This document shows, piece after piece, positions 1 through 64,000 of a DNA stretch of 64,000 bases (position 1 is the stretch's first letter; each line of letters opens with the position of its first letter). Source of the stretch: an uncultured Chthonomonadaceae bacterium (lineage in GTDB: Bacteria > Armatimonadota > Chthonomonadetes > Chthonomonadales > Chthonomonadaceae). The notes under the pieces are model-generated. The model was not told the DNA's origin and did not search any database. It saw only the letters and a program-made list of their open reading frames with translations. The DNA lies in contig CAWIEK010000022.1 in NCBI GenBank assembly GCA_963835065.1, forward strand, positions 32,001 to 96,000, given 5' to 3'. Made by a program: the position numbers and the translations under genes.

Positions 1-897
1 TCGCAGGCCGCGCTCAAAGCAGGCAAGCACGTGCTGTGCGAAAAGCCGCTTGCCACCACTCTTGACGACGCCCGCGCTTCCTACCAACTGGCGCAGGAAA
101 CCAAACTCATCAACGGCATCTGCCACAACTACCGCTTCGCGCCCGCCATCGCTTTCGCCCGCCAACTCGTCGCGGACGGCAAACTCGGTCAAATCCGGCA
201 TTTCCGGGGCACGTATTTGCAGGACTGGATCATTGACCCCGCCGTTCCGCTTGTGTGGCGATTGGACAAGAGCATCGCGGGCAGCGGTTCGCACGGCGAC
301 CTGAACGCGCACTTGATTGATACCGCCCGGTGGGTGATGGGAACCGAGTTCGCGGATGTGTGCGGCATGAGCGAAACCTACATCAAGAAACGCCCTCTGC
401 TGGCGGACACGGAAGGCGGCTTGTCAGGTTTCAAGTCGTCCGAAGAAATGGGCGACGTGACCGTTGATGACATAACCGCTTTCCTTGCCCGCTTTGAAAA
501 CGGCGCGACGGGAACATTCGAGGCTACGCGATTGGCTCCGGGCCGCAAAAACTACAATCGCTGGGAAATCAACGGCGAAAAGGGTTCCATCGCCTTCAAT
601 CTGGAGCGCATGAACGAGATCGAAGTGTACCTGACCGACGACCCGCAGGGCTTGCAGGGCTTCCACACCATTCAGGCGACCGAAAACTTTTTGCCCTACA
701 TGGACGCTTACTGGCCCGTCGCCCACATCATCGGCTACGAGCATACGTTCGTCAACATGATCAAAGACCTGATGGAAGCCATCGGCAACAACACGCCCTT
801 CACGCCCGACTTCGCGGACGGCTACCGCAACCAGGCCGTGCTGGACGCGGTGGAAAAATCCGCCGCCAGCCGCCAGTGGAACGCGCCGGAACATTAA
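1..897 (+). CDS. Gfo/Idh/MocA family oxidoreductase (5' end outside window)
   Basis: Frame open from base 1 (ALKAGKHVLCEKP). Contains the CEKP motif, HNYRF and GDLNAHLID. Confidence 0.9.
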   Translation, partial: SQAALKAGKHVLCEKPLATTLDDARASYQLAQETKLINGICHNYRFAPAIAFARQLVADGKLGQIRHFRGTYLQDWIIDPAVPLVWRLDKSIAGSGSHGDLNAHLIDTARWVMGTEFADVCGMSETYIKKRPLLADTEGGLSGFKSSEEMGDVTVDDITAFLARFENGATGTFEATRLAPGRKNYNRWEINGEKGSIAFNLERMNEIEVYLTDDPQGLQGFHTIQATENFLPYMDAYWPVAHIIGYEHTFVNMIKDLMEAIGNNTPFTPDFADGYRNQAVLDAVEKSAASRQWNAPEH

Positions 898-906
898 GCA
901 GGAGAG

Positions 907-1112
907 TTCACCACCCGCTGCGCTAAGACACAGAGACACAGAGGAAAAGCCAATACGAGAAAAGCAGAGGGAAAGACAAGGAGAGGAAACGGAACCGCAA
1001 AGAGGCAAAGAAGGCAAAGGGGTTTCTCCTCTTCTCCTTTTCTTCTTTTCTCCTTTTCTTCCTCTGTGTTCCCTCTCTGTGTCTCTGTGTCTCTAGCGAA
1101 GCGGGTGGTGAA
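907..1112. repeat. Intergenic inverted-repeat element with short tandem units
   Basis: ttcaccacccgc...gacacagagacacagagg pairs with ctctgtgtctctgtgtctc...gcgggtggtgaa; the interior is purine-rich then pyrimidine-rich. Confidence 0.75.
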
Positions 1113-1140
1113 TTTTTCAGCCGGTTAGGAAAGGAAAAGC

Positions 1141-1629
1141 ATGATCTACAGATTACGGCACGATCTCTTTACGTTAGGCCACAAATTCACTATTGAGAAC
1201 GAAGCGGGGCAGGACGTGTACCAGGTTGAAGGTCCCTTCTTCCTCCCCGGCAACGCCCTGTCCTTGCGGGACATGGCAGGCAGGGAACTGGCCTCCATTG
1301 AGCAGAAATTGCTTTCTATGGGCCATACCTACGAGGTACATCGGGACGGACGGCTGGAAGCGGTAATCAAGGAGGCTTTCTTTCATCCCTTCAGCCATCG
1401 CTTCACCGTAGACGAAGAGCGTCCCAATGACCTGATTGCGCAGGGCGATCTCTTCAACCGGGAGTACACCTTCTCGCGCAATGAGCAAACCGTTGCTACG
1501 GTTTCTCATCGTCTGTTTTCCTTCCCCGACATTTACGGTATTGACATCGCAGAGGGCGAGGATGAAATTCTGCTTCTCTGCTGCGCAGTGGTAATCAACC
1601 TTGTGCATAAGCGGCAGCATCACCATTGA
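1141..1629 (+). CDS. LURP-one-related/Tubby C-terminal-like (scramblase-like) protein
   Basis: Pattern KFTIENE-G-VYQVEG...GDLFNREYTF...VATVS...DIYGIDI; SD-like aggaaagg upstream. Confidence 0.8.
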   Translation: MIYRLRHDLFTLGHKFTIENEAGQDVYQVEGPFFLPGNALSLRDMAGRELASIEQKLLSMGHTYEVHRDGRLEAVIKEAFFHPFSHRFTVDEERPNDLIAQGDLFNREYTFSRNEQTVATVSHRLFSFPDIYGIDIAEGEDEILLLCCAVVINLVHKRQHHH

Positions 1630-1639
1630 TAACGTACCC

Positions 1640-1695
1640 GGTAAGTTGTTCCTTCCTAAAATGCGGCGGTAAGTTGTTCCTTCCTAAAATGCGGC
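1640..1695. repeat. Perfect 28-bp tandem duplication
   Basis: ggtaagttgttccttcctaaaatgcggc at 1640-1667 and 1668-1695. Confidence 0.9.
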
Positions 1696-1718
1696 GGGCG
1701 GGCACGGGTTAGAAGCGC

Positions 1719-1742
1719 GGGCACAACATGTTGTGCCCCTAC
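1719..1742 (-). repeat. GTAG-type REP-like palindrome
   Basis: Minus strand reads GTAG followed by the perfect palindrome GGGCACAACATGTTGTGCCC. Confidence 0.6.
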
Positions 1743-1769
1743 GAACTCTTATTTGAACGGTATTGCGCT

Positions 1770-4700
1770 TTAGAGGGGACAGATCAGGAAGAAGGGACAG
1801 CGACTGCACTCCTGGCCGGGGTTCGGCGCGAAGCGTTTCTCGCGGATGCCTTTGAGCGCTTCATCGTACTTTGCCACGCGGGCGGGTTCCAGGTGCTTTT
1901 TTTCTTCCACTTCGCGCTGTTCGCCGTCCTGTAGATACCCAAGCACGATTTGTACGGGGAGGTCGGATTGCTGCCGGGCGGCGTGACGGGCAAGAGCAAG
2001 GCGTGGGTTGGTATGGTCCGAGTCGCCGCGCTGCGCCTTGTACGTGGTGAGGCGCCATTGGCCTTCGGCGGTTTCTTCAGCGTGGTCTACGCGCACCTGA
2101 ACCGCGCCATGCGCCAACTGCGCCGTCAGTTCCACGCCCCGCTTTTCTTCCGTTGCGCCCCCGACGTTGTGATGCCCTGCCGCCAGCATCCCCCGCGCTT
2201 TTGCCTGCAAAACCCGCGCATGAGCATTGTCGGGCGCATTGGGGCGCGTGTGCCAGGCTTGACGCAGTTTCTCATTGATATCTTCCGGTGTCGGCGTCCG
2301 GCCTTCCGCGCGTTCGGCTTGCAGCCAGGCAACGGTTTCCTGCAAGGTGTTGTGAAACGTCAGGTACGTGGTGTCCTCGCCACCCTGCGGCAATTTCAAC
2401 ACGCGCTGATAGTAATACTGGCGCGGACAGTTCCGATATTGCTCCACCGCCGAAGCGGAAAGCGTGAGCGGTTCTTCCTGTGGTTCCTCCATTATTGTAC
2501 TGCCGTTTTGCGTCACGTCCTGATTACTCGCCGCTTCCTGTGCCTGCGCTTCCGCCTCTACCCGCGCTTCTATCTCAGGGGAGTTGGAGAACGTGACCAC
2601 ATCGTTTTGCGGTCCTTCCTCTTTTATGTCGTCTTTCCAGTCCACATGCCGCGCGTTGCAGGCTTGCAGCGCGGCCTCGCACGAGGTAAGAAGGGCGCTT
2701 GGCGGTATAGGCTTTCCGTTCCACGTTGCCGGGCGCGACAGCACCAGCACATCCCGCGCCCGTGACAGGGCGACAAAAAACAGACACTCAGCCTCGCTGT
2801 TTTCCTCTTCCGCTTCACTCGGCTCACCCTGTTCCGTGTCTGAATCCGACGCATCCAGCCAGGAAGCGGGCGGCGACACCATACTTCCCATCTTGCCCAA
2901 CGGAAACTGCCCTTTTACTAAATTCGGCAGGTACACAATCGGGAATTCCAGCCCCTTGCTTTTGTGAACGGTCATCAGGCGGACACCATCCAGTTCGGCA
3001 TCGTCGCCCGATACGCGCAGGGCTTTTTCCTGTCCGCAACGCAGCAGAAACCGCAAGTGGTTCAGCAAGGCCGCCTGCTGATTCTCGTCCGCTTCAAACC
3101 GCGCTGCCAACCGCAATGTCACCATCAGCAGTTCATGGACGGCAAGCAATTTCTGCCGCCCCGCAACGGAGGAATCACGGAGCAGTGGCAGGAGGTAATC
3201 GCTCGTCTCAAACAAATACCCTGCCAGAAATGCCCACGCCGTGCCGTGATACAAATACGGTTCGATATGCCGGAATAACTTGAGCAGCGCGTTTTGTCCC
3301 TGCGCGGAAATGTCGGGCAGGTGGGCAGCCAATGTCAGCGCGGCGGGAAAGGTTTTGCGGCGTTCACGGGCGGCTTGCAGCAGCAGGGACACATCCTGCG
3401 CGGGAATATCATACTCGGCAAAACGGGCTACCCGCGCCAGCGCGGTTCCTTCCGGCTCACAGGCCAGCGACAGCAGGGCAAGCAAATCTTTGGTTTCTTC
3501 CCGGTCGAACAAGCCGCTTGCGTGTTGTGTCTCGATGCCGTTCGCGCCGAGCAGTTCGGCAAGGCGGCTTGCCTGCCGGTGCGTGTTGCACAAAATCACT
3601 TGATCGCGCAGTCCCACTCCCGCTTCTTCCGCCTGCCGGATATGCGCGGCCATGCCTGCCGCCTGCGCTTCCTCGTTGTCCGCGACGGCAACGGTCACGG
3701 CAGGCGTACCGGGCGCGTCTTGGGTTGCGGAAGGATCGGAGCGGTGTGGCTGCCAGTCGGCAAACGTCGCCGTCGCGCCTGCCATCGTGCCGGCATACGC
3801 GCCGAACATCGCCACGAGCGCAGGCCGCGAACGATAATTGCGCTCCAGTTGAATGCGCTGCCCACCCGGAAAATCCTCATCGAACTTGCGCACGTTTGCC
3901 GACGACGCGCCCCGAAAACGATAGATCGCCTGCCGCAAATCCCCTACCGCCCACAAACCGCGCCCATTCCCCGCCAATCGCTGCACCAGTTGAGCGCTCG
4001 CGCGGTTGATGTCCTGATACTCGTCGGCCAGAATATGCGGGTACTGCGCCTGCCACCGCGCCTTTACGTCCGGGCACGTATCCAGCAGTTCCACGCTGCG
4101 CATGATCAGGTCGCCAAAGTCGAGTTTGCCTTCTGCCTTTAGAAGCTTTTGATAGACGGCGTAAACATGCGCCACTTCCTGCGACTTTTCCGCGATTTCA
4201 AGGTGCTTTTCCACGTCCGCCTTTTTGGTGTAGCGCGATACGTCAGCAAGCTGCCGCTGCGCGACTAAGGCGTACTCCTGCGGCGTTTTCAGTTCATCCT
4301 TGGCGCGGGAAATACAGTCAAGAATGTCCGGGAACGGCAGAATGGGGAAGCTGAGGTACTCCAGGCGGCGCAGAGTCAGCCTGTCCATGTTGTCTTGCAG
4401 CAGTTTGATGGCGTCCGGCATGTCCAGCAGGTCGGGCGCGGCGGGAAGGCCAATGCGCGTACCCTCCTTGCGCAGCAGTTCCCTGCCGAACGCATGAAAC
4501 GTGCCGATCCAAACCCGGTCCGCCAGGTCGCCCACTTCGCCCCTGAGCCGAGTGTGCATTTCTTCCGCCGCTTTGTTGGAAAACGTCAGGGCAAGAATGT
4601 TTTCCGGCGCAACGCCCCGTTCCGTCAGCAGAAACAAAATCCGCGCAATCAGCGTCCGCGTTTTGCCCGTTCCCGGCCCCGCGTCCACCAGCACCGGCCC

Positions 4701-5469
4701 GTATTCGATATGGGCGGCGGCGCGTTGGCTGTCGTCGAGTTGAGGGTTGAGAGGAAAAGACAATGATGAGTGATGAGTGATGAGTGATGAATGGGAATTC
4801 AATTCATCACTCATCATTCCGCGTTCAGCATTGTCTTCTCCCCCTCTCCCCCTCTCCCCCTTTCCTTTTCTATTCCCCGTTCCCTGTCCCCTGTTCCCTA
4901 ACAAGAGCGCGCTTGCCAGTTGCGTGAGGACGCAGGAGAGGGACAGGCCGGAGTGGGCGGCGAAGCGGCTTGCTTTCCAGCGGTGTTCCAGAAACAGCTG
5001 ACGGAGAACGGGGCCGGGGAGCAGCAATTCCGCCGCGAACAGGTTGGCTTCGGATTCGCGGCGCTCCTTGCGGCTGTAGCCTTCGGCAAGCTGGGAGTTG
5101 GGCAGGCGGAATCCGGGCGCGGCGAAAGCGTCGGGGGTGTCTTCGGCAAAGCACTGGTCGTGGCCGATTTCGGGGTGAAGCCAGATAGTGCGCGAACTCA
5201 TGCGCCTGCGCAAACAACTGCCGCTCGCGCCGAACGGACGCGCCGCCCGCGTACCAGATGCCGGGTATGTCGCGGTCCAGCACGGCATGAGCGCCCGCCA
5301 GCAGGCCGTCACCCGGCGGCACGGATATTCGCGTTACATCCGTCGCTTCCTGCGCGGCTTCCAAAAGCATTTCGGCAGGCGGCAGCAAAGGCGCGTCTTC
5401 CGGGAGGAAGGCGCGCAATTGCAAATGCTGTTCGTAAGCGCGGCGGCGCAGGGCGTTCCAATCGGGCAT
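1770..5469 (-). CDS. ImmA/IrrE-like metallopeptidase fused to UvrD/REP SF1 helicase and a C-terminal PD-(D/E)XK-like Fe-S domain (one frameshift near 5185)
   Basis: HEFAH (HExxH) in ORF 4870..5484 continues into ESEANLFAAELLLP in ORF 1770..5312. Helicase motifs AGPGTGKT, TFSNKAA, DEYQD, VGDLRQAIYRFRGA, LERNYRS, TVHKSKGLEF, FVALSRAR. C-terminal CPRQY...CSRCPFFLIC. Confidence 0.88.
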
Positions 5470-5539
5470 GGCAGTCCTAAACAACTTTTCACGCGAAGAT
5501 AGTATAGTTTACCCGAACGGACGCGCGTTTGTTTTGGGG

Positions 5540-6196
5540 CTACGGTTGTTCCAGCCAGAACTGTTTTTGTTCCGCGTTCATGTCGGTGCAGGCGCGAACC
5601 GCCGCGTCGAAATCTTCCGCCTGACCAGCTTGCGGGACGCCATCCGATTTGTAACTGGCTCCCATTGCCAGCGTACTTGGACGCGCAAGATAAGCGCGTA
5701 CCTGCTCCGTGCCCGTATCGAGCGCCTGCGCCAGCCGATTGACCAATTCCTCCGGTATGGTGGACAGCCTAATCAACCGCTGTTGCAACTTGGCGACAAG
5801 AGGCAGCCCGACGCCGATTTGGGACGCCAGCGTTTTGGGCGTCAAGCCCTGCGCTTTGGCCGCTTGAATCAAATCTTCAAGAGCGGGGACGGGCGCGGGT
5901 TCCAGAGCGGCAAAATAGCGCGTCCGCATTTCAGCCACGACGCTGCGCCCGATTGCCAGCGTATGCGCTTCGCCTGCCGCATCCGGCGTCGCGGTTTCCA
6001 GGGCGCACTCCAGCGTGGGCGCGTCTGCCGCCCATCCGATGAGTTCGTCGGCAAACTGCGGGTAGCGGTTCAGCCAGGCGCGCAGGGATTGCGGCGTGGC
6101 GCTTTGCCGATCCTCGCTCCAGTCGGCAAACAAAATATCTATAGCGTTCTGCTGCCGCTCCATGTCGGCTTGATTATTTTGGTTCATCAGGATCAC
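5540..6196 (-). CDS. Hypothetical protein with an XRE-like helix-turn-helix in the C-terminal half
   Basis: AKAQGLTPKTLASQIGVGLPLVAKLQQR resembles a Cro/C1 HTH. Lies between the sigma factor and the IrrE-helicase gene. Confidence 0.65.
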   Translation of the reverse strand: MILMNQNNQADMERQQNAIDILFADWSEDRQSATPQSLRAWLNRYPQFADELIGWAADAPTLECALETATPDAAGEAHTLAIGRSVVAEMRTRYFAALEPAPVPALEDLIQAAKAQGLTPKTLASQIGVGLPLVAKLQQRLIRLSTIPEELVNRLAQALDTGTEQVRAYLARPSTLAMGASYKSDGVPQAGQAEDFDAAVRACTDMNAEQKQFWLEQP

Positions 6197-6263
6197 CCAT
6201 TGTCTTGCGAAAGACTACAAAAGAAAGGATTGTAGAGCCGCCTGCGCGGTGTATACCCAGGCT

Positions 6264-6291
6264 ACTAGCCCGCGCGAAACCAAACCGGAAA
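6264..6291 (-). promoter_or_regulatory. Candidate ECF-type promoter TTTCCGGTTT-N14-TAGT (copy 1, upstream of the HTH gene)
   Basis: Minus strand tttccggttt ggtttcgcgcgggc tagt; identical boxes and spacing at 7429-7456. Confidence 0.5.
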
Positions 6292-6318
6292 GCAAAATTA
6301 AGAAACAGCTAAAAATAA

Positions 6319-6486
6319 AACCGCAAAGAAGCAAAGGAAGCAAAGAAAAAGCACACAAGAGAAGATATACCCACCTGGTAAACACTGATGAAATCGAAGC
6401 AAGAAAGTTTTATTGCGGTATTTGTAACTCGTCTGTAGGCGTTTTTCTTCTCTTCGCCTCTTTGCGTTCTTTGCTTCTTTGCGGTT
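6319..6486. repeat. Inverted-repeat element built of ~9-mer units
   Basis: aaccgcaaagaagcaaaggaagcaaaga ... tctttgcgttctttgcttctttgcggtt. Confidence 0.75.
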
Positions 6487-6494
6487 CACTCCCC

Positions 6495-7265
6495 TCAATG
6501 CGTTTTCTCGGCTCGCCATTCTTCCAGGCGTTTTTGGGCGCGGGACAGGAGGTTGCGGACGGTGCGGTCTGTGACCTGCAGGGTTTCGGCGATCTGTTCC
6601 TGCGACCAGTCTTCGTAATGGTACAGGATAAAGGCTTTGCGTTCCGTATCGGGCAGGACGCGCAGGGCTTCGCGCACTTCCACGCGCTCGTGGGCGGACA
6701 GGCTTTCACTGTCGGCGGTACGCTCGAAGTAATCCGTCGTGTGGCCTTCCTCGTCTTCGATGGGCGGGGGCGCGAACTCGGCCTGCGCCATGCCGCGATA
6801 CTTTTGCACGATGTTGAGCAGCCGCCGTTTCAGGCACAGCCAGAAGCGCACTTCCCAGAACTCGCAGCCCCGGCTGTCATTGAACAGGTCTTGCAGCATC
6901 TGTACCTGTATGTCGCGCTTGCAGTCGTCCACATGCTGCGGCGACAGTTTCCAGCAGCTGACGTGCTGGTGAATAAAGCGGGCGCTGCGCTCGATAAGCA
7001 AGTCGGCGATCTGCCAGGCGTTTTCCTTGTCGGCGCGCTGCGAACTGCGCTGCCAGATGCGCAGCATACAGACAAGGGTTTCTTCCTGTACCCACTCCGG
7101 CGCTTTGCGATCCGGCAGGCGGGCATCGCGCCAAAAAACGCTTTGGGGCGCGCGCAGCAGGCGCTGTACCTGCGCTTCCACTTGCGGTTCGCGCGTTCGG
7201 CCTTCGGTTTGGAACCCGGCAAGCGCGTTCGGGGGGCTTGCTGTGGGCAATGTCTGCTCGGACAT
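6495..7265 (-). CDS. ECF-type RNA polymerase sigma-70 factor with N-terminal extension
   Basis: Region 4 LRVLPDTERKAFILYHYEDWSQEQIAETLQVTDRTVRNLLSRA; divergent region 2 (VDDCKRDI...FWLCLKRR). Confidence 0.85.
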   Translation of the reverse strand: MSEQTLPTASPPNALAGFQTEGRTREPQVEAQVQRLLRAPQSVFWRDARLPDRKAPEWVQEETLVCMLRIWQRSSQRADKENAWQIADLLIERSARFIHQHVSCWKLSPQHVDDCKRDIQVQMLQDLFNDSRGCEFWEVRFWLCLKRRLLNIVQKYRGMAQAEFAPPPIEDEEGHTTDYFERTADSESLSAHERVEVREALRVLPDTERKAFILYHYEDWSQEQIAETLQVTDRTVRNLLSRAQKRLEEWRAEKTH

Positions 7266-7428
7266 GATTGACTCCGCCGGATGTTGAAAATTTGTCTTTT
7301 CGTCGGCTATCTGGGATAATAGACTATAGCAAAGCTGCGTTCGCGCCGTCGAATGGGAAGGAATTTGCAGGGTTATTGTACCCTGCGCGGCGCGGTTTTA
7401 GTTGATTTTTGTGCGCGTATTTTTTGTT

Positions 7429-7456
7429 TTTCCGGTTTTTGGTTCCGGCCTGTAGT
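7429..7456 (+). promoter_or_regulatory. Candidate ECF-type promoter TTTCCGGTTT-N14-TAGT (copy 2, upstream of the 7515 ORF)
   Basis: tttccggttt ttggttccggcctg tagt. Confidence 0.5.
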
Positions 7457-7514
7457 TCGTTAATTGTGGGGTGAAATCCTGCCTGATAGTCTGGTGAAAT
7501 CGAGGAACATAACG

Positions 7515-7856
7515 ATGAACGAAATGGCTTATGATACGGAACTGACCGCCGGGGATGTGTACGATCAGTTGTGCGAACAGGTGGCGGCGGCGCGAACGCG
7601 GGCCTTAATGGGCGAACGCGCCGAAGCCCTGCGCCTGTTCCAAACGGCTTCGCTGGAATACGAGCGGTTCCGCGACGCGCTGCAAGGCTTGCCGCTTCAT
7701 GCGCTGGAACACGACTTTACAGTCACGCGCCAGATTTTGAGCGTGGATCGCTGCCTGTCGGAATTAGCGCCGGTTGGCCCGACGGAATTGGTTCCCGTTC
7801 TCGCGGCGGAACAGTCTCGCCCGCGCAGCCGCAAGCGTACCGCCAAAGCCGCTTAA
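7515..7856 (+). CDS. Small helical hypothetical protein, divergent from the sigma gene
   Basis: ATG at 7515 preceded by SD gagg; protein-like composition with a basic tail. Confidence 0.6.
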   Translation: MNEMAYDTELTAGDVYDQLCEQVAAARTRALMGERAEALRLFQTASLEYERFRDALQGLPLHALEHDFTVTRQILSVDRCLSELAPVGPTELVPVLAAEQSRPRSRKRTAKAA

Positions 7857-7979
7857 AAATAAATCGGCGGCATGTGCAAAAATATCCGCGTCCGGCGCAA
7901 CTAAACGGTTCGGGCGGCTGTCAGGAAAGGTGTAAGCGCGTTTTCTGTCGAAACAGAAAGCGCAAATTACGCCGACCTC

Positions 7980-8008
7980 TTGACGCCGCGCCGGTTCCGT
8001 GCTATAGT
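7980..8008 (+). promoter_or_regulatory. Sigma70-type promoter
   Basis: TTGACG-N17-TATAGT with an extended -10 TG. Confidence 0.7.
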
Positions 8009-8051
8009 ATAGGTGTTCTGCCCGTCAATATAACAAATACTTTTCTTCAGA

Positions 8052-8744
8052 GTGGTAGTGTATATGAAGGTAGATGCTCGTAAACAAGCGTGCGTAATGA
8101 GAACAGAGAACGGCGCATCTATAGGCGAAATTGCCATAAGTCTGAGTGTTTCAAAAAGCACAGTTAGCCGTTGGGTTAAAGACATTTGCTTGACGGAAGA
8201 ACAGTTGCAAAAACTATCAGAACGTAATCCAATTTATAATAATCAAGTTCGTGGCAGTAATTGTTTGAAGCAAAGCAGTAAAGTTGTTCGGCAACAGTAT
8301 CAAGAGGAGGGGCGGCAACGTGCCCGACGCGCCAATCCACTGCATTTAGCTGGATGCATGCTGTATTGGGCTGAAGGTAGTAAAAGCCGCAACGTTCTGA
8401 CGTTCACGAATTCTGATCCTGATATGGTTTCGTTTTTCGTGCGCTTCCTTCGATGCTGTTATGATCTTACAGAAAGTGATATAACGGTTTGTGTAAACTG
8501 CTTTGATGATTGTCACTCTGCTGAAGACATTGAGCGGTTCTGGCTAGAAAAGTTGAGTTTGCCTGTTGAATGTTTGCGTAAAACAACACTGAACTACCAC
8601 TCAAGCTATTCACAAAAGAAGCGTTGCAATACGTTAGCTTATGGCACTTGCAGAATAAATGTTTGTCGAACTCACATAGTCCAGAGCATCTACGGCGCAC
8701 TTGCAGAGTACGTCGGCTTAGATGCAGCAAAATGGTTAGAATAG
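8052..8744 (+). CDS. HTH + LAGLIDADG-like hypothetical protein adjacent to tRNA genes
   Basis: N-terminal HTH (GASIGEIAISLSVSKSTVSRWV), then LAGCMLYWAEGSK...FTNSDP...YGTCRINV. Visibly AT-richer than the flanks. Confidence 0.65.
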   Translation: MVVYMKVDARKQACVMRTENGASIGEIAISLSVSKSTVSRWVKDICLTEEQLQKLSERNPIYNNQVRGSNCLKQSSKVVRQQYQEEGRQRARRANPLHLAGCMLYWAEGSKSRNVLTFTNSDPDMVSFFVRFLRCCYDLTESDITVCVNCFDDCHSAEDIERFWLEKLSLPVECLRKTTLNYHSSYSQKKRCNTLAYGTCRINVCRTHIVQSIYGALAEYVGLDAAKWLE

Positions 8745-8753
8745 TTACACAGC

Positions 8754-8824
8754 GCGGGAGTAGCATAATGGTAATGCACTTGCCTTCCAAGCAAGCCACG
8801 CGGGTCCGATTCCCGTCTCCCGCT
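8754..8824 (+). tRNA. tRNA-Gly(TCC)
   Basis: Acceptor GCGGGAG/CTCCCGC, anticodon arm CTTGC-CTTCCAA-GCAAG, atypical T loop TCCGATT. No encoded CCA. Confidence 0.9.
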
Positions 8825-8859
8825 TTTTCATTTACTTCGTTGTTTACTTATGTTTTTAC

Positions 8860-8933
8860 GCGCCCGTAGCTCAGTGGATCAGAGTATCCGGCTTCTACCC
8901 GGTTTGTCGGGGGTTCGAGTCCCTCCGGGCGCA
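8860..8933 (+). tRNA. tRNA-Arg(TCT)
   Basis: Acceptor GCGCCCG/CGGGCGC, anticodon loop CTTCTAC, T loop TTCGAGT. Confidence 0.93.
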
Positions 8934-8946
8934 TTGAAGTTTTTTC

Positions 8947-8975
8947 TTGACAGATAGCGTAAATTATGGCATACT
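8947..8975 (+). promoter_or_regulatory. Sigma70-type promoter for tRNA-His
   Basis: TTGACA-N17-CATACT with an extended TG. Confidence 0.7.
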
Positions 8976-8987
8976 GTTGGTGTTTAT

Positions 8988-9062
8988 GGCGATTTTAGTT
9001 CAGTTGGTTAGAACGCCTGTTTGTGGAGCAGGAGGTCACCGGTTCAAATCCGGTAAGTCGCC
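8988..9062 (+). tRNA. tRNA-His(GTG)
   Basis: G-1/C73 plus acceptor GCGATTT/AAGTCGC, anticodon loop TTGTGGA, T loop TTCAAAT. Confidence 0.93.
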
Positions 9063-9082
9063 CTTATCTGTAAATTGTAAGT

Positions 9083-9122
9083 AAACGAGGCTTATAGTGA
9101 AAAACTATAAGCCTCGTTTGTT
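9083..9122. terminator. Intrinsic (probably bidirectional) terminator after the tRNA cluster
   Basis: Stem aaacgaggcttatagt/actataagcctcgttt followed by gtt. Confidence 0.75.
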
Positions 9123-9478
9123 ATGCGGTCTGTGGCGACATTTGCCATATCGTAATCAACCATGTTACGCTTACGTCGGCACGTATCAAAATAAGCAGCC
9201 AGCGCTGTCATACTGGACCCCATTGCCAGTTCGACAGCCTCAAAAGTGGTTTGATGATGCCCTATTCCGGTGACGCGGTAGCCTTTGCAGGCGAGAACCA
9301 TTTTGGCGATTTGCAGCACGGCGTTGTAGGCAGTGGCAAAGCGGCGGTCCGCGGAAAGATCGGGAATAACCGCATCCGCCAGATCACGCGCCACTACCGC
9401 CCGAAGCGCGGTCAGTTCCGCTAAACTGGTGACATGCGTTCTCACTTTTTTGTCGGCTAAGAGCTGTGACCAACTCAT
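9092..9478 (-). CDS. HEPN-domain protein (toxin-like; possibly 3'-truncated)
   Basis: FATAYNA...GHHQTTF...RRKRNMVDYD (Rx4-6[HY]-type motif); overlaps the upstream MNT gene. Confidence 0.7.
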   Translation of the reverse strand: MSWSQLLADKKVRTHVTSLAELTALRAVVARDLADAVIPDLSADRRFATAYNAVLQIAKMVLACKGYRVTGIGHHQTTFEAVELAMGSSMTALAAYFDTCRRKRNMVDYDMANVATDRITNEAYSFSL

Positions 9479-10115
9479 CTTCGCTTCCTTTTAAGTAGAT
9501 TTTGGCTGCGTTCAAAACGGTGGTAACGAAGTGATTGCCTTCCTCCGCTTTATGCGCAAACTCCTGCCAGGTGAACAGCGTGGGATTGACCGGACGCCGC
9601 AGTTGCTTTTCCGCTTCACGTAAGGCCGGGGCTAACTCCACGAGGCGCAACTCTCCGATAAGCATCAGGTCAATGTCACTGGCGGACGTTTCCTCATTTC
9701 GCGCGAACGAGCCATAAACGAAGGCAAATTCCGTTTGCGTCCAATAAGGTTGAAGTATCTCCTGTAAAACGTCCGCAACACCAACGGTTTTTATAAGCAA
9801 CCCGCGCAGTTCCGGCAGTATAGGGCACTGAGCGTCGGGTTGGTAGTAAACCCTGTTGCCGTCCCGACGACTTACAAGTATGCCTGCTTCCACCAGGGAG
9901 AACAATTCCCGTTGCAAACTTGACGGCGTGACATGCAGATAATGCGTCAGGTCGCTCATGTACCACCAGCGCTCAGGATGCAAAATGGTGGCTGCAAGAA
10001 CAGATTGGCGCGTCTTCGGCATCAAACTATCCAAAAGGAGGGTTGTACGCATATTGCGTACATTATTACGCAAATTGTGTAAAAGCGCAAGGTGAAGTTT
10101 ATACTTTTCACTCAC
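9384..10115 (-). CDS. wHTH + minimal nucleotidyltransferase (MNT) antitoxin-like protein
   Basis: N-terminal winged helix (SSLQRELFSLVEAGIL...GNRVYY) plus YGSFARNEETSASDIDLMLIG (GSx10DxD). Start probably near 10052. Confidence 0.8.
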   Translation of the reverse strand: MSEKYKLHLALLHNLRNNVRNMRTTLLLDSLMPKTRQSVLAATILHPERWWYMSDLTHYLHVTPSSLQRELFSLVEAGILVSRRDGNRVYYQPDAQCPILPELRGLLIKTVGVADVLQEILQPYWTQTEFAFVYGSFARNEETSASDIDLMLIGELRLVELAPALREAEKQLRRPVNPTLFTWQEFAHKAEEGNHFVTTVLNAAKIYLKGSEDELVTALSRQKSENACHQFSGTDRASGGSGA

Positions 10116-10126
10116 TTCTGATGGCT

Positions 10127-13100
10127 CTACTCCACATACACAAACTCGTTCAGGCCGAATAAGGTTTGGCAGAAGTCTGTCAGGGCGAGTTGGGATGCGT
10201 TGTTTTGGCCTTGCGCCTGATAGGAAGCGGCTTGCTGCTGTAGAAAGGTGAGCGCGTCGGTCAGTTCCACATTGGAGGGGGCGCGGCTCAGGGCGAGCAG
10301 GTACGCGGCACGGACGGCTTCAGCGGGGGGTGTTTGCTCGGTGGGCGCGGCGCGATTGGCGAACTGCATAGCATACCGGCGCACATTCGGGCTGTTCATC
10401 AGCATCAGGGCTTGCGGGGCAACAGTTGTCACCTGCCGCGCGCCGATGCTTTGCAGCGAATCGGGGCCGTCGAACAGGCGCAGGGTGGGAATCAGGCGGC
10501 TGCGCTTGATGGTGAAATAGATGCTGCGGCGCGTCATACCCTCGTCCAGCGTTCCCGGCCCGAACAGGCTTGCGTCCAGCAGGCCGGCAACACTGAGCAT
10601 ATTGTCGCGGACGATTTCGGCTTCCATGCGCTGACGCGGGTGCCGCCAGACGAGTTTATTATCCGGGTCGAGTTTCAGTTTCTTCGGGTCGGGCAGGGAG
10701 GATTGGCGATACGCCGCGCTGCACAGCATCAGCTTGTGGAGCGGCTTGAGCTGCCAGTTGTTTCTAATCAATTCACTCGCAAGCCAGTCCAGCAGTTCGG
10801 GATGCGTGGGCTTGTCGCCCTGTGTGCCGAAGTCGCTTGGCGTGGAAACGATGCCCCTGCCGAAATGGTGCTGCCACAGCCGGTTGACGATTACGCGCGC
10901 CAATAACCCGCCCGCGCCATTGTCCACATCCGTCATCCAACTGGCGAGCGAACGTCGGCGGTACGAGGTATGCCAGCCCTGCGGCGGCGCGGTTTGCCAG
11001 CGTTTTTCGTCCACGCCGTCGCGCATCAGGACTTGCAGAAACGACTGCGTTGCAATTCCCTGCTTCTGGTTCGGGTCGCCGCGCTTGAGGAAATACGTTT
11101 GCTCCAGAAAGTCGCCGCCCTGCGTGTGCGTCCGAATGGCCGTCACGCCCTCGCTGCACACCATCACTTTTTCGATACGCGGTTTGGGCACAAACGCGAG
11201 ATGCTCCTGTACGGCCTTGTTCCGCGCCTGCCATCCCGCATCCTGCGTTCGATACCAGGCAAGCAGCGCGGCCCGATCCTGTTCCCCAATGGTTTGTCCG
11301 GCATGAAGCGCTGTCAACGCGCTGTCTGCCTGTGAAGGCCGAACGGGCGCGTTCAAGGCAAGCGGGGTTTCCCCATCCGCCAGTGACAGGCGCAACCGCC
11401 CGATATTATGGCCCGTGTTGTTCTCGAATTTGAGCGTAAAGGTCAAAAGCGCGCCGCCTGAGAAATCAATGGGCGCGTCAAAGACAAATGCCGCCGCATG
11501 ATCCTTGCCGAACTGTGGATCAATCGCCCAGGCGGATTTAGGGTCAGCGTCAATTGTGGCGGTAATGGGCAGTCCCTTTTGCTCAAAAGTGGCGCGGGGC
11601 AAACGGAGTTTTACCTCGGTTGCCGCTGCGTTGCCGTCACTCGGCTTTGCCGTCACGCGCAGGTCGGTCAGGGCGAAGTTTCCGTTGGGCGCGCGTCCGG
11701 GTCCGCCTTTCACCAGGGATGGATCCGCCAGCGCTTCCAGCCGAAAACCCGTGATGTGTTTCAGGCCGGCGCGAACCACGATGGTATACGTATCGAAGTC
11801 GGGGTTTTTGCCCGTTGCCAGCAGGGAACCGTCCGGCTGTGGAACGAACGCCGCGCCCCCGGCGGAATTGGCGCTGACCGTTTCCGGCAAATGCCAGGCA
11901 ATCGGCAGGTTTTTACTCGCGGGGCTTTTGATCCACGCTTCCAGCTTTTGCGGCAACTGTTCGCGTTCGTAGCGCGTCAAGTCTGCGGCAAGCGGGGCGT
12001 GTTCCTGATCGAACTTGGTTTTCGCCTGCTTGTAACCTTCCGGGTCCATGTCCACATCCATGTCGCTGCGAACGGTCGTGGTGAAGGTGGACAGCAGGCG
12101 GTAATAATCCTGATTGGGAATGGGGTCGTACTTGTGGTTGTGGCAGCGGGCGCAGCCGACAGTCAGGCCGAGCATGGCAACGCCCGTCGTCGCCGTCATG
12201 TCGTCAAGTTCGTCGTAGCGCTCTTTTTCCACCTGATTTTTCGTGATCTGTGTGGCGTGCGTACCCGCGCCGAGAAAGCCGGTCGCCATCAATGCTAGCG
12301 GGTTTTCGGGCGCGATTTCATCCCCGGCAAGCTGCCACTGCACGAATTGATTGTACGGCATATCCGCGTTAAGCGCCTTGATGACAAAATCGCGGTAGTG
12401 GTAGGCATACGGGCGGTCATAATCCTGCTCGTAACCGTGACTTTCGGCAAAGCGGGCCAAATCCAGCCAGTGCCGCCCCCAGCGTTCGCCATAGTGCGGG
12501 CTTGCCAGCAGGCGATCCACCATCCGCTCGTAAGCGTCAGGGGTTGTGTCACCCACAAACGCCTGTACCTCTTCGGGCGTGGGCGGCAGGCCAATCACAT
12601 CAAAATAGGCGCGGCGAATCAGCGTCCGCTTATCGGCCTGCGAGTTGGGCGCAATGCCTGTTGTCTCTAATTTACTGAGAACAAAGCGGTCTATAGGATT
12701 GCGACACCAGCCGGAATTTTTAACGGATGGCGCAGGCGTTCGCTTCAAGGGCTGAAACGCCCAATGTCTGCGTCCTGCCGTAAGGTCCATGCCGCTCGCC
12801 GCAGCCGGAGGGTTCGCGCCCGGAGTTTTGCCGTTTGCAGCCTTGTCGCCTGCGCGGGGGTCGGGAGCGCCGCGCTTCACCCACTCCGCTAATAGCGCGA
12901 TTTCCTTTTCCGATAATTTCCCCGTCGGCGGCATGGCGGCAACACCGGGCTTGTGCTGCACGGCCTGTAGAAGCCGGCTTTTCTCCGGTTCCCCCGGCAC
13001 AATCACCGCCCCATTCGCGCCCCCCTGCATCCATCCCGCCCGCGTGTCCAAACGCAAGCCGCCCTGCGGCGTAGTGCGTTTTGGCGGAATGGCAGGCATA

Positions 13101-13246
13101 GCACTTTTCCGCCAAAAGCGGACGAATGTTCTGCTCAAAGAAATTGGCGCATTTTGTGGCTCAAGGGGCGCGTTCTGCGGAACAGCTGTAGTTGAGACTG
13201 TCAACAGCAACGCAGATGTTGTAAACAGGAGTGAAGTTAATTTCAT
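10127..13246 (-). CDS. PSCyt1/DUF1549/DUF1553 (planctomycete cytochrome C, PSD1) protein
   Basis: HWAFQP, NPIDRF, YGERWGRHWLD, CARCHNHKYDP, VNRLWQHHFGRGIV, PTHPELLDWLA. The N-terminal CYACH lies in another frame (12720..13115), implying compensating indels near 13075-13150. Confidence 0.9.
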   Translation of the reverse strand: MKLTSLLFTTSALLLTVSTTAVPQNAPLEPQNAPISLSRTFVRFWRKSAMPAIPPKRTTPQGGLRLDTRAGWMQGGANGAVIVPGEPEKSRLLQAVQHKPGVAAMPPTGKLSEKEIALLAEWVKRGAPDPRAGDKAANGKTPGANPPAAASGMDLTAGRRHWAFQPLKRTPAPSVKNSGWCRNPIDRFVLSKLETTGIAPNSQADKRTLIRRAYFDVIGLPPTPEEVQAFVGDTTPDAYERMVDRLLASPHYGERWGRHWLDLARFAESHGYEQDYDRPYAYHYRDFVIKALNADMPYNQFVQWQLAGDEIAPENPLALMATGFLGAGTHATQITKNQVEKERYDELDDMTATTGVAMLGLTVGCARCHNHKYDPIPNQDYYRLLSTFTTTVRSDMDVDMDPEGYKQAKTKFDQEHAPLAADLTRYEREQLPQKLEAWIKSPASKNLPIAWHLPETVSANSAGGAAFVPQPDGSLLATGKNPDFDTYTIVVRAGLKHITGFRLEALADPSLVKGGPGRAPNGNFALTDLRVTAKPSDGNAAATEVKLRLPRATFEQKGLPITATIDADPKSAWAIDPQFGKDHAAAFVFDAPIDFSGGALLTFTLKFENNTGHNIGRLRLSLADGETPLALNAPVRPSQADSALTALHAGQTIGEQDRAALLAWYRTQDAGWQARNKAVQEHLAFVPKPRIEKVMVCSEGVTAIRTHTQGGDFLEQTYFLKRGDPNQKQGIATQSFLQVLMRDGVDEKRWQTAPPQGWHTSYRRRSLASWMTDVDNGAGGLLARVIVNRLWQHHFGRGIVSTPSDFGTQGDKPTHPELLDWLASELIRNNWQLKPLHKLMLCSAAYRQSSLPDPKKLKLDPDNKLVWRHPRQRMEAEIVRDNMLSVAGLLDASLFGPGTLDEGMTRRSIYFTIKRSRLIPTLRLFDGPDSLQSIGARQVTTVAPQALMLMNSPNVRRYAMQFANRAAPTEQTPPAEAVRAAYLLALSRAPSNVELTDALTFLQQQAASYQAQGQNNASQLALTDFCQTLFGLNEFVYVE

Positions 13247-13514
13247 TATTCTAGCATTCAGTTCAGGAGATTGCGCCAGCGGATCACACCGTGGAGAATT
13301 TGTGTATCATTGTGTCAGTATATCATAAACCGTTCATAACAGGCGACAGTCAGGCGAATGTGAGGACCGTTCTGAATGTTGAGAGGGCGTGACAGCATGT
13401 AATCGGGGAGGCAGTCACCACATTCATCATGTCAAGAAAGCGCTTGCGTAGCGGGTCACAGTCCGCGCGTAGATTGGACATCTCAAAAACTACGCATGGG
13501 CTACTTCGGGTTAT

Positions 13515-14338
13515 TTATTCTACAGTGAGTTGGAGCAATTCTTCTTCTACTTGATGAATGTCGTGCTGCAGTCGTTCGCTTTGTAATTTCAAAACCACTC
13601 CAGTTGCCGGGTTCAAATTAGTAAGAAGCGCATCATTAACAGCCGTATACTGTTTAAGGAACAGTGAGAGCCGCTCTTGCAGCGCTTTTTGTTGAACTGC
13701 TGAGAGACGTGAAGTTTTTTTGGAAGCTGTAGTGGAAGGCGGAGCAGTAAAAAGGGAACAGGGACTGTTTTGCCAGATATCAGCAATATGTTCCACTGAG
13801 AGAGCTAATCCCGTTTTGCCATCGCCGTAGCGATGACTGACGACTCCGATGACAGCGCCGGATGACTCGTGTATCACCGGCGCTCCACTGTACCCAGGCT
13901 GCAGGTTGAAGGCATCGAGGATGCTTAAGTCCCACGCGCGAACGGTACTGTCCTGATTTGTTGTGACTAATCCAATCTGCCCGCCTAGTGCACTGTGCAA
14001 AGGCGGCAAAGGAACGGCGAAAACTCTGAAATCCCATGCTCAGAAACGTATCGCCCGTTTGGCCGGTGCGCTGCAACCTGAAACACGGCTTTTCTGTCAA
14101 TCCCTCCACGCGCAGAACAGCCAGGTCGGGGAAGCCGTCTTGACCTATGGCGACTATGGTGGCGGGTAGTCCCGCCACCTTTATCTGTGTTTCACCACCG
14201 ACCGCCGCGATGACATGGGCACAAGTTACAATATAGGTCGCCTGCCCATCATGGCAGACGAGGAAACCCGTGCCGAATCCGTGCGATTTGGCTTCCTGGC
14301 TGCCAATAAACGAAAGAGGAGAAAAAGTCAGGCTTCAT
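13515..14338 (-). CDS. Trypsin-like serine protease with C-terminal helical (EAD-like) domain; two frameshifts
   Basis: GFGTGFLV...IVTCAHV (His, read at about 14215-14285), PDLAVL (Asp), PGYSGAPV (Ser), spread over three frames. Confidence 0.75.
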
Positions 14339-14374
14339 AATAATGTTTCCGGCAGCTTTGCGTAACAGGGTGGC

Positions 14375-14691
14375 TTATGGTATTGACAGGGGTTTGATAA
14401 TGAGCTTGACTTTCAAGTTGGCTCCTGCCTTTGACTTTGTTACATACAGATTTCCATCCAATCGAAGATCAAGTTAAATTCGACTTCGGCTTGTTCAATA
14501 TGCATCTCCTTGTTGAGTTCGTTCCAGGTGTTGATGATGGGGCGGCAAATTTTGATCAGGGCAGGACGGATAGCATCAACAGTTTCGTCTATTTTGGTAG
14601 CGAAACCTCCCGCCACGGGCGTTGCCTGATCGTCAGGAACATCAACCTCTACCAGAGTGTCGTCTTGCAGGCGAATCAGTGTGACAGCCAT
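14375..14691 (-). CDS. Trypsin-co-occurring domain 1 (Trypco1/CU044_2847-like) protein; frameshift near 14455
   Basis: LVEVDVP...IEQAEVEFNLIFD, continuing in a shifted frame as GNLYVTKSKAGANLKVKLIIKP*; directly upstream of the trypsin gene. Confidence 0.7.
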
Positions 14692-14714
14692 TAACTTCTC
14701 CTTGAAGGCAGCGC

Positions 14715-16502
14715 TTACTTGCCGCCTTTTGCGGTGGGAATTTGCGTGGACGGTTTCATAGCAATATCTTCCGCCCATTTTGCCGGTAAAAACGTGAGCG
14801 TGTCAAAAGATACAAAAAGATTGCCCTGCGAAAGCAATGTCGTGTATCCAGGATGCTGTTGCGGTTCCAAAAACACGTAGGGCACGTCTATTAGGAATCC
14901 CAGGTCATTCGTCCCGGATAATGCGAACGTTTGTGGGGTTGCCGAAGACAAGTCGGGACGAAAGCCATAGTCTATCGCAAGATTTTGCATGGGCTTAGAA
15001 AGCAGGAACCCGATGAAGGCATCTGTAGACTGGCGTGTTGATACGGACCAATCTCCATAAAGGCTGGCAGCCGAGATAGGTACATCCAGTGTAGGATTAG
15101 GATAAACGACGCGCAAGTTGACGTTATCATGGCTTTTAAAATACATAAAAGCATCGGATTTATAGCCGATAACGACATCTGCCATTCCCGCGTTTTGCCC
15201 CGCGCTATTCGCCGCAAACGGGGTATTGACCTGAGCGTTGTCTGTTACATTGGCGAAATCCTGTATGAATTGCAGTAGCCCCTTATCTTTGAAGGTAACG
15301 CCAGGATGTCGGCGCTCGTATTCGGATACTATCAGCACAAGCGCAGCAAGACCTGCGTGAAATTTGACGGGATCGGCCATGAAGATATGGCATGGTTGAC
15401 CGGCATAGATCGGATCAATTACTTTCCATGTGTTCAGAACAATATCGTGAAGCAACTGCCATGTGTTGCCCTGATACTGTGATTCAACCATCTGGTTGAA
15501 TTTCTCTGCCCGGTCAGCAGGCACAACCAATACGAGACGCGAATGGAGAAGCGTTCGAGCGCTGCTTAGATTGACAATATCTATGGGCTGATTGAGTACT
15601 TTGGGATCTCTCCAGTCCCTATTTAATTTGCCGATCCAGTAGTTATCGTCCGGGCAGTAAAGCGCGGGACGCCCCTGGGTCTGGTAGCTGAGACCCTTTC
15701 CACTGTGAGTGATGATGTTTTCTTTATAGAGAATGCATTGCTTGCCATCTCGTGAGCCATAGGGTACAATGCTGCCGGGCAATTGCTGCCCCATATTCCG
15801 AAAACTATCCGCAGCCTGCTCCATCCACGCTTGCGAACTATCCGAGCAGAAGGCCAGTGGGTTCGTTTCTACATGAACTACGCTGTCTGTCGCATAGTTC
15901 GCCGGAATAACTGGCGTGGGAGGCTCATGCGAGACTCCCAGCACCAGCAAAATGCTGCAAACTGCAGAAAACAGGATAAATAAGTGTGTATAGGTGTTGT
16001 TGGAAACACCGGTTTTAGTATGAGTGGATATCCCGGGTGGGTACGGTAATTCACCTCCCGGCGGCGGAATTGATTTTCGGGTAGCGAGTTCCCGATGTAT
16101 AGCGTCCTGCAAGGATTCTGCATTTAGAATAGAAGGACATATCGCTGCATTAGGACACGCAGAAACGAACATGTCAACTTTATTCAGAACCTCTTTAATA
16201 GTCAACGTACCTGCATCTGTTTTTATACTTAGTGTGGCGACGAATCGTTGTTTCAAATCGTCGTATTCCATCTCATCTTGAAGCAACAATTCATCAAGAC
16301 GTGCCTGTTCGGACTTGATTTGTTCCTCGAATTCTGTTATTTGGGCGGACAATGTTTCTATGACAACAGCGTCAGTAGACAGCAGGCGTCTACTATATAA
16401 TTTAGTCAATACTCTTAATTTGAACTCAAGAGATTGATGTAGATTATGTTTTTCATGCTCTCGTTGTTGATATGAAGTGTTCCGTAACATGGTCATTTCC
16501 AA
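14715..16502 (-). CDS. Membrane-anchored protein: N-terminal helical hairpin, single TM, extracytoplasmic solute-binding-protein-like domain
   Basis: TM LFILFSAVCSILLVLGV; SBP-like motifs SRLVLVVP, ADPVKFHAGL, VVYPNPT, FIGFLLSKPMQNLAIDYGFRP. Confidence 0.6.
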   Translation of the reverse strand: MEMTMLRNTSYQQREHEKHNLHQSLEFKLRVLTKLYSRRLLSTDAVVIETLSAQITEFEEQIKSEQARLDELLLQDEMEYDDLKQRFVATLSIKTDAGTLTIKEVLNKVDMFVSACPNAAICPSILNAESLQDAIHRELATRKSIPPPGGELPYPPGISTHTKTGVSNNTYTHLFILFSAVCSILLVLGVSHEPPTPVIPANYATDSVVHVETNPLAFCSDSSQAWMEQAADSFRNMGQQLPGSIVPYGSRDGKQCILYKENIITHSGKGLSYQTQGRPALYCPDDNYWIGKLNRDWRDPKVLNQPIDIVNLSSARTLLHSRLVLVVPADRAEKFNQMVESQYQGNTWQLLHDIVLNTWKVIDPIYAGQPCHIFMADPVKFHAGLAALVLIVSEYERRHPGVTFKDKGLLQFIQDFANVTDNAQVNTPFAANSAGQNAGMADVVIGYKSDAFMYFKSHDNVNLRVVYPNPTLDVPISAASLYGDWSVSTRQSTDAFIGFLLSKPMQNLAIDYGFRPDLSSATPQTFALSGTNDLGFLIDVPYVFLEPQQHPGYTTLLSQGNLFVSFDTLTFLPAKWAEDIAMKPSTQIPTAKGGK

Positions 16503-16553
16503 GACGCGCTTCGCATGCGTTACAGTTGATTGGCGAATGAAGGCATTGCTGTC

Positions 16554-18302
16554 TTACATCTGACGCGGACTCACGGATGGGTCGCGGTCGGAGTAAGCAG
16601 GAGCATCCAATTCACTTATGTCCAGACCGATGTCTTCATGAGGCGCTTCGGAGCGAATGCCGCCGGGAAGCTTGAACAGCTTGCGCCAGCAGGCATTTTG
16701 CAGCCGAAAGAACAGGTAAGCAGCGCCGAACGCCCAAACAAAACTCACGACGCAACTGATCACTTGCGCTCCTAATTGCCCCCAATCGCCATATATCGCG
16801 CCGGTTACGCCCAAATTGGAATGACCGAGGTAAGTTTTGTCGCCGACGCCATTCCAGTTCACTCCATACGTGCCATCCGCAAAAAGACCTACGGAGAGTA
16901 GTCCCCACAGGCCACAGACGCCATGCACGGCAACGGCCCCTACAGGATCATCCACCTTTTTTTGTTCTATAAGGCGACAGGCGATGCAGACCAGAACGCC
17001 CGCAATCAGTCCAATGAGAACTGCAAAGGGTGCGTTTACAAAGGCGCAGGGCGCGGTGATGGCGACCAATCCTGCCAGCATCCCGTTCGCGCACATGGCA
17101 GGATTAGGTTTTTTGTAAATGGACCACCAGTAAGTCATTGCCGCGATAGTGCCGCCTGCCGAAGCCAGCATGGTATTTGTCGCGATAACTCCGATACGCA
17201 ATGCCCCCCCGCCGGACGCGCCCAATGTCGAACCTGGATTGAACCCAAACCATCCGAAGGCAAGTACCAGCGTACCCAACAAGGCCATTGGCAAATTATG
17301 CGGTCGAAACTCCGCTGAGGCAGTCTCTTTTGAAACACTCTCGCCATTCTCACCGGTGTGATCGGCAGTTTTGTTATCAAACCGCCCGCGTCGCGGTCCG
17401 AGTACAATGGCTCCTGCGAGCGCTGCCCATCCCCCAACGGCATGCACAACGCCGGAACCGGCAAAATCTACCGCGCCATGTCCCAACGACAGACCATGCC
17501 CCTGCGCCCATGTGCCTAAATTTGCAAGCCAACCGCCTCCCCATACCCAGTGCCCGTAAAGCGGATAAAGGAACATAGACGCGAACAGGGCATAGCCTAC
17601 AAAGGCTGAAAAACGCCAGCGCTCCGCCATAGCGCCAGTTGGGATGGTAGCCATCGTATCCATGAAGACCATCTGAAACAGGAACATCGTGAATACGCCA
17701 ACATCATAGAAGTTAACGGACAGAAAGAAACCATGCGTTCCCACAAGGCCATGAAAGTCTGGCCCTGCCAGTGGATGAATGCCCCCAAGGCTGGCGGGCG
17801 GCGCTCCCATTCCGCCAAACATCAAGGCAAAGCCCACGGCCCAGAAACCTAGGATACATAGCGGATATACAATAAGGTTTGTCATGAAGACATGCGTTGC
17901 GTTTCTCGCGCGGCAAAGGCCACACTCCAGCAACGCGAAGCCCACCTGCATGAACATTACCAGATACCCGGTCACCAGGGTCCAAACAATGTTAATGGCG
18001 ATTCGATTTTGACCTACAGCATCGGAAAGGGCTGCCGCTAAGGGTTCACTGCTCCCTTTATTCCGCCAGGCGTCTGAGGACGTGAGGGCTGTGCCATCTG
18101 CGTTCAGAACATCATCATGATTGCCTGTAACGCTTCCCCCAGGATCACCGGTGAAATTGCCTTTTGCCGCGCCTTGCGCCGTTCCTGTTACAGGAACGCA
18201 CAGGAACAGCAAAGTCCAGAATAAGGCTATCATCATTAGGACAGGACGAAACATGTGGCGCGGCAATATGTCGGCATGTTTCACACACGGCAAGCCTTTC
18301 AT
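16554..18302 (-). CDS. amt: Ammonium transporter (Amt family)
   Basis: FMQVGFALLECG, GAMAERWRF, DFAGSGVVHAVGG, FGWFGFNPGS, DDPVGAVAVHG. Confidence 0.95.
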   Translation of the reverse strand: MKGLPCVKHADILPRHMFRPVLMMIALFWTLLFLCVPVTGTAQGAAKGNFTGDPGGSVTGNHDDVLNADGTALTSSDAWRNKGSSEPLAAALSDAVGQNRIAINIVWTLVTGYLVMFMQVGFALLECGLCRARNATHVFMTNLIVYPLCILGFWAVGFALMFGGMGAPPASLGGIHPLAGPDFHGLVGTHGFFLSVNFYDVGVFTMFLFQMVFMDTMATIPTGAMAERWRFSAFVGYALFASMFLYPLYGHWVWGGGWLANLGTWAQGHGLSLGHGAVDFAGSGVVHAVGGWAALAGAIVLGPRRGRFDNKTADHTGENGESVSKETASAEFRPHNLPMALLGTLVLAFGWFGFNPGSTLGASGGGALRIGVIATNTMLASAGGTIAAMTYWWSIYKKPNPAMCANGMLAGLVAITAPCAFVNAPFAVLIGLIAGVLVCIACRLIEQKKVDDPVGAVAVHGVCGLWGLLSVGLFADGTYGVNWNGVGDKTYLGHSNLGVTGAIYGDWGQLGAQVISCVVSFVWAFGAAYLFFRLQNACWRKLFKLPGGIRSEAPHEDIGLDISELDAPAYSDRDPSVSPRQM

Positions 18303-18684
18303 AGCTGTTTTCCTTGAAAATTATGGATAATCGAGCAAGACAGAGAATACAGGCTTCCTGTTAAACACAAAGATTTCGTCAGTAAGCCTTGTTTAGGATT
18401 ATCGCAGGTAAGCCTGCCGCCATTACTATTATGCAAATAATTCTCATTTCCTTCATTCCTATACAAATTTACAATAAAATTTTAGAGTGAAAATAGTCAC
18501 GCCATTGGTCTACAACATTGTCAGGGAGATTGTGTGAGATGGATACGTAATGGTGATTATAGCAGGAGGCAGAAGTGGATACAGGAGGAGGGCAAATATA
18601 TCTGCAAAGTGAAATTGAAGGGGTGAAATGTCCAATGAAAATTCCCTGCCGAGCGTGGAGGCTGGGCAGGGAATTATCATACTA

Positions 18685-19539
18685 CTATTTGCCGACCGCA
18701 AAGGTCAGGGATGCGACGCCATTCGCGGGAATGTTGGAAGCGTCGGTTGAGAAGTTCTGGAACGTGACCTGGCTGGACGCGATGAACTGCGTTTGATCCA
18801 GCACGAAGCCGTTGCCGTAGTTAATGGTCAGGTGCGCGGCGCGTCCGTCGTTGCCCGCGCCGAACGTGGCGGTCACTTTGGAGCCGACGGCGTTTTCGCC
18901 GTTGTTGGGGATTTTGCCCGTGATATTGGTCGGGAACGGCGACACCAGAACGCCGTTGCGTACATAAAAGCGCCCGCTGAAATTGGTCGTCTGTATGGTC
19001 AGGGCGCGGGTTTGCAAGCTGCTCTGGGGCAGGGCGATGGTGTAGTCCGTGCCTTGCACCGGGTCAACGGGCAGGGCGGCGTTCTGCACAATCGCGCCGG
19101 TGGCGTCAATGGTCAGGCCGGAATTGGAAACGCCGTTGACCGCAATGGCCGCGCCGGAAGGATATACGCCGCTCAGGGGCGCGGAGCCGCTCATCACGAC
19201 GGCAAGGGGAGCGCCCGCGCCGACGCTCGCCGACCCACTCGGCACAACGGCGGTGACTTGCTGCCCGTTGACCGCAATCGTCTGCGTGGTTCCGCCCGTT
19301 GGGGGCACGGAAATCAGCGAGGTGGACGTGGCCGCCGCCTGCGCGGTTTTGCCCGTAACGGTGTTGGACGTGCTGACCGGGGTGGTGGAAGAACCGGAAC
19401 TGCATCCGGCCAGCACTCCGGCTCCGAGCAGCAGCGCGCCCGCCTGCGCCAGCAGCGCCTTGCTCAATTTTGCGGTCTTGTTCGTGGCCGTGTTTCGCGT
19501 CGTGGCTGTCATGGTCTTCGTGATTTTCATGGTCTTCAT
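18685..19539 (-). CDS. Putative lipoprotein, Ser/Thr-rich, beta-rich
   Basis: Signal peptide ending in lipobox LAGC; SD gaggag upstream. Confidence 0.7.
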   Translation of the reverse strand: MKTMKITKTMTATTRNTATNKTAKLSKALLAQAGALLLGAGVLAGCSSGSSTTPVSTSNTVTGKTAQAAATSTSLISVPPTGGTTQTIAVNGQQVTAVVPSGSASVGAGAPLAVVMSGSAPLSGVYPSGAAIAVNGVSNSGLTIDATGAIVQNAALPVDPVQGTDYTIALPQSSLQTRALTIQTTNFSGRFYVRNGVLVSPFPTNITGKIPNNGENAVGSKVTATFGAGNDGRAAHLTINYGNGFVLDQTQFIASSQVTFQNFSTDASNIPANGVASLTFAVGK

Positions 19540-19601
19540 GGTGTGTCTGTCTCCTCAACAGGGTTGTTTAAACTGGATTGTTAAAACTAGTTTTGAATGG
19601 C

Positions 19602-20492
19602 TCAAAAGTGGTTGGAAAATTGAAGCTGCACGTTGAAGTTGGCAATCGGCCCGGACTGGATCGCCTGAAACGTGCCCGGCTGGTACAGCAGGTAGCCACT
19701 GAAACCGGAAAGGGATGTGCCGCCATAGGGCATCCCGAACGGCATGATGTCGGCGCTTGCAATCAGGGTCGCCCACCGGACGGGATGGTACGCAAGGCTG
19801 GCGTTCATATAGGATTTGAACGACTTGGAAATCACGCTGCCGCCCGCCCGCTCGGCGTAGCCCGTCACTTCCACATCTGCCGTCAGGCGCGAATTGATCT
19901 GGAACAGTGTGCCGCCCCCAAACAGAAGCGCGTCGGCTCCCGTGCCAACCGCATCCACGCGGCTGTATCCGCCGAACACGCTGTAGGTGGGCGCGACGCG
20001 GCTTGTCGGCGCGTTCGGCAGCGCTCTGCCGAAAGCGTAACGCGCCGTCAGCACATTGGTTTGCGTACCCGGATACTGAACGCGGGTCACTTCGCCGGGA
20101 CGAATGATGTGATTGCTGGGCGTGACAAGCCGGGCATTGGAAGGCAGGTAGCCGTTGTAGCCCAGTGTCCAGCCGCGCAAGGGACTACGCGACAGGCCCC
20201 ATTGCGCGCCGACGCGGGACGTGTCGGCGGTGAAATGGGTCGCGCCGCTGCTCCCGGTAGCAAGGATGTTCTGCTGTCCGTACCATGCGAACAAGCGGGG
20301 CGTAAGACGCTGGCGCAGCGTCCATCCGCCCGTTTGCAGCGTCCGGTTTTGCCGTCCTGCAAACGAGTAATCGCCGAGCAGGGATGTGCCGGAAGGTTCG
20401 GACGCGATCTGCATCATATTCTGCTGCGCCGACGCGGAACCGGCGACAGCGAACAGGCCGCAAACACAGGGGAAAAGCCGATAACAACGCAT
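19602..20492 (-). CDS. Secreted/outer-membrane beta-barrel-like hypothetical protein
   Basis: Signal peptide ending ASA-QQ, alternating amphipathic strands, C-terminal F (NVQLQFSNHF). Confidence 0.5.
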   Translation of the reverse strand: MRCYRLFPCVCGLFAVAGSASAQQNMMQIASEPSGTSLLGDYSFAGRQNRTLQTGGWTLRQRLTPRLFAWYGQQNILATGSSGATHFTADTSRVGAQWGLSRSPLRGWTLGYNGYLPSNARLVTPSNHIIRPGEVTRVQYPGTQTNVLTARYAFGRALPNAPTSRVAPTYSVFGGYSRVDAVGTGADALLFGGGTLFQINSRLTADVEVTGYAERAGGSVISKSFKSYMNASLAYHPVRWATLIASADIMPFGMPYGGTSLSGFSGYLLYQPGTFQAIQSGPIANFNVQLQFSNHF

Positions 20493-20804
20493 AGAGGTTT
20501 GCTTTCTGAAACGGTTTTCTCGCGTGGAGGATACAGTACGCGCAGGCATGTAAATGGCTGGCTGTCAGGCGTGTTGCGGATACCTGCTATGCGCCACTGC
20601 CTGTTTTCGCGTTCACATTAAAGGCCGCATTTGCGCAGCCTACGCAGGTATTATTGGCAGCAGGAATGAAAAATGCAGGGTAGAAACCGCCTTATCAAGA
20701 AAACGGTTTCTATCCGCGCATGTCCAAACAAAGTTTTCGATTGTTTCCGTGTTACAATTAAATCCGTAGTATCTCATTTGCAGCATTGACAGGAGTTTGA
20801 CCTC

Positions 20805-21605
20805 ATGAATCGCAAACGCCGCTCCCTGCTTGCCGCGTGTCTTATCTTGCTCCTGCTTCTCGCGCTTCCTCTTGGCTTGACGTACCGGCGGTGGCAGCAG
20901 GCGCGGCTTGACCATGCGCTGGCGCTGGCCGTAAAAGATAACCGGCTTGCCGAAATTTCTCGGCTGCTGGCGGAAGGCGCGAACCCCAACACGGCGAACA
21001 ATCCCGTGCCGACCTTTACGGAAATGCTGCGCGCCCTGCTGTCGCGCCATGTTCCTTCCGCCGCCACCGGGCAGCCGAGCCTGATTTCTGCGGCGCTTGG
21101 GCAGCATTGGGATGTCGTAGACGTTCTGCTGGCGCATGGAGCGGACGTGAACGCGCATGATGATCGCGGAATGACGCTGCTGCATTGCGCCGCGCTGTCG
21201 CAGGATCAGAAATGGTTCCTTGCGACATCGAATGACCCGCACAAAAAGGAAAGCATTGAATTGGGCATGCCGCGCCTGCACGCCCTGCTGGCACGCCACC
21301 CGAATGTCAATGCGCGCGACAGTACAGGCCAAACGCCGCTGCACTACGCCGCCGAGTTTGAGGACGGCCCGTTTGTGGAAGCGCTGATCGCGGCAGGGAG
21401 TGACGTGGACGCGATGGATCGGGGCGGTAACACGCCGCTTGCCAATGCGACTCGCGGCCTGCACTTCGACACGGCCAAAGTACTGCTGGCGCATGGAGCC
21501 GACGTTAACCACAAAGACAAGCGGGGAGGCACGATGCTGAACTACGCGAAACACTTCAACGGCCCGCAAATGGTCGCGTTTCTCAAGCGCAATGGCGCCA
21601 AGTAG
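20805..21605 (+). CDS. Ankyrin-repeat protein with N-terminal membrane anchor
   Basis: GADVNA...GMTLLH, GQTPLHYAA and GNTPLA repeats. Confidence 0.9.
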   Translation: MNRKRRSLLAACLILLLLLALPLGLTYRRWQQARLDHALALAVKDNRLAEISRLLAEGANPNTANNPVPTFTEMLRALLSRHVPSAATGQPSLISAALGQHWDVVDVLLAHGADVNAHDDRGMTLLHCAALSQDQKWFLATSNDPHKKESIELGMPRLHALLARHPNVNARDSTGQTPLHYAAEFEDGPFVEALIAAGSDVDAMDRGGNTPLANATRGLHFDTAKVLLAHGADVNHKDKRGGTMLNYAKHFNGPQMVAFLKRNGAK

Positions 21606-21731
21606 GGAAAAGCAGGGGAAGAGAACAGACAGGATATAGCGTCCTAATTTGCGAAGACAACTTGTTGCCTTGTTGGATGTTCCAGGCGAGACAGCGCAGG
21701 ATACCGGCAGGCGACTGTGGAAAATAGCGAC

Positions 21732-22662
21732 ATGAACTGGCAACACTCTCTTGTATTGTTTCTCGCGTCCATGACGGCGGGAGCCATTAACTCCGTGGCG
21801 GGCGGCGGCACACTGCTGACGTTCCCGGCCCTCATCGCCACCGGGCATACCGCTTTGATTGCCAATGCGACCAGCACCGTAGCGCTGTGGCCGGGGCAGT
21901 TGAGCAGTCTGTGGGGCTACCGCAAAGAAATCGGGCAAACGCGGGCCGCTATTATTCCCCTCACGGTTCTTGGACTGCTTGGCGGCGTCGTGGGCGCATC
22001 CCTGCTGCTTATTACGCCGAGCAAAGTGTTCGACAAACTCGTGCCGTTTCTGGTTTTAGCGGCGACTTCGCTGTTCATGGCGCAGGAGCCGTTGGCGCGG
22101 CGTCAGAAAGCGCGGGCCGCGCAATTCGCGCAGGATGTGCCGAACGCCGCCGCATCCACCCGCCGAAGCCGCGCCCATTCCCAACACTTCCCCAGTTTCA
22201 GCCGCCATTGACAATGTTTCTGACAGCGCTGCTTCTGCTGCAATTCCCTCCCCGTCTTCTGCATCCGCTTCCCCTGTCACTGCCTTTGTTGCCGGCAAAT
22301 TGCCCCTGTCCATCGCGGTTCTCGCGTTCCTCACAGCCATTTACGGCGGCTATTTCGGCGCGGGCATCGGCATTTTGACCCTTGCCGCGCTCGGCTTCAT
22401 GGGCTTCACCAACATCCACCAGATGAACGGCGTGAAAAACATCTTTACCCTGTTCATCAACGGCATTGCCGCGCTGATTTTCGTGTTCAAGCACCTTGTA
22501 GATTACCCGACTGCCGGATTGATGGCGGCCGGGGCGATTTTCGGCGGGTATGCGGGCGCAGGCATTGCCCGGCGCATCGGGCAGAAAAACGTCCGGCGCG
22601 TCGTCATCGGCCTGGGCTTTGTCCTGACCCTTTCCCTGCTGTGGAAAGCGTGGAGCAGGTAG
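21732..22662 (+). CDS. TauE/SafE (TSUP) family exporter; frameshift near 22140-22170
   Basis: [17 protein letters not shown] in the first ORF and [10 protein letters not shown] in the second. Confidence 0.85.
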
Positions 22663-22760
22663 GCACAAGGCATTAGGCATTAGGCATTAGATACAGGACA
22701 GAAGACAGAAGTTACTTGTTCCTGATACCTAATGCCTAATGCCTTGTGCCTTGTGCCTTC
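22661..22760. repeat. Heptamer (AGGCATT/AATGCCT) inverted tandem repeat
   Basis: aggcacaaggcattaggcattaggcatt ... aatgcctaatgccttgtgccttgtgcct. Confidence 0.8.
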
Positions 22761-22837
22761 CTCTTCAAGCAACCATTGCCGCCGTGTCAACGTAGGATGG
22801 GAGTACGTCAAACCTTCAGAAGCGAAAGGAAATCCTT

Positions 22838-23175
22838 ATGAAAACGGCATCAGGGCTGGAATACGAAGACATCAAAGCAGGAACGGGCGCGACGCCCAAA
22901 ACCGGGCAAACCGCCGTCGTGCATTACGTCGGCACACTGACCAATGGAACCAAATTCGACAGTTCACGGGATCGGGGCGAGCCGTTCTCATTCCCGCTCG
23001 GCATGGGGCGGGTTATCAAGGGCTGGGACGAGGGCGTGTCCACTATGCAGGTCGGTGGCATCCGCAAACTGACCATTCCGCCGGAATTGGCTACGGTTCG
23101 CGGGGCGCGGGCAACGGCTTAATTCCCCCGAACGCCACGCTTGTCTTTGAAGTGGAACTGCTCGATGTGAAATAG
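22838..23175 (+). CDS. FKBP-type peptidyl-prolyl isomerase; frameshift near 23090
   Basis: [24 protein letters not shown], then YGSRG...[14 protein letters not shown] in a shifted frame. Confidence 0.92.
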
Positions 23176-23271
23176 CATCGTGTCCTGTCCCTATCGAATG
23201 GCTGAACGCGCTTGTGAGTGATTTGAGGCGCGGCAGTAAATTCCAGTTCGGTACAAACGAGTAGGAAAGCC

Positions 23272-24522
23272 ATGAGTGAAGCAGTATTGGCGCAGGCAAA
23301 ACGGGCGAAGGAAGCGGCGCGGCGACTGGCGGCAGTTGGGGCAACGGTAAAGAACGCTGCCCTGACTGCAATGGCGGAAGCATTGACGGCGCAATCCGCG
23401 CAGATTTTAGACGCCAACGCGGTGGATGTGGCGGCGGGGCGGGAGCGCGGCCTGTCCTCGGCGCTGATTGAGCGGCTGACGCTGACGCCCAAACGCATTG
23501 AAGCTATGTCGGAAGGATTGCGGCAGGTTGCCGCCCTGCCTGATCCGGTCGGGCAAATACTGGATGGCGGGCGGCGTCCGAACGGGCTGGACATTCAGCG
23601 CGTCCGCGTTCCTCTGGGCGTTATCGGCATCATCTATGAAAGCCGCCCGAACGTGACCGTAGACGCGGCGGGTTTGTGCGTGAAAGCGGGCAACGCCGTG
23701 ATTTTGCGGGGCGGGTCGGAAGCCATTCGCTCCAACACGGTTCTGGCGCGTTTAATATCTGCGTCGGGCGAACGGGCCGGTCTTCCTCCCTACAGCATCC
23801 AACTGATCGAAACTACGGACCGGGACGCGGCAACCGCCCTGATGCGCGCGGAAGGTCTGGTGGATGTTCTCATCCCGCGCGGCGGCGAAAAACTAAAAAA
23901 AGTGGTGATGGAAAACGCAACCGTTCCCGTGCTGACGTCGCTCGGCGGCAATTGCCATACCTACGTGGATAGCGGAGCCGATCTAAGTATGGCGGCGGAC
24001 ATCGCTTTTAACGCCAAAGTGTCGCGCCCGTCCGTGTGCAACGCCATGGAAACCCTGCTGGTACACAAGGAGGGGGCCGCGCTGCTATTGCCGCCCCTGG
24101 GCAAGCGGCTTGTCGAAGCGGGCGTGGAAATCCGGGGCTGCGAGCGTACTCTGGCATTGCTTCCGCAGGCTATTCCCGCCACCGAAGAGGACTGGGCAAC
24201 AGAGTTTCTAGCCCTGACGCTTGCCGTTCGGGTCGTGGACAGTCTGGACGACGCCCTGCGCCACATTGCGCGCTACGGCACGGGTCATTCCGAAGCCATT
24301 GTCACGCCCAATTATGCAAACGCGCAGCGCTTTACGCAGGAAGTGGACGCGGCCTGCGTGTACGTCAATGCCAGTACGCGCTTTACGGACGGGTACGAGT
24401 TCGGGCAGGGCGCGGAAGTGGGTATCAGCACCCAAAAACTCCATGCGCGCGGCCCCATCGGCCTGACCGAACTGACCACCTACAAAACCATCGTGCGCGG
24501 CAGCGGACAGATACGGGAGTGA
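23272..24522 (+). CDS. proA: Glutamate-5-semialdehyde dehydrogenase
   Basis: VPLGVIGIIYESRPNVT, CNAMETLLVH, NASTRFTDG, ISTQKLHARGP. Confidence 0.97.
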   Translation: MSEAVLAQAKRAKEAARRLAAVGATVKNAALTAMAEALTAQSAQILDANAVDVAAGRERGLSSALIERLTLTPKRIEAMSEGLRQVAALPDPVGQILDGGRRPNGLDIQRVRVPLGVIGIIYESRPNVTVDAAGLCVKAGNAVILRGGSEAIRSNTVLARLISASGERAGLPPYSIQLIETTDRDAATALMRAEGLVDVLIPRGGEKLKKVVMENATVPVLTSLGGNCHTYVDSGADLSMAADIAFNAKVSRPSVCNAMETLLVHKEGAALLLPPLGKRLVEAGVEIRGCERTLALLPQAIPATEEDWATEFLALTLAVRVVDSLDDALRHIARYGTGHSEAIVTPNYANAQRFTQEVDAACVYVNASTRFTDGYEFGQGAEVGISTQKLHARGPIGLTELTTYKTIVRGSGQIRE

Positions 24523-24629
24523 AGAAGAGAAGAAAAGAAGAAGAGAAGAAGAGGAGAAATAAACCAAAAGAGAAGAGAAGAAAAGTGGTTCCATCTCCTT
24601 TTCTTCTCTTCTTCTTCTTCTTTTCTTCT

Positions 24630-25808
24630 TCACCTTGGTGTTCTTCGTGTCTTGGTGGTTCCAGTTCTTCTATGGCGGCGCTTCCTGCGGTGAGGCGTAG
24701 TCGAACGTGTTTCCCCTGACGCGGTTTTGCGTCCATCATCGTAAGTCTGAAGGCGCAGGCCGTTTAGTTTGGCGGTTTTTACGAACTTCGCCAGTCGTTG
24801 CGGAACCGTCACCGTATTGGGGTCGCCGTCGCTGACGTAGCGCTCGCTTGCGCCGGATTTCAGTTCATCGAGGGCTTCGGGGATGCCGCCCCCGCCGTTC
24901 ACGGCCAGAACGCGCGGAATTCGCAGGGGATCGAACTTTGTGGAAATCGGCGAGGGAGCCGGTCCGCCCCAGGCGTCGATGACGGCGCGGTTGGCGTAGG
25001 ATTTGCCGTTGTATTCGCCGGAAGTGAGAACGCTGTAGTTGTGCGAACGGGGCTTGCAGCCGCCGGGCAGGGCCAGCGTGTCCAGATGCGCGCCGGGAAC
25101 CATGCGCTCCGTGACGCTTTTGCCCAGGGCGATCTCTTTGGCAATGGCCGCGTCCGACATGCGGTTGAAATAGTGGTGGCTGAGGGTATGATTGCCTAAC
25201 TCGCAGCCCATATCGAGCAGGGCGCGCATTTTCTTCGTGGCGTAGCGCTCCGAGCCGAACGCCCCCTGGGGCAGCACGTAAAACATGGCTTTGGTGGGGA
25301 AATCAGGATGCTGGCGCGTAAACTCCTGCATGATGCCAATCGCGCAGTCCGGGTCTATGCTTTTGTCGCTGCGATAGCGGAATTGCGTACTGCGGGCGTC
25401 GTCGAAGGTCAGAATCACCGGGCTGGTTCCCAGGGGCAAATCCATTTTGTTGTTGAGGTACTCGCTGAGATTGACCGGGCGGTAGCCTTCGTCATACAAG
25501 CGCTGCAAATCGGCCTGAAACTCGTCCAGGCTGCGGTGCATCATGCGCGTGGCGCGGCCCGCATTGGATGGGGTAGCCCCGATTTCATGGTACTCCAGAA
25601 TCGGCACGCGCCCCGCTTCATTGACGCGCATGGCTTTTAACTGCGCGGGGTCAATGGCGGGCGCATCGGGCGTTTGCGTCTGATGCGGCGCGTTCTTGAG
25701 CGAAGCAGGCGTATAGCGAATGGGAACCGGGGCGCGCTGCCAGGCAAGCATCAGCCCCAACAGGGCGCAGAAAACCAAACCGGTACTCAGGAACAACAAA
25801 GATTTCAT
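24630..25808 (-). CDS. Polysaccharide deacetylase family protein
   Basis: PILEYHEI, ILTFDDA, LGNHTLSH; N-terminal TM. Start probably at 25808. Confidence 0.85.
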   Translation of the reverse strand: MKSLLFLSTGLVFCALLGLMLAWQRAPVPIRYTPASLKNAPHQTQTPDAPAIDPAQLKAMRVNEAGRVPILEYHEIGATPSNAGRATRMMHRSLDEFQADLQRLYDEGYRPVNLSEYLNNKMDLPLGTSPVILTFDDARSTQFRYRSDKSIDPDCAIGIMQEFTRQHPDFPTKAMFYVLPQGAFGSERYATKKMRALLDMGCELGNHTLSHHYFNRMSDAAIAKEIALGKSVTERMVPGAHLDTLALPGGCKPRSHNYSVLTSGEYNGKSYANRAVIDAWGGPAPSPISTKFDPLRIPRVLAVNGGGGIPEALDELKSGASERYVSDGDPNTVTVPQRLAKFVKTAKLNGLRLQTYDDGRKTASGETRSTTPHRRKRRHRRTGTTKTRRTPR

Positions 25809-25971
25809 GGGCGGAATAAATTGAACAAAAGTGGAACGCGAACCAGAAGACGTTTTTTTGAACTCTGATACAGTATAACACACTGCGCGTCCGTTGAACA
25901 CTCGTCGGCAGGACAAAGGTTTTTCGGACAGGGGAACAGGAGGCGGAAAAGAAGGGTCGCGCAGGAAGCGA

Positions 25972-27000
25972 TTATTCCTGCGGGCATGGCAGGAAGGTCG
26001 TTCCCACGCCGCGCTCGTGTACCACGTCGTCTATGACGCGCTCCCGACGCCCGCGCGCAATTACTGTACGAATACCCGATTGTGTGGCAATTCTGGCCGC
26101 TTCAATTTTGGTACGCATCCCGCCCGTACCCACGCCGCTCGTCGCTTCCCCGCCCAGCGCGGCAATCGCCGCGTCAATGCGCTCTACCGTAGAGATGAGG
26201 GTGTTGGGTGTCGGGTGTCGGGTGTCGGGATTTTGGATTGCCGATTGCCGAATTACTGTCTTCTGTCTTCTGTCTTCTATCTTCTCTTCTGTTCCCTGTT
26301 CCCTGTTCCCTGTTCCCTGTGTCTTCTCCTCTTCTTCCTCCGGCGGCTGCGCGTACAAGCCTTCCACGTCGGAAAGGATGAGCAGTAAATCCGCGCCGAC
26401 GAGGGTGGCGACGCGGGCCGCTAAGGTGTCGTTGTCGCCGAATTTGATTTCGTCTACGGCTACCGTGTCGTTTTCGTTAATGATGGGCACGACGCCCATA
26501 TCCAACAGCGCGCGCAGGGTATTTTGCGCGTTGGCAAAGCGGACTGCGTCGCTCAGGTCGTCGCGGGTCAGCAGCACCTGCGCGACCGTCACTTCCCGCC
26601 ACGCGAACGCTTCGGTATACGTGTGCATCAGCAAGCCCTGCCCGATGGCGGCGGCGGCTTGCTTAAAGGCGAGGGTATTCAGGTGTTCGGTGTTCAGGTG
26701 TTCAGGTGTTTTGATACTTGGATGTCCCTCTGTGGGCGCGTCCATTACGAACTTATTGATTGAATCTGCATTCTCCTGAACACCCGAATACCTGAATACC
26801 TGAATACCTGAATACCCAGCCCCCATCGCCTCTCTTCCCGCCCGTATCGCGCCGGACGTGACCAACACCACGTCGCGGTTCTGCGCCCGCTGCGCGGCCA
26901 ATTGCGCGGTCAAATCGGCAATAAACGCGCGGTCAATGCGTCCGTGTGTATTGGTGAGCGTACTGGTTCCAACTTTAACCACAATGCGCTGCGGCAGCAT
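25972..27000 (-). CDS. proB: Glutamate 5-kinase (no PUA domain) carrying two in-frame repeat insertions
   Basis: VVKVGTS, VTSGAI, QAAAAIGQ, INENDTV, FGDNDTL, GTGGMRTK. Confidence 0.95.
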   Translation of the reverse strand: MLPQRIVVKVGTSTLTNTHGRIDRAFIADLTAQLAAQRAQNRDVVLVTSGAIRAGREAMGAGYSGIQVFRYSGVQENADSINKFVMDAPTEGHPSIKTPEHLNTEHLNTLAFKQAAAAIGQGLLMHTYTEAFAWREVTVAQVLLTRDDLSDAVRFANAQNTLRALLDMGVVPIINENDTVAVDEIKFGDNDTLAARVATLVGADLLLILSDVEGLYAQPPEEEEEKTQGTGNREQGTEEKIEDRRQKTVIRQSAIQNPDTRHPTPNTLISTVERIDAAIAALGGEATSGVGTGGMRTKIEAARIATQSGIRTVIARGRRERVIDDVVHERGVGTTFLPCPQE

Positions 27001-27306
27001 AATCCTTCTCTTTCATCTTCCAGTGAATTTTGGCGCTGACGGGCTTATATACTTGACCAAGCCTGCGTCACTTGTGGCTATACCTCAGAAGTGGCATTCT
27101 GTCAAGGATTTTTCAGGGTTGCGTTGAAAACCGCAAAACCGCCAGCCGATGAATAACGTAGATAACAGAACGGATAACCATTGTTGGGATGCGTCGTCTA
27201 TCTGACAGAGCCATCCGAAACATGGACTTGCGCGGCCCGCGCTCTTGTTAAACGGGGTTTGCGCCGACAACAAAATTTGACCCGGCGGATGGTCAAGCGA
27301 GGCAGG

Positions 27307-27903
27307 ATGCTAGGGGAGAGAAACCGCTGCGAGGCGATTGTGCAGGTACCCGATCAGGAACTCATTTCGCGCTGCCAGCAAGGCGACCTGGACGCCTTCG
27401 GGCAGATTTACGCGCGCTATGAGCGCGTGGTGTATCGCTACGCCTACCACATGCTGGGCGACCCGGATGACGCCGATGATGTCAAGCAGGATACGTTCCT
27501 CAAGGCGTACCGCACCCTGCCCGGCTTCCGGGGCGAGTGCAGCCTGCTGACGTGGCTGCTCAAAGTGGCGGGAAACCTGTGCCGCGACCGCCATAAAACC
27601 CGGACGCGCCGGGGCGAAATCGCCCTGCTGCCGGAAATGGCCGCCGAACTGCCCGATATGAGCGATCTGGGCGGCGACCCGGCCCGCCTGCTGGAGCGCA
27701 AGGACCTGCATCAATCGCTGTACCGCGTCCTGGCCGCCCTGCCCGAAGGCCAAAAAGAACTCATCGTCCTGCGCGACGTGCAGGGCTTAAGTTATCAGCA
27801 GATTGCCGATGTTCTCAATTGTTCGGTTGCCAGCGTGAAACTGCGCTTATTTCGCGCCCGGCGCGGCTTCCGGGACCGCATGGAGTCGCTGTTACAGAAG
27901 TAG
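27307..27903 (+). CDS. ECF sigma factor (SigE/SigW-like)
   Basis: DADDVKQDTFLKAY, TWLLKVAGNLCRD, region 4 LSYQQIADVLNCSVASVKLRLFRAR. Start uncertain (27307 or 27340). Confidence 0.92.
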   Translation: MLGERNRCEAIVQVPDQELISRCQQGDLDAFGQIYARYERVVYRYAYHMLGDPDDADDVKQDTFLKAYRTLPGFRGECSLLTWLLKVAGNLCRDRHKTRTRRGEIALLPEMAAELPDMSDLGGDPARLLERKDLHQSLYRVLAALPEGQKELIVLRDVQGLSYQQIADVLNCSVASVKLRLFRARRGFRDRMESLLQK

Positions 27904-28024
27904 GCATTTAATATTAGGCATTAGGCATTAGGTAGGATGCGAATTATGTGCAAATTACCCTGCACAGCCAAGTGTTAAGACGGCTTCCCCCTAATGCCTA
28001 ATATCTAATATCTAAATACCTACC

Positions 28025-29050
28025 GTGAGGAGTAGGATCATGTTGCTAATCAGGTGGGCGCAGTGTCGGCGCATTCAGCCGGCGTTGTGGGATTTTGCGT
28101 CGGAGCGCCTGTCCGAAGAAATGATGGAGCGGGTAGAACAGCATTTGCATGGCTGCATCGCCTGTGACCGCGAACTCGCGTCGCTGAAGCGGGCGCAAAC
28201 CTTGCTGGCGGCCTGCCGCGCGCAGGAAGAACCCGCGCCCCGCGCCGATTGGAGCGACCTGCGGCAGCGCATCGTTGCCGAGGGCCTTGCGCATATCGCC
28301 ACGCCTGCCTTGTCACGGCGTACCGGCAAAACGGCAGGCCGCGAGCGCGCGACAAGCGGGTATCGCGCCCCCTGGACGATGCAGTTGGCGACCTCGGCGG
28401 CAGGCGGTTTCGCCGCCGTGCTGGTGCTTGGATTGGGTTACGGCGCGTTCCATGCGCGGAATACCGGTTTGCCCGCGTCGCCTGTGGTGTCCGTTCCGCC
28501 GGGACAAGTTGTGCCCACTTCGCCCGAACAACTCGCTTCTGCTTCTGACGCGCAAAACGCGCAATGGCCGGAGAACGTAGTAAAAGCCCTGAACAGCCTA
28601 TCGGTACAAAGCGATAAAATCGAGACAGCCGGTTCCATGCCTGCAAAGAGCGTTCACGTTGGCGCGACTGCCTCTGCGCCAAATACGCATGGCTCCCATA
28701 GCGTTACGACATTTCGAGTAACAGGCACGGGACGTGGACACAAAACAACGCCCCGAATGGACTACGCAGCCGCGTCAATGCCGCCGAGAATGACCTATGT
28801 CGGCCTGCGCGAAGCATCGGCTCGTCGCGCGCCCACGCCTAAAACATTCGCTTCGGCGACAATTACGCCGAAGTCCCGACGTTCCAACGGTAAATTCGGC
28901 CAACAATCGGCAAGCGCGCCGCAAACGCAGATCGCTTCCAACTATGCCCTGGGCCATGTCAAGCCCGACGGAAGCGACAGCGGCGATTCCAACATCAATG
29001 TCATCGGCGTCGTCAGTCCTGTGTCCCGCGACGATGATGGCGTCTACTAA
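28025..29050 (+). CDS. Zinc-binding anti-sigma factor (ZAS/zf-HC2) with TM helix
   Basis: HLHGCIAC (HxxxCxxC), central TM, directly after the ECF sigma gene. Confidence 0.85.
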   Translation: MRSRIMLLIRWAQCRRIQPALWDFASERLSEEMMERVEQHLHGCIACDRELASLKRAQTLLAACRAQEEPAPRADWSDLRQRIVAEGLAHIATPALSRRTGKTAGRERATSGYRAPWTMQLATSAAGGFAAVLVLGLGYGAFHARNTGLPASPVVSVPPGQVVPTSPEQLASASDAQNAQWPENVVKALNSLSVQSDKIETAGSMPAKSVHVGATASAPNTHGSHSVTTFRVTGTGRGHKTTPRMDYAAASMPPRMTYVGLREASARRAPTPKTFASATITPKSRRSNGKFGQQSASAPQTQIASNYALGHVKPDGSDSGDSNINVIGVVSPVSRDDDGVY

Positions 29051-29052
29051 CG

Positions 29053-29146
29053 GTCAGGTGTCAGGTATCAGGTGTCAGGTGTCAGAGAAGGATTTCTTCT
29101 GCGCCTCGTCCTGACACCTGAACACCTGACACCTGATACCTGAACC
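29053..29146. repeat. Heptamer (TCAGGTG/CACCTGA) inverted tandem repeat
   Basis: tcaggtgtcaggtatcaggtgtcaggtgtcag ... ctgacacctgaacacctgacacctgatacctga; the same family occurs at 46817-46930. Confidence 0.85.
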
Positions 29147-30668
29147 ATGACCTACCACACGCAGATTGCCGCTTTGATTTCCAATATCGCGCGCCCGCTT
29201 CCTTTCCGCTTGCTGGCGGGAATGGGGCTGGGACTTGTCACGGGTGGGTTGCCGATGCAGGCGCGGGCGCAAACATCCCCGCCGCCCGTTGTGCAGGCTG
29301 CGCCGCCTTCGTCTGTCGGTTCCGGTTCGGCGTCGGGGGGCGTGTTGGGGCAGATGGGGCGCGAACTCAGCGACATTTTGCAGCAAAACCGCAGTGGCGT
29401 CGTGATGATACGGGGGCATCGGCTTCTCGTAGCCCCCGCGGCCTTTGCAGGCAAAAACGACAAAATGCCGATGGGAATGGCGAATGCTCTTTAGCGGCCT
29501 CCCACCCATCATTCCCGTAATTGGAAGCGGTTTTCTGGTGCAGGGCAATGTGGTCGTGACAACGGCGGAAGTGGCCGAAGACATTCAGAGTCCTACGGTA
29601 ATTCTGGCGGATGGCAAACATTTGCGCGTCATAGGCCGCAGCGTGGATGCGCAGAGCAACCTTGCCATTTTCACCGTTGAGGGCGTGGACACGTCTGTCG
29701 CGTTGCGCATGGGCGACTCCGACACCGTTTTACCCGGCACATTTGCCGTCACTATCGGTACGCAGGCCGGCTTCCCCAATTCGGGCGGACTGGCGTTTAT
29801 TGCGCATACACGCCGCCGCGCGCGTTCGGGCGAACGCCATTTCGACAACCTGATTCAGTTTCAGGGCGCAATCGGGCCGGGCAGCAGCGGCAGTCCCCTG
29901 ATCGGCTCTTCGGGAGAAGTGATCGGCATTGTCATGGCCGCGCCGGATATGACGAGTGGCGGGCGCGGCAATTGGCCTGGCAACGGCTGGGATCGGCAAA
30001 ACGGCGGCAGGGGCGGGGGGCAAAACCGCTTTGACAAAGGGCATCAGGAGAAATCCGCGCCGGACAAGTCTGCGCCGGACGCCAACGCCCACGCGCATCG
30101 AAGCCGCGCCGCGTCGGAAATGCAGACCCCGCCTCCGGGTGTTCCTGCCGACCCGCGCAGCCCACGTTCGGGAGGTTCGCCTTTCGCGCCTTTCCCCGGC
30201 GAAATGCCCCAGGGCGGTTTCAATCCGTTCGGCGGCTTGTCCAACATCGGCTTTGCGCTGCCTGTCAACGAACTGCGCGCCCGGCTTCCCGAACTGGTGC
30301 GAACAGCGCAGAAGATACCCGCCGCCGGCTGGATGGGCGTTCGTCCGGGCAACGGTCCCAAACCCGGCGCGTATGTCACCAACCTGTATGAAGACTGCCC
30401 TGCAGAAAAGGCCGGCCTGAAAATCGGCGACATTATCACGCACATTGACGGGCAGCCGATTCATTCCGATATGGAGTTCATCGGCGCTTTAGTGCGTGGG
30501 CAGGAAGGGCAAGCCATGAAAGTGCAAGTGCTGCGCGGGAACGCCGTCCACATTTTCGAGGTACGCCTGCGCGCCCGTCCCGACCCCGACGAAATGCGGC
30601 GCATGAACCTGCGTATCCAATCGGAAGTCGGCGTTCGGATTGTCGTGTACTTCGCTTATATGGTTTGA
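29147..30668 (+). CDS. HtrA/DegP-like trypsin + PDZ protein, catalytic His/Asp apparently replaced; frameshift near 29470
   Basis: IGSGFLV, PGSSGSPL, IGFALPVN, PDZ PAEKAGLKIGDII. Confidence 0.8.
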
Positions 30669-30860
30669 GTGATGAGGGAGAGTGGAGAGTAGAGAGTGGA
30701 GAGTGAGAGGAGGCAATCCTTTCACTCTCCACTCTCTTTGTTTGGCTTGCGCGGAACGCCTCTGAGGAAATTGTGGCTTCAACATTGGTTTTGCGGCAGG
30801 AAAAGCCACAGGGCAACGCGAACAGTAGCAAAAGTAGGTTCGGAAAAGGAGAGAAACGTA

Positions 30861-31085
30861 ATGCAAATACAACTGACAGCCGTTTTCCAAAAAGTGCCCG
30901 AAGGGTACATCGGATTTGTCGAAGAATTGCCGGGAGCGAACACGCAGGGCGAGACACTCGAAGAAACGCGCGCTAACCTGCGCGAAGCCGTCTCCCTGGT
31001 TTTGGAAGCCAATCGCGCGCTGGCAGAGGAAACGCTTTCAGGACGCGAGGTAATCCGAGAAACCTTGCAGGCAGCAACCGCATGA
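30861..31085 (+). CDS. hicB: HicB-family antitoxin
   Basis: YIGFVEELPGANTQGETLEETRANLREAV. Confidence 0.9.
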   Translation: MQIQLTAVFQKVPEGYIGFVEELPGANTQGETLEETRANLREAVSLVLEANRALAEETLSGREVIRETLQAATA

Positions 31086-31270
31086 AGCGCGTAGACTTAC
31101 TTCGACATCTGGAGGCGCAGGGCTGTGAGTTTGCGCGCGAAGGCGGAAATCACACCATTTATGTCAATCGCGTTGCGCAAGCAAGTTCTGCTGTGCCACG
31201 TCACCGCGAAATCAATGATTTTCTAGCCGGCAAGATATGCCGCGATTTGAAAGTGAGGGAACCAAAATAA
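31082..31270 (+). CDS. hicA: HicA-family toxin
   Basis: REGGNHTIY...VPRHREI; ATGA overlap with hicB. Confidence 0.9.
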   Translation: MKRVDLLRHLEAQGCEFAREGGNHTIYVNRVAQASSAVPRHREINDFLAGKICRDLKVREPK

Positions 31271-31338
31271 AGTATTTGTTCAGCGCCCACCGAGACGAAG
31301 TTTGGCAAAAATTCTCGCAAGCAAGTTGAAGGAGGTTG

Positions 31339-32094
31339 ATGATGAAGCGATTCTATGGGTTTGCACTGCTGTTTGCTCTGCCTCTGCCGTCGCTATGTGC
31401 CGCGCATCGCGCCGCGACGCAGTCCACACCTTACGCCTTGTTTCAATTCAACGGGAATACGACAAATAAAGGCACGGGCAAAGCCACCTTTGAACTGCGG
31501 AATACGCGCTTTCAGAACAATGCTTTGTATCTTAACGGCAAGTACGAGCATGGCCCGGAGCATGGCGGTTTCCACGCCGTTTGTTCCACGCCTGCCGTTC
31601 CCTACGAAACCTTCACGGTAGCCCTGCGCTTCAAAGCCGAAGTTTTTACGTCCGGCAAGAATAACCTGATTACAGGCGGAACTTCCGCGCGCTGGTTCAG
31701 TCTGTGCCGTTCGGAAGCCGGGCATCTGGTCATCACGCTGAACAATCAGGATTACCAGCATGAGATCAAGGGCGTCACGCTGGACAAGGACAAATGGACG
31801 GAAATCGCCTGCGGCGTTGACATTCCCCAACACAAAATCAGCGTCTTTCTCAATAAGAAGAATGTTGACAACATCGTCCTTCCTTCCTCTTTCACGCTGC
31901 AGACAGGCGACGCAGAAGATAAAGACGCAGACAAAAATTGGTCGTTTACCAACTACTCCAATGCGGACGTGTTTCAGGGATGGGTTGACGAACTGCGCAT
32001 CTATGACCATTGCCTGAGCGATGGGGAACTGGCCGCGCTGTCCTTGCATCCCGCGCCCGCCAAACAACGCCGAAGCGCGGCCCCAAAGCCCTGA
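31339..32094 (+). CDS. Secreted LamG/concanavalin-like jellyroll protein
   Basis: Signal peptide, FNGNT, WTEIA, FQGWVDELRIYDHCLS. Confidence 0.75.
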   Translation: MMKRFYGFALLFALPLPSLCAAHRAATQSTPYALFQFNGNTTNKGTGKATFELRNTRFQNNALYLNGKYEHGPEHGGFHAVCSTPAVPYETFTVALRFKAEVFTSGKNNLITGGTSARWFSLCRSEAGHLVITLNNQDYQHEIKGVTLDKDKWTEIACGVDIPQHKISVFLNKKNVDNIVLPSSFTLQTGDAEDKDADKNWSFTNYSNADVFQGWVDELRIYDHCLSDGELAALSLHPAPAKQRRSAAPKP

Positions 32095-32153
32095 CAGCCC
32101 AATACCCTAAAACCATAGAACCCTAAAACCCTGAAACCCTACCCACCAACACC

Positions 32154-32877
32154 ATGAGTCCAGACCATCGGCAGCATCGGGGCGCGCACCCGGAAGACCG
32201 GAAATTGTTCGCGCCCGAACGACAGGACACGCTGCGGCAGGCGACATCAGATTTATCGTGGCTGCTTGGCAGGGCGTACCCGGCCACTGCCGCGCTGAAA
32301 CTTGTCGGGGATCGCTACGCTCTTGACGAGCGGCAGCGTACCGCCGCGTTGCGCTCCGCGTGTTCCCCGTCCCACCGCGCCAACAGACAGGCCACTTGCT
32401 TGCCCATCGAAGCGGTACGCGGGCAGGATATTCAGATTGACGGCTTCAATCTGCTGATTACCATTGAGGCGGCATTGGGAGGCGGGATTGATTTTGCATT
32501 GCGGCGATGGTTGCCTGCGCGACCTGGCGAGCATCCACAGCACGTATAAGGCCGTACAGGAAACCGTTCCCGCCCTGACGCTGATTGGCAATGCCCTGCA
32601 AGCGCTTGGCCCCCGTTCTGTGCAATGGCTGCTGGACAGCCCGGTTTCCAACAGCGGGCGACTGGCGCAGACGATCCGGGATGTGGCAGAAGAACACGGC
32701 TGGAACTGGCAGGCCGAAACGGTTTTCAATCCCGATACGGTTTTGAAGGCATCCAATGCAATTGTCGTTACGTCCGATTCCGTTGTCCTGGATCACGCAG
32801 GGCGTTGGGTCAATGTCGCCGCGCACCTGCTGCCGCTGTATATTCCCGACGCCTGGATCGTAGACATGCGGCACTAA
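32154..32877 (+). CDS. DUF434-domain protein; frameshift near 32485
   Basis: LKLVGDRYAL, IDGFNLLITIE, DGCLRDLAS, LDSPVSNSG, VVTSDSVVLD. Confidence 0.8.
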
Positions 32878-32906
32878 AGCCGCTCACATTCCCCTGGAGA
32901 ATCATC

Positions 32907-33386
32907 ATGCTTGCTTTGCCATCCGAAATTCAGACGGCTTGCGCGGATTTGTTCGCCGCGCTGCCGCTCGAACAAGCCATGCCGAACTTACTGCACAGTC
33001 AGACAGCATCCGCTGCCGTTGTTGAGGCGGCGCAGTCCGCGCTGCGCTCGCCCGCTCTTACTTCCCGTCCCGCTCTTGCCGCCGGTTTGTGGCTGTACGT
33101 GGATGATCTCGAACGCAGCCACGCCATCAGCCAGTCGCTTGACGATGTAACGGGCGCGTACTGGCACGGCATCATGCACCGCCGCGAAGGAGACTTTTCC
33201 AACAGCCACTACTGGATGCGCCGCGCCAGCCGCCACCCTCTCCGCCAATCCCGTCCCGACCTCGACCCCGACGCCCTGATAGACGCCGTAGCCGCCGCGC
33301 ATGGCAGCAACCCGCCCGACCTGCTTGCCCTGCAACGCGCCGAGTGGCAAGCCCTGTTTGAATGGTGCGCCGCAATGCAGGGATGA
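32907..33386 (+). CDS. Conserved hypothetical protein
   Basis: GLWLYVDDLERSHAISQ...YWHGIMHRREGDFSNSHYW. Confidence 0.75.
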   Translation: MLALPSEIQTACADLFAALPLEQAMPNLLHSQTASAAVVEAAQSALRSPALTSRPALAAGLWLYVDDLERSHAISQSLDDVTGAYWHGIMHRREGDFSNSHYWMRRASRHPLRQSRPDLDPDALIDAVAAAHGSNPPDLLALQRAEWQALFEWCAAMQG

Positions 33387-33507
33387 GTAGATATTAGATA
33401 TTAGGCACAAGCCCAATACCTAACACCGAACACCTGAACACCGCAATACCTGAACGCCCAACACCCAATACCTAACACCCAATACCTGAAACAAAGGAGT
33501 TTATTTT

Positions 33508-34569
33508 ATGACGACAACAAGTGACGCGATTTCATTTGCCTGCATCGGCGTGGGCGGGCGCGGCGGGTATCTGCTGCAATTACTGCTGAAGATTGAGGGC
33601 GTGGCCGTTCGCGCCGTGTGCGATCCCAATGCCGATAATCGCGCCAAAGCCAAAAAGTTGATTGAAGCGGCGGGGCAGGCCGCGCCCGTGGAGTTCGAGC
33701 ATTGGGAGCAGGCATTGGCGCATCCGGGCATTGACGCCGTTGTCAGCGCCCTGCCGTGCGGCCTTCACGCCCAAAACTATCTGGACACGATTGCGGCGGG
33801 CAAAAACCTGTACGGCGAAAAACCGCTTGCCTTAACCCCGCAGGAGTGCGACACCATTGTCAGCGCGGCCAACAGCAGCAAGCAGATCGTGCAGTTAGGG
33901 TTTCAGCGCCGGGCCGACCCGCGCTTCATCGAAACCATGCAGGAGATCTACGCGGGCGAGTTGGGCGATCTGGTGGAAGGGCGCGTGTGCTGGTCCAACG
34001 CCTGGGGACCGCTGTACAACTGGTTCGGGCATCGGGACGTGTCGGGCGACTGGATGGTGGAACAGGCCGTCCACAACTGGGATGTAATCAATTGGGCGAC
34101 GCGCAGTTTGCCGATTCGCGCAATGGGCATGGGACGCAAGGGACTTTACCACGAACAGCAGCCGGATCGAGACGTGACCGACTATTACTCCGCGCTGGTC
34201 GAATACCCGAATGGCCTTGTCGTCAACATTCTGCACAGTTGGGTGGCTCCCGGTCAGGAAGGCGCGTACAAGCCCGCGTTCAACGACGAGTACACGCGGC
34301 TGTTGGGAACAAGGGGCGGCGTGGATTTCAATTCCGGCCTGATTTCCTACCGCCGCGAACTGAAACTGCCGGATCGCCCCGGCCAAAACCTGCCCGAAGG
34401 CGTGACCAATTCCCTCCTGTGCCTGCAAGCCTTTGTAAACTCGGTACGGACCCGCAAGCCGCCGGTTGCGGGCGTTCAGGAAGGCCGCGATTCGGTACTG
34501 GCCTGCCTGCTGGTGCGCGAAGCCGTAAACCGGGGCGGCGTGGTGACGATGGAGGAGCTAACGGCATGA
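33508..34569 (+). CDS. Gfo/Idh/MocA family oxidoreductase
   Basis: IGVGGRG, GEKPLA, QLGFQRR, EQAVHNWD. Confidence 0.9.
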   Translation: MTTTSDAISFACIGVGGRGGYLLQLLLKIEGVAVRAVCDPNADNRAKAKKLIEAAGQAAPVEFEHWEQALAHPGIDAVVSALPCGLHAQNYLDTIAAGKNLYGEKPLALTPQECDTIVSAANSSKQIVQLGFQRRADPRFIETMQEIYAGELGDLVEGRVCWSNAWGPLYNWFGHRDVSGDWMVEQAVHNWDVINWATRSLPIRAMGMGRKGLYHEQQPDRDVTDYYSALVEYPNGLVVNILHSWVAPGQEGAYKPAFNDEYTRLLGTRGGVDFNSGLISYRRELKLPDRPGQNLPEGVTNSLLCLQAFVNSVRTRKPPVAGVQEGRDSVLACLLVREAVNRGGVVTMEELTA

Positions 34570-36409
34570 GGATTTTGGATTTCGGATTTTGGATTTTAGA
34601 TTGGGTAGGGCTTCATTTCGAAGTTTTCGCGCTCCGGCGTTGGGAACGTCGGGCATTTGCGCCTTCCTCTTTCGTCTTTCCCCTTTTGCCTTTCGCCTTT
34701 TTCGTGTGTTTCGCGTTTTTCGCGGTTTCCAAATCCGAAGCGCAGAACAATGCGCCTGACCCTGACCTGCAGGTACAGAATGTGCCGCATGGAACCGTGA
34801 AGGACTATGTGTGGAAAACAAGCCATGTGTATCCCGGCACGGAACACAACTACCGCGTGTATGTTCCCGCGCAGTACGATCCTTCCAAGCCGGCCTGCGT
34901 GATGATTTTTCAGGACGGATTGGGCTTTAACGCGCCGACCGTGTTTGACAATCTCATCGCCAAAAAGCAGATGCCCGTCACGGTTGCCATTGGCATCAGT
35001 CCGGGCGTGGCTCCCCCTGCGGGCGCAAACCCCGGCAACGCCCTGCCCCGCTTCAATCGCAGCGTGGAATACGATACGCCCGATGATACGTATGCGCGGT
35101 TTCTGCTCGACGAGATTTTGCCGGAAGTGGGCAGAACCCTGAACCTGAGCCGGAATCCCAATGACCGGGGCCTGTGCGGGGCAAGTTCGGGCGGCATTGC
35201 CGCGTTCACCGCCGCATGGGAGCGTCCCGACCAATTCCGGCGCGTGTACAGCGTGATCGGCAGTTTCACCGACCTGGCGGGCGGCGACACGTACCCGTCG
35301 AAAATCCGCAAGTACGAACCGAAACCGCTGCGCATCTATTTGCAGGACAACGACCAGGATCAGGACATTTATTCGGGAAGCTGGCCGCTTGCCAATCAGG
35401 AAGTGGCGGCGGCGCTGAAGTTCGCCGGGTACGACGCGCAGTTTACGGTGGGCAAGGGCGGGCATGACGGCAGGCCGGGAAGTTTGATTTTTCCCGAAGT
35501 GATGCGCTGGCTGTGGCGCGATTATCCCGCGCCTATTGCGGTCAACACAGCGTCGCGGCAGCCCATCATGCAGATCGTTTCGCCGGGTGACGATTGGCAG
35601 GAAGTGGAATCGGATGTGGTTCACGCGCTGGCGACGGACAGCGCGGGCAGCGTGTACGCGGCAGGCCGGGATGGGATCACCTGTCTTGGAACATCAAGCA
35701 TCAAACCCCTGCCGCCAATCGCCAACGCGAACGCGCTTGCCTTTGCTCCCGATGGCAGGCTGATTGTGGCGGATACGGACAATCAGCGCCTGCTGGCTTA
35801 CGATCGCAAACGGCAAACTGACAGTGCTTAGCCCGCAATATCAGTCGTCATCCACGCTTGACCGTCAGCCATCAGGGCACGATGTATTTTCAGGATGGCG
35901 CCGACGAAAGCATCTGGCAAATGACAAAGAAGTGGACAGAGCGCGCAGAGTGGCGGAAGGCGAAACAACTTCCTTCGTGCTGCAGCCTTCCTCCTTGACC
36001 CTAACGCCCGACCAAAGCCTGCTGATTACAACGGGAGTGAGGCCGCGCAAATCGCTGGTGTCATGGCGCGTACAGGCGGACGGAACGCTTGCCGATGCCG
36101 AGCCGTTCTTTGACCTGACCAGCGCGTATCATCAGACGGGACAGGCAGGCGACGGCAATGGTGACGGACACGCAGGGCTGGCTGTACGTGGCGACTCCGG
36201 CGGGTATTCAGGTGTGCGATCAAGCGGGGCGCGTGAACGGCATCCTGTCGCTGCCGACCCGCCGACTGCCGACAGCCATGACGTGGGGCGGAACCAACCG
36301 CGATACGCTGTACCTGGCCTGCGGCGGCGCATTATACAAGCGCAAATTGCGCGTCAAGGGCGTACTCCCTTTCGAGGAACCCATCAAGCCACCTTCGCCG
36401 CGCTTGTAG
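34566..36409 (+). CDS. Enterochelin-esterase-like alpha/beta hydrolase fused to an SMP-30/gluconolactonase propeller; several frameshifts after 35800
   Basis: VYVPAQYD, GASSGG nucleophile elbow; propeller fragments LTPDQSLL and DTQGWLYVAT-GIQVCDQAGRVNGI. Confidence 0.8.
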
Positions 36410-36450
36410 TCATTTCCATTAACAAGGAAATTGAAGCAGAAACAAACCTT

Positions 36451-37524
36451 ATGACACCCCTATTTACACGGTGCGCCGAAAACCCGATTGTGGTTCCGGG
36501 GCGGTACGACTGGCGCATGGCAACCACATTCAACCCCGGCGTGATTCTGGATGACGACGGACGCTTTTATCTGTACGAGCGGGCGGCGGGGCAGTTGCGC
36601 CCGTTCCATTGCTATATCGGCCTGCTCGACAGCGACGATGGCGTTCACTTTACGCAGGTCGGCGATCAGCCCGTGTTTACGCCCGATATGGCCGGCAGTC
36701 CGTACGGCAGCGTACAGGACCCCCGCGTCGTCAAGATTGACGGCGCGTACTATATGACGTATGCGTTTCGCCCGTTTGCCTGGTCTTCCAACCCGACGGG
36801 CGTAGGCGTGCCCGAATCGCATGAGTCCGACTTTCCGGGCGTGGAGCGCGCGCCTATCACTGTCGGCAGTGGCTCCAAAAACGTTGCCAACGCCCGCCCC
36901 GACAACATGACCCGCTCCGGTATCGCCGTTTCCCATGACCGCGTTCACTGGCAGCACCACGTCTGGGCCACGCCGCCGGACATGGACGACCGCGACGTGA
37001 TCTTATTCCCTGAAAAAATTGGTGGGCGCTTTGCTCTTCTGCGCCGCCCGCTCCAATTCGTCGGCCCGGCATACGGAACCGAGCATCCCGGCATCTGGAT
37101 TTGCTTTTCCGATGACCTGCAAACGTGGACGCCGCCTGCCTTGATCGCCAAGCCGGAATTCGCCTGGGAAGACAACCGCATCGGCGGTTCCACGCCCCCG
37201 CTGCGAACGCCGCAGGGCTGGCTGGTTTTGTATCACGGCGTTCAAATGCAGGACGCCCGCCTGCGCCGCGTGTGCTACCGCATGGGCGCGTTGCTGCTCG
37301 ATTTGGACGACCCGACCCGCGTTCTCGCCCGCACCTCCGAATTCCTCATGGAACCGGAAACCTACTATGAGCGCTTCGGCCTGTACATCCCCAACGTGAT
37401 ATTCCCCACCGCCAATGTCGTCAAAGACGGCCTGCTGTACCTGTACTACGGCGTATGCGATACCGCCATCGCCCTCGCCACCACGCCGCTTGATGCATTG
37501 GTAGAACACGTGCTGCGGGGATAA
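36451..37524 (+). CDS. Glycoside hydrolase family 130-like protein
   Basis: FNPGV, QDPRV, LFPEKIGG, GWLVLYHG, PNVIFP, LYYGVCDT. Confidence 0.88.
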   Translation: MTPLFTRCAENPIVVPGRYDWRMATTFNPGVILDDDGRFYLYERAAGQLRPFHCYIGLLDSDDGVHFTQVGDQPVFTPDMAGSPYGSVQDPRVVKIDGAYYMTYAFRPFAWSSNPTGVGVPESHESDFPGVERAPITVGSGSKNVANARPDNMTRSGIAVSHDRVHWQHHVWATPPDMDDRDVILFPEKIGGRFALLRRPLQFVGPAYGTEHPGIWICFSDDLQTWTPPALIAKPEFAWEDNRIGGSTPPLRTPQGWLVLYHGVQMQDARLRRVCYRMGALLLDLDDPTRVLARTSEFLMEPETYYERFGLYIPNVIFPTANVVKDGLLYLYYGVCDTAIALATTPLDALVEHVLRG

Positions 37525-37640
37525 AGAAGCCCGTTTAGCCGCAAATACACGCAAATAGACGCAAATAAATATAATGAAAAGCCTCTCGTCTGCAAGGAGA
37601 GAGGTCGGAGGTACGTTTCAAGTTCATTACATCTGTTTGC

Positions 37641-37762
37641 GCCGGGGATTGAAAATCCCCGGCAGGAAAGTGCAAGCGTCCTGCGGACGCGGGAGTCTTG
37701 AGGTAGAGAGTTACGTCCGCAGAACGTTTGTTTTGTCAAGATGGGGATTTTCAATCCCCGGC
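37641..37762. repeat. REP doublet (REPIN-like element)
   Basis: gccggggattgaaaatccccggc and an inverted copy ggggattttcaatccccggc, with inner palindromes gcgtcctgcggacgc and cgtccgcagaacg. Confidence 0.75.
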
Positions 37763-37780
37763 AGATGGGGTGAGGTCAAC

Positions 37781-40700
37781 CTATAACGCCGCAGAATACT
37801 CCGTCACCTGACGGCTTGCGGCGGGTTCGACGACAAGGCGTAGATGCGAAGGCATATTGCCTTCCTCATCGAAGATCGTCAGCGTGTTTTTGCCCGGCTT
37901 CAGCCAACATTCCGGCAGGTACAGCGATTGGATCGGCACTTTTTCCGGGTAGCGGCCCAGATTGTGGCCGTTGAGCCAGATAAAGCCGCGCGACAGGCCG
38001 TTCAGGGTGACGCGCAAAATGGGATGCGCGCCGGGTTTGTCGGTTCCCGCGCCAAAGCCGCTCCGCGCGTCCGTATTGAACTCAGTACGGAAGAACGTGG
38101 GTACACCCGTTTGATCGGCGCGTTCACCGAGAGGATTCCATGCGGTGATTTTAGCGGGGTTTTCCAGCCCGCCGCGCATTTTCCAGCCGCGCAGTTCCGT
38201 TTCGTCGCCGGGATTGGAACCGCGCAGGGCAGTCGCGCCCGCAATGCCGCCCGTGTTCGCCGTGTTTTCCACCAGAACGACAAGTTGATTGGCCTGCCCG
38301 CTCTTCCACGCCGCTTCCAGAGGCACATCAAACGGCTGCCCCCAGCCTTTGTGTTCTCCCACCTTTTTGCCGTTCAGATAAACCGTCGCGTTGTCGTCTA
38401 CGTCTTCAAAATGCAGGCTGTGGCGCTGTCCGGGCAGCAAGTCCAGTGTGGTGCGGAACCACGCGAAGCCGGCCTGTCTATTAAACACGTCCGTTTTGGG
38501 ATCGTCCAGCGTTTTCCAGTCATTACCGCCGTTGACATCTTGGGGCAGGCTTGTCAGCCGACCGGACGCGGTAATGCCGGATGCCGGTCTCCATTGCCAC
38601 TTTGTGATAGCCTGTTCCGTGCCCGCGTTCTTGGAAAGCGTGACCGGGCCGTTTAAGCCTTTGGCGGCAACCTGATCTATCGGGCCGAGATGATTGAACA
38701 GTTTGTTGCGCCCATAATGCGCGGCGAAAACGGCAATCGTGTTCGCGCCCGCTTTGAGCGGTACGGCAACCTGGCGCGGAATGGGAGACGTGAAGCGCTG
38801 CCGGGGTTGCGCAGTGTTGGCGGGAAGGGGAACGCGCTGCCCATTGGCCCAAACCGCGATCCAATCGCCCAAATCCGCGAACTTCAAGTTGACTGTGCCG
38901 TCTTTTGCCGCCTGCGCTGTCGAGCGATACCACGCATACGCGCTCGTGTCGCCATCCGCGCCCATTTGCAGGGGCTGCGGGCTGTACTTCCAGTTGCCGG
39001 TCAGATACGCGATGCTTGCCGGTTCGTCCGCTTTGTGCATCTGCCACGCGCCCAACGTCGGGGGCGTGATTTGCTCCGGGCTGAAACCTGCCGCCACTTC
39101 TGCCTGGGTTCCCGTTTGAGCGGCTTCCTGCGCTGTTTGTTGCGCTTCTTTTGGCGTTACCACTTGCAGGCGCAAGGGGCTGTCACCCGGCCCGTAAGCA
39201 AAGTAATCGGTTTCAGGAATGGGAATTCGGCGCGCATACTGCTCGGTGACAATCCGCAGTTCGCCGTTCTTTGCGGTCACTTCGCCGACATACGGGAAGC
39301 CTCCGATGATGTAGGTTGTTCCGCCCGTTTCCGCGAAATAGGTTCGGTCGGCCAGATCGCTGCTCACGGCGAGGACCCGAAACTTATGCGTTCCCGCCTT
39401 AAAGGTGTACTCGCCCGCGCCCTGCGGCGCAAAGGTGGCTTGCAGCGTCACGCCCTGTGTATCCGCGTCCATCGTCCAGCCGTTACCGGCAGTAACCAGC
39501 CGCGTCTGTCCCGCCGCAACGCGGAAATGCAGTTCCACGCGGTGCGCAAGCGAAAGGTTGGCATCGTTGCGTTGCTCCTGAGTGCCGATGGGAGCATCGT
39601 ACACGACAAGCGTGGTCGTATTCCCCTGATCGGCAACGCCCAGAATACGACACGCGGACGATTCCAGCGTTACGTCGGAACCCAGCGCGACATTGCGGGC
39701 AAGCGGCACGATTTCGCCCGGAGCCAGTTCCAGCGTGATGTCGCTGTTCGCAGACGCGCCGTTTTGCCGCCGTGCCGTTTTCCGGTTCGCCGCCTTGCGC
39801 TGAGGTCTGCGTCGAACCCGCGCCACAACAGGCTGATTGGAGGGGTTATCCACAAACAGCAGGGTTCCTGCCGGACTTTTGCGGGCGGTCAGCGACACGC
39901 CGCCGCTAGACCACATCGTTCTTGACCTCGTCCGTCGAGTTTACGCTGTTTTCCAGCACATCTGCGAAACTGCGGGCGAACAGCGACGCGCGCTTGAAGC
40001 GGTAGTAGATCGGGCGCAAATCGCCGGTCTGCCCGATTGCCGAACCGTAATCGTAATTGGACGCAACCTCATCGTCGTTCCACGTGTCGAAATTGGTTCC
40101 GCCGTGCAGCATGTAGAAGTTGTAGCCGTTGCCGCCATACGCGAGGATTTTCCACGTTCCCCGGTCATACGTCCGCAAGTCCCGCGCGCTCAACGGCCCG
40201 TACAGGTCGTACCAGCCGGGCCAGAACTCCGTCGTGAGCCAGGGATTGGCGCGTCCCGCGCTGTCCCACGGCTGATTGCCCGCCGGGTCGTGACCGTGAT
40301 GCAGGCCGCTGAAAAAGTAGGGCACTTCCAGCCCCAAAGCCAGCGCCTTGTCCCGCAGATGCGTAAAGTAGCCGTTGGGCATTTCGCGCCCCCATCCCTG
40401 CGGATGCTCGTTCTCCAACTGCACCAGAATCACCGCGCCGCCCCGGTGTATCTGATTGGCAGCGACAATCGGCATGATTTTCTCATACCACTTGTCCACC
40501 AATGCCTCGAACGGCGCGTTGTCCTCGCGCACCCGCACACCCGGCTTGAAACGCAGCCACACGGGATAGCCACCGCTGTCCCACTCGGCGCACACATACG
40601 GCCCGACGCGCACAATCGCGTACATGCCAAGTTCGTTGATGAGTTTTAGATAAGCGTTGAAATCGTGGTCGCCAGCAAAGTCCCATTTGCCTTCCTGCGC

Positions 40701-41030
40701 CTCGTGGAAGTTCCAAAAAGCATAGGTTTCCACCGTGTTGAAGCCCGCCCGCTTGATGCGCAACAAGCGATCTCGCCACAAAGCGTGGGGTACGCGGCTG
40801 TAATGCAGGCTCCCGGACGCGATAAAGGTACGCTTGCCGCGAACTAAAAACCCCTTGCCGTCAAAATCAATGGCGGAACGGGCGGCGGCAGCGGCAGGAA
40901 ACATGCCGTCATCGGCTTTTGCCGTCATTCCCATGCTCAGGCCAAGCGCCAACAGCAAGGCTGAAAGATTGTGTTTAAGATGTGTGTGTCGCATAATTTT
41001 GAAGAACTTCCCTAAAGCAGCCCTTATCAT
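37781..41030 (-). CDS. GH35 beta-galactosidase; frameshift near 39910
   Basis: SGSLHYSRVP, GPYVCAEWDSGG, QLENE, TTEFW, YMLHGGTNF; jellyroll domains with WLNGHNLGRY. Confidence 0.92.
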
Positions 41031-41149
41031 AGGCCCAATCTGAAATACGGGTATTCAGGCGTTCGGTATTCAAGTGTTCGGGCATTTTTAATACGGGATG
41101 GTGAGCGCAGTTCATCCAATCTTCCCCAAAAGCGCGGGAAAGGGGAGCG

Positions 41150-42074
41150 TTATTCGAGAGTTTGGCGCAATGCCTGCAAGCGGGTTTCATATTCCGCAAT
41201 CGCCGTCAGCACTTCCTCACGGTTGGCTTGAAAAATGGCCTGCCAAAAGGCGCGGTCCGCAACGGCCACGCGGGTCAGGTCACGGAAACTGCTGCCCGCC
41301 ATCTGAAGCGCCTGCTCCGCGTCCGTCTGCGCGGCAATCATGTCGGCGAACGCGAACGAAAGCGCATGCGGCAAATGGCTGACCAAAGCCACAAGGCGGT
41401 CATGCTGCGCGCTGTCCAAAAGCACTGGGTCGCGCTTCCAAAGCCTGCGCCATTGCCGCCAATTTTGCCGCCCAAACATTTGCCTTCAAGTCCGGCAATT
41501 CCCTGCCGACAATGCCCCACGCCGCACCCGTAAACACATCCGCCCGCGCCGCGTCAATGCCGCCTGCGGGAGCGCCCGCCATCGGATGTCCGCCCACAAA
41601 ACGGCTTCCAAAACACCGCTCCCCGGTTTCTACAATTAACCGTTTCGTGCTGCCAATGTCGGTAATCAGCGCATCTGACGGCACAAGGGGAACCAATATT
41701 TCCAACAGACGTGGGATTGCAGGAACCGGAGCGGCCACAATCACGCAATCCGCGTCCGCCACGCCCGCCCCTAAACCCAGCGCGGCCTCATCAATGGCTC
41801 CTATCTCCCGCGCCCGCGCCAAAACGCGCTCACTCGTATCCACGCCCACAACCGTTTGCGCCAGCCCCTTCGCCCGCAGCGCCATGCCAAGCGAACCGCC
41901 CATCAGCCCGACGCCGATAATGGCGACACGCTGGAAGAGAGGAGAATTAGGAAATGATGAGTGATGAGTGATGAGTGATGAATAGGATGCTGCATTGTAT
42001 TCATCATTCATCATTCCGCGTTCAGCATTTCCTTCTGTTCCCTTCTCCTCATATTCGCGTTCATTCGCGTTCAT
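41150..42074 (-). CDS. tyrA: Prephenate/arogenate dehydrogenase; frameshift near 41430
   Basis: IIGVGLMGGS, DIGSTK, GGHPMAG, then HDRLVALVSHLPH and SFRDLTRVA. Confidence 0.9.
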
Positions 42075-42089
42075 TCGCGGCTATCCGTT

Positions 42090-43112
42090 CTACAGCGTTT
42101 TCCCGACAGCGCTTGCGATAGGGGCAATATCCTGCATCAGTTGCTCGAATTGGGCGAAGGTCAGGGATTGCGGGCCGTCCTTGATCGCTTTTTCGGGGTT
42201 GGGGTGCGTTTCGATGATGATGCCGTCCGCGCCGGTTGCCACTGCGCCGCGCGTGACGGCGTTGACAAGGCTGCGCTTGCCGGTCGCATGGGACGGGTCG
42301 GCGAAAATCGGCAGGTGCGACAGTTCCTTGATGGCGGGAATGGCGTTGATGTCGAAGGTGTTGCGGGTATACGTTTCAAACGTGCGGATGCCGCGCTCGC
42401 ACAGAATGATCTCGTAATTGCCCTGACTGGCGATGTATTCCGCCGCCTGCAGCCATTCTTCAATCGTACTGGCCCAGCCGCGCTTGAGCATCACGGGCTT
42501 ACGCGCCGTGCCCACTTCGCGCAGCAGGGAGAAGTTGGTCATGTTGCGCGTCCCGATCTGGAAAATGTCGGTGTACTTGCCCACCAATTCCACGTCGCGG
42601 GTATCCATCACTTCCGTAATGATGGGAAGTCCCGTCTGCTGACTGGCTTCAGCCAGCAGTTTCAAGCCCGCTTCGCCCATGCCGTGAAACGAGTACGGAC
42701 TGGTGGACGGCTTGAACGCGCCGCCCCGCAGGATATGCGCGCCCGCTTTCTTGACAAACGCGGCGGTTTCAAACAGCATTTCGGGCAACTCGACGGTACA
42801 CGGCCCGGCCATAACGCAAAGCTGATTACCGCCGATTTGTACCCCGCGCACATTGATAACGGTTCCTTCCGGCTTGAACGCTTTGCCGACCAGTTTGTAC
42901 GGCTTCAAAATGGGAACTACGCGCTCCACGAACGGCAGCGCCTCATAATGCTCGACAAGACCGTCCTTGTCCCGTTCGGGCGTCCCGATCACGCCGACAA
43001 TGGTGCGCTCGACACCCTCGGAAAGATGGACGCCGTAGCCCCGGCCTTTGAGTTCTTCCAGCAGTTCCGCGCGCTGCGTTCCTGTCGTTTCCGGCGCTAA
43101 AATGATAATCAT
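42090..43112 (-). CDS. aroF: 3-deoxy-7-phosphoheptulonate (DAHP) synthase, class I beta
   Basis: AGPCTVE, RGGAFKP, QIGTRNM, CERGIRTFE, DPSHATG. Confidence 0.96.
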   Translation of the reverse strand: MIIILAPETTGTQRAELLEELKGRGYGVHLSEGVERTIVGVIGTPERDKDGLVEHYEALPFVERVVPILKPYKLVGKAFKPEGTVINVRGVQIGGNQLCVMAGPCTVELPEMLFETAAFVKKAGAHILRGGAFKPSTSPYSFHGMGEAGLKLLAEASQQTGLPIITEVMDTRDVELVGKYTDIFQIGTRNMTNFSLLREVGTARKPVMLKRGWASTIEEWLQAAEYIASQGNYEIILCERGIRTFETYTRNTFDINAIPAIKELSHLPIFADPSHATGKRSLVNAVTRGAVATGADGIIIETHPNPEKAIKDGPQSLTFAQFEQLMQDIAPIASAVGKTL

Positions 43113-43459
43113 GGTGCTGCTCCTTCTCGCTTCTGCTGCTATCGTTGTATATGCAACTGTCTATGTACGATTGTTCGATGCGCAATTGTTTGTTCGATGC
43201 ACAATGGCTGCCTTACCTGCCGAACGGCGTTTCCCGACCCCAAATTCTTTAACGGGGACTCAATTATAGCACACGCCGAATTCCATACCCCTAAAGCGGC
43301 GCAATTTGTGCGGACGTAGGAACCGGCAATTGTTGCACAGGACATCGGCAGATGGGGTAACATACATACACAAAAACGCTTGACCATTTGCGAAATACCG
43401 GGCAAGCGCGTCCTGGCTGCCTTCCCGACCTTCACCGATTTCAAAGGAAAGTTATGCCC

Positions 43460-43980
43460 ATGAAGAACTGTTTTCGCCTGCCCCTTCTTTTCTGTGGTAT
43501 GGGAATGGCAATGGTGTTCGGGACGGGCGTTCGCCTGCTGCGCGCGCAAACACAGCCGCGTCTAGCCGACAAACAAACCGCCCTGCGCTTCACCAACCCG
43601 ACGGCCATTACCAACGGGTATCTTCCCCTGGCGCATCTGCATCAGGACATTCTGGAAGGCAAGGAGGATGGCAAGAGCGTTCGCGTGGAGCGCGCAATGA
43701 AGCCGGGAACGCGCGCGTTCTTGATTGACGGGCAGAAAGTGGAAGCGCGTATTATGGAAGACCGCGAGTTTATCGGCGGCAAGCTGAAGGAAGTGACGCT
43801 GGACTATTTCGCGCAGGCCGAAGACGGGAGCGTCTGCTATCTGGGCGAAAAAGTGGATATGTACCGCGACGGCAAAGTGATCGGACATGAGGGCGCGTGG
43901 CTGGTTGGGGAACACAGCGCGAAACCGGGCGTGATTATGCCCGCGCATCCCAAAGTGGGCGACAAGTTCCGCTCTGAAAT
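43460..43980 (+). pseudogene. Secreted conserved hypothetical protein, apparently truncated or chimeric at ~43980
   Basis: ITNGYLPL...DYFAQAEDGSVCYLGE...KPGVIMP; composition shifts to AT-richer sequence after ~43980. Confidence 0.5.
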
Positions 43981-44431
43981 CTGTGCCTCGCACCTGCTTT
44001 CGTTAGAAAAGTACGTGCCGAGTGATTTCAGGCAGGATATTTTACGCTTCAGGAGAATATGGGGGCAAAAATGGCGACAGGATTATTCAATGTCAAACGT
44101 CATTACGGTTCGTGAAGAAACTATCCTCTCTGAAACCGAGCAGGCATTGCGTCTCTTCGCTTCCGGAGGGGAACGGATACCGGGCGTTAATTAGCGCCTG
44201 CCGGTATGATACCGGGGGATTAAACGAACAAGGGATGAGAGTTGTCGTTGCTGATCTGTTCAGTTCTATTACACACGAGGTGATACGAGCGAAAGAAATG
44301 GTATACGACGCCTTTCCCAACATTCGATTTAGCCTTGATATACGGGATGTCAGCACGGTAACAGATGACAACCGATAGGAGCATACGGCAATGGACACTC
44401 CTTCGGTTGATGCCTTTAACTCTACTAACCT

Positions 44432-44477
44432 TATCCGCTATGTCGTGTTCAAAGATTGGCATCGGTAGACAAAGCCG
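44432..44477 (+). repeat. 46-bp direct repeat, copy 1 (copy 2 at 45838-45883)
   Basis: tatccgctatgtcgtgttcaaaga[t/g]tggcatcggtagacaaagccg, one mismatch. Confidence 0.92.
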
Positions 44478-44608
44478 CAATCTGGTCTACATGCAGACGC
44501 CGGCAAACGCCTACCCGCAAGCATTTACGCAACAGGCTGCTGCGCGAATTCCCACACAGCGTTCAAATGTTGTGCAACTGTTTTGCTGATGGGCCTGTCA
44601 GGAGGATT

Positions 44609-44690
44609 GGAGCGTAGCCTGAAAGGTTCAGAAACAGTCTTGAAAACTGCGCCATCCGCAAGGATGGGGGTTCGATTCCTCTACGCTCCG
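44609..44690 (+). tRNA. Non-canonical tRNA-Ser(TGA)-like RNA (9/3 or 8/4 fold)
   Basis: GGAGCGTAG/CTACGCTCC+G73, anticodon loop CTTGAAA, V-arm CCATCC-GCAA-GGATGG, T loop TTCGATT. Confidence 0.8.
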
Positions 44691-45020
44691 TTATCCCTCC
44701 TGTCCAGCAAAGCCACCTGCGAACGGTAAACGCCGACCGTGTTGAAGGAGAGCCTCCATGAAATTGGCCTGATGAAGCGCATAGAAAGCATATTCTAACG
44801 AATGCACTCGCCGCGCGAACGCCGGAGCAGTTAGAACGCGCCACGCGGGAGTTAGATGCCTGGGTTGCCGCGCATCCTGACGATGAAGATATTTAGTGGG
44901 CGTATGAGCAAATGGCGCTTGTAGAGATTGCGCTGCAGGAAGTTGCGCCTGCCCCTGTAATGGTAATGGCAAAAGCTTCTTGATGAGCAAGCATATTCAA
45001 ATTGTAAGGGGGCAGTAAGA

Positions 45021-45522
45021 TTGAGCGCGCGTAAGCATTTCAGTTCGGTCAAGCTTGAATATCATTCGCTGCGGTTCGCCCAAATGCTCTTCAAGCATTT
45101 CCCGGAGTGGAAGCAATATGCAGGCCATTATGTCAAAGAAGAAAAGAATATCCCAGTATACTACCTGAATGTTTCTATACCCCCTGTCAATCCCGGATGT
45201 CACCGATACGCTTTGTATCACTACCTATCCCGAAGAGGTCATTATTCAGTGGCTTGGCGGCGCACACTCCCATTTTGATGCTTTGTTACATCGCAGCACA
45301 GTGAATTACATGGAAGCGGCGCTTGATTTTTTAGAGCGCATCGTCACCGATCAGATCATTTTCGGCTACTATGTTCGGGATGGCAAGCCAACAGGAGCAG
45401 GGTTCTTGTACAACTTCGAGTTAAACCCGGCTCCAACATGGTTCAATATAAAACAGGGTTCCATCGTGATGCGCTCATGGCAGGGAACGCGCGACACAGA
45501 ACTGTTTGTACAAACGGTCTGA
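45021..45522 (+). CDS. Hypothetical protein split by a frameshift near 45180
   Basis: Two overlapping ORFs (45021..45278 and 45169..45522) join into one protein-like sequence ending RSWQGTRD. Confidence 0.45.
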
Positions 45523-45574
45523 CAGCACTGTACAAGCAACTCAGAGACGGATGAAAGCGGGAGGAGCGCGGCAG

Positions 45575-45874
45575 ATGAACCCTCGACTACAGGGCGTATT
45601 GGTATTTGCAGCGGGTGTGTGCCTTGCTGTCGTGTTTTGGAACGAGTATCATTCCGGGAGTGAACTCTTCTCGGCAAAGCTGCTAATCATGACGCCCGTT
45701 ATCCTGCTTCTCGGACTGACCTACATCCTTGAGCCGCGCGTCCTGCTGGCAAGCAAGAGCAACGCCTCCGCATTGCCCATCCTGTTCAAGGTAGTAAACT
45801 ACGTTCTTCTTTTCGTCGGCCTTGCCATCGGCTTCTATATCCGCTATGTCGTGTTCAAAGAGTGGCATCGGTAG
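45575..45874 (+). CDS. Small 3-TM membrane protein
   Basis: Three hydrophobic segments; SD ggagg upstream; its 3' end is the 46-bp repeat. Confidence 0.65.
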   Translation: MNPRLQGVLVFAAGVCLAVVFWNEYHSGSELFSAKLLIMTPVILLLGLTYILEPRVLLASKSNASALPILFKVVNYVLLFVGLAIGFYIRYVVFKEWHR

Positions 45875-45883
45875 ACAAAGCCG
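45838..45883 (+). repeat. 46-bp direct repeat, copy 2
   Basis: Matches 44432-44477. Confidence 0.92.
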
Positions 45884-45901
45884 TGTACGAAGCTAACTGG
45901 T

Positions 45902-46810
45902 TTAACCCTCCACGCGCTGATTGATGAGATGCGCCAGATAGCCCGCGCCGAAGCCGTTGTCAATGTTGACCACGCCCACGCCGGTTGCGCACGAATTCAG
46001 CATCGTCAGTAACGCGGAAAGCCCCTGAAAACTCGCGCCATAGCCTATGCTTGTCGGCACGGCGATGACGGGACGCGATACCAGCCCGCCGACTACGGAC
46101 GCCAGCGCCCCCTCCATGCCCGCTACCACGACCAGCACATTGGCGGCAAACAACCGCTCCTGATTGTTCAGCAGCCGATGAATCCCCGCCACGCCCACGT
46201 CGTACAAGCGTTCCGTCGGGCTGCCCATTTCCGTCGCCGTCACCACCGCTTCTTCCGCCACCGGTAAATCCGCCGTGCCTGCGGAGACGACGAGGATAGT
46301 TCCGAGGGAAGAGGGTGTCGGGTGTCGGGTGTCGGGTGTCGGGAAGGGCATTGCCGATTGTTGATTGTCAATTGCCGATTGGGGTTCTTCTGTCTTCTCT
46401 TCTGTTCCCTGTTCCCTGTTTCCTGTTCCCTGCTCTTCTCTATCCCCTTCATCCTTCATCCTTCCGCCTTCATCCTTGCTTTTGACTACCAGCATCCGCG
46501 CCAGTTCGTGATAAACCGCGTTCGGGAATTGGCGGAGGACGGCCTGCGCGACTTCGGGCGTGGCGCGGGACGCGAGGACTTTCGGGGAGCGGAGGATCAG
46601 GCGGTCCAGAATGGCGAGAATGTGTTCCGTCGTTTTGCCGGGACAATACACCACTTCCGGGAAACCGTTGCGCAGAGCGCGGTGGTGATCCAGTTTGGCA
46701 AATCCCAAATCTTCATACGGCAGGGAGCGCAGGGACGCCAGCGCCTCGTCAATCGAGGTGTCGCCCCCTTTCACCTGTTCCAGCAATTGTCGTAATCGTT
46801 CGGCATCCAT
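45902..46810 (-). CDS. larB: Nickel-pincer cofactor biosynthesis protein LarB with an in-frame repeat insertion
   Basis: DHHRALRNGFPEVVYCPGK, AGTADLPVAEEA, DVGVAGIHRL, AGMEGAL, VVNIDNGFGAG. Confidence 0.95.
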   Translation of the reverse strand: MDAERLRQLLEQVKGGDTSIDEALASLRSLPYEDLGFAKLDHHRALRNGFPEVVYCPGKTTEHILAILDRLILRSPKVLASRATPEVAQAVLRQFPNAVYHELARMLVVKSKDEGGRMKDEGDREEQGTGNREQGTEEKTEEPQSAIDNQQSAMPFPTPDTRHPTPSSLGTILVVSAGTADLPVAEEAVVTATEMGSPTERLYDVGVAGIHRLLNNQERLFAANVLVVVAGMEGALASVVGGLVSRPVIAVPTSIGYGASFQGLSALLTMLNSCATGVGVVNIDNGFGAGYLAHLINQRVEG

Positions 46811-46929
46811 AATTGTTAGGTGTCAGGTGTCAGGTGTCAGGTGTCAGGTAATGGGTATTAGATTGGACGTGTTCTTATGCCTGCGACAATCATCCTAATA
46901 CCTGATACCTAACACCTGACACCTGACAC

Positions 46930-47637
46930 CTATTTCTTCGGTGGTTGCGCGGGCGCTTGCACTTCCTGCGCGCCTTTCGGGGGTGAGAAAATAAACGCGC
47001 TGGCCGGCAGGGGCGCGTTGACGGCTTCGGATTTTACCAGGGTTTGAATGACGCGCGTACTCTTGCCGTTGGACTGCGTCACGCGCGCCTGCTTGACGTG
47101 GTGCGTTGCTTTGTCAATGTAGATTACAACCACAGTGGAGCCGTTTTGTACCGGCGGAGCCAGTTGCAGCGTGTAGCAGGCTGCGCCGCCGACGCTTGCG
47201 GGAGCCAGCAGCGTGTAATACGTGGCTTTCGGGTTCATGCCGCCAAACGGCAGGCCGTACTGCAATCCCATAATCGGCAGCAGATTCGGGTTGTGCGGCT
47301 GCTTGAAATACTTGCTTGAGGCAAGGTCCAGCATGTAACTGATCTGGCCGTCATCCACAACCTGCGCGCCCTGCTTGCCGCCCGCGCCGGTTTTCTCTCG
47401 GGGCGTCACTACAATGTGGGCTTTTTGGCCCGCAATGAACTGCCCATCGGTTTGTACGCCGGTCGGCGGCTGGTTGTCTATGGTAACAGTGGTTTGCAGC
47501 GACACCTTCAGCGTCTTCATGTTGTGATAGACCGCGTTGGTTTTGGCGATGATGGTTTTTACGTCCTGCGCCTGCGCGGTTTGAGCGGTCAGCAGGACGC
47601 AGGCCGCGCCTGCTGCCGCTCCGAATAGTTTCAGCAT
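46930..47637 (-). CDS. LolA-like/outer-membrane lipoprotein-sorting fold secreted protein
   Basis: Signal peptide AQA-Q; C-terminal VNAPLPASAFIFSPPKGA. Confidence 0.7.
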   Translation of the reverse strand: MLKLFGAAAGAACVLLTAQTAQAQDVKTIIAKTNAVYHNMKTLKVSLQTTVTIDNQPPTGVQTDGQFIAGQKAHIVVTPREKTGAGGKQGAQVVDDGQISYMLDLASSKYFKQPHNPNLLPIMGLQYGLPFGGMNPKATYYTLLAPASVGGAACYTLQLAPPVQNGSTVVVIYIDKATHHVKQARVTQSNGKSTRVIQTLVKSEAVNAPLPASAFIFSPPKGAQEVQAPAQPPKK

Positions 47638-47825
47638 GAGAAGATCGAATCCCCTATTTTGTGTGGTTCGCGCTGTTTCCCGCCATGCCGAGCATAGCGG
47701 CCTGAAGCGGGTTAGCGGCAAATTCCGCCATCGCCGGTATCTGTTTCGCGCCGACAGGGGGCGTAAACTTGAACAGGCTGTCGTGTACCGCCGACGTATT
47801 TTAGGAACAAGATAAGCAAGGCCGT

Positions 47826-48750
47826 CTACTTTTTGATGAGTTGTATGGAAGAAAGCGGAACCATATCGGATTTTTTCGCCAGCGTGTCGTTCATTTTACC
47901 CGAACGGTAGCCTTCCAGATCGAGCGTAACATAGGTATAGCCCAATTCTTTGAAGCGGGCGTTGACGACTTCGCGCAGTTCCACCAGCCGTACAATATCC
48001 TGCGGTTCCACTTCGATGCGGGCAACCGTGTCATGGTGTCGGACGCGGAACTGCCGGAAGCCCAATTCGCGCAGAAACTTCTCGCAGCCATCCAGTTGCG
48101 CCAGCAGGGGAGCCGTGATTTCCGTGCCGTAAGGGAAGCGAGACGACAGGCAGGCGAACGAGGGCTTGTCCCAGTTCGGAACGCCCAGGTGCAGGGCCAA
48201 CGCGCGCACGTCGGCTTTGGTCATGCCCGCTTCGCGCAGGGGACTGCGAACGCCGCGCTCTTCCGCCGCCCGAATACCGGGCCGGTGGTCGCCCGGCTTA
48301 CCGTCGTCGGCATGGGAGCCGTCCACGATCCAGGGGATATTGCGTTCCTGCGCGACGGTTTGCAGTTCGCTGAACAGTTCGGTTTTGCAATGGTAGCAGC
48401 GGTTGGGCGTATTCACGGCAAAATTCGGGTTGGCGAGTTCATGGGTGCGGACGCGCGTAACGGTCACGCCCATCGCCTGCGCCACATCCAGCGCGGCATC
48501 CACTTCACCCTGCGGAAACGCTTCCGAATCGCCGGTCACGGCCACGGCATGGTCGCCAAGCACATCATGGGCCACTTTCAGCACAAGCGTACTGTCCACG
48601 CCTCCCGAATAGCCGATGACGCACGTGCCCATGTCGCGTAAAATCGTCTGCAAATCGGCGTATTTGGCCGCAAGTTCGGCGGAAAGCGGCGTTTCTTCTG
48701 CCCGATTGTTGTATGCCGGTTGCTGCAAAGGAAGCATTGTCTCTGTCACG
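47826..48750 (-). CDS. larE: ATP-dependent sacrificial sulfur transferase LarE
   Basis: PP-loop YSGGVDS, RCYHCK, ACLSSRFPYG, RVRHH, DLEGYRSG. Start uncertain. Confidence 0.93.
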
Positions 48751-48878
48751 GTCTTTCCTCGTGTAAGATAAGAGATATGAGATAAGAGATTAAGAGAGGC
48801 AGGCGCTTTGTAGATGGTACAATATCCCAACATCCTGTACTCTTATCTCATATCTCATATCTCTTATCTGCTCTCTCC

Positions 48879-50261
48879 CTATGAAATCTGCTCAATTTTC
48901 CCGCCGGCGAACAGCCGGAATTTCTGGCCCCGCCAGATAATATGGCTGCCGCAGAAACTGATGATGAACAGCGCGCTCTGGATTAAATCGTCCAACGGCA
49001 GCAACGGCCAGTACCGGCGCACATTGGAGTCATGGGTATATACGCTTGCAATCCAGGCGGCGGCAGCAATCCGCAGGGCTATTATACACGCAAAAATGGT
49101 CAATCCCATCCTATTGAAGCCCATAGCGATTGCAAACAGGAGGGCCAGCGTCGTTCCCTGCGTGACAATCGCCGCCGCATATCCCTTCGGGCGGTACGCG
49201 CGCACGGTACGCGCCCACCGCAGCCGCCGCGCCCACATCGTTCCAAACGGTTCCGCGCCCAAAACGTTCTCAACCATATAGTTTGCGATAACGACCCGGT
49301 ACCCGGCTCGTTTCACGCCGTTTCCGAGCAAAAAATCGTCGGCCAGATCGTCCAGAATGGCTTCAAAACCGCCGATTTGTCGCAGCATCCCCTGCGACAA
49401 AGCCATCGTCGCGCCGAACGCGAAATCCACCTCATTCAGCAGTCGGCTGACCAGCGCGTTCGGAATAAAGTCCGCCCCAAACCCCAACGCCTCCAAACGC
49501 GCCGCCAAACTTTGCGCCTGAAACCCCCGATACGGGCAGGTGACAAGCCCGACGGAAGATAAGGATGAAGGATGAAGGATGAAGGATGAATCGATTGCCG
49601 ATTGTGAATTGGCGATTGGCGACTGCTTGCCTACTGTTCCCTGTTCCCTGTTCCCTGTTCCCTGTTCCCTGTTCCCTGTTCCCTGTCCTGCTGTCTTCTC
49701 TTCTTCTCTTCTTCTCTTCTTCTCTTCTTCTTTCTGTTCCCTGTTCCCTGTCCCCTGTTCCCTGAACGGAGCGACGACATTGCGCAGGTAGTCGGGGGCG
49801 ACGCGGATGTCGCTGTCGCATAACACCAGCAGGTCGTGCCGGGCGTGGGGCAGCATGGACACCAGGTTACATACTTTCAGATTATGGCCGCGCCGGGTCT
49901 CGAAGGGCGTTGGCGTGACAATGGCTATGTCGCGTTCCGGGAACTCGCACTGTAAACGCCGCGCAACCAGCAGGGCGGGGTCATCGGCGTCCAGCGCGCC
50001 GAAAATAATCTGGACGCGGTCAGCGGGGTAGTCCTGGCGGCAAAAACTGACGTAGTTGTCGTAAGCGTAAGCATCCGCGCCGCGCACCGGCTTGAGAATG
50101 GTGACGGGGGGTGTCCAGTCCCGATCCGGGGCGGTCCGGGCGCGATGCCACTGCCGCGCCGCCCAAACGGAAGCGCCCGCATACGCGCTGTAGGCGGCCA
50201 GTCCCAGTCCGAGCAAAACGCGGACGATTATGAGCAGTTCCTCAGTCCATTCATGCGCCAT
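48879..50261 (-). CDS. hpnI: HpnI/ceramide glucosyltransferase-like GT2 enzyme with an in-frame repeat insertion
   Basis: ILKPVRG, NLKVCNL, DSDIRV, GLVTCPY, LADDFLLG, RRLRWAR. Confidence 0.8.
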   Translation of the reverse strand: MAHEWTEELLIIVRVLLGLGLAAYSAYAGASVWAARQWHRARTAPDRDWTPPVTILKPVRGADAYAYDNYVSFCRQDYPADRVQIIFGALDADDPALLVARRLQCEFPERDIAIVTPTPFETRRGHNLKVCNLVSMLPHARHDLLVLCDSDIRVAPDYLRNVVAPFREQGTGNREQKEEEKKRRREEEKTAGQGTGNREQGTGNREQGTVGKQSPIANSQSAIDSSFILHPSSLSSVGLVTCPYRGFQAQSLAARLEALGFGADFIPNALVSRLLNEVDFAFGATMALSQGMLRQIGGFEAILDDLADDFLLGNGVKRAGYRVVIANYMVENVLGAEPFGTMWARRLRWARTVRAYRPKGYAAAIVTQGTTLALLFAIAMGFNRMGLTIFACIIALRIAAAAWIASVYTHDSNVRRYWPLLPLDDLIQSALFIISFCGSHIIWRGQKFRLFAGGKIEQIS

Positions 50262-50266
50262 CGCGG

Positions 50267-50641
50267 TTAGCCGTCGCTCCCCAGTCCTACGATAATCACG
50301 CCAAGCACGATTACGGACGTGCCGATCCATTTGGCCGCGCTCACATTTTCATGCAGGAGATACTTTGCCAGCAGCGCGCCCAGCACATACGATAGGGCCG
50401 TGAGCGGCAGCACAAAACTGAAATCGGCCAGTTTCAGAGCGTACAGATAAAAGACAAAGTAGATGATCATCAGCAGCATGCCGCCCATCACATAGCCATT
50501 GAGCAGAATGGAACGCGCCACAACCGCAAACGGGCCTTCCAATGTCTGCTTCATGCCTTTGGACAGCAGCGCCTCGCCCAACGATACGGCTCCAATAGAA
50601 ACCAGCATTATCCAGATAACTTTGATCTTGTTAGGGTTCAT
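50267..50641 (-). CDS. EamA/SMR-like small membrane transporter
   Basis: Four TMs, ADFSFVLPLTALSY...LHENVS. Confidence 0.8.
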   Translation of the reverse strand: MNPNKIKVIWIMLVSIGAVSLGEALLSKGMKQTLEGPFAVVARSILLNGYVMGGMLLMIIYFVFYLYALKLADFSFVLPLTALSYVLGALLAKYLLHENVSAAKWIGTSVIVLGVIIVGLGSDG

Positions 50642-50923
50642 ATAATCTTCAGGCGTCGTCGCGCGGCGTCCACTCGCTTCCTTTTCCGATAGTGTTGGCG
50701 GCGGCTGTCGGTGTCCGCGCGATTGGACGCGGCATACGCTTTTACAGACTGCGCTATATATCTATTAGGATACCCGATTACCCGCCTATTCCGCAGTGCC
50801 AAATTGGGAATACCGCCGCGCCTGATATTCTCTGTTGTTCTTTGATGGTCGAGAAGCAAAGAAACGGCCTGTTTCACTATAAACTTTTCAGGATGAACTT
50901 TTCAGGTATCGGCTGGATTCCGC

Positions 50924-50953
50924 TTGACATTTAAGCGATTGCTAATGTATACT
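50924..50953 (+). promoter_or_regulatory. Sigma70-type promoter, probably giving a leaderless ArsR mRNA
   Basis: TTGACA-N18-TATACT, with the ATG 7 nt downstream and no SD. Confidence 0.65.
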
Positions 50954-50960
50954 GACTGCT

Positions 50961-51320
50961 ATGAGCCGACACGATGCCGCCGAGGATGTTTTCACTGCCA
51001 TTGCCGACCCCACCCGCCGCGCGATTCTGCGCGCGCTGGGGGATGGCGAACAGCCGGTTACGATGCTGGCGGCGCAATTCGAAGGTTCGCTGTCGGCCAT
51101 TTCGCAGCACCTGCGCGTTCTGCGCGAAGCCAATTTGGTCACGGCGCGTAAAGCAGGGCGCGAACGAGTATATCGCCTGAACCCCGCCGCCCTGAAACCC
51201 GTTGCGGAGTGGGTCGCGTTTTACGAGCCGTTCTGGAGCGACAAGCTGGCGGCGCTGGAAACGTATCTGGAGCAAACGCCGAAAGCGCAAACACCGGAAG
51301 TACAAGCCTCAGAAGCATAA
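50961..51320 (+). CDS. ArsR/SmtB family transcriptional regulator
   Basis: FTAIADPTRRAIL...ISQHLRVLREANLV...GRERVYRL. Confidence 0.93.
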   Translation: MSRHDAAEDVFTAIADPTRRAILRALGDGEQPVTMLAAQFEGSLSAISQHLRVLREANLVTARKAGRERVYRLNPAALKPVAEWVAFYEPFWSDKLAALETYLEQTPKAQTPEVQASEA

Positions 51321-51370
51321 ACATCAACCGCACAAACAAAACGAGCACCGATAAAAAGAAAGGGAAGCGC

Positions 51371-51973
51371 ATGAAATCGGAATCGGAAAATGCGAGGCGT
51401 TTGCAGGACAGGGTGAACCTGGAGAAAGTATTCGCGCATCCGCCGGAGCGGGTCTGGCAAGCCCTGACCGACCCCAAAGCGCTTGCGCAATGGCTGCTGC
51501 CCACCACCTTTCAGCCCAAGTTGGGGCATCGTTTCCGCTTTACCCGCGTGGCGGAAAACGGGAAACGGCAAAAGGTGCGCTGTCAAATCGTGGAACTCGA
51601 CGCGCCACGCCACCTCGCCTATACCTGGCAGGCCGAGGGAGAAGACGCGCCCGCCCTTGTCACCTGGACGCTGGAAGCCATTGCGGAAGGCACACGCCTG
51701 CGCCTGGAACACACCGGCCTGGAAACCTCCTGCGCTTATCACGCGAAAAGCGTCTCTTTCCCTGCTGACCGCTTCGTTGCCGCGTTCGCCGCTTTTCTGC
51801 AAAACGGCGGCTTGCAAGCGTCAAGATGCGCGGCACAGCGCTCTCCTCTCACAACGCGCGTCGGGCGTATCGTGTTGCCGGCTACTTCGCGCCCCCTGCG
51901 CTGCGTCCGTTCGCGTATCATGCCGGAAAATAAATTTGCCGGCACTGAGGAGGTATTAAAATGCAGTCGCTGA
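51371..51973 (+). CDS. SRPBCC/AHSA1 domain protein
   Basis: [35 protein letters not shown]. Confidence 0.85.
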
Positions 51974-52662
51974 TTTCTTCTCGCCCTGCGCCTTTGCAAA
52001 TGGTGCGCGGCGTGGTTCCGATGGTTATCGAGCAATCGCCACGCGGCGAACGCGCGTATGACATTTACTCGCGCCTGCTCAAAGACCGGGTTGTGTTCAT
52101 CGGCGACCAGATTGATGACCAGATCGCCAACCTCGTGATTGCCGAACTGCTGTTTCTGGAAAAGGAAGACCCGGACGCCGACATTGACATCTACATCAAC
52201 AGTCCCGGCGGCAGCATTTCGGCGGGGCTGGCAATGTACGACGTGATGACGCACATCAGTTGCGACGTTGCTACCGTGTGCGTGGGCATGGCGGCCTCGA
52301 TGGGTTCCGTGCTGCTGGCGGGCGGCACACCCGGCAAGCGTTACGCCCTGCCCAACGCCCGCATTATGATACATCAGGCCAGTGGCGGCTTTCAGGGCAA
52401 CATGGCCGACGCCCAAATCTATCTGGAAGACATGAATCGGCAGTACGAAACGATTCTAAACATCTATTCCGATTCCACCGGCAAAGATAAGGAGCGCCTG
52501 CGCCGCGACATGGACCGGGATTACCACCTGTCCGCCCACGAAGCGCAGGAATACGGCCTCATTGACAGCGTATTGAACAAAGGCCGCAGAAGCCATGCGT
52601 TGCCTGCCGCCATCCAAGCAGAAGAAATCGCATCGAAAGAACGCGCCCTCCTCCGTTCCTGA
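51961..52662 (+). CDS. clpP: ATP-dependent Clp protease proteolytic subunit
   Basis: [22 protein letters not shown] (Ser), MIHQ (His), DRD. Confidence 0.95.
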
Positions 52663-52681
52663 GCGGCTCATTTGTACTAAT

Positions 52682-52721
52682 CGCAACAGCCTGAAGCCGA
52701 CGTCGGCTTCAGGCTGTTGCG
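52682..52721. repeat. Perfect 40-bp palindrome after clpP (terminator-like)
   Basis: cgcaacagcctgaagccgac|gtcggcttcaggctgttgcg. Confidence 0.85.
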
Positions 52722-52799
52722 GTTTATGCGCCGAACAAAGAGGAAATGCGAACAGACATGCACAATTACAGGCTTGTCAAATCAACTTGGGAGAATGAA

Positions 52800-54678
52800 A
52801 TGCCTTTTTCTAATCGCCTGCCGCTTGTTTCCGCCGACCCGAACGCCGAGCGCGTTCAAGCCCTGTGCCAATGGTTTCCTGATGCCGTCACGGAAGGCAA
52901 AATTGACTTTGACCGCTTGAAGCAGGCCATAGGCGAGTTTGCCGCTATCGGGCCGGAGCGTTACGAACTGACATGGGCGGGCAAAAGCGAAGCGAAACGC
53001 ATTTTGCAGCAGCCAAGCATTGGAACGCTTGCGCCCTGCCGCGCCGAGTCCATCAATTTCGATGCAACAGAAAACATGATTACTCGAAGGCGACAATCTG
53101 GAAGTGCTGAAACTGCTGCAGCGCGACTATGCGGGCCGCATCAAGATGATCTACATTGATCCGCCTTATAATACCGGAAATGAGTTTATCTATCCCGACA
53201 ACTTCCGCGAAGGCTTGCAGGATTATCTGCGCTATTCGGGGCAGGTAAAAGACGAGCAATTGCAGTCCACGAACACAGAAAAAGACGGACGCCTGCACTC
53301 CAAATGGCTGTCCATGATGTACCCCCGTTTATTTCTGGCAAAAAACTTGCTGCGCGACGACGGCGTAATCTTCGTCAGCATTGACGACCACGAAGTACAT
53401 AACCTGCGTCTGCTCATGGATGAAATGTTCGGGGAAGAAAACTTTGTCTCTGAAGTAGTCTGGCAGCGTCATGCAGGCGGAAGCAACAATTCCAAATACT
53501 TTGCAGTTGAACACGAGTACATTTTAGTGTATGCCCGCCAGAAGGAGGAACTCACAAACAAGTTGCGTGTTCCTCTATCTCTAGCAGATAAGCAGGAGTA
53601 CACCGGCAAAGATAAGTATTACCAAACGCTTGGCCCATTCAAAACAAAGGGACTCAAGGCAGCAAGGCCTGAAAGCCCACGTCCCAACTTACGCTACGCT
53701 ATTGTCACCCCTGATGGCGAAGAACTTTATGATGAGTGGCGATGGGAGCAATCTCGTTTCTTAGAAGCGTATCAAAATGAACAAGCACTGATACGAAAAG
53801 ATCGTAATGGTAATTGGCAGGTAGAATATAAAATATACCTCAACCAAGAAGATGAAGAACGAACTAAAGTTCCTCGTTCACTGCTTACTGACGCTGAAAG
53901 AAACAGTGAAGGCAAAGGACAATTACGCGCGGTGTTAGAAGAAGACAGTATTTTCAGCAATCCCAAACCTACTGGACTGCTAAAACACTTCATGCGGATT
54001 TCGACCAGCAGCAACGACCTCATTCTTGACTTTTTTGCGGGCAGTGGTACGACCGGGCAGGCAGTATGTGAATTGAATGAGGAAGACGGCGGCAACCGCA
54101 AGTTCATTCTGGCGCAGTTGCCGGAGCAGACCGGCAATCCGCAGTATCCGACCATTGCCCACATTACCCGCGAACGGATGCGAAAATACTTCTCTAAGAG
54201 AAGTCAGAAAGCGAGCGAACAACTGCCGCTTTCTGACGATCACGCCCAACCCGACCTCGGCTTCAAAGCCTTTACCCTCACTGCAAGCAACTTCAAGATA
54301 TGGGATGGCGAACAGGCCGCTCAAAACCCCGACGCCCTTCCCGCCCAACTGCAAGCCTTTGCCGACAACCGCAAACCCGACGCCGACCCCGAAGCCGTTC
54401 TCTTTGAAATCCTGCTCAAATGCGGGCTGCCTGGCGTAGACCTGAACTCCCGCCGCGAAACCCTTACCGTTGCCAATCAGACTGTGTATCGGATTGCCGA
54501 CGGCGCGTTGCTCGCGTGTCTGGAACCCGACATTACGCGCGAAACGGTTGCGGGCATTGTGACGCTCAAGCCGCGCTCTGTCGTGTGTTTGGACAGCGCG
54601 TTCGGCGGCGATGACGCCCTGCTTACCAACGCCGAACTGCAAATGCGCGACAACGACATTAAGTTTCAAACGATATAA
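52800..54678 (+). CDS. mod: Type III restriction-modification methyltransferase (Mod); frameshift near 53080
   Basis: ERYELTWAGK, EGDNLEVLK, IYIDPPYNTG, DFFAGSGTT. Confidence 0.93.
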
Positions 54679-54713
54679 GCGACTGCGCGAAAAGGGAAAA
54701 GGGGCCGAACAAC

Positions 54714-57383
54714 ATGAAAATTCAGTTCGACAGCGCACAGGCGTATCAGCTTGACGCTATTCAGGCCGTCGTGGATGTGTTCGACGGGCAGCCGCTTGCG
54801 CAGGGGCAATTTGAGATTAATATGCAGGCCGGCAGCCAACTGCTTTCCGAATTGGGCCGGGGCAACGCCTGCGCGCTTGACAACAACGCCCTGCTTGCCA
54901 ACGCCGCCGAGATACAGGCGCGTAATGATATTCTCGCTACGCCCGCCCTGCTGAAACGGGGGTTCGGGGCAGTGGACAAAGGCAGCCCGTTTCTCAACTT
55001 TGCCCTCGAAATGGAAACCGGGACCGGAAAAACGTATGTGTACCTGCGAACCATTTACGAACTCCACGCCCGCTACGGCTTTGCCAAGTTCGTGATTGTC
55101 GTGCCAAGCGTCGCCATACGGGAAGGCGTAAAAACCAGCCTTGCCCTGATGCGCGAACATTTCGGAGCCTTGTACGGCAATCAGGGCGCGGATTACGCCG
55201 TGTACGACAGCAAGCGCGTCACCATGCTGCGCCAATTCGCGCAAAGCAACGCCCTGCAAATCATGGTCATCAATATTGACGCCTTCAACAAGGCCGCCAA
55301 CATCATGAACCGCAGCGACAACGACAATCTGAACGGACGCAAGCCCATTGAGTTCATTCAGGCAACGCAGCCTATCGTGATTTTAGACGAGCCGCAAAAC
55401 ATGGAGTCCGAGGCCAACAAAGCATCTATCGCAAGCCTGAATCCACTTTGTACGCTGCGTTACTCCGCCACCCATAAAACGCTGTACCAACTGCTGTACC
55501 GTCTCGATCCCGTCCGGGCTTACGATCTCGGCCTTGTCAAGCGTATTGAAGTGGACAGCGTTTTGGAGGAAGGCGACTTCAACCAGCCCTTTGTGCGCGT
55601 GGAAAGCATCACGGCCACCAAAACCAAAATTACGGCCAAACTCACCCTGCATATCCGCATGGCAACCGGAATTGCGCCCAGAACGGTAACGGTCAGCAGC
55701 ATGGGCGAAAGTCTACAGGAACTTGCGAATGGACACGAGGTATACGCGGACTATGTTGTAGAAGAAATCAGTTTCGCCAAACAGTTCATCTGCTTTGCCA
55801 ATGGCGTTCAACTGGATGTCGGGCAGAGTCAGGGCGAACACCGCGAAGAGGTGATGCGGGCGCAGGTGCGGCAAACAATTTTCAAGCATCTGGAAAAAGA
55901 GCGGGAAGTCAGTAGCCTGCCGGACGGACAGCGCGTAAAAGTGCTGTCGCTGTTCTTCCTTGATAAAGTCGCCAACTACTACGCGCTAGACGGCAAAATT
56001 CGCCGGTGGTTTGTGGAATTGTATAAGGAACTGGCGCACAACCCGCGTTACGCGCTGCTGCAATTGCCGCCTGTCGAGGACGTTCACAACGGCTATTTTG
56101 CCACCACAAAAGGCGTTGCCAGAGACACGGCGGAAGGACGCAACACGCAGGCCGATGACGAAGCGTACAAGCTGATTATGCAGGACAAAGAGCGGCTGAT
56201 GGACCGCGCCACGCCACTGCGCTTTATCTTCAGCCATTCCGCCCTGCGTGAGGGGTGGGACAATCCCAACGTGTTCCAAATCTGCACACTCAACGAAACG
56301 CGCTCCGAAACCCGCAAGCGGCAGGAAATCGGCAGAGGATTGCGCCTGCCGGTTGACGAAACCGGGCAGCGCGTCCGCAACCCTGATATAGCGCGTTTGA
56401 CGGTTGTTGCCAACGAAAGCTATCATGACTTCGCGCAGGGTTTGCAGAATGAAATTGAGGAAGACACGGGCGAAAAGTTCGGCAAGCGCATCACCAACGC
56501 CCGTGACCGTCGCAAAGCCAACCTGATTGACGACTGGCAGGGCCATGAAGACTTCAAAACGCTTTGGAACCTGATACGGGCGCGCACCCGCTACCGCGTC
56601 GAATACGATACGGTCAAACTGATTGATCAGGCAGCGGACGCCCTGCGCAATCAGCCCGCTATTCACGCCCCCACCATCAAAACGCGCAGCGACCAGTTGA
56701 TTTTAACGCGCAGCGGCATCCAGACGCAATTGAACGCTTCCAGAGAAACCCGCGCCCATTACATTCTCCATGTGCTGCCGGATATGCTTGGCTACTTGCA
56801 GCGCGAAACTCGCCTGACGCGCGGTACGCTGGCGCAGATTTTAATTCAGTCCGGCAGGCTGCCCGATGCGATTGTGAACGCGCAGCAGTTTCTGGATTGC
56901 GCCACGCGCGCCATCAAATACGTCAAGCACAATCTCATGGTAGACGGCATCAAGTACGAGCGCATTGAAGGCGAAAACGGCGCATGGGACATGATGCTGT
57001 TTGAAGCAAAGGAAATCAACGGCTACGCGGACCGCATGGTGGAAACCATGAAAAGCCTGTATGACGCCATTGAGTGCGACTCGCAAACCGAAATCAAATT
57101 CGCGTCCGGGCTGGAACATCGCAATGAGATCAAGTTCTTTTTCAAGCTGCCGCGCTGGTTCAAAATCGAAACGCCATTGGGAACGTACAACCCTGATTGG
57201 GCGGTTGTCAAGCAGAACCTGCCGGATGAAACCCGCTTGTACCTTGTGCGCGAAACCAAATCCACCACCAACGTTTTTGATATACGCCCGACGGAAGAAG
57301 GCAAAATCACCTGCGGACGCGCCCACTTCGCTGCGCTGTTGGGCGTTGACTTCGCCAAAGTCACCGATCCCGCCGACGTATAA
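54714..57383 (+). CDS. res: Type III restriction endonuclease (Res)
   Basis: METGTGKT, DEPQN, RYSATH, LREGWDNPNVFQIC, QEIGRGLR, YNPDWA...ETK. Confidence 0.95.
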   Translation: MKIQFDSAQAYQLDAIQAVVDVFDGQPLAQGQFEINMQAGSQLLSELGRGNACALDNNALLANAAEIQARNDILATPALLKRGFGAVDKGSPFLNFALEMETGTGKTYVYLRTIYELHARYGFAKFVIVVPSVAIREGVKTSLALMREHFGALYGNQGADYAVYDSKRVTMLRQFAQSNALQIMVINIDAFNKAANIMNRSDNDNLNGRKPIEFIQATQPIVILDEPQNMESEANKASIASLNPLCTLRYSATHKTLYQLLYRLDPVRAYDLGLVKRIEVDSVLEEGDFNQPFVRVESITATKTKITAKLTLHIRMATGIAPRTVTVSSMGESLQELANGHEVYADYVVEEISFAKQFICFANGVQLDVGQSQGEHREEVMRAQVRQTIFKHLEKEREVSSLPDGQRVKVLSLFFLDKVANYYALDGKIRRWFVELYKELAHNPRYALLQLPPVEDVHNGYFATTKGVARDTAEGRNTQADDEAYKLIMQDKERLMDRATPLRFIFSHSALREGWDNPNVFQICTLNETRSETRKRQEIGRGLRLPVDETGQRVRNPDIARLTVVANESYHDFAQGLQNEIEEDTGEKFGKRITNARDRRKANLIDDWQGHEDFKTLWNLIRARTRYRVEYDTVKLIDQAADALRNQPAIHAPTIKTRSDQLILTRSGIQTQLNASRETRAHYILHVLPDMLGYLQRETRLTRGTLAQILIQSGRLPDAIVNAQQFLDCATRAIKYVKHNLMVDGIKYERIEGENGAWDMMLFEAKEINGYADRMVETMKSLYDAIECDSQTEIKFASGLEHRNEIKFFFKLPRWFKIETPLGTYNPDWAVVKQNLPDETRLYLVRETKSTTNVFDIRPTEEGKITCGRAHFAALLGVDFAKVTDPADV

Positions 57384-57556
57384 TGCCTGCAAGTTATAAG
57401 CCAGTCGCCTGTTGACTTCCTATGCTGTCGCACATTCGCGTCAGTTGTTGTGCAGCAGATGGTGTCCGCAGGACACTCGGCGGATGCGCAGGCCGTGCTT
57501 ACAGCCATTGAGCAGACTGCATTACGGGTATACTCTGCATGGAGGAGCTGATTGCC

Positions 57557-58345
57557 ATGAAAGCGCGACGTTCGTTACTGCTGTTGCTGACACTGGTTCT
57601 TGCGGTGGTTGGCGCAAGGGGGCTGTGGGTGTGGAAGGCGAAGCGGCAGTACGCCCTCAACCGCCAACTGATTGCCGCCCTAAAAAACAACGACGCGAAG
57701 CAGGCGCTTGCCCTTGTTAATAGGGGAGCCGATCCGAATACGCGCTACAACCCGCCGCCTGCGCCTACACTCACGCAATTGTTCAATCACCTGCTGCACC
57801 GTTCACTCGTTCCTGCCAATGATAGCCCTACGGCGTTCTTGATGGCTTGTGGAGCCAATTGGAACGTATCGAGCAAAGATATTAAATACGGTGACGACTC
57901 TCCGAGAAATGTATCCTTAATTCGCGCTATGTTGACACATGGCGGGGATAGTAACACAACAGACTTTCAGCACTGGTCTGCTCTTAGTATTGTTGTTTGG
58001 AGCAACAACCGTTATATAGCGCAACTGCTTCTGGAACACGGAGCGAACGTCAATGCGCAAAATCTTGATGGTATGACGCCATTAATGTTTGCTGTTTCAT
58101 CCCTTGATGTGGGCATGATACGCCTGCTACTGGATCATGGCGCAAACATTTCTATTGGAGATAGATGGGGAGCCACAGCATTACATTACGCTGTGGCTGA
58201 AGACAACGCTATGAATATCGCGCGCCTGCTCCTGGCGTATAAAGCCAATCCGAACCAGCCTGATAAACACGGCCTTACTCCGCTCAATTATGCTCAACAG
58301 CATCATCGCCTCGATATTGTGGCGTTGCTGCGAGGGAAGCGGTAG
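57557..58345 (+). CDS. Ankyrin-repeat protein with N-terminal membrane anchor
   Basis: GANVNA..GMTPLM, GATALHYA, GLTPL. Confidence 0.9.
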   Translation: MKARRSLLLLLTLVLAVVGARGLWVWKAKRQYALNRQLIAALKNNDAKQALALVNRGADPNTRYNPPPAPTLTQLFNHLLHRSLVPANDSPTAFLMACGANWNVSSKDIKYGDDSPRNVSLIRAMLTHGGDSNTTDFQHWSALSIVVWSNNRYIAQLLLEHGANVNAQNLDGMTPLMFAVSSLDVGMIRLLLDHGANISIGDRWGATALHYAVAEDNAMNIARLLLAYKANPNQPDKHGLTPLNYAQQHHRLDIVALLRGKR

Positions 58346-58350
58346 GTTCA

Positions 58351-58388
58351 ACCCTCATCCGTCGGAGGCCACCTTCTCCCTTGCAGGG
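58351..58388. repeat. Dispersed palindromic repeat (ACCCTCATCC...CCACCTTCTCCC); further copies at 59352, 59551 (inverted) and 63015
   Basis: accctcatccgtcggaggccaccttctcccttgcaggg and near-identical copies. Confidence 0.8.
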
Positions 58389-58491
58389 CTTATTGCGCGA
58401 CAGTTTTTGCAGTGGCGCGAGTGGGCATAGAGAGGTTGGTTCAGGCCGTATTCACAAGGAGACATCCCCAACCTTGTGAGGAGCCATGAAC

Positions 58492-59280
58492 CTACCGTCT
58501 CCCTCGCAGCAATTCCACAATGTCGGGACGGTCTCGCTGTTGGGCTAAATGGAGCGGTGTCGCGCCATACTTGTTGGGAGGGTTGGGATCGGCTCCATGC
58601 GCCAGAAGAAGCCGGATAACGTCCCTATTGGCGTCATTGGCAGGGGCAAAGACCGCGTAATACAAGGCGGTTTGTTCCTGCTTATCTTCAAGGGCAATGT
58701 TCGCGCCATGCTCCAGCAGCAGCCGCGCCATGACGGTATCGCTGGAATAGGCCACGCGCATCAGGGGCGTGGCTCCCAGACTATCCTTTTGGTTGACGTT
58801 CGCGCCGTGTTCCAGAAGCAGTTGAGCGATATGTGGGCGATATTCCGTGGCGGCGTAATAGAAAGCGGATTCGTGCAGGGAATCGCCCGCGTCCACATTT
58901 GCGCCATGCGCCAGCATCGCGTTAATCAGGGGCAAATCTTCCCCATGATAATGGTCAAAGCGCCCGGATGTCTGTAAATAGGCTCCCGCGCCGCAGGCAT
59001 ACATTAGCGCTGTCGGGCTATGATTGATAAAAACAGGGGAGTGGCGTAACAAGCGGCGGTAGAGGGTTTTCAGGGGCGGCGTGGGCGTCGGGTAAAAGCG
59101 GGCGTTCGGGTCGGCTCCGGCATTGAGGAGGGTAATCGCCTTTTGGCTGTCGTTGTTGGCAAGGGCGGCAATCAGTTGGCGGTCAAGCGCTTCCTGCTGA
59201 TGCGCTTTCCACACTCCTGTTACGCCCACGCCCACAAGGACGAGAATTAAGAAGAATAGCGGGGAACGTCGCGCTTTCAT
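58492..59280 (-). CDS. Ankyrin-repeat protein, paralog of 57557..58345
   Basis: Same MKARRS start, LDRQLIAAL-NND and GADPN; ends DIVELLRGRR. Confidence 0.9.
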   Translation of the reverse strand: MKARRSPLFFLILVLVGVGVTGVWKAHQQEALDRQLIAALANNDSQKAITLLNAGADPNARFYPTPTPPLKTLYRRLLRHSPVFINHSPTALMYACGAGAYLQTSGRFDHYHGEDLPLINAMLAHGANVDAGDSLHESAFYYAATEYRPHIAQLLLEHGANVNQKDSLGATPLMRVAYSSDTVMARLLLEHGANIALEDKQEQTALYYAVFAPANDANRDVIRLLLAHGADPNPPNKYGATPLHLAQQRDRPDIVELLRGRR

Positions 59281-59346
59281 AAGATACTATGCCTCCTGCC
59301 AGTATTGTACCCGGCTTTGCTCCGGTTTGCCCCGCTTGCCGTAAGC

Positions 59347-59486
59347 CTTCGACCCTCATCCGGCCTTCGGCCACCTTCTCCCTTTCAGGGCGAAGGCCAG
59401 TGTGGTAGTCGGGTGCGTTGATTATGGAGATAGTTCCGGCGTATGCCCTGCTGACGTATTTCCCCATCCCCGTTCAGCCGCCCATT
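59347..59486 (+). repeat. ~140-bp imperfect direct repeat, copy 1 (copy 2 at 63010-63148)
   Basis: Both start cttcgaccctcatccgg and end gtatttccccatccccgttcagccgcccatt. Confidence 0.88.
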
Positions 59487-59729
59487 GCATAGTTTAGCCT
59501 TCTCCCTTTAAACTCTCCCCTTCCCTATTTCACCACCCATTGATCAGTTTAGCCTTCTCCCTTGCAGGGAGAAGGTGGCCGCCGGCGGATGAGGGTAGAA
59601 GCCCCCGTTGGCACAGCAGGAAGCGGAACAAAGCGCGTTGAATTACAGGGTGACAGGGGAGGAAACAGAAGAGCAGGGTGAAGGGGAGGGAAACAGAAGA
59701 GCAGGCAACGGCAGGCAGGAGACAGCAGC

Positions 59730-62700
59730 ATGGCGGCACAAGCGGACAAACGGAAGCAGGCAGCAGAACACCCGATACCGGCTACAGGCGCGCTGGTAAC
59801 AAAGTTGATGAGTACGCTCGTGGCAACCGTGTTCACCGGCCCGGCAGGTGCGGTGGCGGGCGGAATCGCCATCCTGGGTGACCCGCTGCAAAAGCAGATG
59901 GAAGCGGCGGTACACAATCTGCGGTTGGAGGACAACCGACGGCGAATTCTCAACAAACTGAAACAGCAGGCGAGGGACGAAGGCTGTACGCTCAATCTGG
60001 ACGAACTGGACGCGCAGGCGCAAATCACGATGGCGGCGGGGTTCGATTTTGACAGCCTGATGGACAACTACGAGCGGCTTGAAAACCTGCCCGTGCTGTG
60101 GAATGCGAAACGCGAGACGCCCCTGGAACGCGACAACGGGGAACGCGACAAATACCACGATCTGCTTGTCGTGGAAAATGTGCGGGCGTTCGTGCCTCTG
60201 TTGCTGAAAATGCCGGAGTTGCAGGAGTGGCTTGTCGTGTATGTCAGCCGCAAAGAGAGCGCGCGGCAAAACATGTTCGCGAAGATGGAGACGCAGACAC
60301 AGAACAAACCAGACCCTTATGCGGAGTTTGAGCCGAAGTACCGGGCGGCAGTCGTGAAGGAGCTGGATTGGGTGGAACTCTTCATCGAGCGCCCTGACGT
60401 GGAACACGAGTCCACCCGACAGACGCTTTCGGTTGCGTATGTCACGCTGACGCTGGCGCGGGGCCGCTACGACGAGGCGGGGGGCGGGGATGTGTCGGCG
60501 GAACGCCTGCTGGACACACTGCCCGCCGATGCGCCGCGCGCCCTGATTGTCGGCCCGGCGGGATGCGGCAAGACCACGCTGATGCGGTGGGCGGCCATTG
60601 AAGCGGCGCGCGGCGCAAACGTGCCGGAACGCAAGGACAGACCGGGAGAACGGCGCGAGAAGATGCTGCCGCAACGGGCGGACGGCATTGGCGTGGCGCG
60701 ACAAAGTTCCGTTCTACGTGCGGTTGCGCGACTTTCCAACGGGCAGTTTTCCCAGTGTGGACGAACTGCACCGGCATGGCGAAACGAAACGAACGCCGCC
60801 GACAGGGTGGGCGGAAAGCGTTCTCAAGCAGGGGCGCGGGCTGGTGCTGCTGGATGGCTTGGATGAGTTGTCGGGGGCGCAGCGGCGCAAGGCGCTGACG
60901 TGGATACAAGGCTTGATTGACGATTACGGCGAACGCAATGTGTTCCTCGCAACCAGTCGCCCGGAAGCGCTCGAACCCGATGCGCTGGAAACAGTCGAGG
61001 TTTGCCGAGTACAACGTCCGTCAACCTGTCGCCGGAAGGCAGGCGGCAGTTCGTGCGCCGCTGGCATCGCGCCGTTGCCCGACAGATTGGTGGCTCGCGC
61101 CAAAAATTGCGCCTATTGGCGCAGAAGCGCCGCCAACTGCTGCGGGAACTGGAAACCAACCACGCCGTCGCGCATCTCGCGTCCAATCCTCTCCTGTGCG
61201 CCCTGCTGTGCGCCCTGAACCGCGTGTACCGGAGCAATTTGCCGGAAAACCTGCGCGACCTGTGCGAAAGCGCGTGTAAAATGCTGCTGTGGGACCGGGA
61301 CAAGCTTGAACGAAGTGAAAGCGCTGGACTCGCTGCCCGCGTATTCCGCGCTCACGAAACCGCAGCGCCTGCTGCTGGCGCGCAATCTGGCCTACGACGC
61401 CGTACAAAAGGAAATCACGGTTATTCCCCGGAAAAGCGCGGTTGTGCAGGTCGCGGAAACGCTGAAGTCTGCGCGGCGGCAGGGATAGGAGCGAGGCGGA
61501 GGAAGTGCTGAAAGGGCTGCTGGAGCGGAGCGGGTTGGTGCGGATGTGCCGCAGCAGCGACGTGGAGTTCGTTCACAACGCCCTGCGCGATTACCTGGCA
61601 TCGCTGGCGTTCATCAAGCGTGACGAGTACGAATATCTGGCAGGCAAGGTGATGTCGGAGAACCTGGCGCGGTGGGAACCCGTCCTGCTGTTTGCGGCTG
61701 CCGAAGAGGATGACGAGGAGTTCGGAGCCAATCTTGTGCAGGCCATTTTAAGTTTGCCGGGGCGGGGCAAACAGGAACGCTACCGCCGTAACGTGATGGC
61801 ATTGAAAACAGCCGGGCGCGTATGCCATACGCTGCCGTCGCCTGTCAGGAGAAAACTGGACGAAATACGCGCGCAGATGCTGCCCGTAGATACCGTAGAC
61901 AAAGCGAACGCGCTGGCGGAGTGCGGCGAAGTCGCCATTGAACACCTGGCCTGGCGGCGCGACATGTCGCCGGAAGTGGAAACCGTCTGTGCGCAGGGGC
62001 TGGCGAAGATGAACAGTGAGCAGGCCGTGAATGTTCTGCGCCGGTTTCTGCGCCGTGATGCCCCGCCCGCCGTCCTTGACGCCCTGGCAACCGTGCTGCC
62101 TGCCGCAGTCATGGCGCAATCCGTGAACGTCCTGACGATCCCTTCTGTGCTGTCACAATTCAGAGAATATTTGATGAACCGGAAGAGTACCGCCCCCATA
62201 TTCACGACCTATCGCCGCTCGCCGGTCTGACGGGCTTGCAAGAACTGTATCTTGTCTCTGCACAGGTTTCTGACCTGACACCTCTTGCCGGTCTGACGGG
62301 CTTGCAAAAGGCTGTGATCTGAACAACACGCAGATTACTGACCTGATGCCGCTTGCTAGTTTGACGGACTTGCAAACGCTGTCTACTGGGCAACACGCAG
62401 ATTACTGATTTCTCTCTCCTTGCCAGTCTGACGGGCTTGCAAAGGCTGTTCCTGGGCAACACGCAGATCAAGAACCTGACGCCGATCGCTGGATCTGACG
62501 GACTTGCAAACGCTGTGGCTCTGACACACACGCAGATTACTGATTTCACTCTCCTAGCCGGTCTGACGGACTTGAAAGATGCTGTCGACTGGATAACACA
62601 CAGATTACTGATCTGACACCCCTTGCCGGTCTGACGGACTTGCAAGAACTGCGGCTGGACAACACGCAGATTACGGATCTGACGCCGCTTGCCGGTCTGA

Positions 62701-62855
62701 CGGGCTTGCAAACGCTGTATCTTGAACAACACACAGATTACTGATCTGACACTCTATCGCCGGTCTGACGGACTTGCAAACGCTGTATCTGAACAGCACA
62801 TCACATTACTGACCTGACACCACTTGCTAGACTGACGGGCTTGCAAACGCTGTAG
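59730..62855 (+). pseudogene. NACHT NTPase + leucine-rich-repeat (NLR-like) protein with many frameshifts
   Basis: Walker A GPAGCGKT, Walker B LVLLDGLDE, ATSRP, NPLLCALLC, EFVHNALRDYLA; 22-aa LRRs (LAGLTGLQELYL...DLTP). Confidence 0.82.
62205..62855 (+). repeat. About ten 66-bp tandem units encoding LRRs
   Basis: Recurring gccggtctgacggRcttgcaa...acacgcagattactga. Confidence 0.88.
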
Positions 62856-63009
62856 CTGAAGACACGTCCGTCCCTGCGGCGGAAAAGGAACGGTTTGAAG
62901 CGATGTGCCGCGCGCGTGGGCAGAAGATTAGGTGTGTATTGAGAGCGAAGCGACGTGACCGGGATGTTGGCGGTAATGTATCGGGGCGTGTTGTGCGTAG
63001 CGCGGGGAG

Positions 63010-63148
63010 CTTCGACCCTCATCCGGGCTACGCCCACCTTCTCCCTTGCAGGGCGAAGGCCAATGTGGAAGTTGGGCGCGTGGATTATGAGTTTCGTTCA
63101 GGCTATGGACTGCTGATGTATTTCCCCATCCCCGTTCAGCCGCCCATT
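63010..63148 (+). repeat. ~140-bp imperfect direct repeat, copy 2
   Basis: Matches 59347-59486. Confidence 0.88.
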
Positions 63149-63756
63149 AAACAGTTGACGCTCCTCCTGCACGGGAGAAGCGTAGCCCCTGACGGATAAG
63201 GGGTAAACCCTGAACTTCCCCGACTTCTCGCCATAAGCCTCGTGACAATCGGCGCAACAGGGGCAAAGTGTCTGCGCCATCACCACACGAAGGAGTTTCA
63301 CAGGGCAAGGCGGCCAGTGTCGTGTTCGCCGCCAACAGCAACCATCCCGTAAAAAAGATAGGAAAAAGAGCAAAATAACGCAAAACAAACGAACCCTTTG
63401 CCCGACACAGCCGTCTAAACAGGTAGAACAAACGTCTACTTACAGACAGGAAGGTTGAAGGTTCGAGTTCCTATCAACTATCAACTATCAACTATCAACT
63501 ACTTACACAGGAAGGGAGGTGCCAGGCCTATGTTACACCCCTCCCGTTCGCCCTGACGCTTACGAGGTCACGATGCCTCACTCCTACAACCAGACACAAC
63601 GAGACATCGGGCTGGAAGCGCTGTATTGCCAAGATTTCGACGATGACTCTACATACCTTTCTTTATAAACCCTTTCGCGTATGCCGCCGCATCCCGCTTT
63701 GTCAACACCCTCGCCGGGCAGGAAACGGGCATAGTGACGCGGGGCAGCGGCTGCGA

Positions 63757-64000
63757 TCAGGCAAGAAGCGGCGTTATCACAGTCCCGTGTACATCGGTCA
63801 GGCGGCGTTGTGTGCCGTCGTGGTAGTAGGTCAGTTTTTTGTGGTCCAGTCCGAGCAGATGCAGCACGGTCGCGTGGAAGTCGTAGATGGTGCTGGCGTC
63901 CTGCGTGGCTTTGTAGCCGAACTCATCCGTTGCGCCGTAACAGGTTCCGCCCTTCACGCCCGCGCCCGCCATCCATGCCGTAAAGCCGAAGGGGTTGTGG
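63757..64000 (-). CDS. DUF1501-family protein, C-terminal part
   Basis: [26 protein letters not shown]...[17 protein letters not shown]...RLTDV. Confidence 0.9.

Follow-up and report, generated by a model that had tools for sequence, protein, structure and literature searches.

We propose that a three-gene locus in an uncultured Chthonomonadaceae bacterium (Armatimonadota) works as a DNA-damage switch, in which a helicase acts as the sensor, a peptidase cuts a partner protein and a sigma factor is freed. We consider this reading of the whole locus somewhat probable. The locus lies in a 64,000-nt stretch of DNA (GCA_963835065.1, contig CAWIEK010000022.1, 32,001-96,000 of the forward strand; hereafter the window, to which all positions refer). 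The proposal builds on observed domain content, synteny, invariant catalytic residues, a degenerate nuclease site and a promoter-like motif with its positions. Once loaded on single-stranded or broken DNA, the helicase would activate the zinc peptidase to which it is fused. The peptidase may then cut the partner, a likely anti-sigma factor, at a conserved Y179-K180 loop. Loss of the partner would free the sigma factor, which would transcribe TTTCCG-N18/19-KAGT promoters. In four Armatimonadota families, such motifs occur chromosome-wide, preceding thpR-recA, ssb and genome-specific repair, nuclease and detoxification genes, with an intact lexA alongside. Elsewhere, in other phyla and on plasmids, the trio is found directly before Bil/Bub operons that bear a variant of the motif. 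More tentatively, the system may represent an unrecognised class of DNA-damage response, in which a DNA motor-protease fusion destroys a soluble anti-sigma factor, and which serves both as a mobile controller of Bil/Bub and as a core recA/ssb regulator beside LexA in four Armatimonadota families, as IrrE/DdrO does in Deinococcus.

Gene content and conservation of the locus

The locus comprises the following features:

6495-7265, minus strand: atypical ECF-type sigma factor of 256 residues (Pfam Sigma70_r4_2, 1e-15; TIGR02937 over cut-off)
6264-6291, minus strand: promoter-like motif TTTCCG-N18-TAGT, about 70 nt 5' of the HTH gene (PWM score 26.8)
5540-6187, minus strand: HTH partner of 215 residues, with an XRE-type fold at residues 104-169
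1770-5469, minus strand: whole fusion gene (Peptidase_M78, UvrD, UvrD_C and PDDEXK_1 domains)
5184-5469, minus strand: 5' part of the fusion, encoding the M78 peptidase's N-terminal half up to and including HEFAH (5202-5188)
4899-5183, minus strand: rest of the M78 peptidase (EANLFAAELL; invariant Glu at 5057-5055) and an IrrE/CapP-like central helical HTH
4752-4898, minus strand: linker between peptidase and helicase, with a short in-frame repeat of high copy number
2736-4736, minus strand: SF1A UvrD/PcrA/AdnB-like helicase (invariant GPGTGKT, DEYQD, VGD-Q-IY, NYR, T-H-KG-EF and V-x-SRA)
1770-2465, minus strand: PD-(D/E)xK-fold tail, probable pseudo-nuclease; its four Cys are invariant (predicted Fe-S cluster), its catalytic motif III is degenerate
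7429-7456, plus strand: promoter-like motif TTTCCG-N18-TAGT before the divergent gene (PWM score 24.1)
7515-7856, plus strand: divergent 113-residue helical protein, a predicted regulon member conserved in the family

An earlier note on this DNA had described three co-oriented genes for a sigma factor, an HTH protein and a peptidase-helicase-Fe/S fusion. All three are present on the minus strand, with the domains of sigma and fusion matched by Pfam and TIGR profiles. The divergent gene is kept across the family and bears the motif; it belongs to the same unit. The linker repeat (4762-4790) has 169 similar places across the genome.

Wherever comparison across genomes could check the earlier reading, the outcome favoured it, and we regard that reading as supported in part. 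Homologues keep the genes together, as it needed. Counting related genomes, which are not independent samples, the sigma gene directly precedes the HTH gene in 48/48 loci with room, and the fusion directly follows it in 36/43. The fusion occurs in all 18 HTH-positive genomes, even where it is unlinked, and in none of 12 HTH-negative genomes apart from one weak unrelated match. Where the fusion has moved away, sigma and HTH remain adjacent. The trio is near-universal across four Armatimonadota families, with the fusion present in the cultured Chthonomonas calidirosea, and is also found on plasmids of Proteobacteria and Cyanobacteria. In the window and other Armatimonadota loci, the flanks hold unrelated genes and tRNAs and no adjoining immune operon, and lexA is present in all of families f1, f3, f14 and f29. 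Within this lineage, we regard it as a regulator belonging to the core chromosome and not as an accessory island. In the 10 plasmid copies examined, the trio sits directly before Bil/Bub ubiquitin-like operons.

The catalytic residues of the fusion are strongly conserved. Peptidase H90, E91, H94 and E135 are invariant in 32 sequences, giving the HExxH and downstream Glu in an E-x-x-A-N helix that define M78 peptidases, and the Pfam Peptidase_M78 match is over its cut-off. All helicase motifs are likewise invariant among the 32, and HExxH, Walker A, DExQD and the four Cys recur in the 10 plasmid copies. The earlier note had called for structure prediction on the fusion; an AF2 model of a homologue (pLDDT 86, pTM 0.88) matches UvrD/PcrA/AdnB. 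The PADLOC capP profile matches a plasmid homologue at 8e-11 and the window's fragment at 0.002. By a generous count, a Cys lies within 25 residues after HExxH, at the switch-loop position, in 15 of 32 sequences including that of the window; this loop is acidic and of low confidence in the model.

In the tail, C945, C1156, C1159 and C1165 are invariant, and at sequence level they predict an Fe-S cluster. The motif II Asp is found in 21/32 sequences, whereas the acidic position of motif III is Asp in 4/32 and mostly Arg. Because few sequences retain the catalytic lysine of PD-(D/E)xK (K in 5/32 aligned sequences; the window reads TTYK), the tail is probably a pseudo-nuclease and not a working nuclease. 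The earlier description of an ImmA/IrrE peptidase joined to an SF1 helicase with all main motifs and a four-Cys tail thus holds for peptidase, helicase and cysteines, but the nuclease likeness of the tail does not extend to its active site. The fusion could instead act chiefly as an AdnB/PcrA-like enzyme that processes DNA in repair or phage defence and is simply a sigma target, with the peptidase in a side role. Helicase and tail do superpose on AdnB (TM 0.74 by target length), and in the window genome a motif copy lies upstream of the fusion. We regard this as very improbable: the peptidase residues show the same invariance as the ATPase motifs, the nuclease site is degenerate, and the fusion strictly co-occurs with the HTH gene.

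In the window, the fusion frame is broken near 5186, close to the indel at about 5185 that had been suspected before. HEFAH and R-E-S-E-A-N-L-F-A-A-E-L-L lie in different frames because of one surplus base within 5184-5187. This base is likely, though not proven, to be an assembly error, since two same-genus relatives are in frame at the break codon, a related environmental contig lacks base 5186, and recA of the same assembly is likewise frameshifted. Among complete relatives, peptidase and helicase form one ORF in 32/33. Were the insertion real, this copy would be a natural pseudogene, the strain would yield only a 204-residue truncated product without the third zinc ligand, and the switch could not fire. 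The base does lie outside any homopolymer, and in the alignment rows listed, no gap at 5186 is given for X1, the closest contig of environmental origin, with about 96% identity. Yet every motif downstream of the break is intact, and the in-frame relatives and the frameshifted recA also speak against a pseudogene, which we judge distinctly unlikely. It would in any case bear on the window's genome only, not on the system.

Promoter-like motif and predicted regulon

Upstream of the sigma gene, 31/43 training regions and 18/21 held-out loci carry a bipartite motif, TTTCCG-N18/19-KAGT. DdrO represses through a palindromic operator, whereas this element is non-palindromic, strand-specific, of fixed spacing and promoter-like. 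The copy at 6264-6291 has the third best score in the genome and is predicted to drive the HTH and fusion genes. In genome G000, 26 sites score at least 20, compared with 2 in the reversed-genome control. The strict pattern gives 729 real versus 297 control matches in 59 trio-positive genomes, 9 of which do not exceed their own control, and 753 versus 1339 in 235 trio-negative genomes.

The motif lies before recA in 8/18 genomes with the trio versus 0/12 without it, and before ssb in 10/18 versus 0/11, against a background of 32/6183 ORFs. In the window genome it is found 5' of polA, ssb, gyrA, recJ and PARP, although just 1/18 other genomes has it before polA. In G000, recN, radA, ruvA, recQ, mutL, recD2 and lexA are without it, and in family f29 it precedes none of 5 recA and none of 4 ssb copies. 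VOC/glyoxalase, DUF899 and Uma2 genes, rather than core repair genes, follow many of the high-scoring sites. In 10/10 plasmid loci, a motif variant stands before the adjoining Ubl gene of the Bil/Bub operon. We predict that the sigma factor reads TTTCCG-N18/19-KAGT promoters. The position of the motif before repair genes and defence operons supplies a candidate output, which the earlier reading lacked.

Sigma factor, partner and alternative mechanisms

The family profile of the sigma factor matches solved ECF sigmas (RpoE/SigE chains) over positions 78-248, covering regions 2-4, and the protein falls within the ECF class (group 4; regions 2 and 4 only, about 250 residues or less). Its N-terminal extension is conserved, its region 2 contains an FWEVRF motif and its region 4 helix reads TDRTVRN. 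The group descriptions in the main text and part of the supplement of Casas-Pastor 2021 contain no ECF group with an IrrE/M78 or UvrD neighbour in Armatimonadetes.

The partner consists of an N-terminal helical domain (L-x2-W-x3-YP-x5-L) that matched no known family or fold in structure comparison, the XRE HTH, a loop with Y179-K180-S181 and C-terminal helices. Its HTH matches the N-terminal domains of CapH, ImmR and DdrO (Z 7.7, 6.8 and 6.6). Among 159 homologues, position 179 is Y/F in 96% and position 180 is K/R in 92%, and the Y179-K180 loop is coil in the structure model. Judged by sequence, Y179-K180 is a candidate scissile bond resembling the known cut sites of CapH (F82-R83) and DdrO (L106-R107). 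The reading frames of partner and sigma overlap in 10/10 plasmid loci. Such overlap is usual for sigma/anti-sigma pairs, and we infer that the partner is likely an anti-sigma factor.

Several observations speak against the switch as proposed. The predicted regulon varies between genomes, some trio-positive genomes have no surplus of the strict pattern, and the window genome has no motif before its sigma gene. The partner keeps an intact XRE HTH, which an anti-sigma would not need, and its N-terminal domain resembles no known fold. Furthermore, no GAF domain, which in IrrE and CapP provides the ssDNA groove, was detected in the fusion, where the UvrD helicase follows the central HTH instead. 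The partner could instead be a CapH/DdrO-like DNA-binding repressor, whose damage-triggered cutting would de-repress the sigma gene, or the promoters of sigma, in a two-step cascade. The HTH is well conserved, the candidate cut lies C-terminal to it as in CapH and DdrO, and the M78 substrates characterised in the portion of the literature covered are repressors. In the window genome, moreover, the HTH gene has its own promoter-like motif and the sigma gene has none upstream (best score -6.6). However, no conserved palindromic operator was found upstream of the sigma genes, where the motif search gave the bipartite element alone. The additional conserved N-terminal domain, the frame overlap on plasmids and the lasting pairing of sigma and HTH where the fusion has moved also count against a repressor, which we consider rather unlikely.

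Alternatively, cleavage could activate: the peptidase might trim the N-terminal extension of a pro-sigma, or turn the partner into a co-activator whose HTH recruits sigma to TTTCCG promoters. This would give a role to the extension of about 60 residues, with its nearly invariant R25 and invariant E62, and to the atypical region 2, in which Pfam Sigma70_r2 finds no match in the window's sigma. It is nevertheless improbable, given that the partner offers the strongest candidate for an M78-type scissile bond and that M78 substrates described in the literature portion covered are XRE proteins that lose function when cut.

Significance and comparison with known systems

The proposed release of sigma from an anti-sigma partner, an IrrE/CapP-type switch with a sigma output, is a variation on a known switch. 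If true, it would add a DNA-damage route to LexA/RecA, PafBC, IrrE/DdrO, CapW, CapP/CapH and CapK/CapS, and be the sole one with an ATP-driven helicase sensor and a sigma output. It would also offer a candidate native regulator and promoter for the Bil and Bub ubiquitin-like systems. Bil was previously characterised from inducible promoters, and in a published Bub table the IRBG74 and Leptolyngbya boryana operons appear without a regulator. With a promoter consensus, a candidate scissile bond and the catalytic residues in hand, the mechanism is directly testable in E. coli. The earlier note knew of no characterised system of this architecture, and our literature search found no earlier description of the sigma-HTH-fusion cassette.

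The closest relative is CapP/CapH, which controls CBASS, Bil, Bub and other immune operons (PMC13228613, PMC13373217). Both have an M78 peptidase with a central HTH, a CapH-like XRE partner and, as a sequence match only, an aromatic-basic (F/Y-R/K) candidate cut C-terminal to the HTH, and the plasmid copies directly precede Bil/Bub operons. CapP is built as peptidase-HTH-GAF, with ssDNA bound between peptidase and GAF, whereas here an SF1A helicase and Fe-S pseudo-nuclease replace GAF. The unit also includes a sigma factor with its own promoter class, its partner, which carries additional domains at both termini, has twice the length, and in Armatimonadota its predicted regulon is chromosome-wide, with no immune operon adjoining the window locus.

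IrrE (PprI)/DdrO, which governs the radiation/desiccation response of Deinococcus (PMC12828697), is likewise a lineage-wide, single-copy M78/XRE pair coexisting with lexA, and recA, ssb and gyrase genes are under predicted control here. In contrast, IrrE has GAF and no motor, and the pair works without a dedicated sigma. ImmA/ImmR of ICEBs1 also combines an M78 peptidase with an XRE substrate, but ImmA is a 169-residue stand-alone peptidase that controls element excision, and the pair involves neither a helicase nor a sigma. DdvS/DdvA of Myxococcus xanthus (PMC11506125) is an ECF sigma/anti-sigma pair that governs an anti-phage island, and its sigma is proposed to be released by proteolysis. 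There, the zinc anti-sigma DdvA spans the membrane and carries TPR-CHAT on the periplasmic side, whereas the present system is cytoplasmic and its predicted sensor is a DNA helicase. Finally, AdnAB/AddAB likewise join a UvrD-like motor to a downstream PD-(D/E)xK fold containing four Cys (AdnB TM 0.74; AddA aligned over about 1200 columns). The fusion differs from them as a single polypeptide with an N-terminal protease, no conserved nuclease lysine and no adjoining partner-subunit gene.

Gene content and conservation of the trio

The window (G000:C22:32001-96000, in an assembly of 8.0 Mb and 71 contigs) carries a sigma, an HTH and a fusion gene, all on the minus strand and arranged as the earlier note had described, together with a divergent neighbour:

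7265-6495, minus strand: sigma factor, 256 aa (Pfam Sigma70_r4_2; NCBIfam TIGR02937 above cut-off)
6187-5540, minus strand: HTH partner protein, 215 aa
5469-1770, minus strand: peptidase-helicase fusion (Pfam Peptidase_M78, UvrD, UvrD_C and PDDEXK_1)
7515-7856, strand opposite to the trio: divergent gene, 113 aa

The sigma family profile matches solved ECF sigmas over regions 2 to 4. Pfam, NCBIfam and PHROGs gave no named match for the divergent protein. An assignment of the fusion to Gabija was rejected, as its PADLOC GajB matches fall on the generic UvrD core and no GajA-like gene is adjacent.

Just past HEFAH the reading frame of the fusion is lost through a single surplus base within 5184-5187. 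This is likely an assembly error, because the gene is in frame at this position in two relatives of the same genus, base 5186 is absent from a related contig of sequencing run X4, and recA of the same assembly is also frameshifted (split near 62740; G000:C54:62220-63213, loci L116 and L117). This genome also has a further recA fragment at 55399-55641. That peptidase and helicase form one gene in accurate sequence is borne out by the complete loci, where the fusion is a single ORF of at least 1000 aa in 32 of 33; the exception comes from an indel-ridden assembly.

Several local features accompany the trio. A high-copy short repeat lies in frame within the peptidase-helicase linker (4752-4898); for its stretch at 4762-4790 the genome contains 169 similar places, with a summed contig depth of 160-600 in three runs. 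Between the sigma and HTH genes, 205 bp (6294-6498) are replaced by ~17 bases in contigs of runs X1 and X4; this stretch, just upstream of a promoter-like motif, looks like a strain-specific insertion. A lower-GC ORF of ~225 aa with an HTH (8052-8744), which we take to be possibly homing-endonuclease-like, stands just before a tRNA-Gly/Arg/His cluster (8754-9063). At 9092-10115, after the cluster, a nucleotidyltransferase (Polbeta) gene is paired with a HEPN gene in the manner of an MNT-HEPN toxin-antitoxin module.

The HTH protein is present in 51 of the 61 genomes of the order. By family, it occurs, mostly in single copy, in 16/17 genomes of f1, 14/15 of f3, 13/13 of f14 and 15/19 of f29, the last two being probably Armatimonadaceae and Capsulimonadaceae. 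Over a sample of the phylum it was found in 66 of 301 genomes and is nearly absent outside these four families. We counted synteny in 52 fetched loci, using only those with room on the relevant side. The sigma gene is immediately 5' of the HTH gene in all 48 loci with upstream room and the fusion immediately 3' in 36 of 43, so that homologues mostly keep the three genes together. Among 30 chosen genomes, the fusion occurs in all 18 that are HTH-positive (relocated in two) and in none of the 12 that are HTH-negative, bar one weak unrelated match.

Sequence matches indicate that the trio family extends past Armatimonadota. With a cut-off of E 1e-10 the HTH profile recovers 1316 clusters, named fusions from Chloroflexota are in the databases, and among plasmids of Proteobacteria and Cyanobacteria 50 records match the peptidase. 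Two broad alignments (A1, A2) held no conserved stretch usable as a query. The closer alignment A4 reaches FWEVRF-type sigmas only, and its all-Armatimonadota scan understated the range, which the wider searches corrected.

The fusion protein and its partner

In 32 full-length fusions, HExxH, the third-ligand Glu, GPGTGKT, DExQD, the residues of motifs III-VI and four C-terminal Cys are invariant, in agreement with the SF1 helicase and HExxH peptidase first read from the window. HExxH, Walker A, DExQD and the four Cys also recur in 10/10 plasmid copies examined. The nuclease-like four-Cys tail of that first reading stands in part: the cysteines are invariant, but the PD-(D/E)xK motif III is not conserved, with Lys in 5/32 and mostly Arg at the preceding acidic position. 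As this catalytic motif has decayed, the tail probably serves as a DNA-binding cap with an Fe-S cluster rather than as a nuclease.

AlphaFold2 modelled an intact fusion homologue with a pLDDT of 86 and a pTM of 0.88, and the best structural matches were UvrD, PcrA, AddA and AdnB. The small helical HTH that follows the peptidase in IrrE and CapP is also present in the fusion. In contrast, the fusion has its helicase in the place of their GAF domain, which is described as completing the ssDNA groove of IrrE and CapP (PMC13228613).

The partner was modelled (pLDDT 94) as a helical N-terminal domain, an XRE HTH and then a coil. Its HTH comes closest to NGO0477, CapH, ImmR and DdrO, with middling Z scores (8.0, 7.7, 6.8 and 6.6, respectively) that speak to the fold only. 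Foldseek gave no match for the partner at E 0.001 or better. In a wide structure search only the HTH matched; the N-terminal domain, barely probed by it, had no match. A W-x3-YP-x5-L motif in the partner may resemble the N-terminal domains found in planctomycete kinases encoded beside ECF sigmas.

In the coil after the HTH, 96% of 159 homologues have Y/F at position 179 and 92% have K/R at position 180. CapH is reported to be cut at F82-R83 (PMC13228613) and DdrO at L106-R107 (PMC12828697), on which grounds Y179-K180 is the predicted scissile bond. That the partner would be cut as a substrate of the peptidase appears quite likely.

A promoter-like motif and its putative regulon

When the regions ahead of 43 sigma genes were sampled for motifs, TTTCCG was returned, and on inspection an AGT was seen at a fixed distance, giving the derived motif TTTCCG-N18/19-KAGT. 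It is directed at the sigma gene in 31 of the 43 regions and, on the opposite strand, at the divergent gene. With a matrix built from 50 sites of other genomes, the motif was recovered before the sigma gene in 18 of 21 held-out Armatimonadota loci, a set without seven training duplicates and one locus lacking upstream DNA. The G000 genome has 26 sites scoring at least 20 vs 2 in the reversed genome, and 16 vs 0 at 22 or more; as background, 32 of its 6183 ORFs have the motif at a score of at least 17. The window has two of these sites, one ahead of the HTH gene (score 26.8) and one ahead of the divergent gene (24.1). G000's own sigma gene has no motif before it, which disfavours simple autoregulation in this genome.

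The motif is bipartite, non-palindromic and strand-specific, with fixed spacing, and usually lies 10-200 nt before starts, while XRE repressors bind palindromes. These properties make it very probable that the sigma factor is the reader of the motif.

From 40 selected G000 sites, 49 proteins were scanned. Genes after sites in this genome include polA, ssb, gyrA, recJ, WGR-PARP, ybaB-recR, SRAP, NADAR and WGR-DNA ligase, as well as recA (site ~600 nt upstream), Uma2 nucleases, a PIN module and several VOC and DUF899 genes. In other genomes they include thpR-recA, recN, radA, ruvA, recQ, ung and PARP (G084), ssb, recD2 and a Cas3-HD gene (G023), rpsF-ssb (G050), and mutL, a restriction methylase and YhcG (G227). 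Putative Uma2 endonuclease genes sharing motif and leader occur at G000:C49 637486, 643919 and 647239, C68 76125 and C11 17373. Three G000 Uma2 genes were confirmed by Pfam, and Uma2 also follows sites in G023 and G084. A strong copy stands upstream of a 255/304-aa protein in two distant genomes (L234:226-990, L311:462-1373; homology of the two judged by eye). For this candidate new DNA-repair protein, Pfam, NCBIfam and PHROGs gave no named match, and all that it hit were PHROGs of unknown function. The G000 gyrA (C44:197158-200424, L246) contains an intein (Pfam Intein_splicing).

Across the 30 genomes, a motif scoring at least 14 lies within 900 nt before recA in 8/18 trio-positive copies vs 0/12 negatives. 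For ssb, it lies within 1100 nt in 10/18 vs 0/11, and within 500 nt in 7/18 of the positives. A strict pattern gave 729 real vs 297 reversed-control sites in 59 positive genomes, 37 of which exceed their control by at least 5, and 753 vs 1339 in 235 negative genomes, where 5 do so; the comparison omits seven ambiguous genomes, and related genomes do not count as independent samples. In f29 no motif precedes recA or ssb, and G000 has no sites before recN, radA, ruvA, recQ, mutL, recD2 or lexA. Rejected as a conserved target, polA has a site in only 1/18. As far as sites can tell, the regulon comprises a small core (the locus itself, ssb and recA) and a variable periphery. A role as LexA replacement was also rejected: since LexA is present in every genome of f1, f3, f14 and f29, the trio system would supplement the SOS response.

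Two cases depart from this pattern. Genus g3 (L063, L066, L070) has two or three partner-gene copies around the sigma gene and little or no motif excess in two genomes scanned, suggesting that it carries a diverged version. G278 (f29) has a strong motif excess (16 vs 3) yet no HTH match in the phylum sample; here, an incomplete assembly may account for the missing trio.

Plasmid forms, proposed mechanism and known systems

We picked 10 plasmid loci (L348-L357) for taxonomic spread among database matches. All 10 have the same, profile-confirmed trio order with overlapping sigma and HTH frames, and a ubiquitin-like operon downstream. PADLOC detected BilA, B and D in L349, BilA, B and C in L350, BilA in L342 and bilABCD in the metagenome locus L340. 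By annotation, sequence and gene sizes, L348, L352, L355 and L356 are Bil-like, and L351, L353, L354 and L357 multiubiquitin/ThiF (Bub-like). The L340 trio (930-14480) lies between a Dcm/Vsr pair and the complete bilABCD operon. The plasmid trios of L349, L351 and L356 adjoin SbcCD-like exonuclease/ATPase pairs, L356 also having WYL and WGR genes just upstream. In Dataset EV1 (PMC13373217), the entries for the Bub operons of Rhizobium sp. IRBG74 and Leptolyngbya boryana have empty regulator columns; judging from names and gene order, these are probably L357 and L353. Some of its CapP/CapH rows may represent the trio fusion.

In a FastTree phylogeny of 45 fusions (five near-duplicate Armatimonadota rows dropped, two below the length filter), all 13 copies from plasmids and metagenomes fall in a single clade (support 1.0). 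The tree, which carries a midpoint root only, does not order the mobile and chromosomal forms in evolution.

The gap between fusion and ubiquitin-like gene is short and contains TTCCG-N17/18-(TTGTA or CGA[CT][TC]) in seven plasmid loci, with TTACCG-N17-CGATT read by eye in three; a second motif copy precedes the sigma gene in six. The -35/-10 variants (TTTCCG/TTACCG; KAGT/TTGTA/CGA[CT]T) follow clades, a variation that alone cannot tell the sigma from the HTH protein as reader. The main rival to the partner being an anti-sigma is a repressor cascade. We lean somewhat towards the anti-sigma role because the sigma and HTH genes are tightly linked, their frames overlap and the partner has an extra domain.

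Taken together, we propose that damaged or single-stranded DNA would be sensed via the SF1A motor. Such a signal is likely in view of this motor, the targets and the fact that ssDNA activates IrrE and CapP. The peptidase would then cut the partner, removing it as an anti-sigma, and the freed sigma would read the TTTCCG/KAGT motif, whose copy before the HTH gene would provide negative feedback. For the chain as a whole, from DNA signal to sigma reader, the balance tips only slightly in favour.

A full-text literature search, covering few subscription papers, found no description of this architecture, in keeping with the earlier note, which knew of no characterised example. The similar fusions that it thought might exist in databases are present under automatic names. 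The trio is real and conserved, and as a three-component system it is apparently unpublished. It would work like IrrE/DdrO and CapP/CapH but belongs to neither: unlike these pairs, it lacks a GAF domain, probably senses through the helicase, and probably acts through a sigma factor that has a promoter class of its own.

Follow-up and report, generated by a model that had tools for sequence, protein, structure and literature searches.

Heptamer and octamer arrays carried in frame by conserved enzymes are likely genic members of a genome-wide module family in a Chthonomonadaceae bacterium

Introduction

The STRR sequences of cyanobacteria are reportedly dispersed heptamer arrays, and REPINs are said to be high-copy elements with inverted arms that fill intergenic gaps. 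For the arrays described here, which were found in a window (the whole stretch of DNA analyzed) of 64,000 nucleotides from an uncultured Chthonomonadaceae bacterium, the published precedents are partial. The Rickettsia palindromic elements (RPEs), described as families with a consensus of about 150 bp and with 44 insertions in R. conorii, are small repeats that lie in frame within many unrelated metabolic genes and are thought to be compatible with the protein fold (PMC10969869). A similar case is the second site of ProB, at which an entire module, palindromic and about 150 nt long, is kept in frame. In contrast to RPEs, the modules are strings of tandem arrays with units of 7–8 nt, which have no conserved full-length consensus and unique cores; those inside genes are mostly non-palindromic and, with 429 cases, far more numerous. 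The comparison with STRRs and RPEs, made in a preliminary description of the window, is apt.

According to the account of Rehm et al. (PMC4692102), the GGGNATC heptamer repeats of Xanthomonas and Nostoc consist of one unit type, show under-representation within coding sequence, and are interpreted as forming quadruplexes. The dispersed heptamer arrays, the preference for four units, the inverted pairs that converge with their G-rich strand directed inward, and the location between co-directional and rarely between divergent genes are common to both systems. However, about 30 units occur here, most of them without G-tracts, and some are mostly genic and in frame. The TAACTGA repeats of Beggiatoaceae, cyanobacteria, and Bacteroidetes, as presented by MacGregor (2015; PMC4679880), are likewise heptamer arrays (2–6 copies) near start codons, limited in position by stop codons in one orientation and patchily distributed across phyla. 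They differ in having a single unit and in being, in that report, nearly all direct and intergenic; 2 of the 24 mapped Microcystis sets lay within ORFs. The intervening sequence in the 23S rRNA of Coxiella contains an ORF for an S23p (PF05635) four-helix-bundle protein, terminal inverted repeats forming a long stem, and three tandem GACAGAT heptamers adjoining the ORF (Warrier et al., 2016; PMC4990558). The same account demonstrates RNase III excision solely in rRNA. The likeness is the flanking of PF05635 genes by inverted heptamer or octamer arrays, but the copies of our genome are located between protein genes and not in rRNA, and the inserts of the window have no ORF. REPINs and MITEs, the latter as reviewed in PMC10969869, resemble the intergenic modules in their inverted arms (approximately 25–35 nt, spaced by about 57 nt), high copy number, and filling of intergenic gaps. 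They differ from these modules, which lack a conserved interior (of 259 cores, 230 are singletons); the arrays were not accompanied by a linked RAYT or transposase gene, and the module flanks inspected showed no evident target-site duplication.

Repeat modules in conserved enzymes of the window

Tandem Repeats Finder detected period-7 or period-8 arrays at every place named in the preliminary description, and no stop codon interrupts the host frames where they cross the inserts (Table 1). Host-frame translation yields the peptides quoted there (GTGNREQ, PDTRHPT, SSLITHH, and SSFILHP). The host names were supported as well: ProB, LarB, and HpnI scored above the NCBIfam cut-offs, with the matches broken by the inserts into three, two, and two stretches, respectively, and the helicase protein contains M78 (IrrE-like), UvrD, and PD-(D/E)XK domains. 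The order of arrays noticed in ProB and LarB is shared by the ProB C-terminal and the LarB insert, in which GGAACAG is followed by CGGCAAT and GACACCC on the sense strand. Arrays at the N-termini were correctly located in TyrA (prephenate dehydrogenase) and the esterase, but their assignment to the proteins is less clear. Because the start of the conserved TyrA protein is near residue 45 within its ORF, the arrays possibly form a leader and not a part of the protein. The esterase arrays would encode a hydrophobic, signal-peptide-like segment if read from the ATG at 34566, and their translation depends on which start codon is chosen.

Table 1. Repeat modules of the window with their arrays (unit and copy number), setting, and RNA folding scores (z)
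Feature	Position	Strand	Setting	Arrays and content	RNA fold z
M78/UvrD linker module	4755..4900	-	host ORF 1770-5312, between M78 (IrrE-like) and UvrD helicase domains	4764-4899: TGATGAG x3.9, TCTCCCCC x3.6, TCCCCTG-like x3.9; (CTCATCA)n with partial inverted partner, octamer array, GGGAACA-like arrays; inner hairpin; encodes ...GQGTGNRKGKGERGRGGEDNAERGMMSDELNSHSSLITHHSS...	-2.0 (whole module)
ProB insert, C-terminal site	26198..26340	-		26199-26340: GGGTGTC x4.4, GATTGCC x2.3, CTGTCTT x4.3, CTGTTCC x4.6, TCTTCTTCC x2.2; sense order: octamer (GAAGAGGA-like), (CAGGGAA)4, (GAAGACA)3, (CGGCAAT)2, (CCGACAC)3; encodes EEEEEKTQGTGNREQGTEEKIEDRRQKTVIRQSAIQNPDTRHPTP	-0.1 (no structure)
ProB insert, N-terminal site (site 2)	26672..26820	-	whole hairpin-type module, in frame	26674-26816: (GGTGTTCA)4.8, ~64 nt, (CCTGAATA)5.2	-6.7
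LarB insert	46310..46482	-	linker from N-terminal domain to AIRC/PurE-like domain	46313-46477: GGGTGTC x4.4, ATTGCCG x4.6, CTGTTCC x4.4, CCTTCAT x4.6; content: (ATGAAGG)n, (CAGGGAA)4, (AATCGGC)-like x4, (CCGACAC)4	
HpnI insert	49555..49765	-	inside glycosyltransferase domain, after VAPFRE	49561-49764: AAGGATG x4.3, CTGTTCC x7.6, TCTTCTCT x5.4, CTGTTCC x4.4; content: (CAGGGAA)4, octamer array (GAAGAGAA)5, (CAGGGAA)7.6, (AATCGSC)-like, (CATCCTT)4	
TyrA module	41940..42080	-	upstream of or at N-terminus	41955-42079: (CTCATCA)4, partner (GATGAAT)n, 10-mer array; hairpin	-6.3
Esterase arrays	34566..34730	+	apparent N-terminus of esterase 34566-35831	34570-34729: (GGATTTT)4.7, CTTTCGC-like	
Intergenic hairpin module	46814..46931		between stop of gene 46930-47721 and LarB start	(GGTGTCA)5, 46 nt, (CCTGACA)5	-11.8
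Intergenic hairpin module	29053..29143		directly 3' of stop of gene 28025-29050	(GTCAGGT)4.7 ... (CCTGACA)4.7	-11.1
Intergenic hairpin module	48766..48869		between HpnI and next gene	(AGATAAG)4.4 ... (CTCATAT)4.3	-7.6
Intergenic module	22660..22759			(TAGGCAT)4.4, short arrays, (CCTAATG)/(TGCCTTG)	
Intergenic module	27913..28015		between ECF sigma factor and anti-sigma genes	(ATTAGGC)2.9 ... (CTAATAT)2.6	
Purine-rich octamer arrays	24521..24631		convergent genes on either side	(GAAGAAGA)n, then complement (TTCTTCTC)n	
Intergenic arrays	33388..33487		upstream of gene 33508-34569	(TAGATAT), (ACCTGAAC/ACCGAAC)n	
Solitary array	63471..63501			(CTATCAA)4.4	

The arrays are not an assembly artefact, since gene and array are joined in a contig from a public run (positions 25972-26247). 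A 16-nt octamer indel at 26331 was present in a public contig. Soil and biocrust samples are among the metagenome runs with arrays; no public run recorded as RNA holds the stretch.

Genome-wide census and architecture of the arrays

Exact tandem arrays with at least three copies were counted by period in the 8.0 Mb genome. The 1,330 arrays of period 7 and 123 of period 8 compare to 31, 32, 6, and 1 for periods 5, 6, 9, and 10, respectively, and the period-7 excess is far above chance. The inserts of the window are thus one sample of a genome-wide period-7 system. They had been described as modular, dense, and built from a small common set of units, which holds for the genome: about 30 heptamer and octamer units in 3–5 copies each make up the arrays and modules, and 12 of the 84 canonical units account for 1,003 of 1,453 arrays. 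Array copy numbers were 3 (332 arrays), 4 (698), 5 (292), 6 (7), and 8 (1), a distribution without a tail and with a ceiling of about 34 nt or five units. The arrays form 1,484 modules, of which 778 are intergenic, 277 extend across a gene end, and 429 lie within genes, the counts of genic modules being approximate because the genes were called with a crude codon-usage finder, which missed the esterase and mis-called TyrA. As a control, 3,740 of 5,000 random positions fell inside genes. Deep genic modules (313 of the 429) were hosted by at least 199 genes. The genes on either side of modules were co-directional in 164, convergent in 17, and divergent in two cases.

Two kinds of modules are built from the same units. 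The intergenic hairpins consist of a G-rich array, a core that is AT-rich, mostly unique, and about 57 nt long, and a complementary C-rich array, whereas the genic modules are strings of differing arrays. Both kinds share the same polarity regardless of the strand, in that the G-rich arrays are placed 5' of the C-rich ones (411:4 in 415 modules). The phase is fixed as well: ACTACTG arrays begin with CTACTGA in 136 of 145 cases, and AACAGGG arrays finish with GGAACAG in 155 of 236. For four pairs of arrays, the order on the sense strand was 19:2, 17:0, 16:0, and 13:0. Exact inverted neighbor pairs of arrays were found 244 times. The median z of RNA folding was -9.6 for intergenic and -0.5 for genic modules (80 each); as a class, the latter are no more structured than shuffled sequence, although a few, such as ProB site 2, still form strong stems.

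Comparison of the insertion sites with orthologs and congeners

The inserts compared with orthologs are absent or different outside the genus. Both ProB inserts are missing in 12 orthologs from other genera with the exception of one different insert in one of these (G011), and the matches of LarB relatives comprise approximately 247–250 residues compared to 302 here. In congeners, modules occupy the same sites, and arrays have been gained, lost, or exchanged. The congener G002 carries different arrays at the sites in ProB, LarB, and HpnI. Upstream of its larB, both hairpin arms are swapped, giving (GAGATAC)3, 50 nt, and (GTATCTC)3, and no such arrays were seen at the site corresponding to 48766..48869. 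The reading frame of proB in G002 is broken around one module, which may be an assembly error or real.

Reading frame and position of the genic arrays

The arrays inside genes avoid stop codons. If the unit has a stop on both strands, nine of 398 arrays lie inside genes, compared to 445 of 707 for units open on both strands. Units of the latter type are read from the strand encoding the more hydrophilic peptide (328:37), a better predictor than the G-rich strand (236:80). Among the encoded residues, S, N, Q, T, E, and G are abundant, and A, V, L, W, and F are scarce. The host frame was the best coding frame on both flanks in 229 of 313 deep modules, compared to 1,595 of 2,000 random genic places. 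The (AACAGGG)n arrays are not depleted in genes (188 of 236 genic, only 46 intergenic); their genic frequency is close to the coding fraction, which would not be expected if random insertion had been followed by purifying selection.

Among 40 randomly drawn hosts, 37 matched a Pfam family at 1e-5, and in 16 of the 40 the module was located inside or split the domain match according to our reading of the matches; examples are AcrB, IlvD, an FGGY kinase, LeuRS, a further class I tRNA synthetase, an M28 peptidase, and aminotransferases. The genic arrays are positioned in linkers, termini, or loops. In the AlphaFold model of ProB (pTM 0.79), whose fold matches glutamate 5-kinase 2w21 (TM 0.91), pLDDT is below 50 only at residues 62-95, 226-238, 240-257, and 288-292. 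Residues 62-95 correspond to the N-terminal and 226-257 to the C-terminal insert, in accordance with the surface-loop placement suggested earlier.

Origin and fate of the genic arrays

The inserts probably belong, as its genic part, to a family of about 1,500 modules spread across the genome, and their likely translation products are disordered, hydrophilic loops that have passed a filter of selection. The arrays would be copies of defined elements rather than products of local slippage, new arrays would mostly join existing modules, either inside or beside them, and selection within genes would purge every version that contains a stop codon, shifts the frame, is read as a hydrophobic peptide, or forms a long RNA stem. 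Among long SSRs, heptamers rank first in many prokaryotes according to PMC4679880 and PMC4692102, and the strain differences in copy number, together with the indel at 26331, would fit ordinary SSRs grown in place by replication slippage without copying between sites. This origin is nevertheless improbable, since a dozen units dominate although more than 1,000 canonical heptamers are possible, array ends have a fixed phase, arrays keep a fixed order and polarity, their length halts at about five units instead of tailing off, and both hairpin arms switch their unit together between congeners. When a 7-base unit is gained or lost, the frame shifts, and the host gene could be toggled as in contingency loci; the indel variant and the out-of-frame proB of G002 might be cited for such switching. 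The hosts, however, are housekeeping enzymes (ProB, tRNA synthetases, IlvD, and AcrB), the arrays have only 3–5 units, and identical arrays occupy intergenic gaps, which makes such switching extremely unlikely.

A benefit of the genic arrays, either as disordered hydrophilic loops that promote solubility or help a soil or crust organism to tolerate desiccation, or as G-rich quadruplex regulators, was also considered. The genic share of (AACAGGG)n exceeds the remainder expected from random insertion and loss, the preference for four units fits the argument that Rehm et al. (PMC4692102) make for quadruplexes, and the array holders include soil and biocrust metagenome runs. Yet the insert content at the same site differs between congeners, most units lack a GGG tract, and the C-rich strand is read when it is the hydrophilic one, so that the peptide and not G-richness predicts the strand; retention for benefit is hence improbable. 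The preliminary description had also proposed removal of the inserts at the RNA or protein level; excision of the RNase III type and protein splicing are the candidate routes. RNase III is reported to excise the related S23p cassette from the 23S rRNA of Coxiella, acting on the terminal stem (PMC4990558). Strong stems are present in ProB site 2, in the leader of TyrA, and in a portion of the helicase module. A messenger is not rejoined after RNase III cutting, however, and genic modules as a class are unstructured. None of 30 gene pairs flanking stop-bearing modules were halves of one family; they are distinct complete genes. No Hint/intein or intron-encoded domains were detected in the 47 proteins scanned. 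Stop avoidance and the choice of the hydrophilic strand would be irrelevant if the arrays were removed. Because of these two properties, the placement in loops, and the lack of split genes, excision before the protein is made or matures is very unlikely, and the proposed removal is not supported.

PF05635 cassettes and candidate mobilizers

Four Y1 transposase genes are present in the genome, none of them linked to arrays, and no transposase could be tied to the arrays. A link to four-helix-bundle (IVP) genes, by contrast, had been anticipated and was recovered: all three PF05635 genes of this genome sit between inverted arrays that consist of the module units. Among 11 PF05635 loci in relatives, four are bracketed on both sides and three on one side. 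It is probable that the S23p cassette, which also goes by the name of intervening sequence of 23S rRNA, either gave rise to the arrays or has a mechanism in common with them. Among relatives, the PF05635 copy number does not track the number of arrays, as the genomes G015 and G001 have 20 and six (AACAGGG)3 matches, respectively, and no PF05635 match. As a source of the arrays the cassette is only weakly linked, with three cassettes compared to 1,484 modules. In a comparison by eye, the cores of gene-less hairpins were unlike the inner flanks of the cassette whose arms they share.

Repeat arrays and their host genes in the window

Tandem Repeats Finder and the raw sequence showed arrays with a period of 7 or 8 nt at each place named in the preliminary description, and the host frames of the helicase protein, ProB, LarB and HpnI were open across them, as had been claimed (table). 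ProB, LarB and HpnI exceeded the curated NCBIfam cut-offs and were matched in three, two and two stretches, respectively, the pattern that interruption by two foreign segments in ProB and by one each in LarB and HpnI would produce. The recurring peptides GTGNREQ, PDTRHPT, SSLITHH and SSFILHP proved to be the heptamers translated cyclically; whichever of the three frames is used, a heptamer array yields the identical seven-residue cycle. The arrays described at the N-termini of the esterase and of TyrA were present, too, with some revision of their setting. The esterase gene (Pfam Esterase) was placed on the plus strand, and in TyrA the conserved protein begins near residue 45 of the ORF, so that the arrays may be leader rather than protein.

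Features of the window with their positions
Feature	Position	Strand	Basis or remark
Octamer pair	926-1094		separate family
Tandem duplication, 28 nt	1639-1697		
M78-UvrD-PD-(D/E)XK protein, 1,180 residues	1770-5312	minus	open frame
ProB	25972-27000	minus	open frame, NCBIfam
ProB insert, site 1 (C-terminal)	26198-26340		
ProB insert, site 2 (N-terminal)	26672-26820		
Esterase	34566-35831	plus	Pfam Esterase
Esterase N-terminal array segment	34566-34730	plus	
Prephenate dehydrogenase ORF	41400-42074	minus	stops after the N-terminal domain
Prephenate dehydrogenase, C-terminal part	41033-41480		seemingly in another frame
LarB	45902-46810	minus	open frame, NCBIfam
HpnI	48879-50330	minus	open frame, NCBIfam
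Type III restriction-modification pair	53104-57383	plus	
Tandem duplication, 28 nt	59646-59705		
Tandem repeat, unit 67-68 nt	62215-62860		

Read from an ATG overlapping the preceding gene's stop codon, the esterase arrays encode the hydrophobic sequence FVFPLLPFAFFVCFAFFAV, followed by SKSEAQ. Judged from its sequence, this segment looks like a signal peptide built of repeat DNA, provided that this ATG is the start. The apparent change of frame in prephenate dehydrogenase reflects a frameshift or else faulty assembly.

Neither ProB insert has a counterpart in most orthologs. In an alignment with 13 orthologs of the same order, both inserts fell in variable surface segments; 11 orthologs of other genera had nothing comparable, a different insert occupied one site in G011 (another relative of the order), and unrelated extra sequence was present at both in the congener G001. 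An AlphaFold2 model of ProB (17 sequences, pTM 0.79) showed pLDDT values below 50 only at residues 62-95, 226-238, 240-257 and 288-292, and its remainder superposed on glutamate 5-kinase of E. coli (2w21, amino-acid-kinase domain; TM 0.91, on target). The LarB insert is located in the inter-domain linker: matches to LarB relatives in 80 named genomes span approximately 247-250 residues compared to 302 here, and the nearest named LarB (59% identity) stems from an Anaerolineae MAG. In HpnI, the insert lies within the glycosyltransferase domain after VAPFRE; it is absent from G015, a further relative, and amounts to a few residues in G001.

Genome-wide census of tandem arrays

The genome under study (8.0 Mb, 71 contigs, 57% G+C) contains LptF/G, DUF1501, PSCyt1/PSCyt2/PSD1, FliM/N and FtsZ genes; LptF/G, PSCyt/PSD1/DUF1501 and FliM/N fit a diderm of a phylum different from the one to which the nearest named LarB points, and the label suggested by that LarB match may be wrong. 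Arrays of period 7 dominated the genome-wide census of coding and intergenic DNA: exact arrays with at least three copies numbered 163, 31, 32, 1,330, 123, 6 and 1 for periods 4, 5, 6, 7, 8, 9 and 10, respectively. The arrays of periods 7 and 8 are made up of 84 canonical units, the top twelve of which account for 1,003 of 1,453 arrays. Most contain four copies (698 arrays), followed by three (332) and five (292), while six (7) and eight (1) are rare; array lengths end near 34 nt. At a looser threshold of about 2.6 copies, 2,157 arrays were obtained, which group with their neighbors into 1,484 modules (0.19 per kb).

According to gene calls that are approximate because they were made with a crude custom gene finder (6,165 genes, 79% coding), 778 modules are intergenic, 277 lie over a gene end and 429 within genes. 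The intergenic share is thus 52% compared to 19% by random placement, in which 3,740 of 5,000 positions fell within genes. Placement depends on the unit, with AACAGGG (188 of 236 arrays) and AATCGGC (43 of 53) being mostly intragenic. Of the gene pairs flanking modules, 164 are co-directional, 17 convergent and 2 divergent. Hairpin modules also occur within conserved operons, between rplR/rpsE, rplQ/truA, kdpA/kdpB and fliM/fliN (loci L299, L297, L276 and L300).

Among the genic modules, 313 are situated at least 30 residues from either gene end. Both flanks scored best in the host frame for 229 of these, compared to 1,595 of 2,000 random genic places; the proximity to this control indicates that nearly all deep modules are real in-frame inserts, affecting at least 199 genes. 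Altogether, about 3% of the predicted genes carry array stretches. Of 40 randomly drawn host genes, 37 matched a Pfam family at 1e-5, and in 16 the module lay, by our reading of the positions, within a domain match or split it; in the others it was located between domains or near the termini. Hosts with a module in a domain include AcrB, IlvD, an FGGY kinase, LeuRS, an M28 peptidase, two aminotransferases, a menaquinone enzyme and a second class I tRNA synthetase, which carries two modules.

Probable translation of the genic arrays

Units with a stop codon on both strands (AATGCCT, ACTACTG, AAAACCCT and others) were found within genes in 9 of 398 arrays, those open on both strands in 445 of 707. 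Since the gene finder ends every ORF at the first stop codon, the gene pairs flanking stop-bearing modules were inspected directly. None of 30 random co-directional pairs represented two halves of one family; both members matched Pfam in 23 of them, with pairs such as KdpA/KdpB, Lgt/LspA, L18/S5, L17/TruA and FliM/FliN. For 11 units that are open both ways and have at least five genic arrays each, the more hydrophilic strand was read 328 times and the other 37 times; G-richness of the sense strand was a poorer predictor (236:80). In the module-encoded residues, S, N, Q, T, E and G are enriched and A, V, L, W, F and M depleted.

It had been suggested that the inserts are removed at the RNA or protein level. 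Removal before translation would leave no such constraints, so the avoidance of stops, the hydrophilic reading and the residue bias argue against it, as does the lack of split genes among the pairs inspected. On these sequence grounds, the genic repeat stretches are most likely translated. An intein or intron nature was rejected, because no Hint, endonuclease or intron-encoded Pfam family was found in 47 scanned host proteins and because the insert borders vary between congeners. As far as allele data from contigs go, phase-variable contingency loci are very unlikely as well: the arrays comprise only 3-5 units, and the hosts are housekeeping genes. In public data, the ProB stretch is represented by contigs of four DNA or unknown-type runs, in pieces that break at the arrays; a search for RNA runs with this stretch found none. 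One contig joins gene and array (25972-26247), none in the four runs extends across an entire insert, and a public contig of a related strain displays a 16-nt octamer indel at 26331.

Module architecture and RNA folding

Intergenic neighbor arrays are mostly exact inverted copies of each other (244 exact and 61 one-mismatch among 673 neighbor pairs). The cores enclosed by these arms have a median length of 57 nt (55-59 nt in 92 of 259) and 44% G+C, and only a weak AAATGCC-like signal was seen at their ends. A conserved core was not detected by blastn-short clustering, in which 230 of 259 cores remained singletons. In genes, most neighboring arrays (212 of 266 pairs) are of different units, with a spacing of about 11 nt. 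Both kinds share a strand-symmetric polarity: in modules with both types of array, the G-rich preceded the C-rich ones in 411 cases and did not in 4. The units also keep a fixed order on the sense strand of genes, namely AACAGGG before AAGACAG (19 for, 2 reverse), AACAGGG before AATCGGC (16 and 0), AAGACAG before AACTATC (13 and 0) and AATGATG before ACTCATC (17 and 0). Array phase is restricted as well. With a chance expectation of 1/7 each, 136 of 145 ACTACTG arrays started with CTACTGA and 92 of 112 AAGGATG arrays at AAGGATG; 155 of 236 AACAGGG arrays ended with GGAACAG.

RNA folding relative to shuffled sequences gave a median z of -9.6 for 80 sampled intergenic or gene-end modules and of -0.5 for 80 sampled genic modules. 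The window conforms to this for its intergenic modules (z -11.8, -11.1 and -7.6) and for ProB site 1 (-0.1), LarB (+0.7) and HpnI (+1.9), while ProB site 2 reached -6.7. Order, phase, polarity and folding fit copies of defined elements and not slippage at arbitrary local heptamers.

Turnover of modules among relatives

The two congeners contained 7 and 8 arrays per 200 kb, that is, four to five times fewer than the 19-46 in twenty 200-kb samples of the genome under study (G000), and period 7 stands out in both of them, too. (AACAGGG)3 was counted 195 times in G000, 6 and 5 times in the congeners G001 and G002, 8 times in G011 and 20 times in G015; the 26 other relatives searched had none. (AATGCCT)3, with 190 occurrences in G000, was absent from all 30 other genomes searched. 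In the phylum, 11 of 401 sampled genomes, which represent six or more families, contained (AACAGGG)3. Three other genomes of the phylum matched the reversed control pattern, indicating that other heptamer arrays exist there.

G002 ProB has different arrays at both G000 insert sites, and in LarB only the (AAGGATG)n part is common to both species. In HpnI, the octamer and (CATCCTT)n are common, and (GATACGA)n replaces the (CAGGGAA)n of G000. A hairpin module upstream of LarB extends in both species from the preceding stop codon to a few bases before the LarB start; both of its arms are of a different unit in G002, and the cores share only GCATAAGA. Different arrays at the same sites indicate that modules persist at tolerant sites, where arrays are added, lost or replaced, and in hairpins both arms change together. 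Synteny between G000 and G002 is restricted to the surroundings of ProB and to 43.5-50.7 kb, and the identity of 73-87% is too low for exact insertion borders. In the ProB gene of G002 (L002, G002:C7:96682-100662), a TAG and two changes of frame occur around the C-terminal module; the gene is either broken by the repeat or mis-assembled.

Candidate parent elements

Four-helix-bundle (IVP) genes had been named as candidate mobilizers, and array arms were indeed detected at all three genes of the genome that belong to PF05635, the family of the S23p protein from intervening sequences in 23S rRNA. Each of these genes is enclosed by inverted arrays, the G-rich arm leading: (AGTAGTC)4.7 and (CTACTGA)n, (AAAAGGAG)3 and (CTCCTTTT)3, and (GGGAACA/GGTTACA) and (CTGTTCC/CTGTAAC). 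The arm units are those of gene-less modules; for AGTAGTC, 62 gene-less inverted pairs were counted. Of 11 PF05635 loci in relatives, four are bracketed on both sides, one of them by (AGGGAAC)/(CTGTTCC); a further three have an array on a single side, skewed as expected, and the other four showed nothing clear. The window's own modules hold no PF05635 ORF and would be at most gene-less relatives of this S23p cassette. The evidence for the cassette as the parent element of the arrays is suggestive, not proven: three cassettes face 1,484 modules, PF05635 copy number and array load did not correlate among 31 genomes, and the S23p protein is not known to have a nuclease or polymerase fold.

A RAYT/IS200 mobilizer was rejected, because none of the four Y1_Tnp matches had flanking arrays above background density; two of them resemble IS605-type units with a second gene. 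Regular target-site duplications were not seen in the flanks of the inverted pairs inspected, all of which are filled sites. (AACAGGG)4 occurs in 86 viral-contig stretches, and 73 of 80 loci examined (L190-L269) have the array inside an open frame of 150 or more residues. In all 80, no inverted partner was found within 600 nt, and the viral arrays are often preceded by other short repeats (CTCACTG/GGACTCA-like). These solitary arrays neither support nor exclude phage transfer.

Relation to known repeat systems

According to Rehm et al. (2015; PMC4692102), GGGNATC repeats occur in Xanthomonas and Nostoc and, like the arrays reported here, prefer about four units. Common to the GGGNATC/STRR type and the present system are tandem 7-nt units in few copies per site, the same unit at many sites, and convergent inverted pairs with the G-rich strand inward. 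The GGGNATC/STRR type is over-represented outside genes and under-represented in coding sequences; the modules taken together are enriched outside genes here, whereas AACAGGG and AATCGGC are mostly genic. In its intergenic half, the present system belongs to the GGGNATC kind of Rehm et al. For TAACTGA repeats, MacGregor (2015; PMC4679880) states that stop codons restrict their occurrence in ORFs.

Rickettsia palindromic elements are the known case of in-frame repeats in many enzymes, with 44 in R. conorii according to a review (PMC10969869). In-frame insertion into unrelated protein genes is shared with them. In contrast to these elements (about 100-150 bp, with a family consensus), no core consensus was found here and the genic modules are largely unstructured; a Rickettsia-like palindromic form is seen in only some of them, for example, ProB site 2. 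Terminal inverted repeats are also reminiscent of MITEs and REPINs, from which the modules differ in having no conserved internal sequence and no array-flanked parent Y1 transposase or RAYT. The Coxiella intervening sequence (PMC4990558) has terminal inverted repeats (28-bp stem), an S23p ORF and three GACAGAT repeats, and is removed from rRNA by RNase III. The three PF05635 genes between terminal inverted repeats described here are comparable. Our literature search yielded no account of a large free-living genome with in-frame heptamer arrays in about 200 of its genes, of rules of order, phase and polarity, or of a contrast between structured intergenic and unstructured genic modules; the present case is a large, well-quantified example of in-frame heptamer arrays.

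A far-reaching reading, which we consider rather improbable, is that a single cross-phylum mobile element with an S23p gene, polar heptamer arms and templated arm synthesis stands behind several separate phenomena. One element class would then give rise to STRR-type repeats, to the convergent G-rich pairs in Xanthomonas, to those intervening sequences of 23S rRNA that carry an ORF, and to the low-complexity in-frame loops of hundreds of housekeeping enzymes. The arms would not be passively inherited but produced by a synthesis that is templated, polar and limited in length, in which the G-rich strand would be made 5' to 3' towards the center in about four to five units with a constant end phase. 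Such a process would resemble the telomere-like extension of ends at a break more than it would transposition or slippage, and it would explain why both arms change their unit jointly around a unique core.

Any mechanism proposed for this repeat class, which has been known since the description of STRRs, is constrained by the rules of polarity, order, phase and length, and the S23p cassette offers a testable parent-element candidate. The spread of the repeats probably supplies core proteins steadily with new disordered loops and linkers, perhaps also with signal peptides, and tRNA synthetases, AcrB, IlvD, ProB and LarB are among the hosts of repeat DNA that is most likely translated. The same spread causes errors in annotation and alignment. 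The rules allow such inserts to be recognized automatically, and the inserts are natural markers of insertion-tolerant enzyme sites.

Further repeats and genes of the window

The octamer pair near the start of the window, (ACACAGAG)n and (CTCTGTGT)n, recurs at about 25 places in the genome with arms 120-290 nt apart. The type III restriction-modification pair combines an N6/N4 DNA methylase with a ResIII helicase that carries an RE endonuclease domain. The repeat with a unit of 67-68 nt (approximately 9.4 copies, 75% identity) is probably a leucine-rich-repeat coding region. The two 28-nt tandem duplications are perfect or near-perfect and unrelated to the heptamer system.
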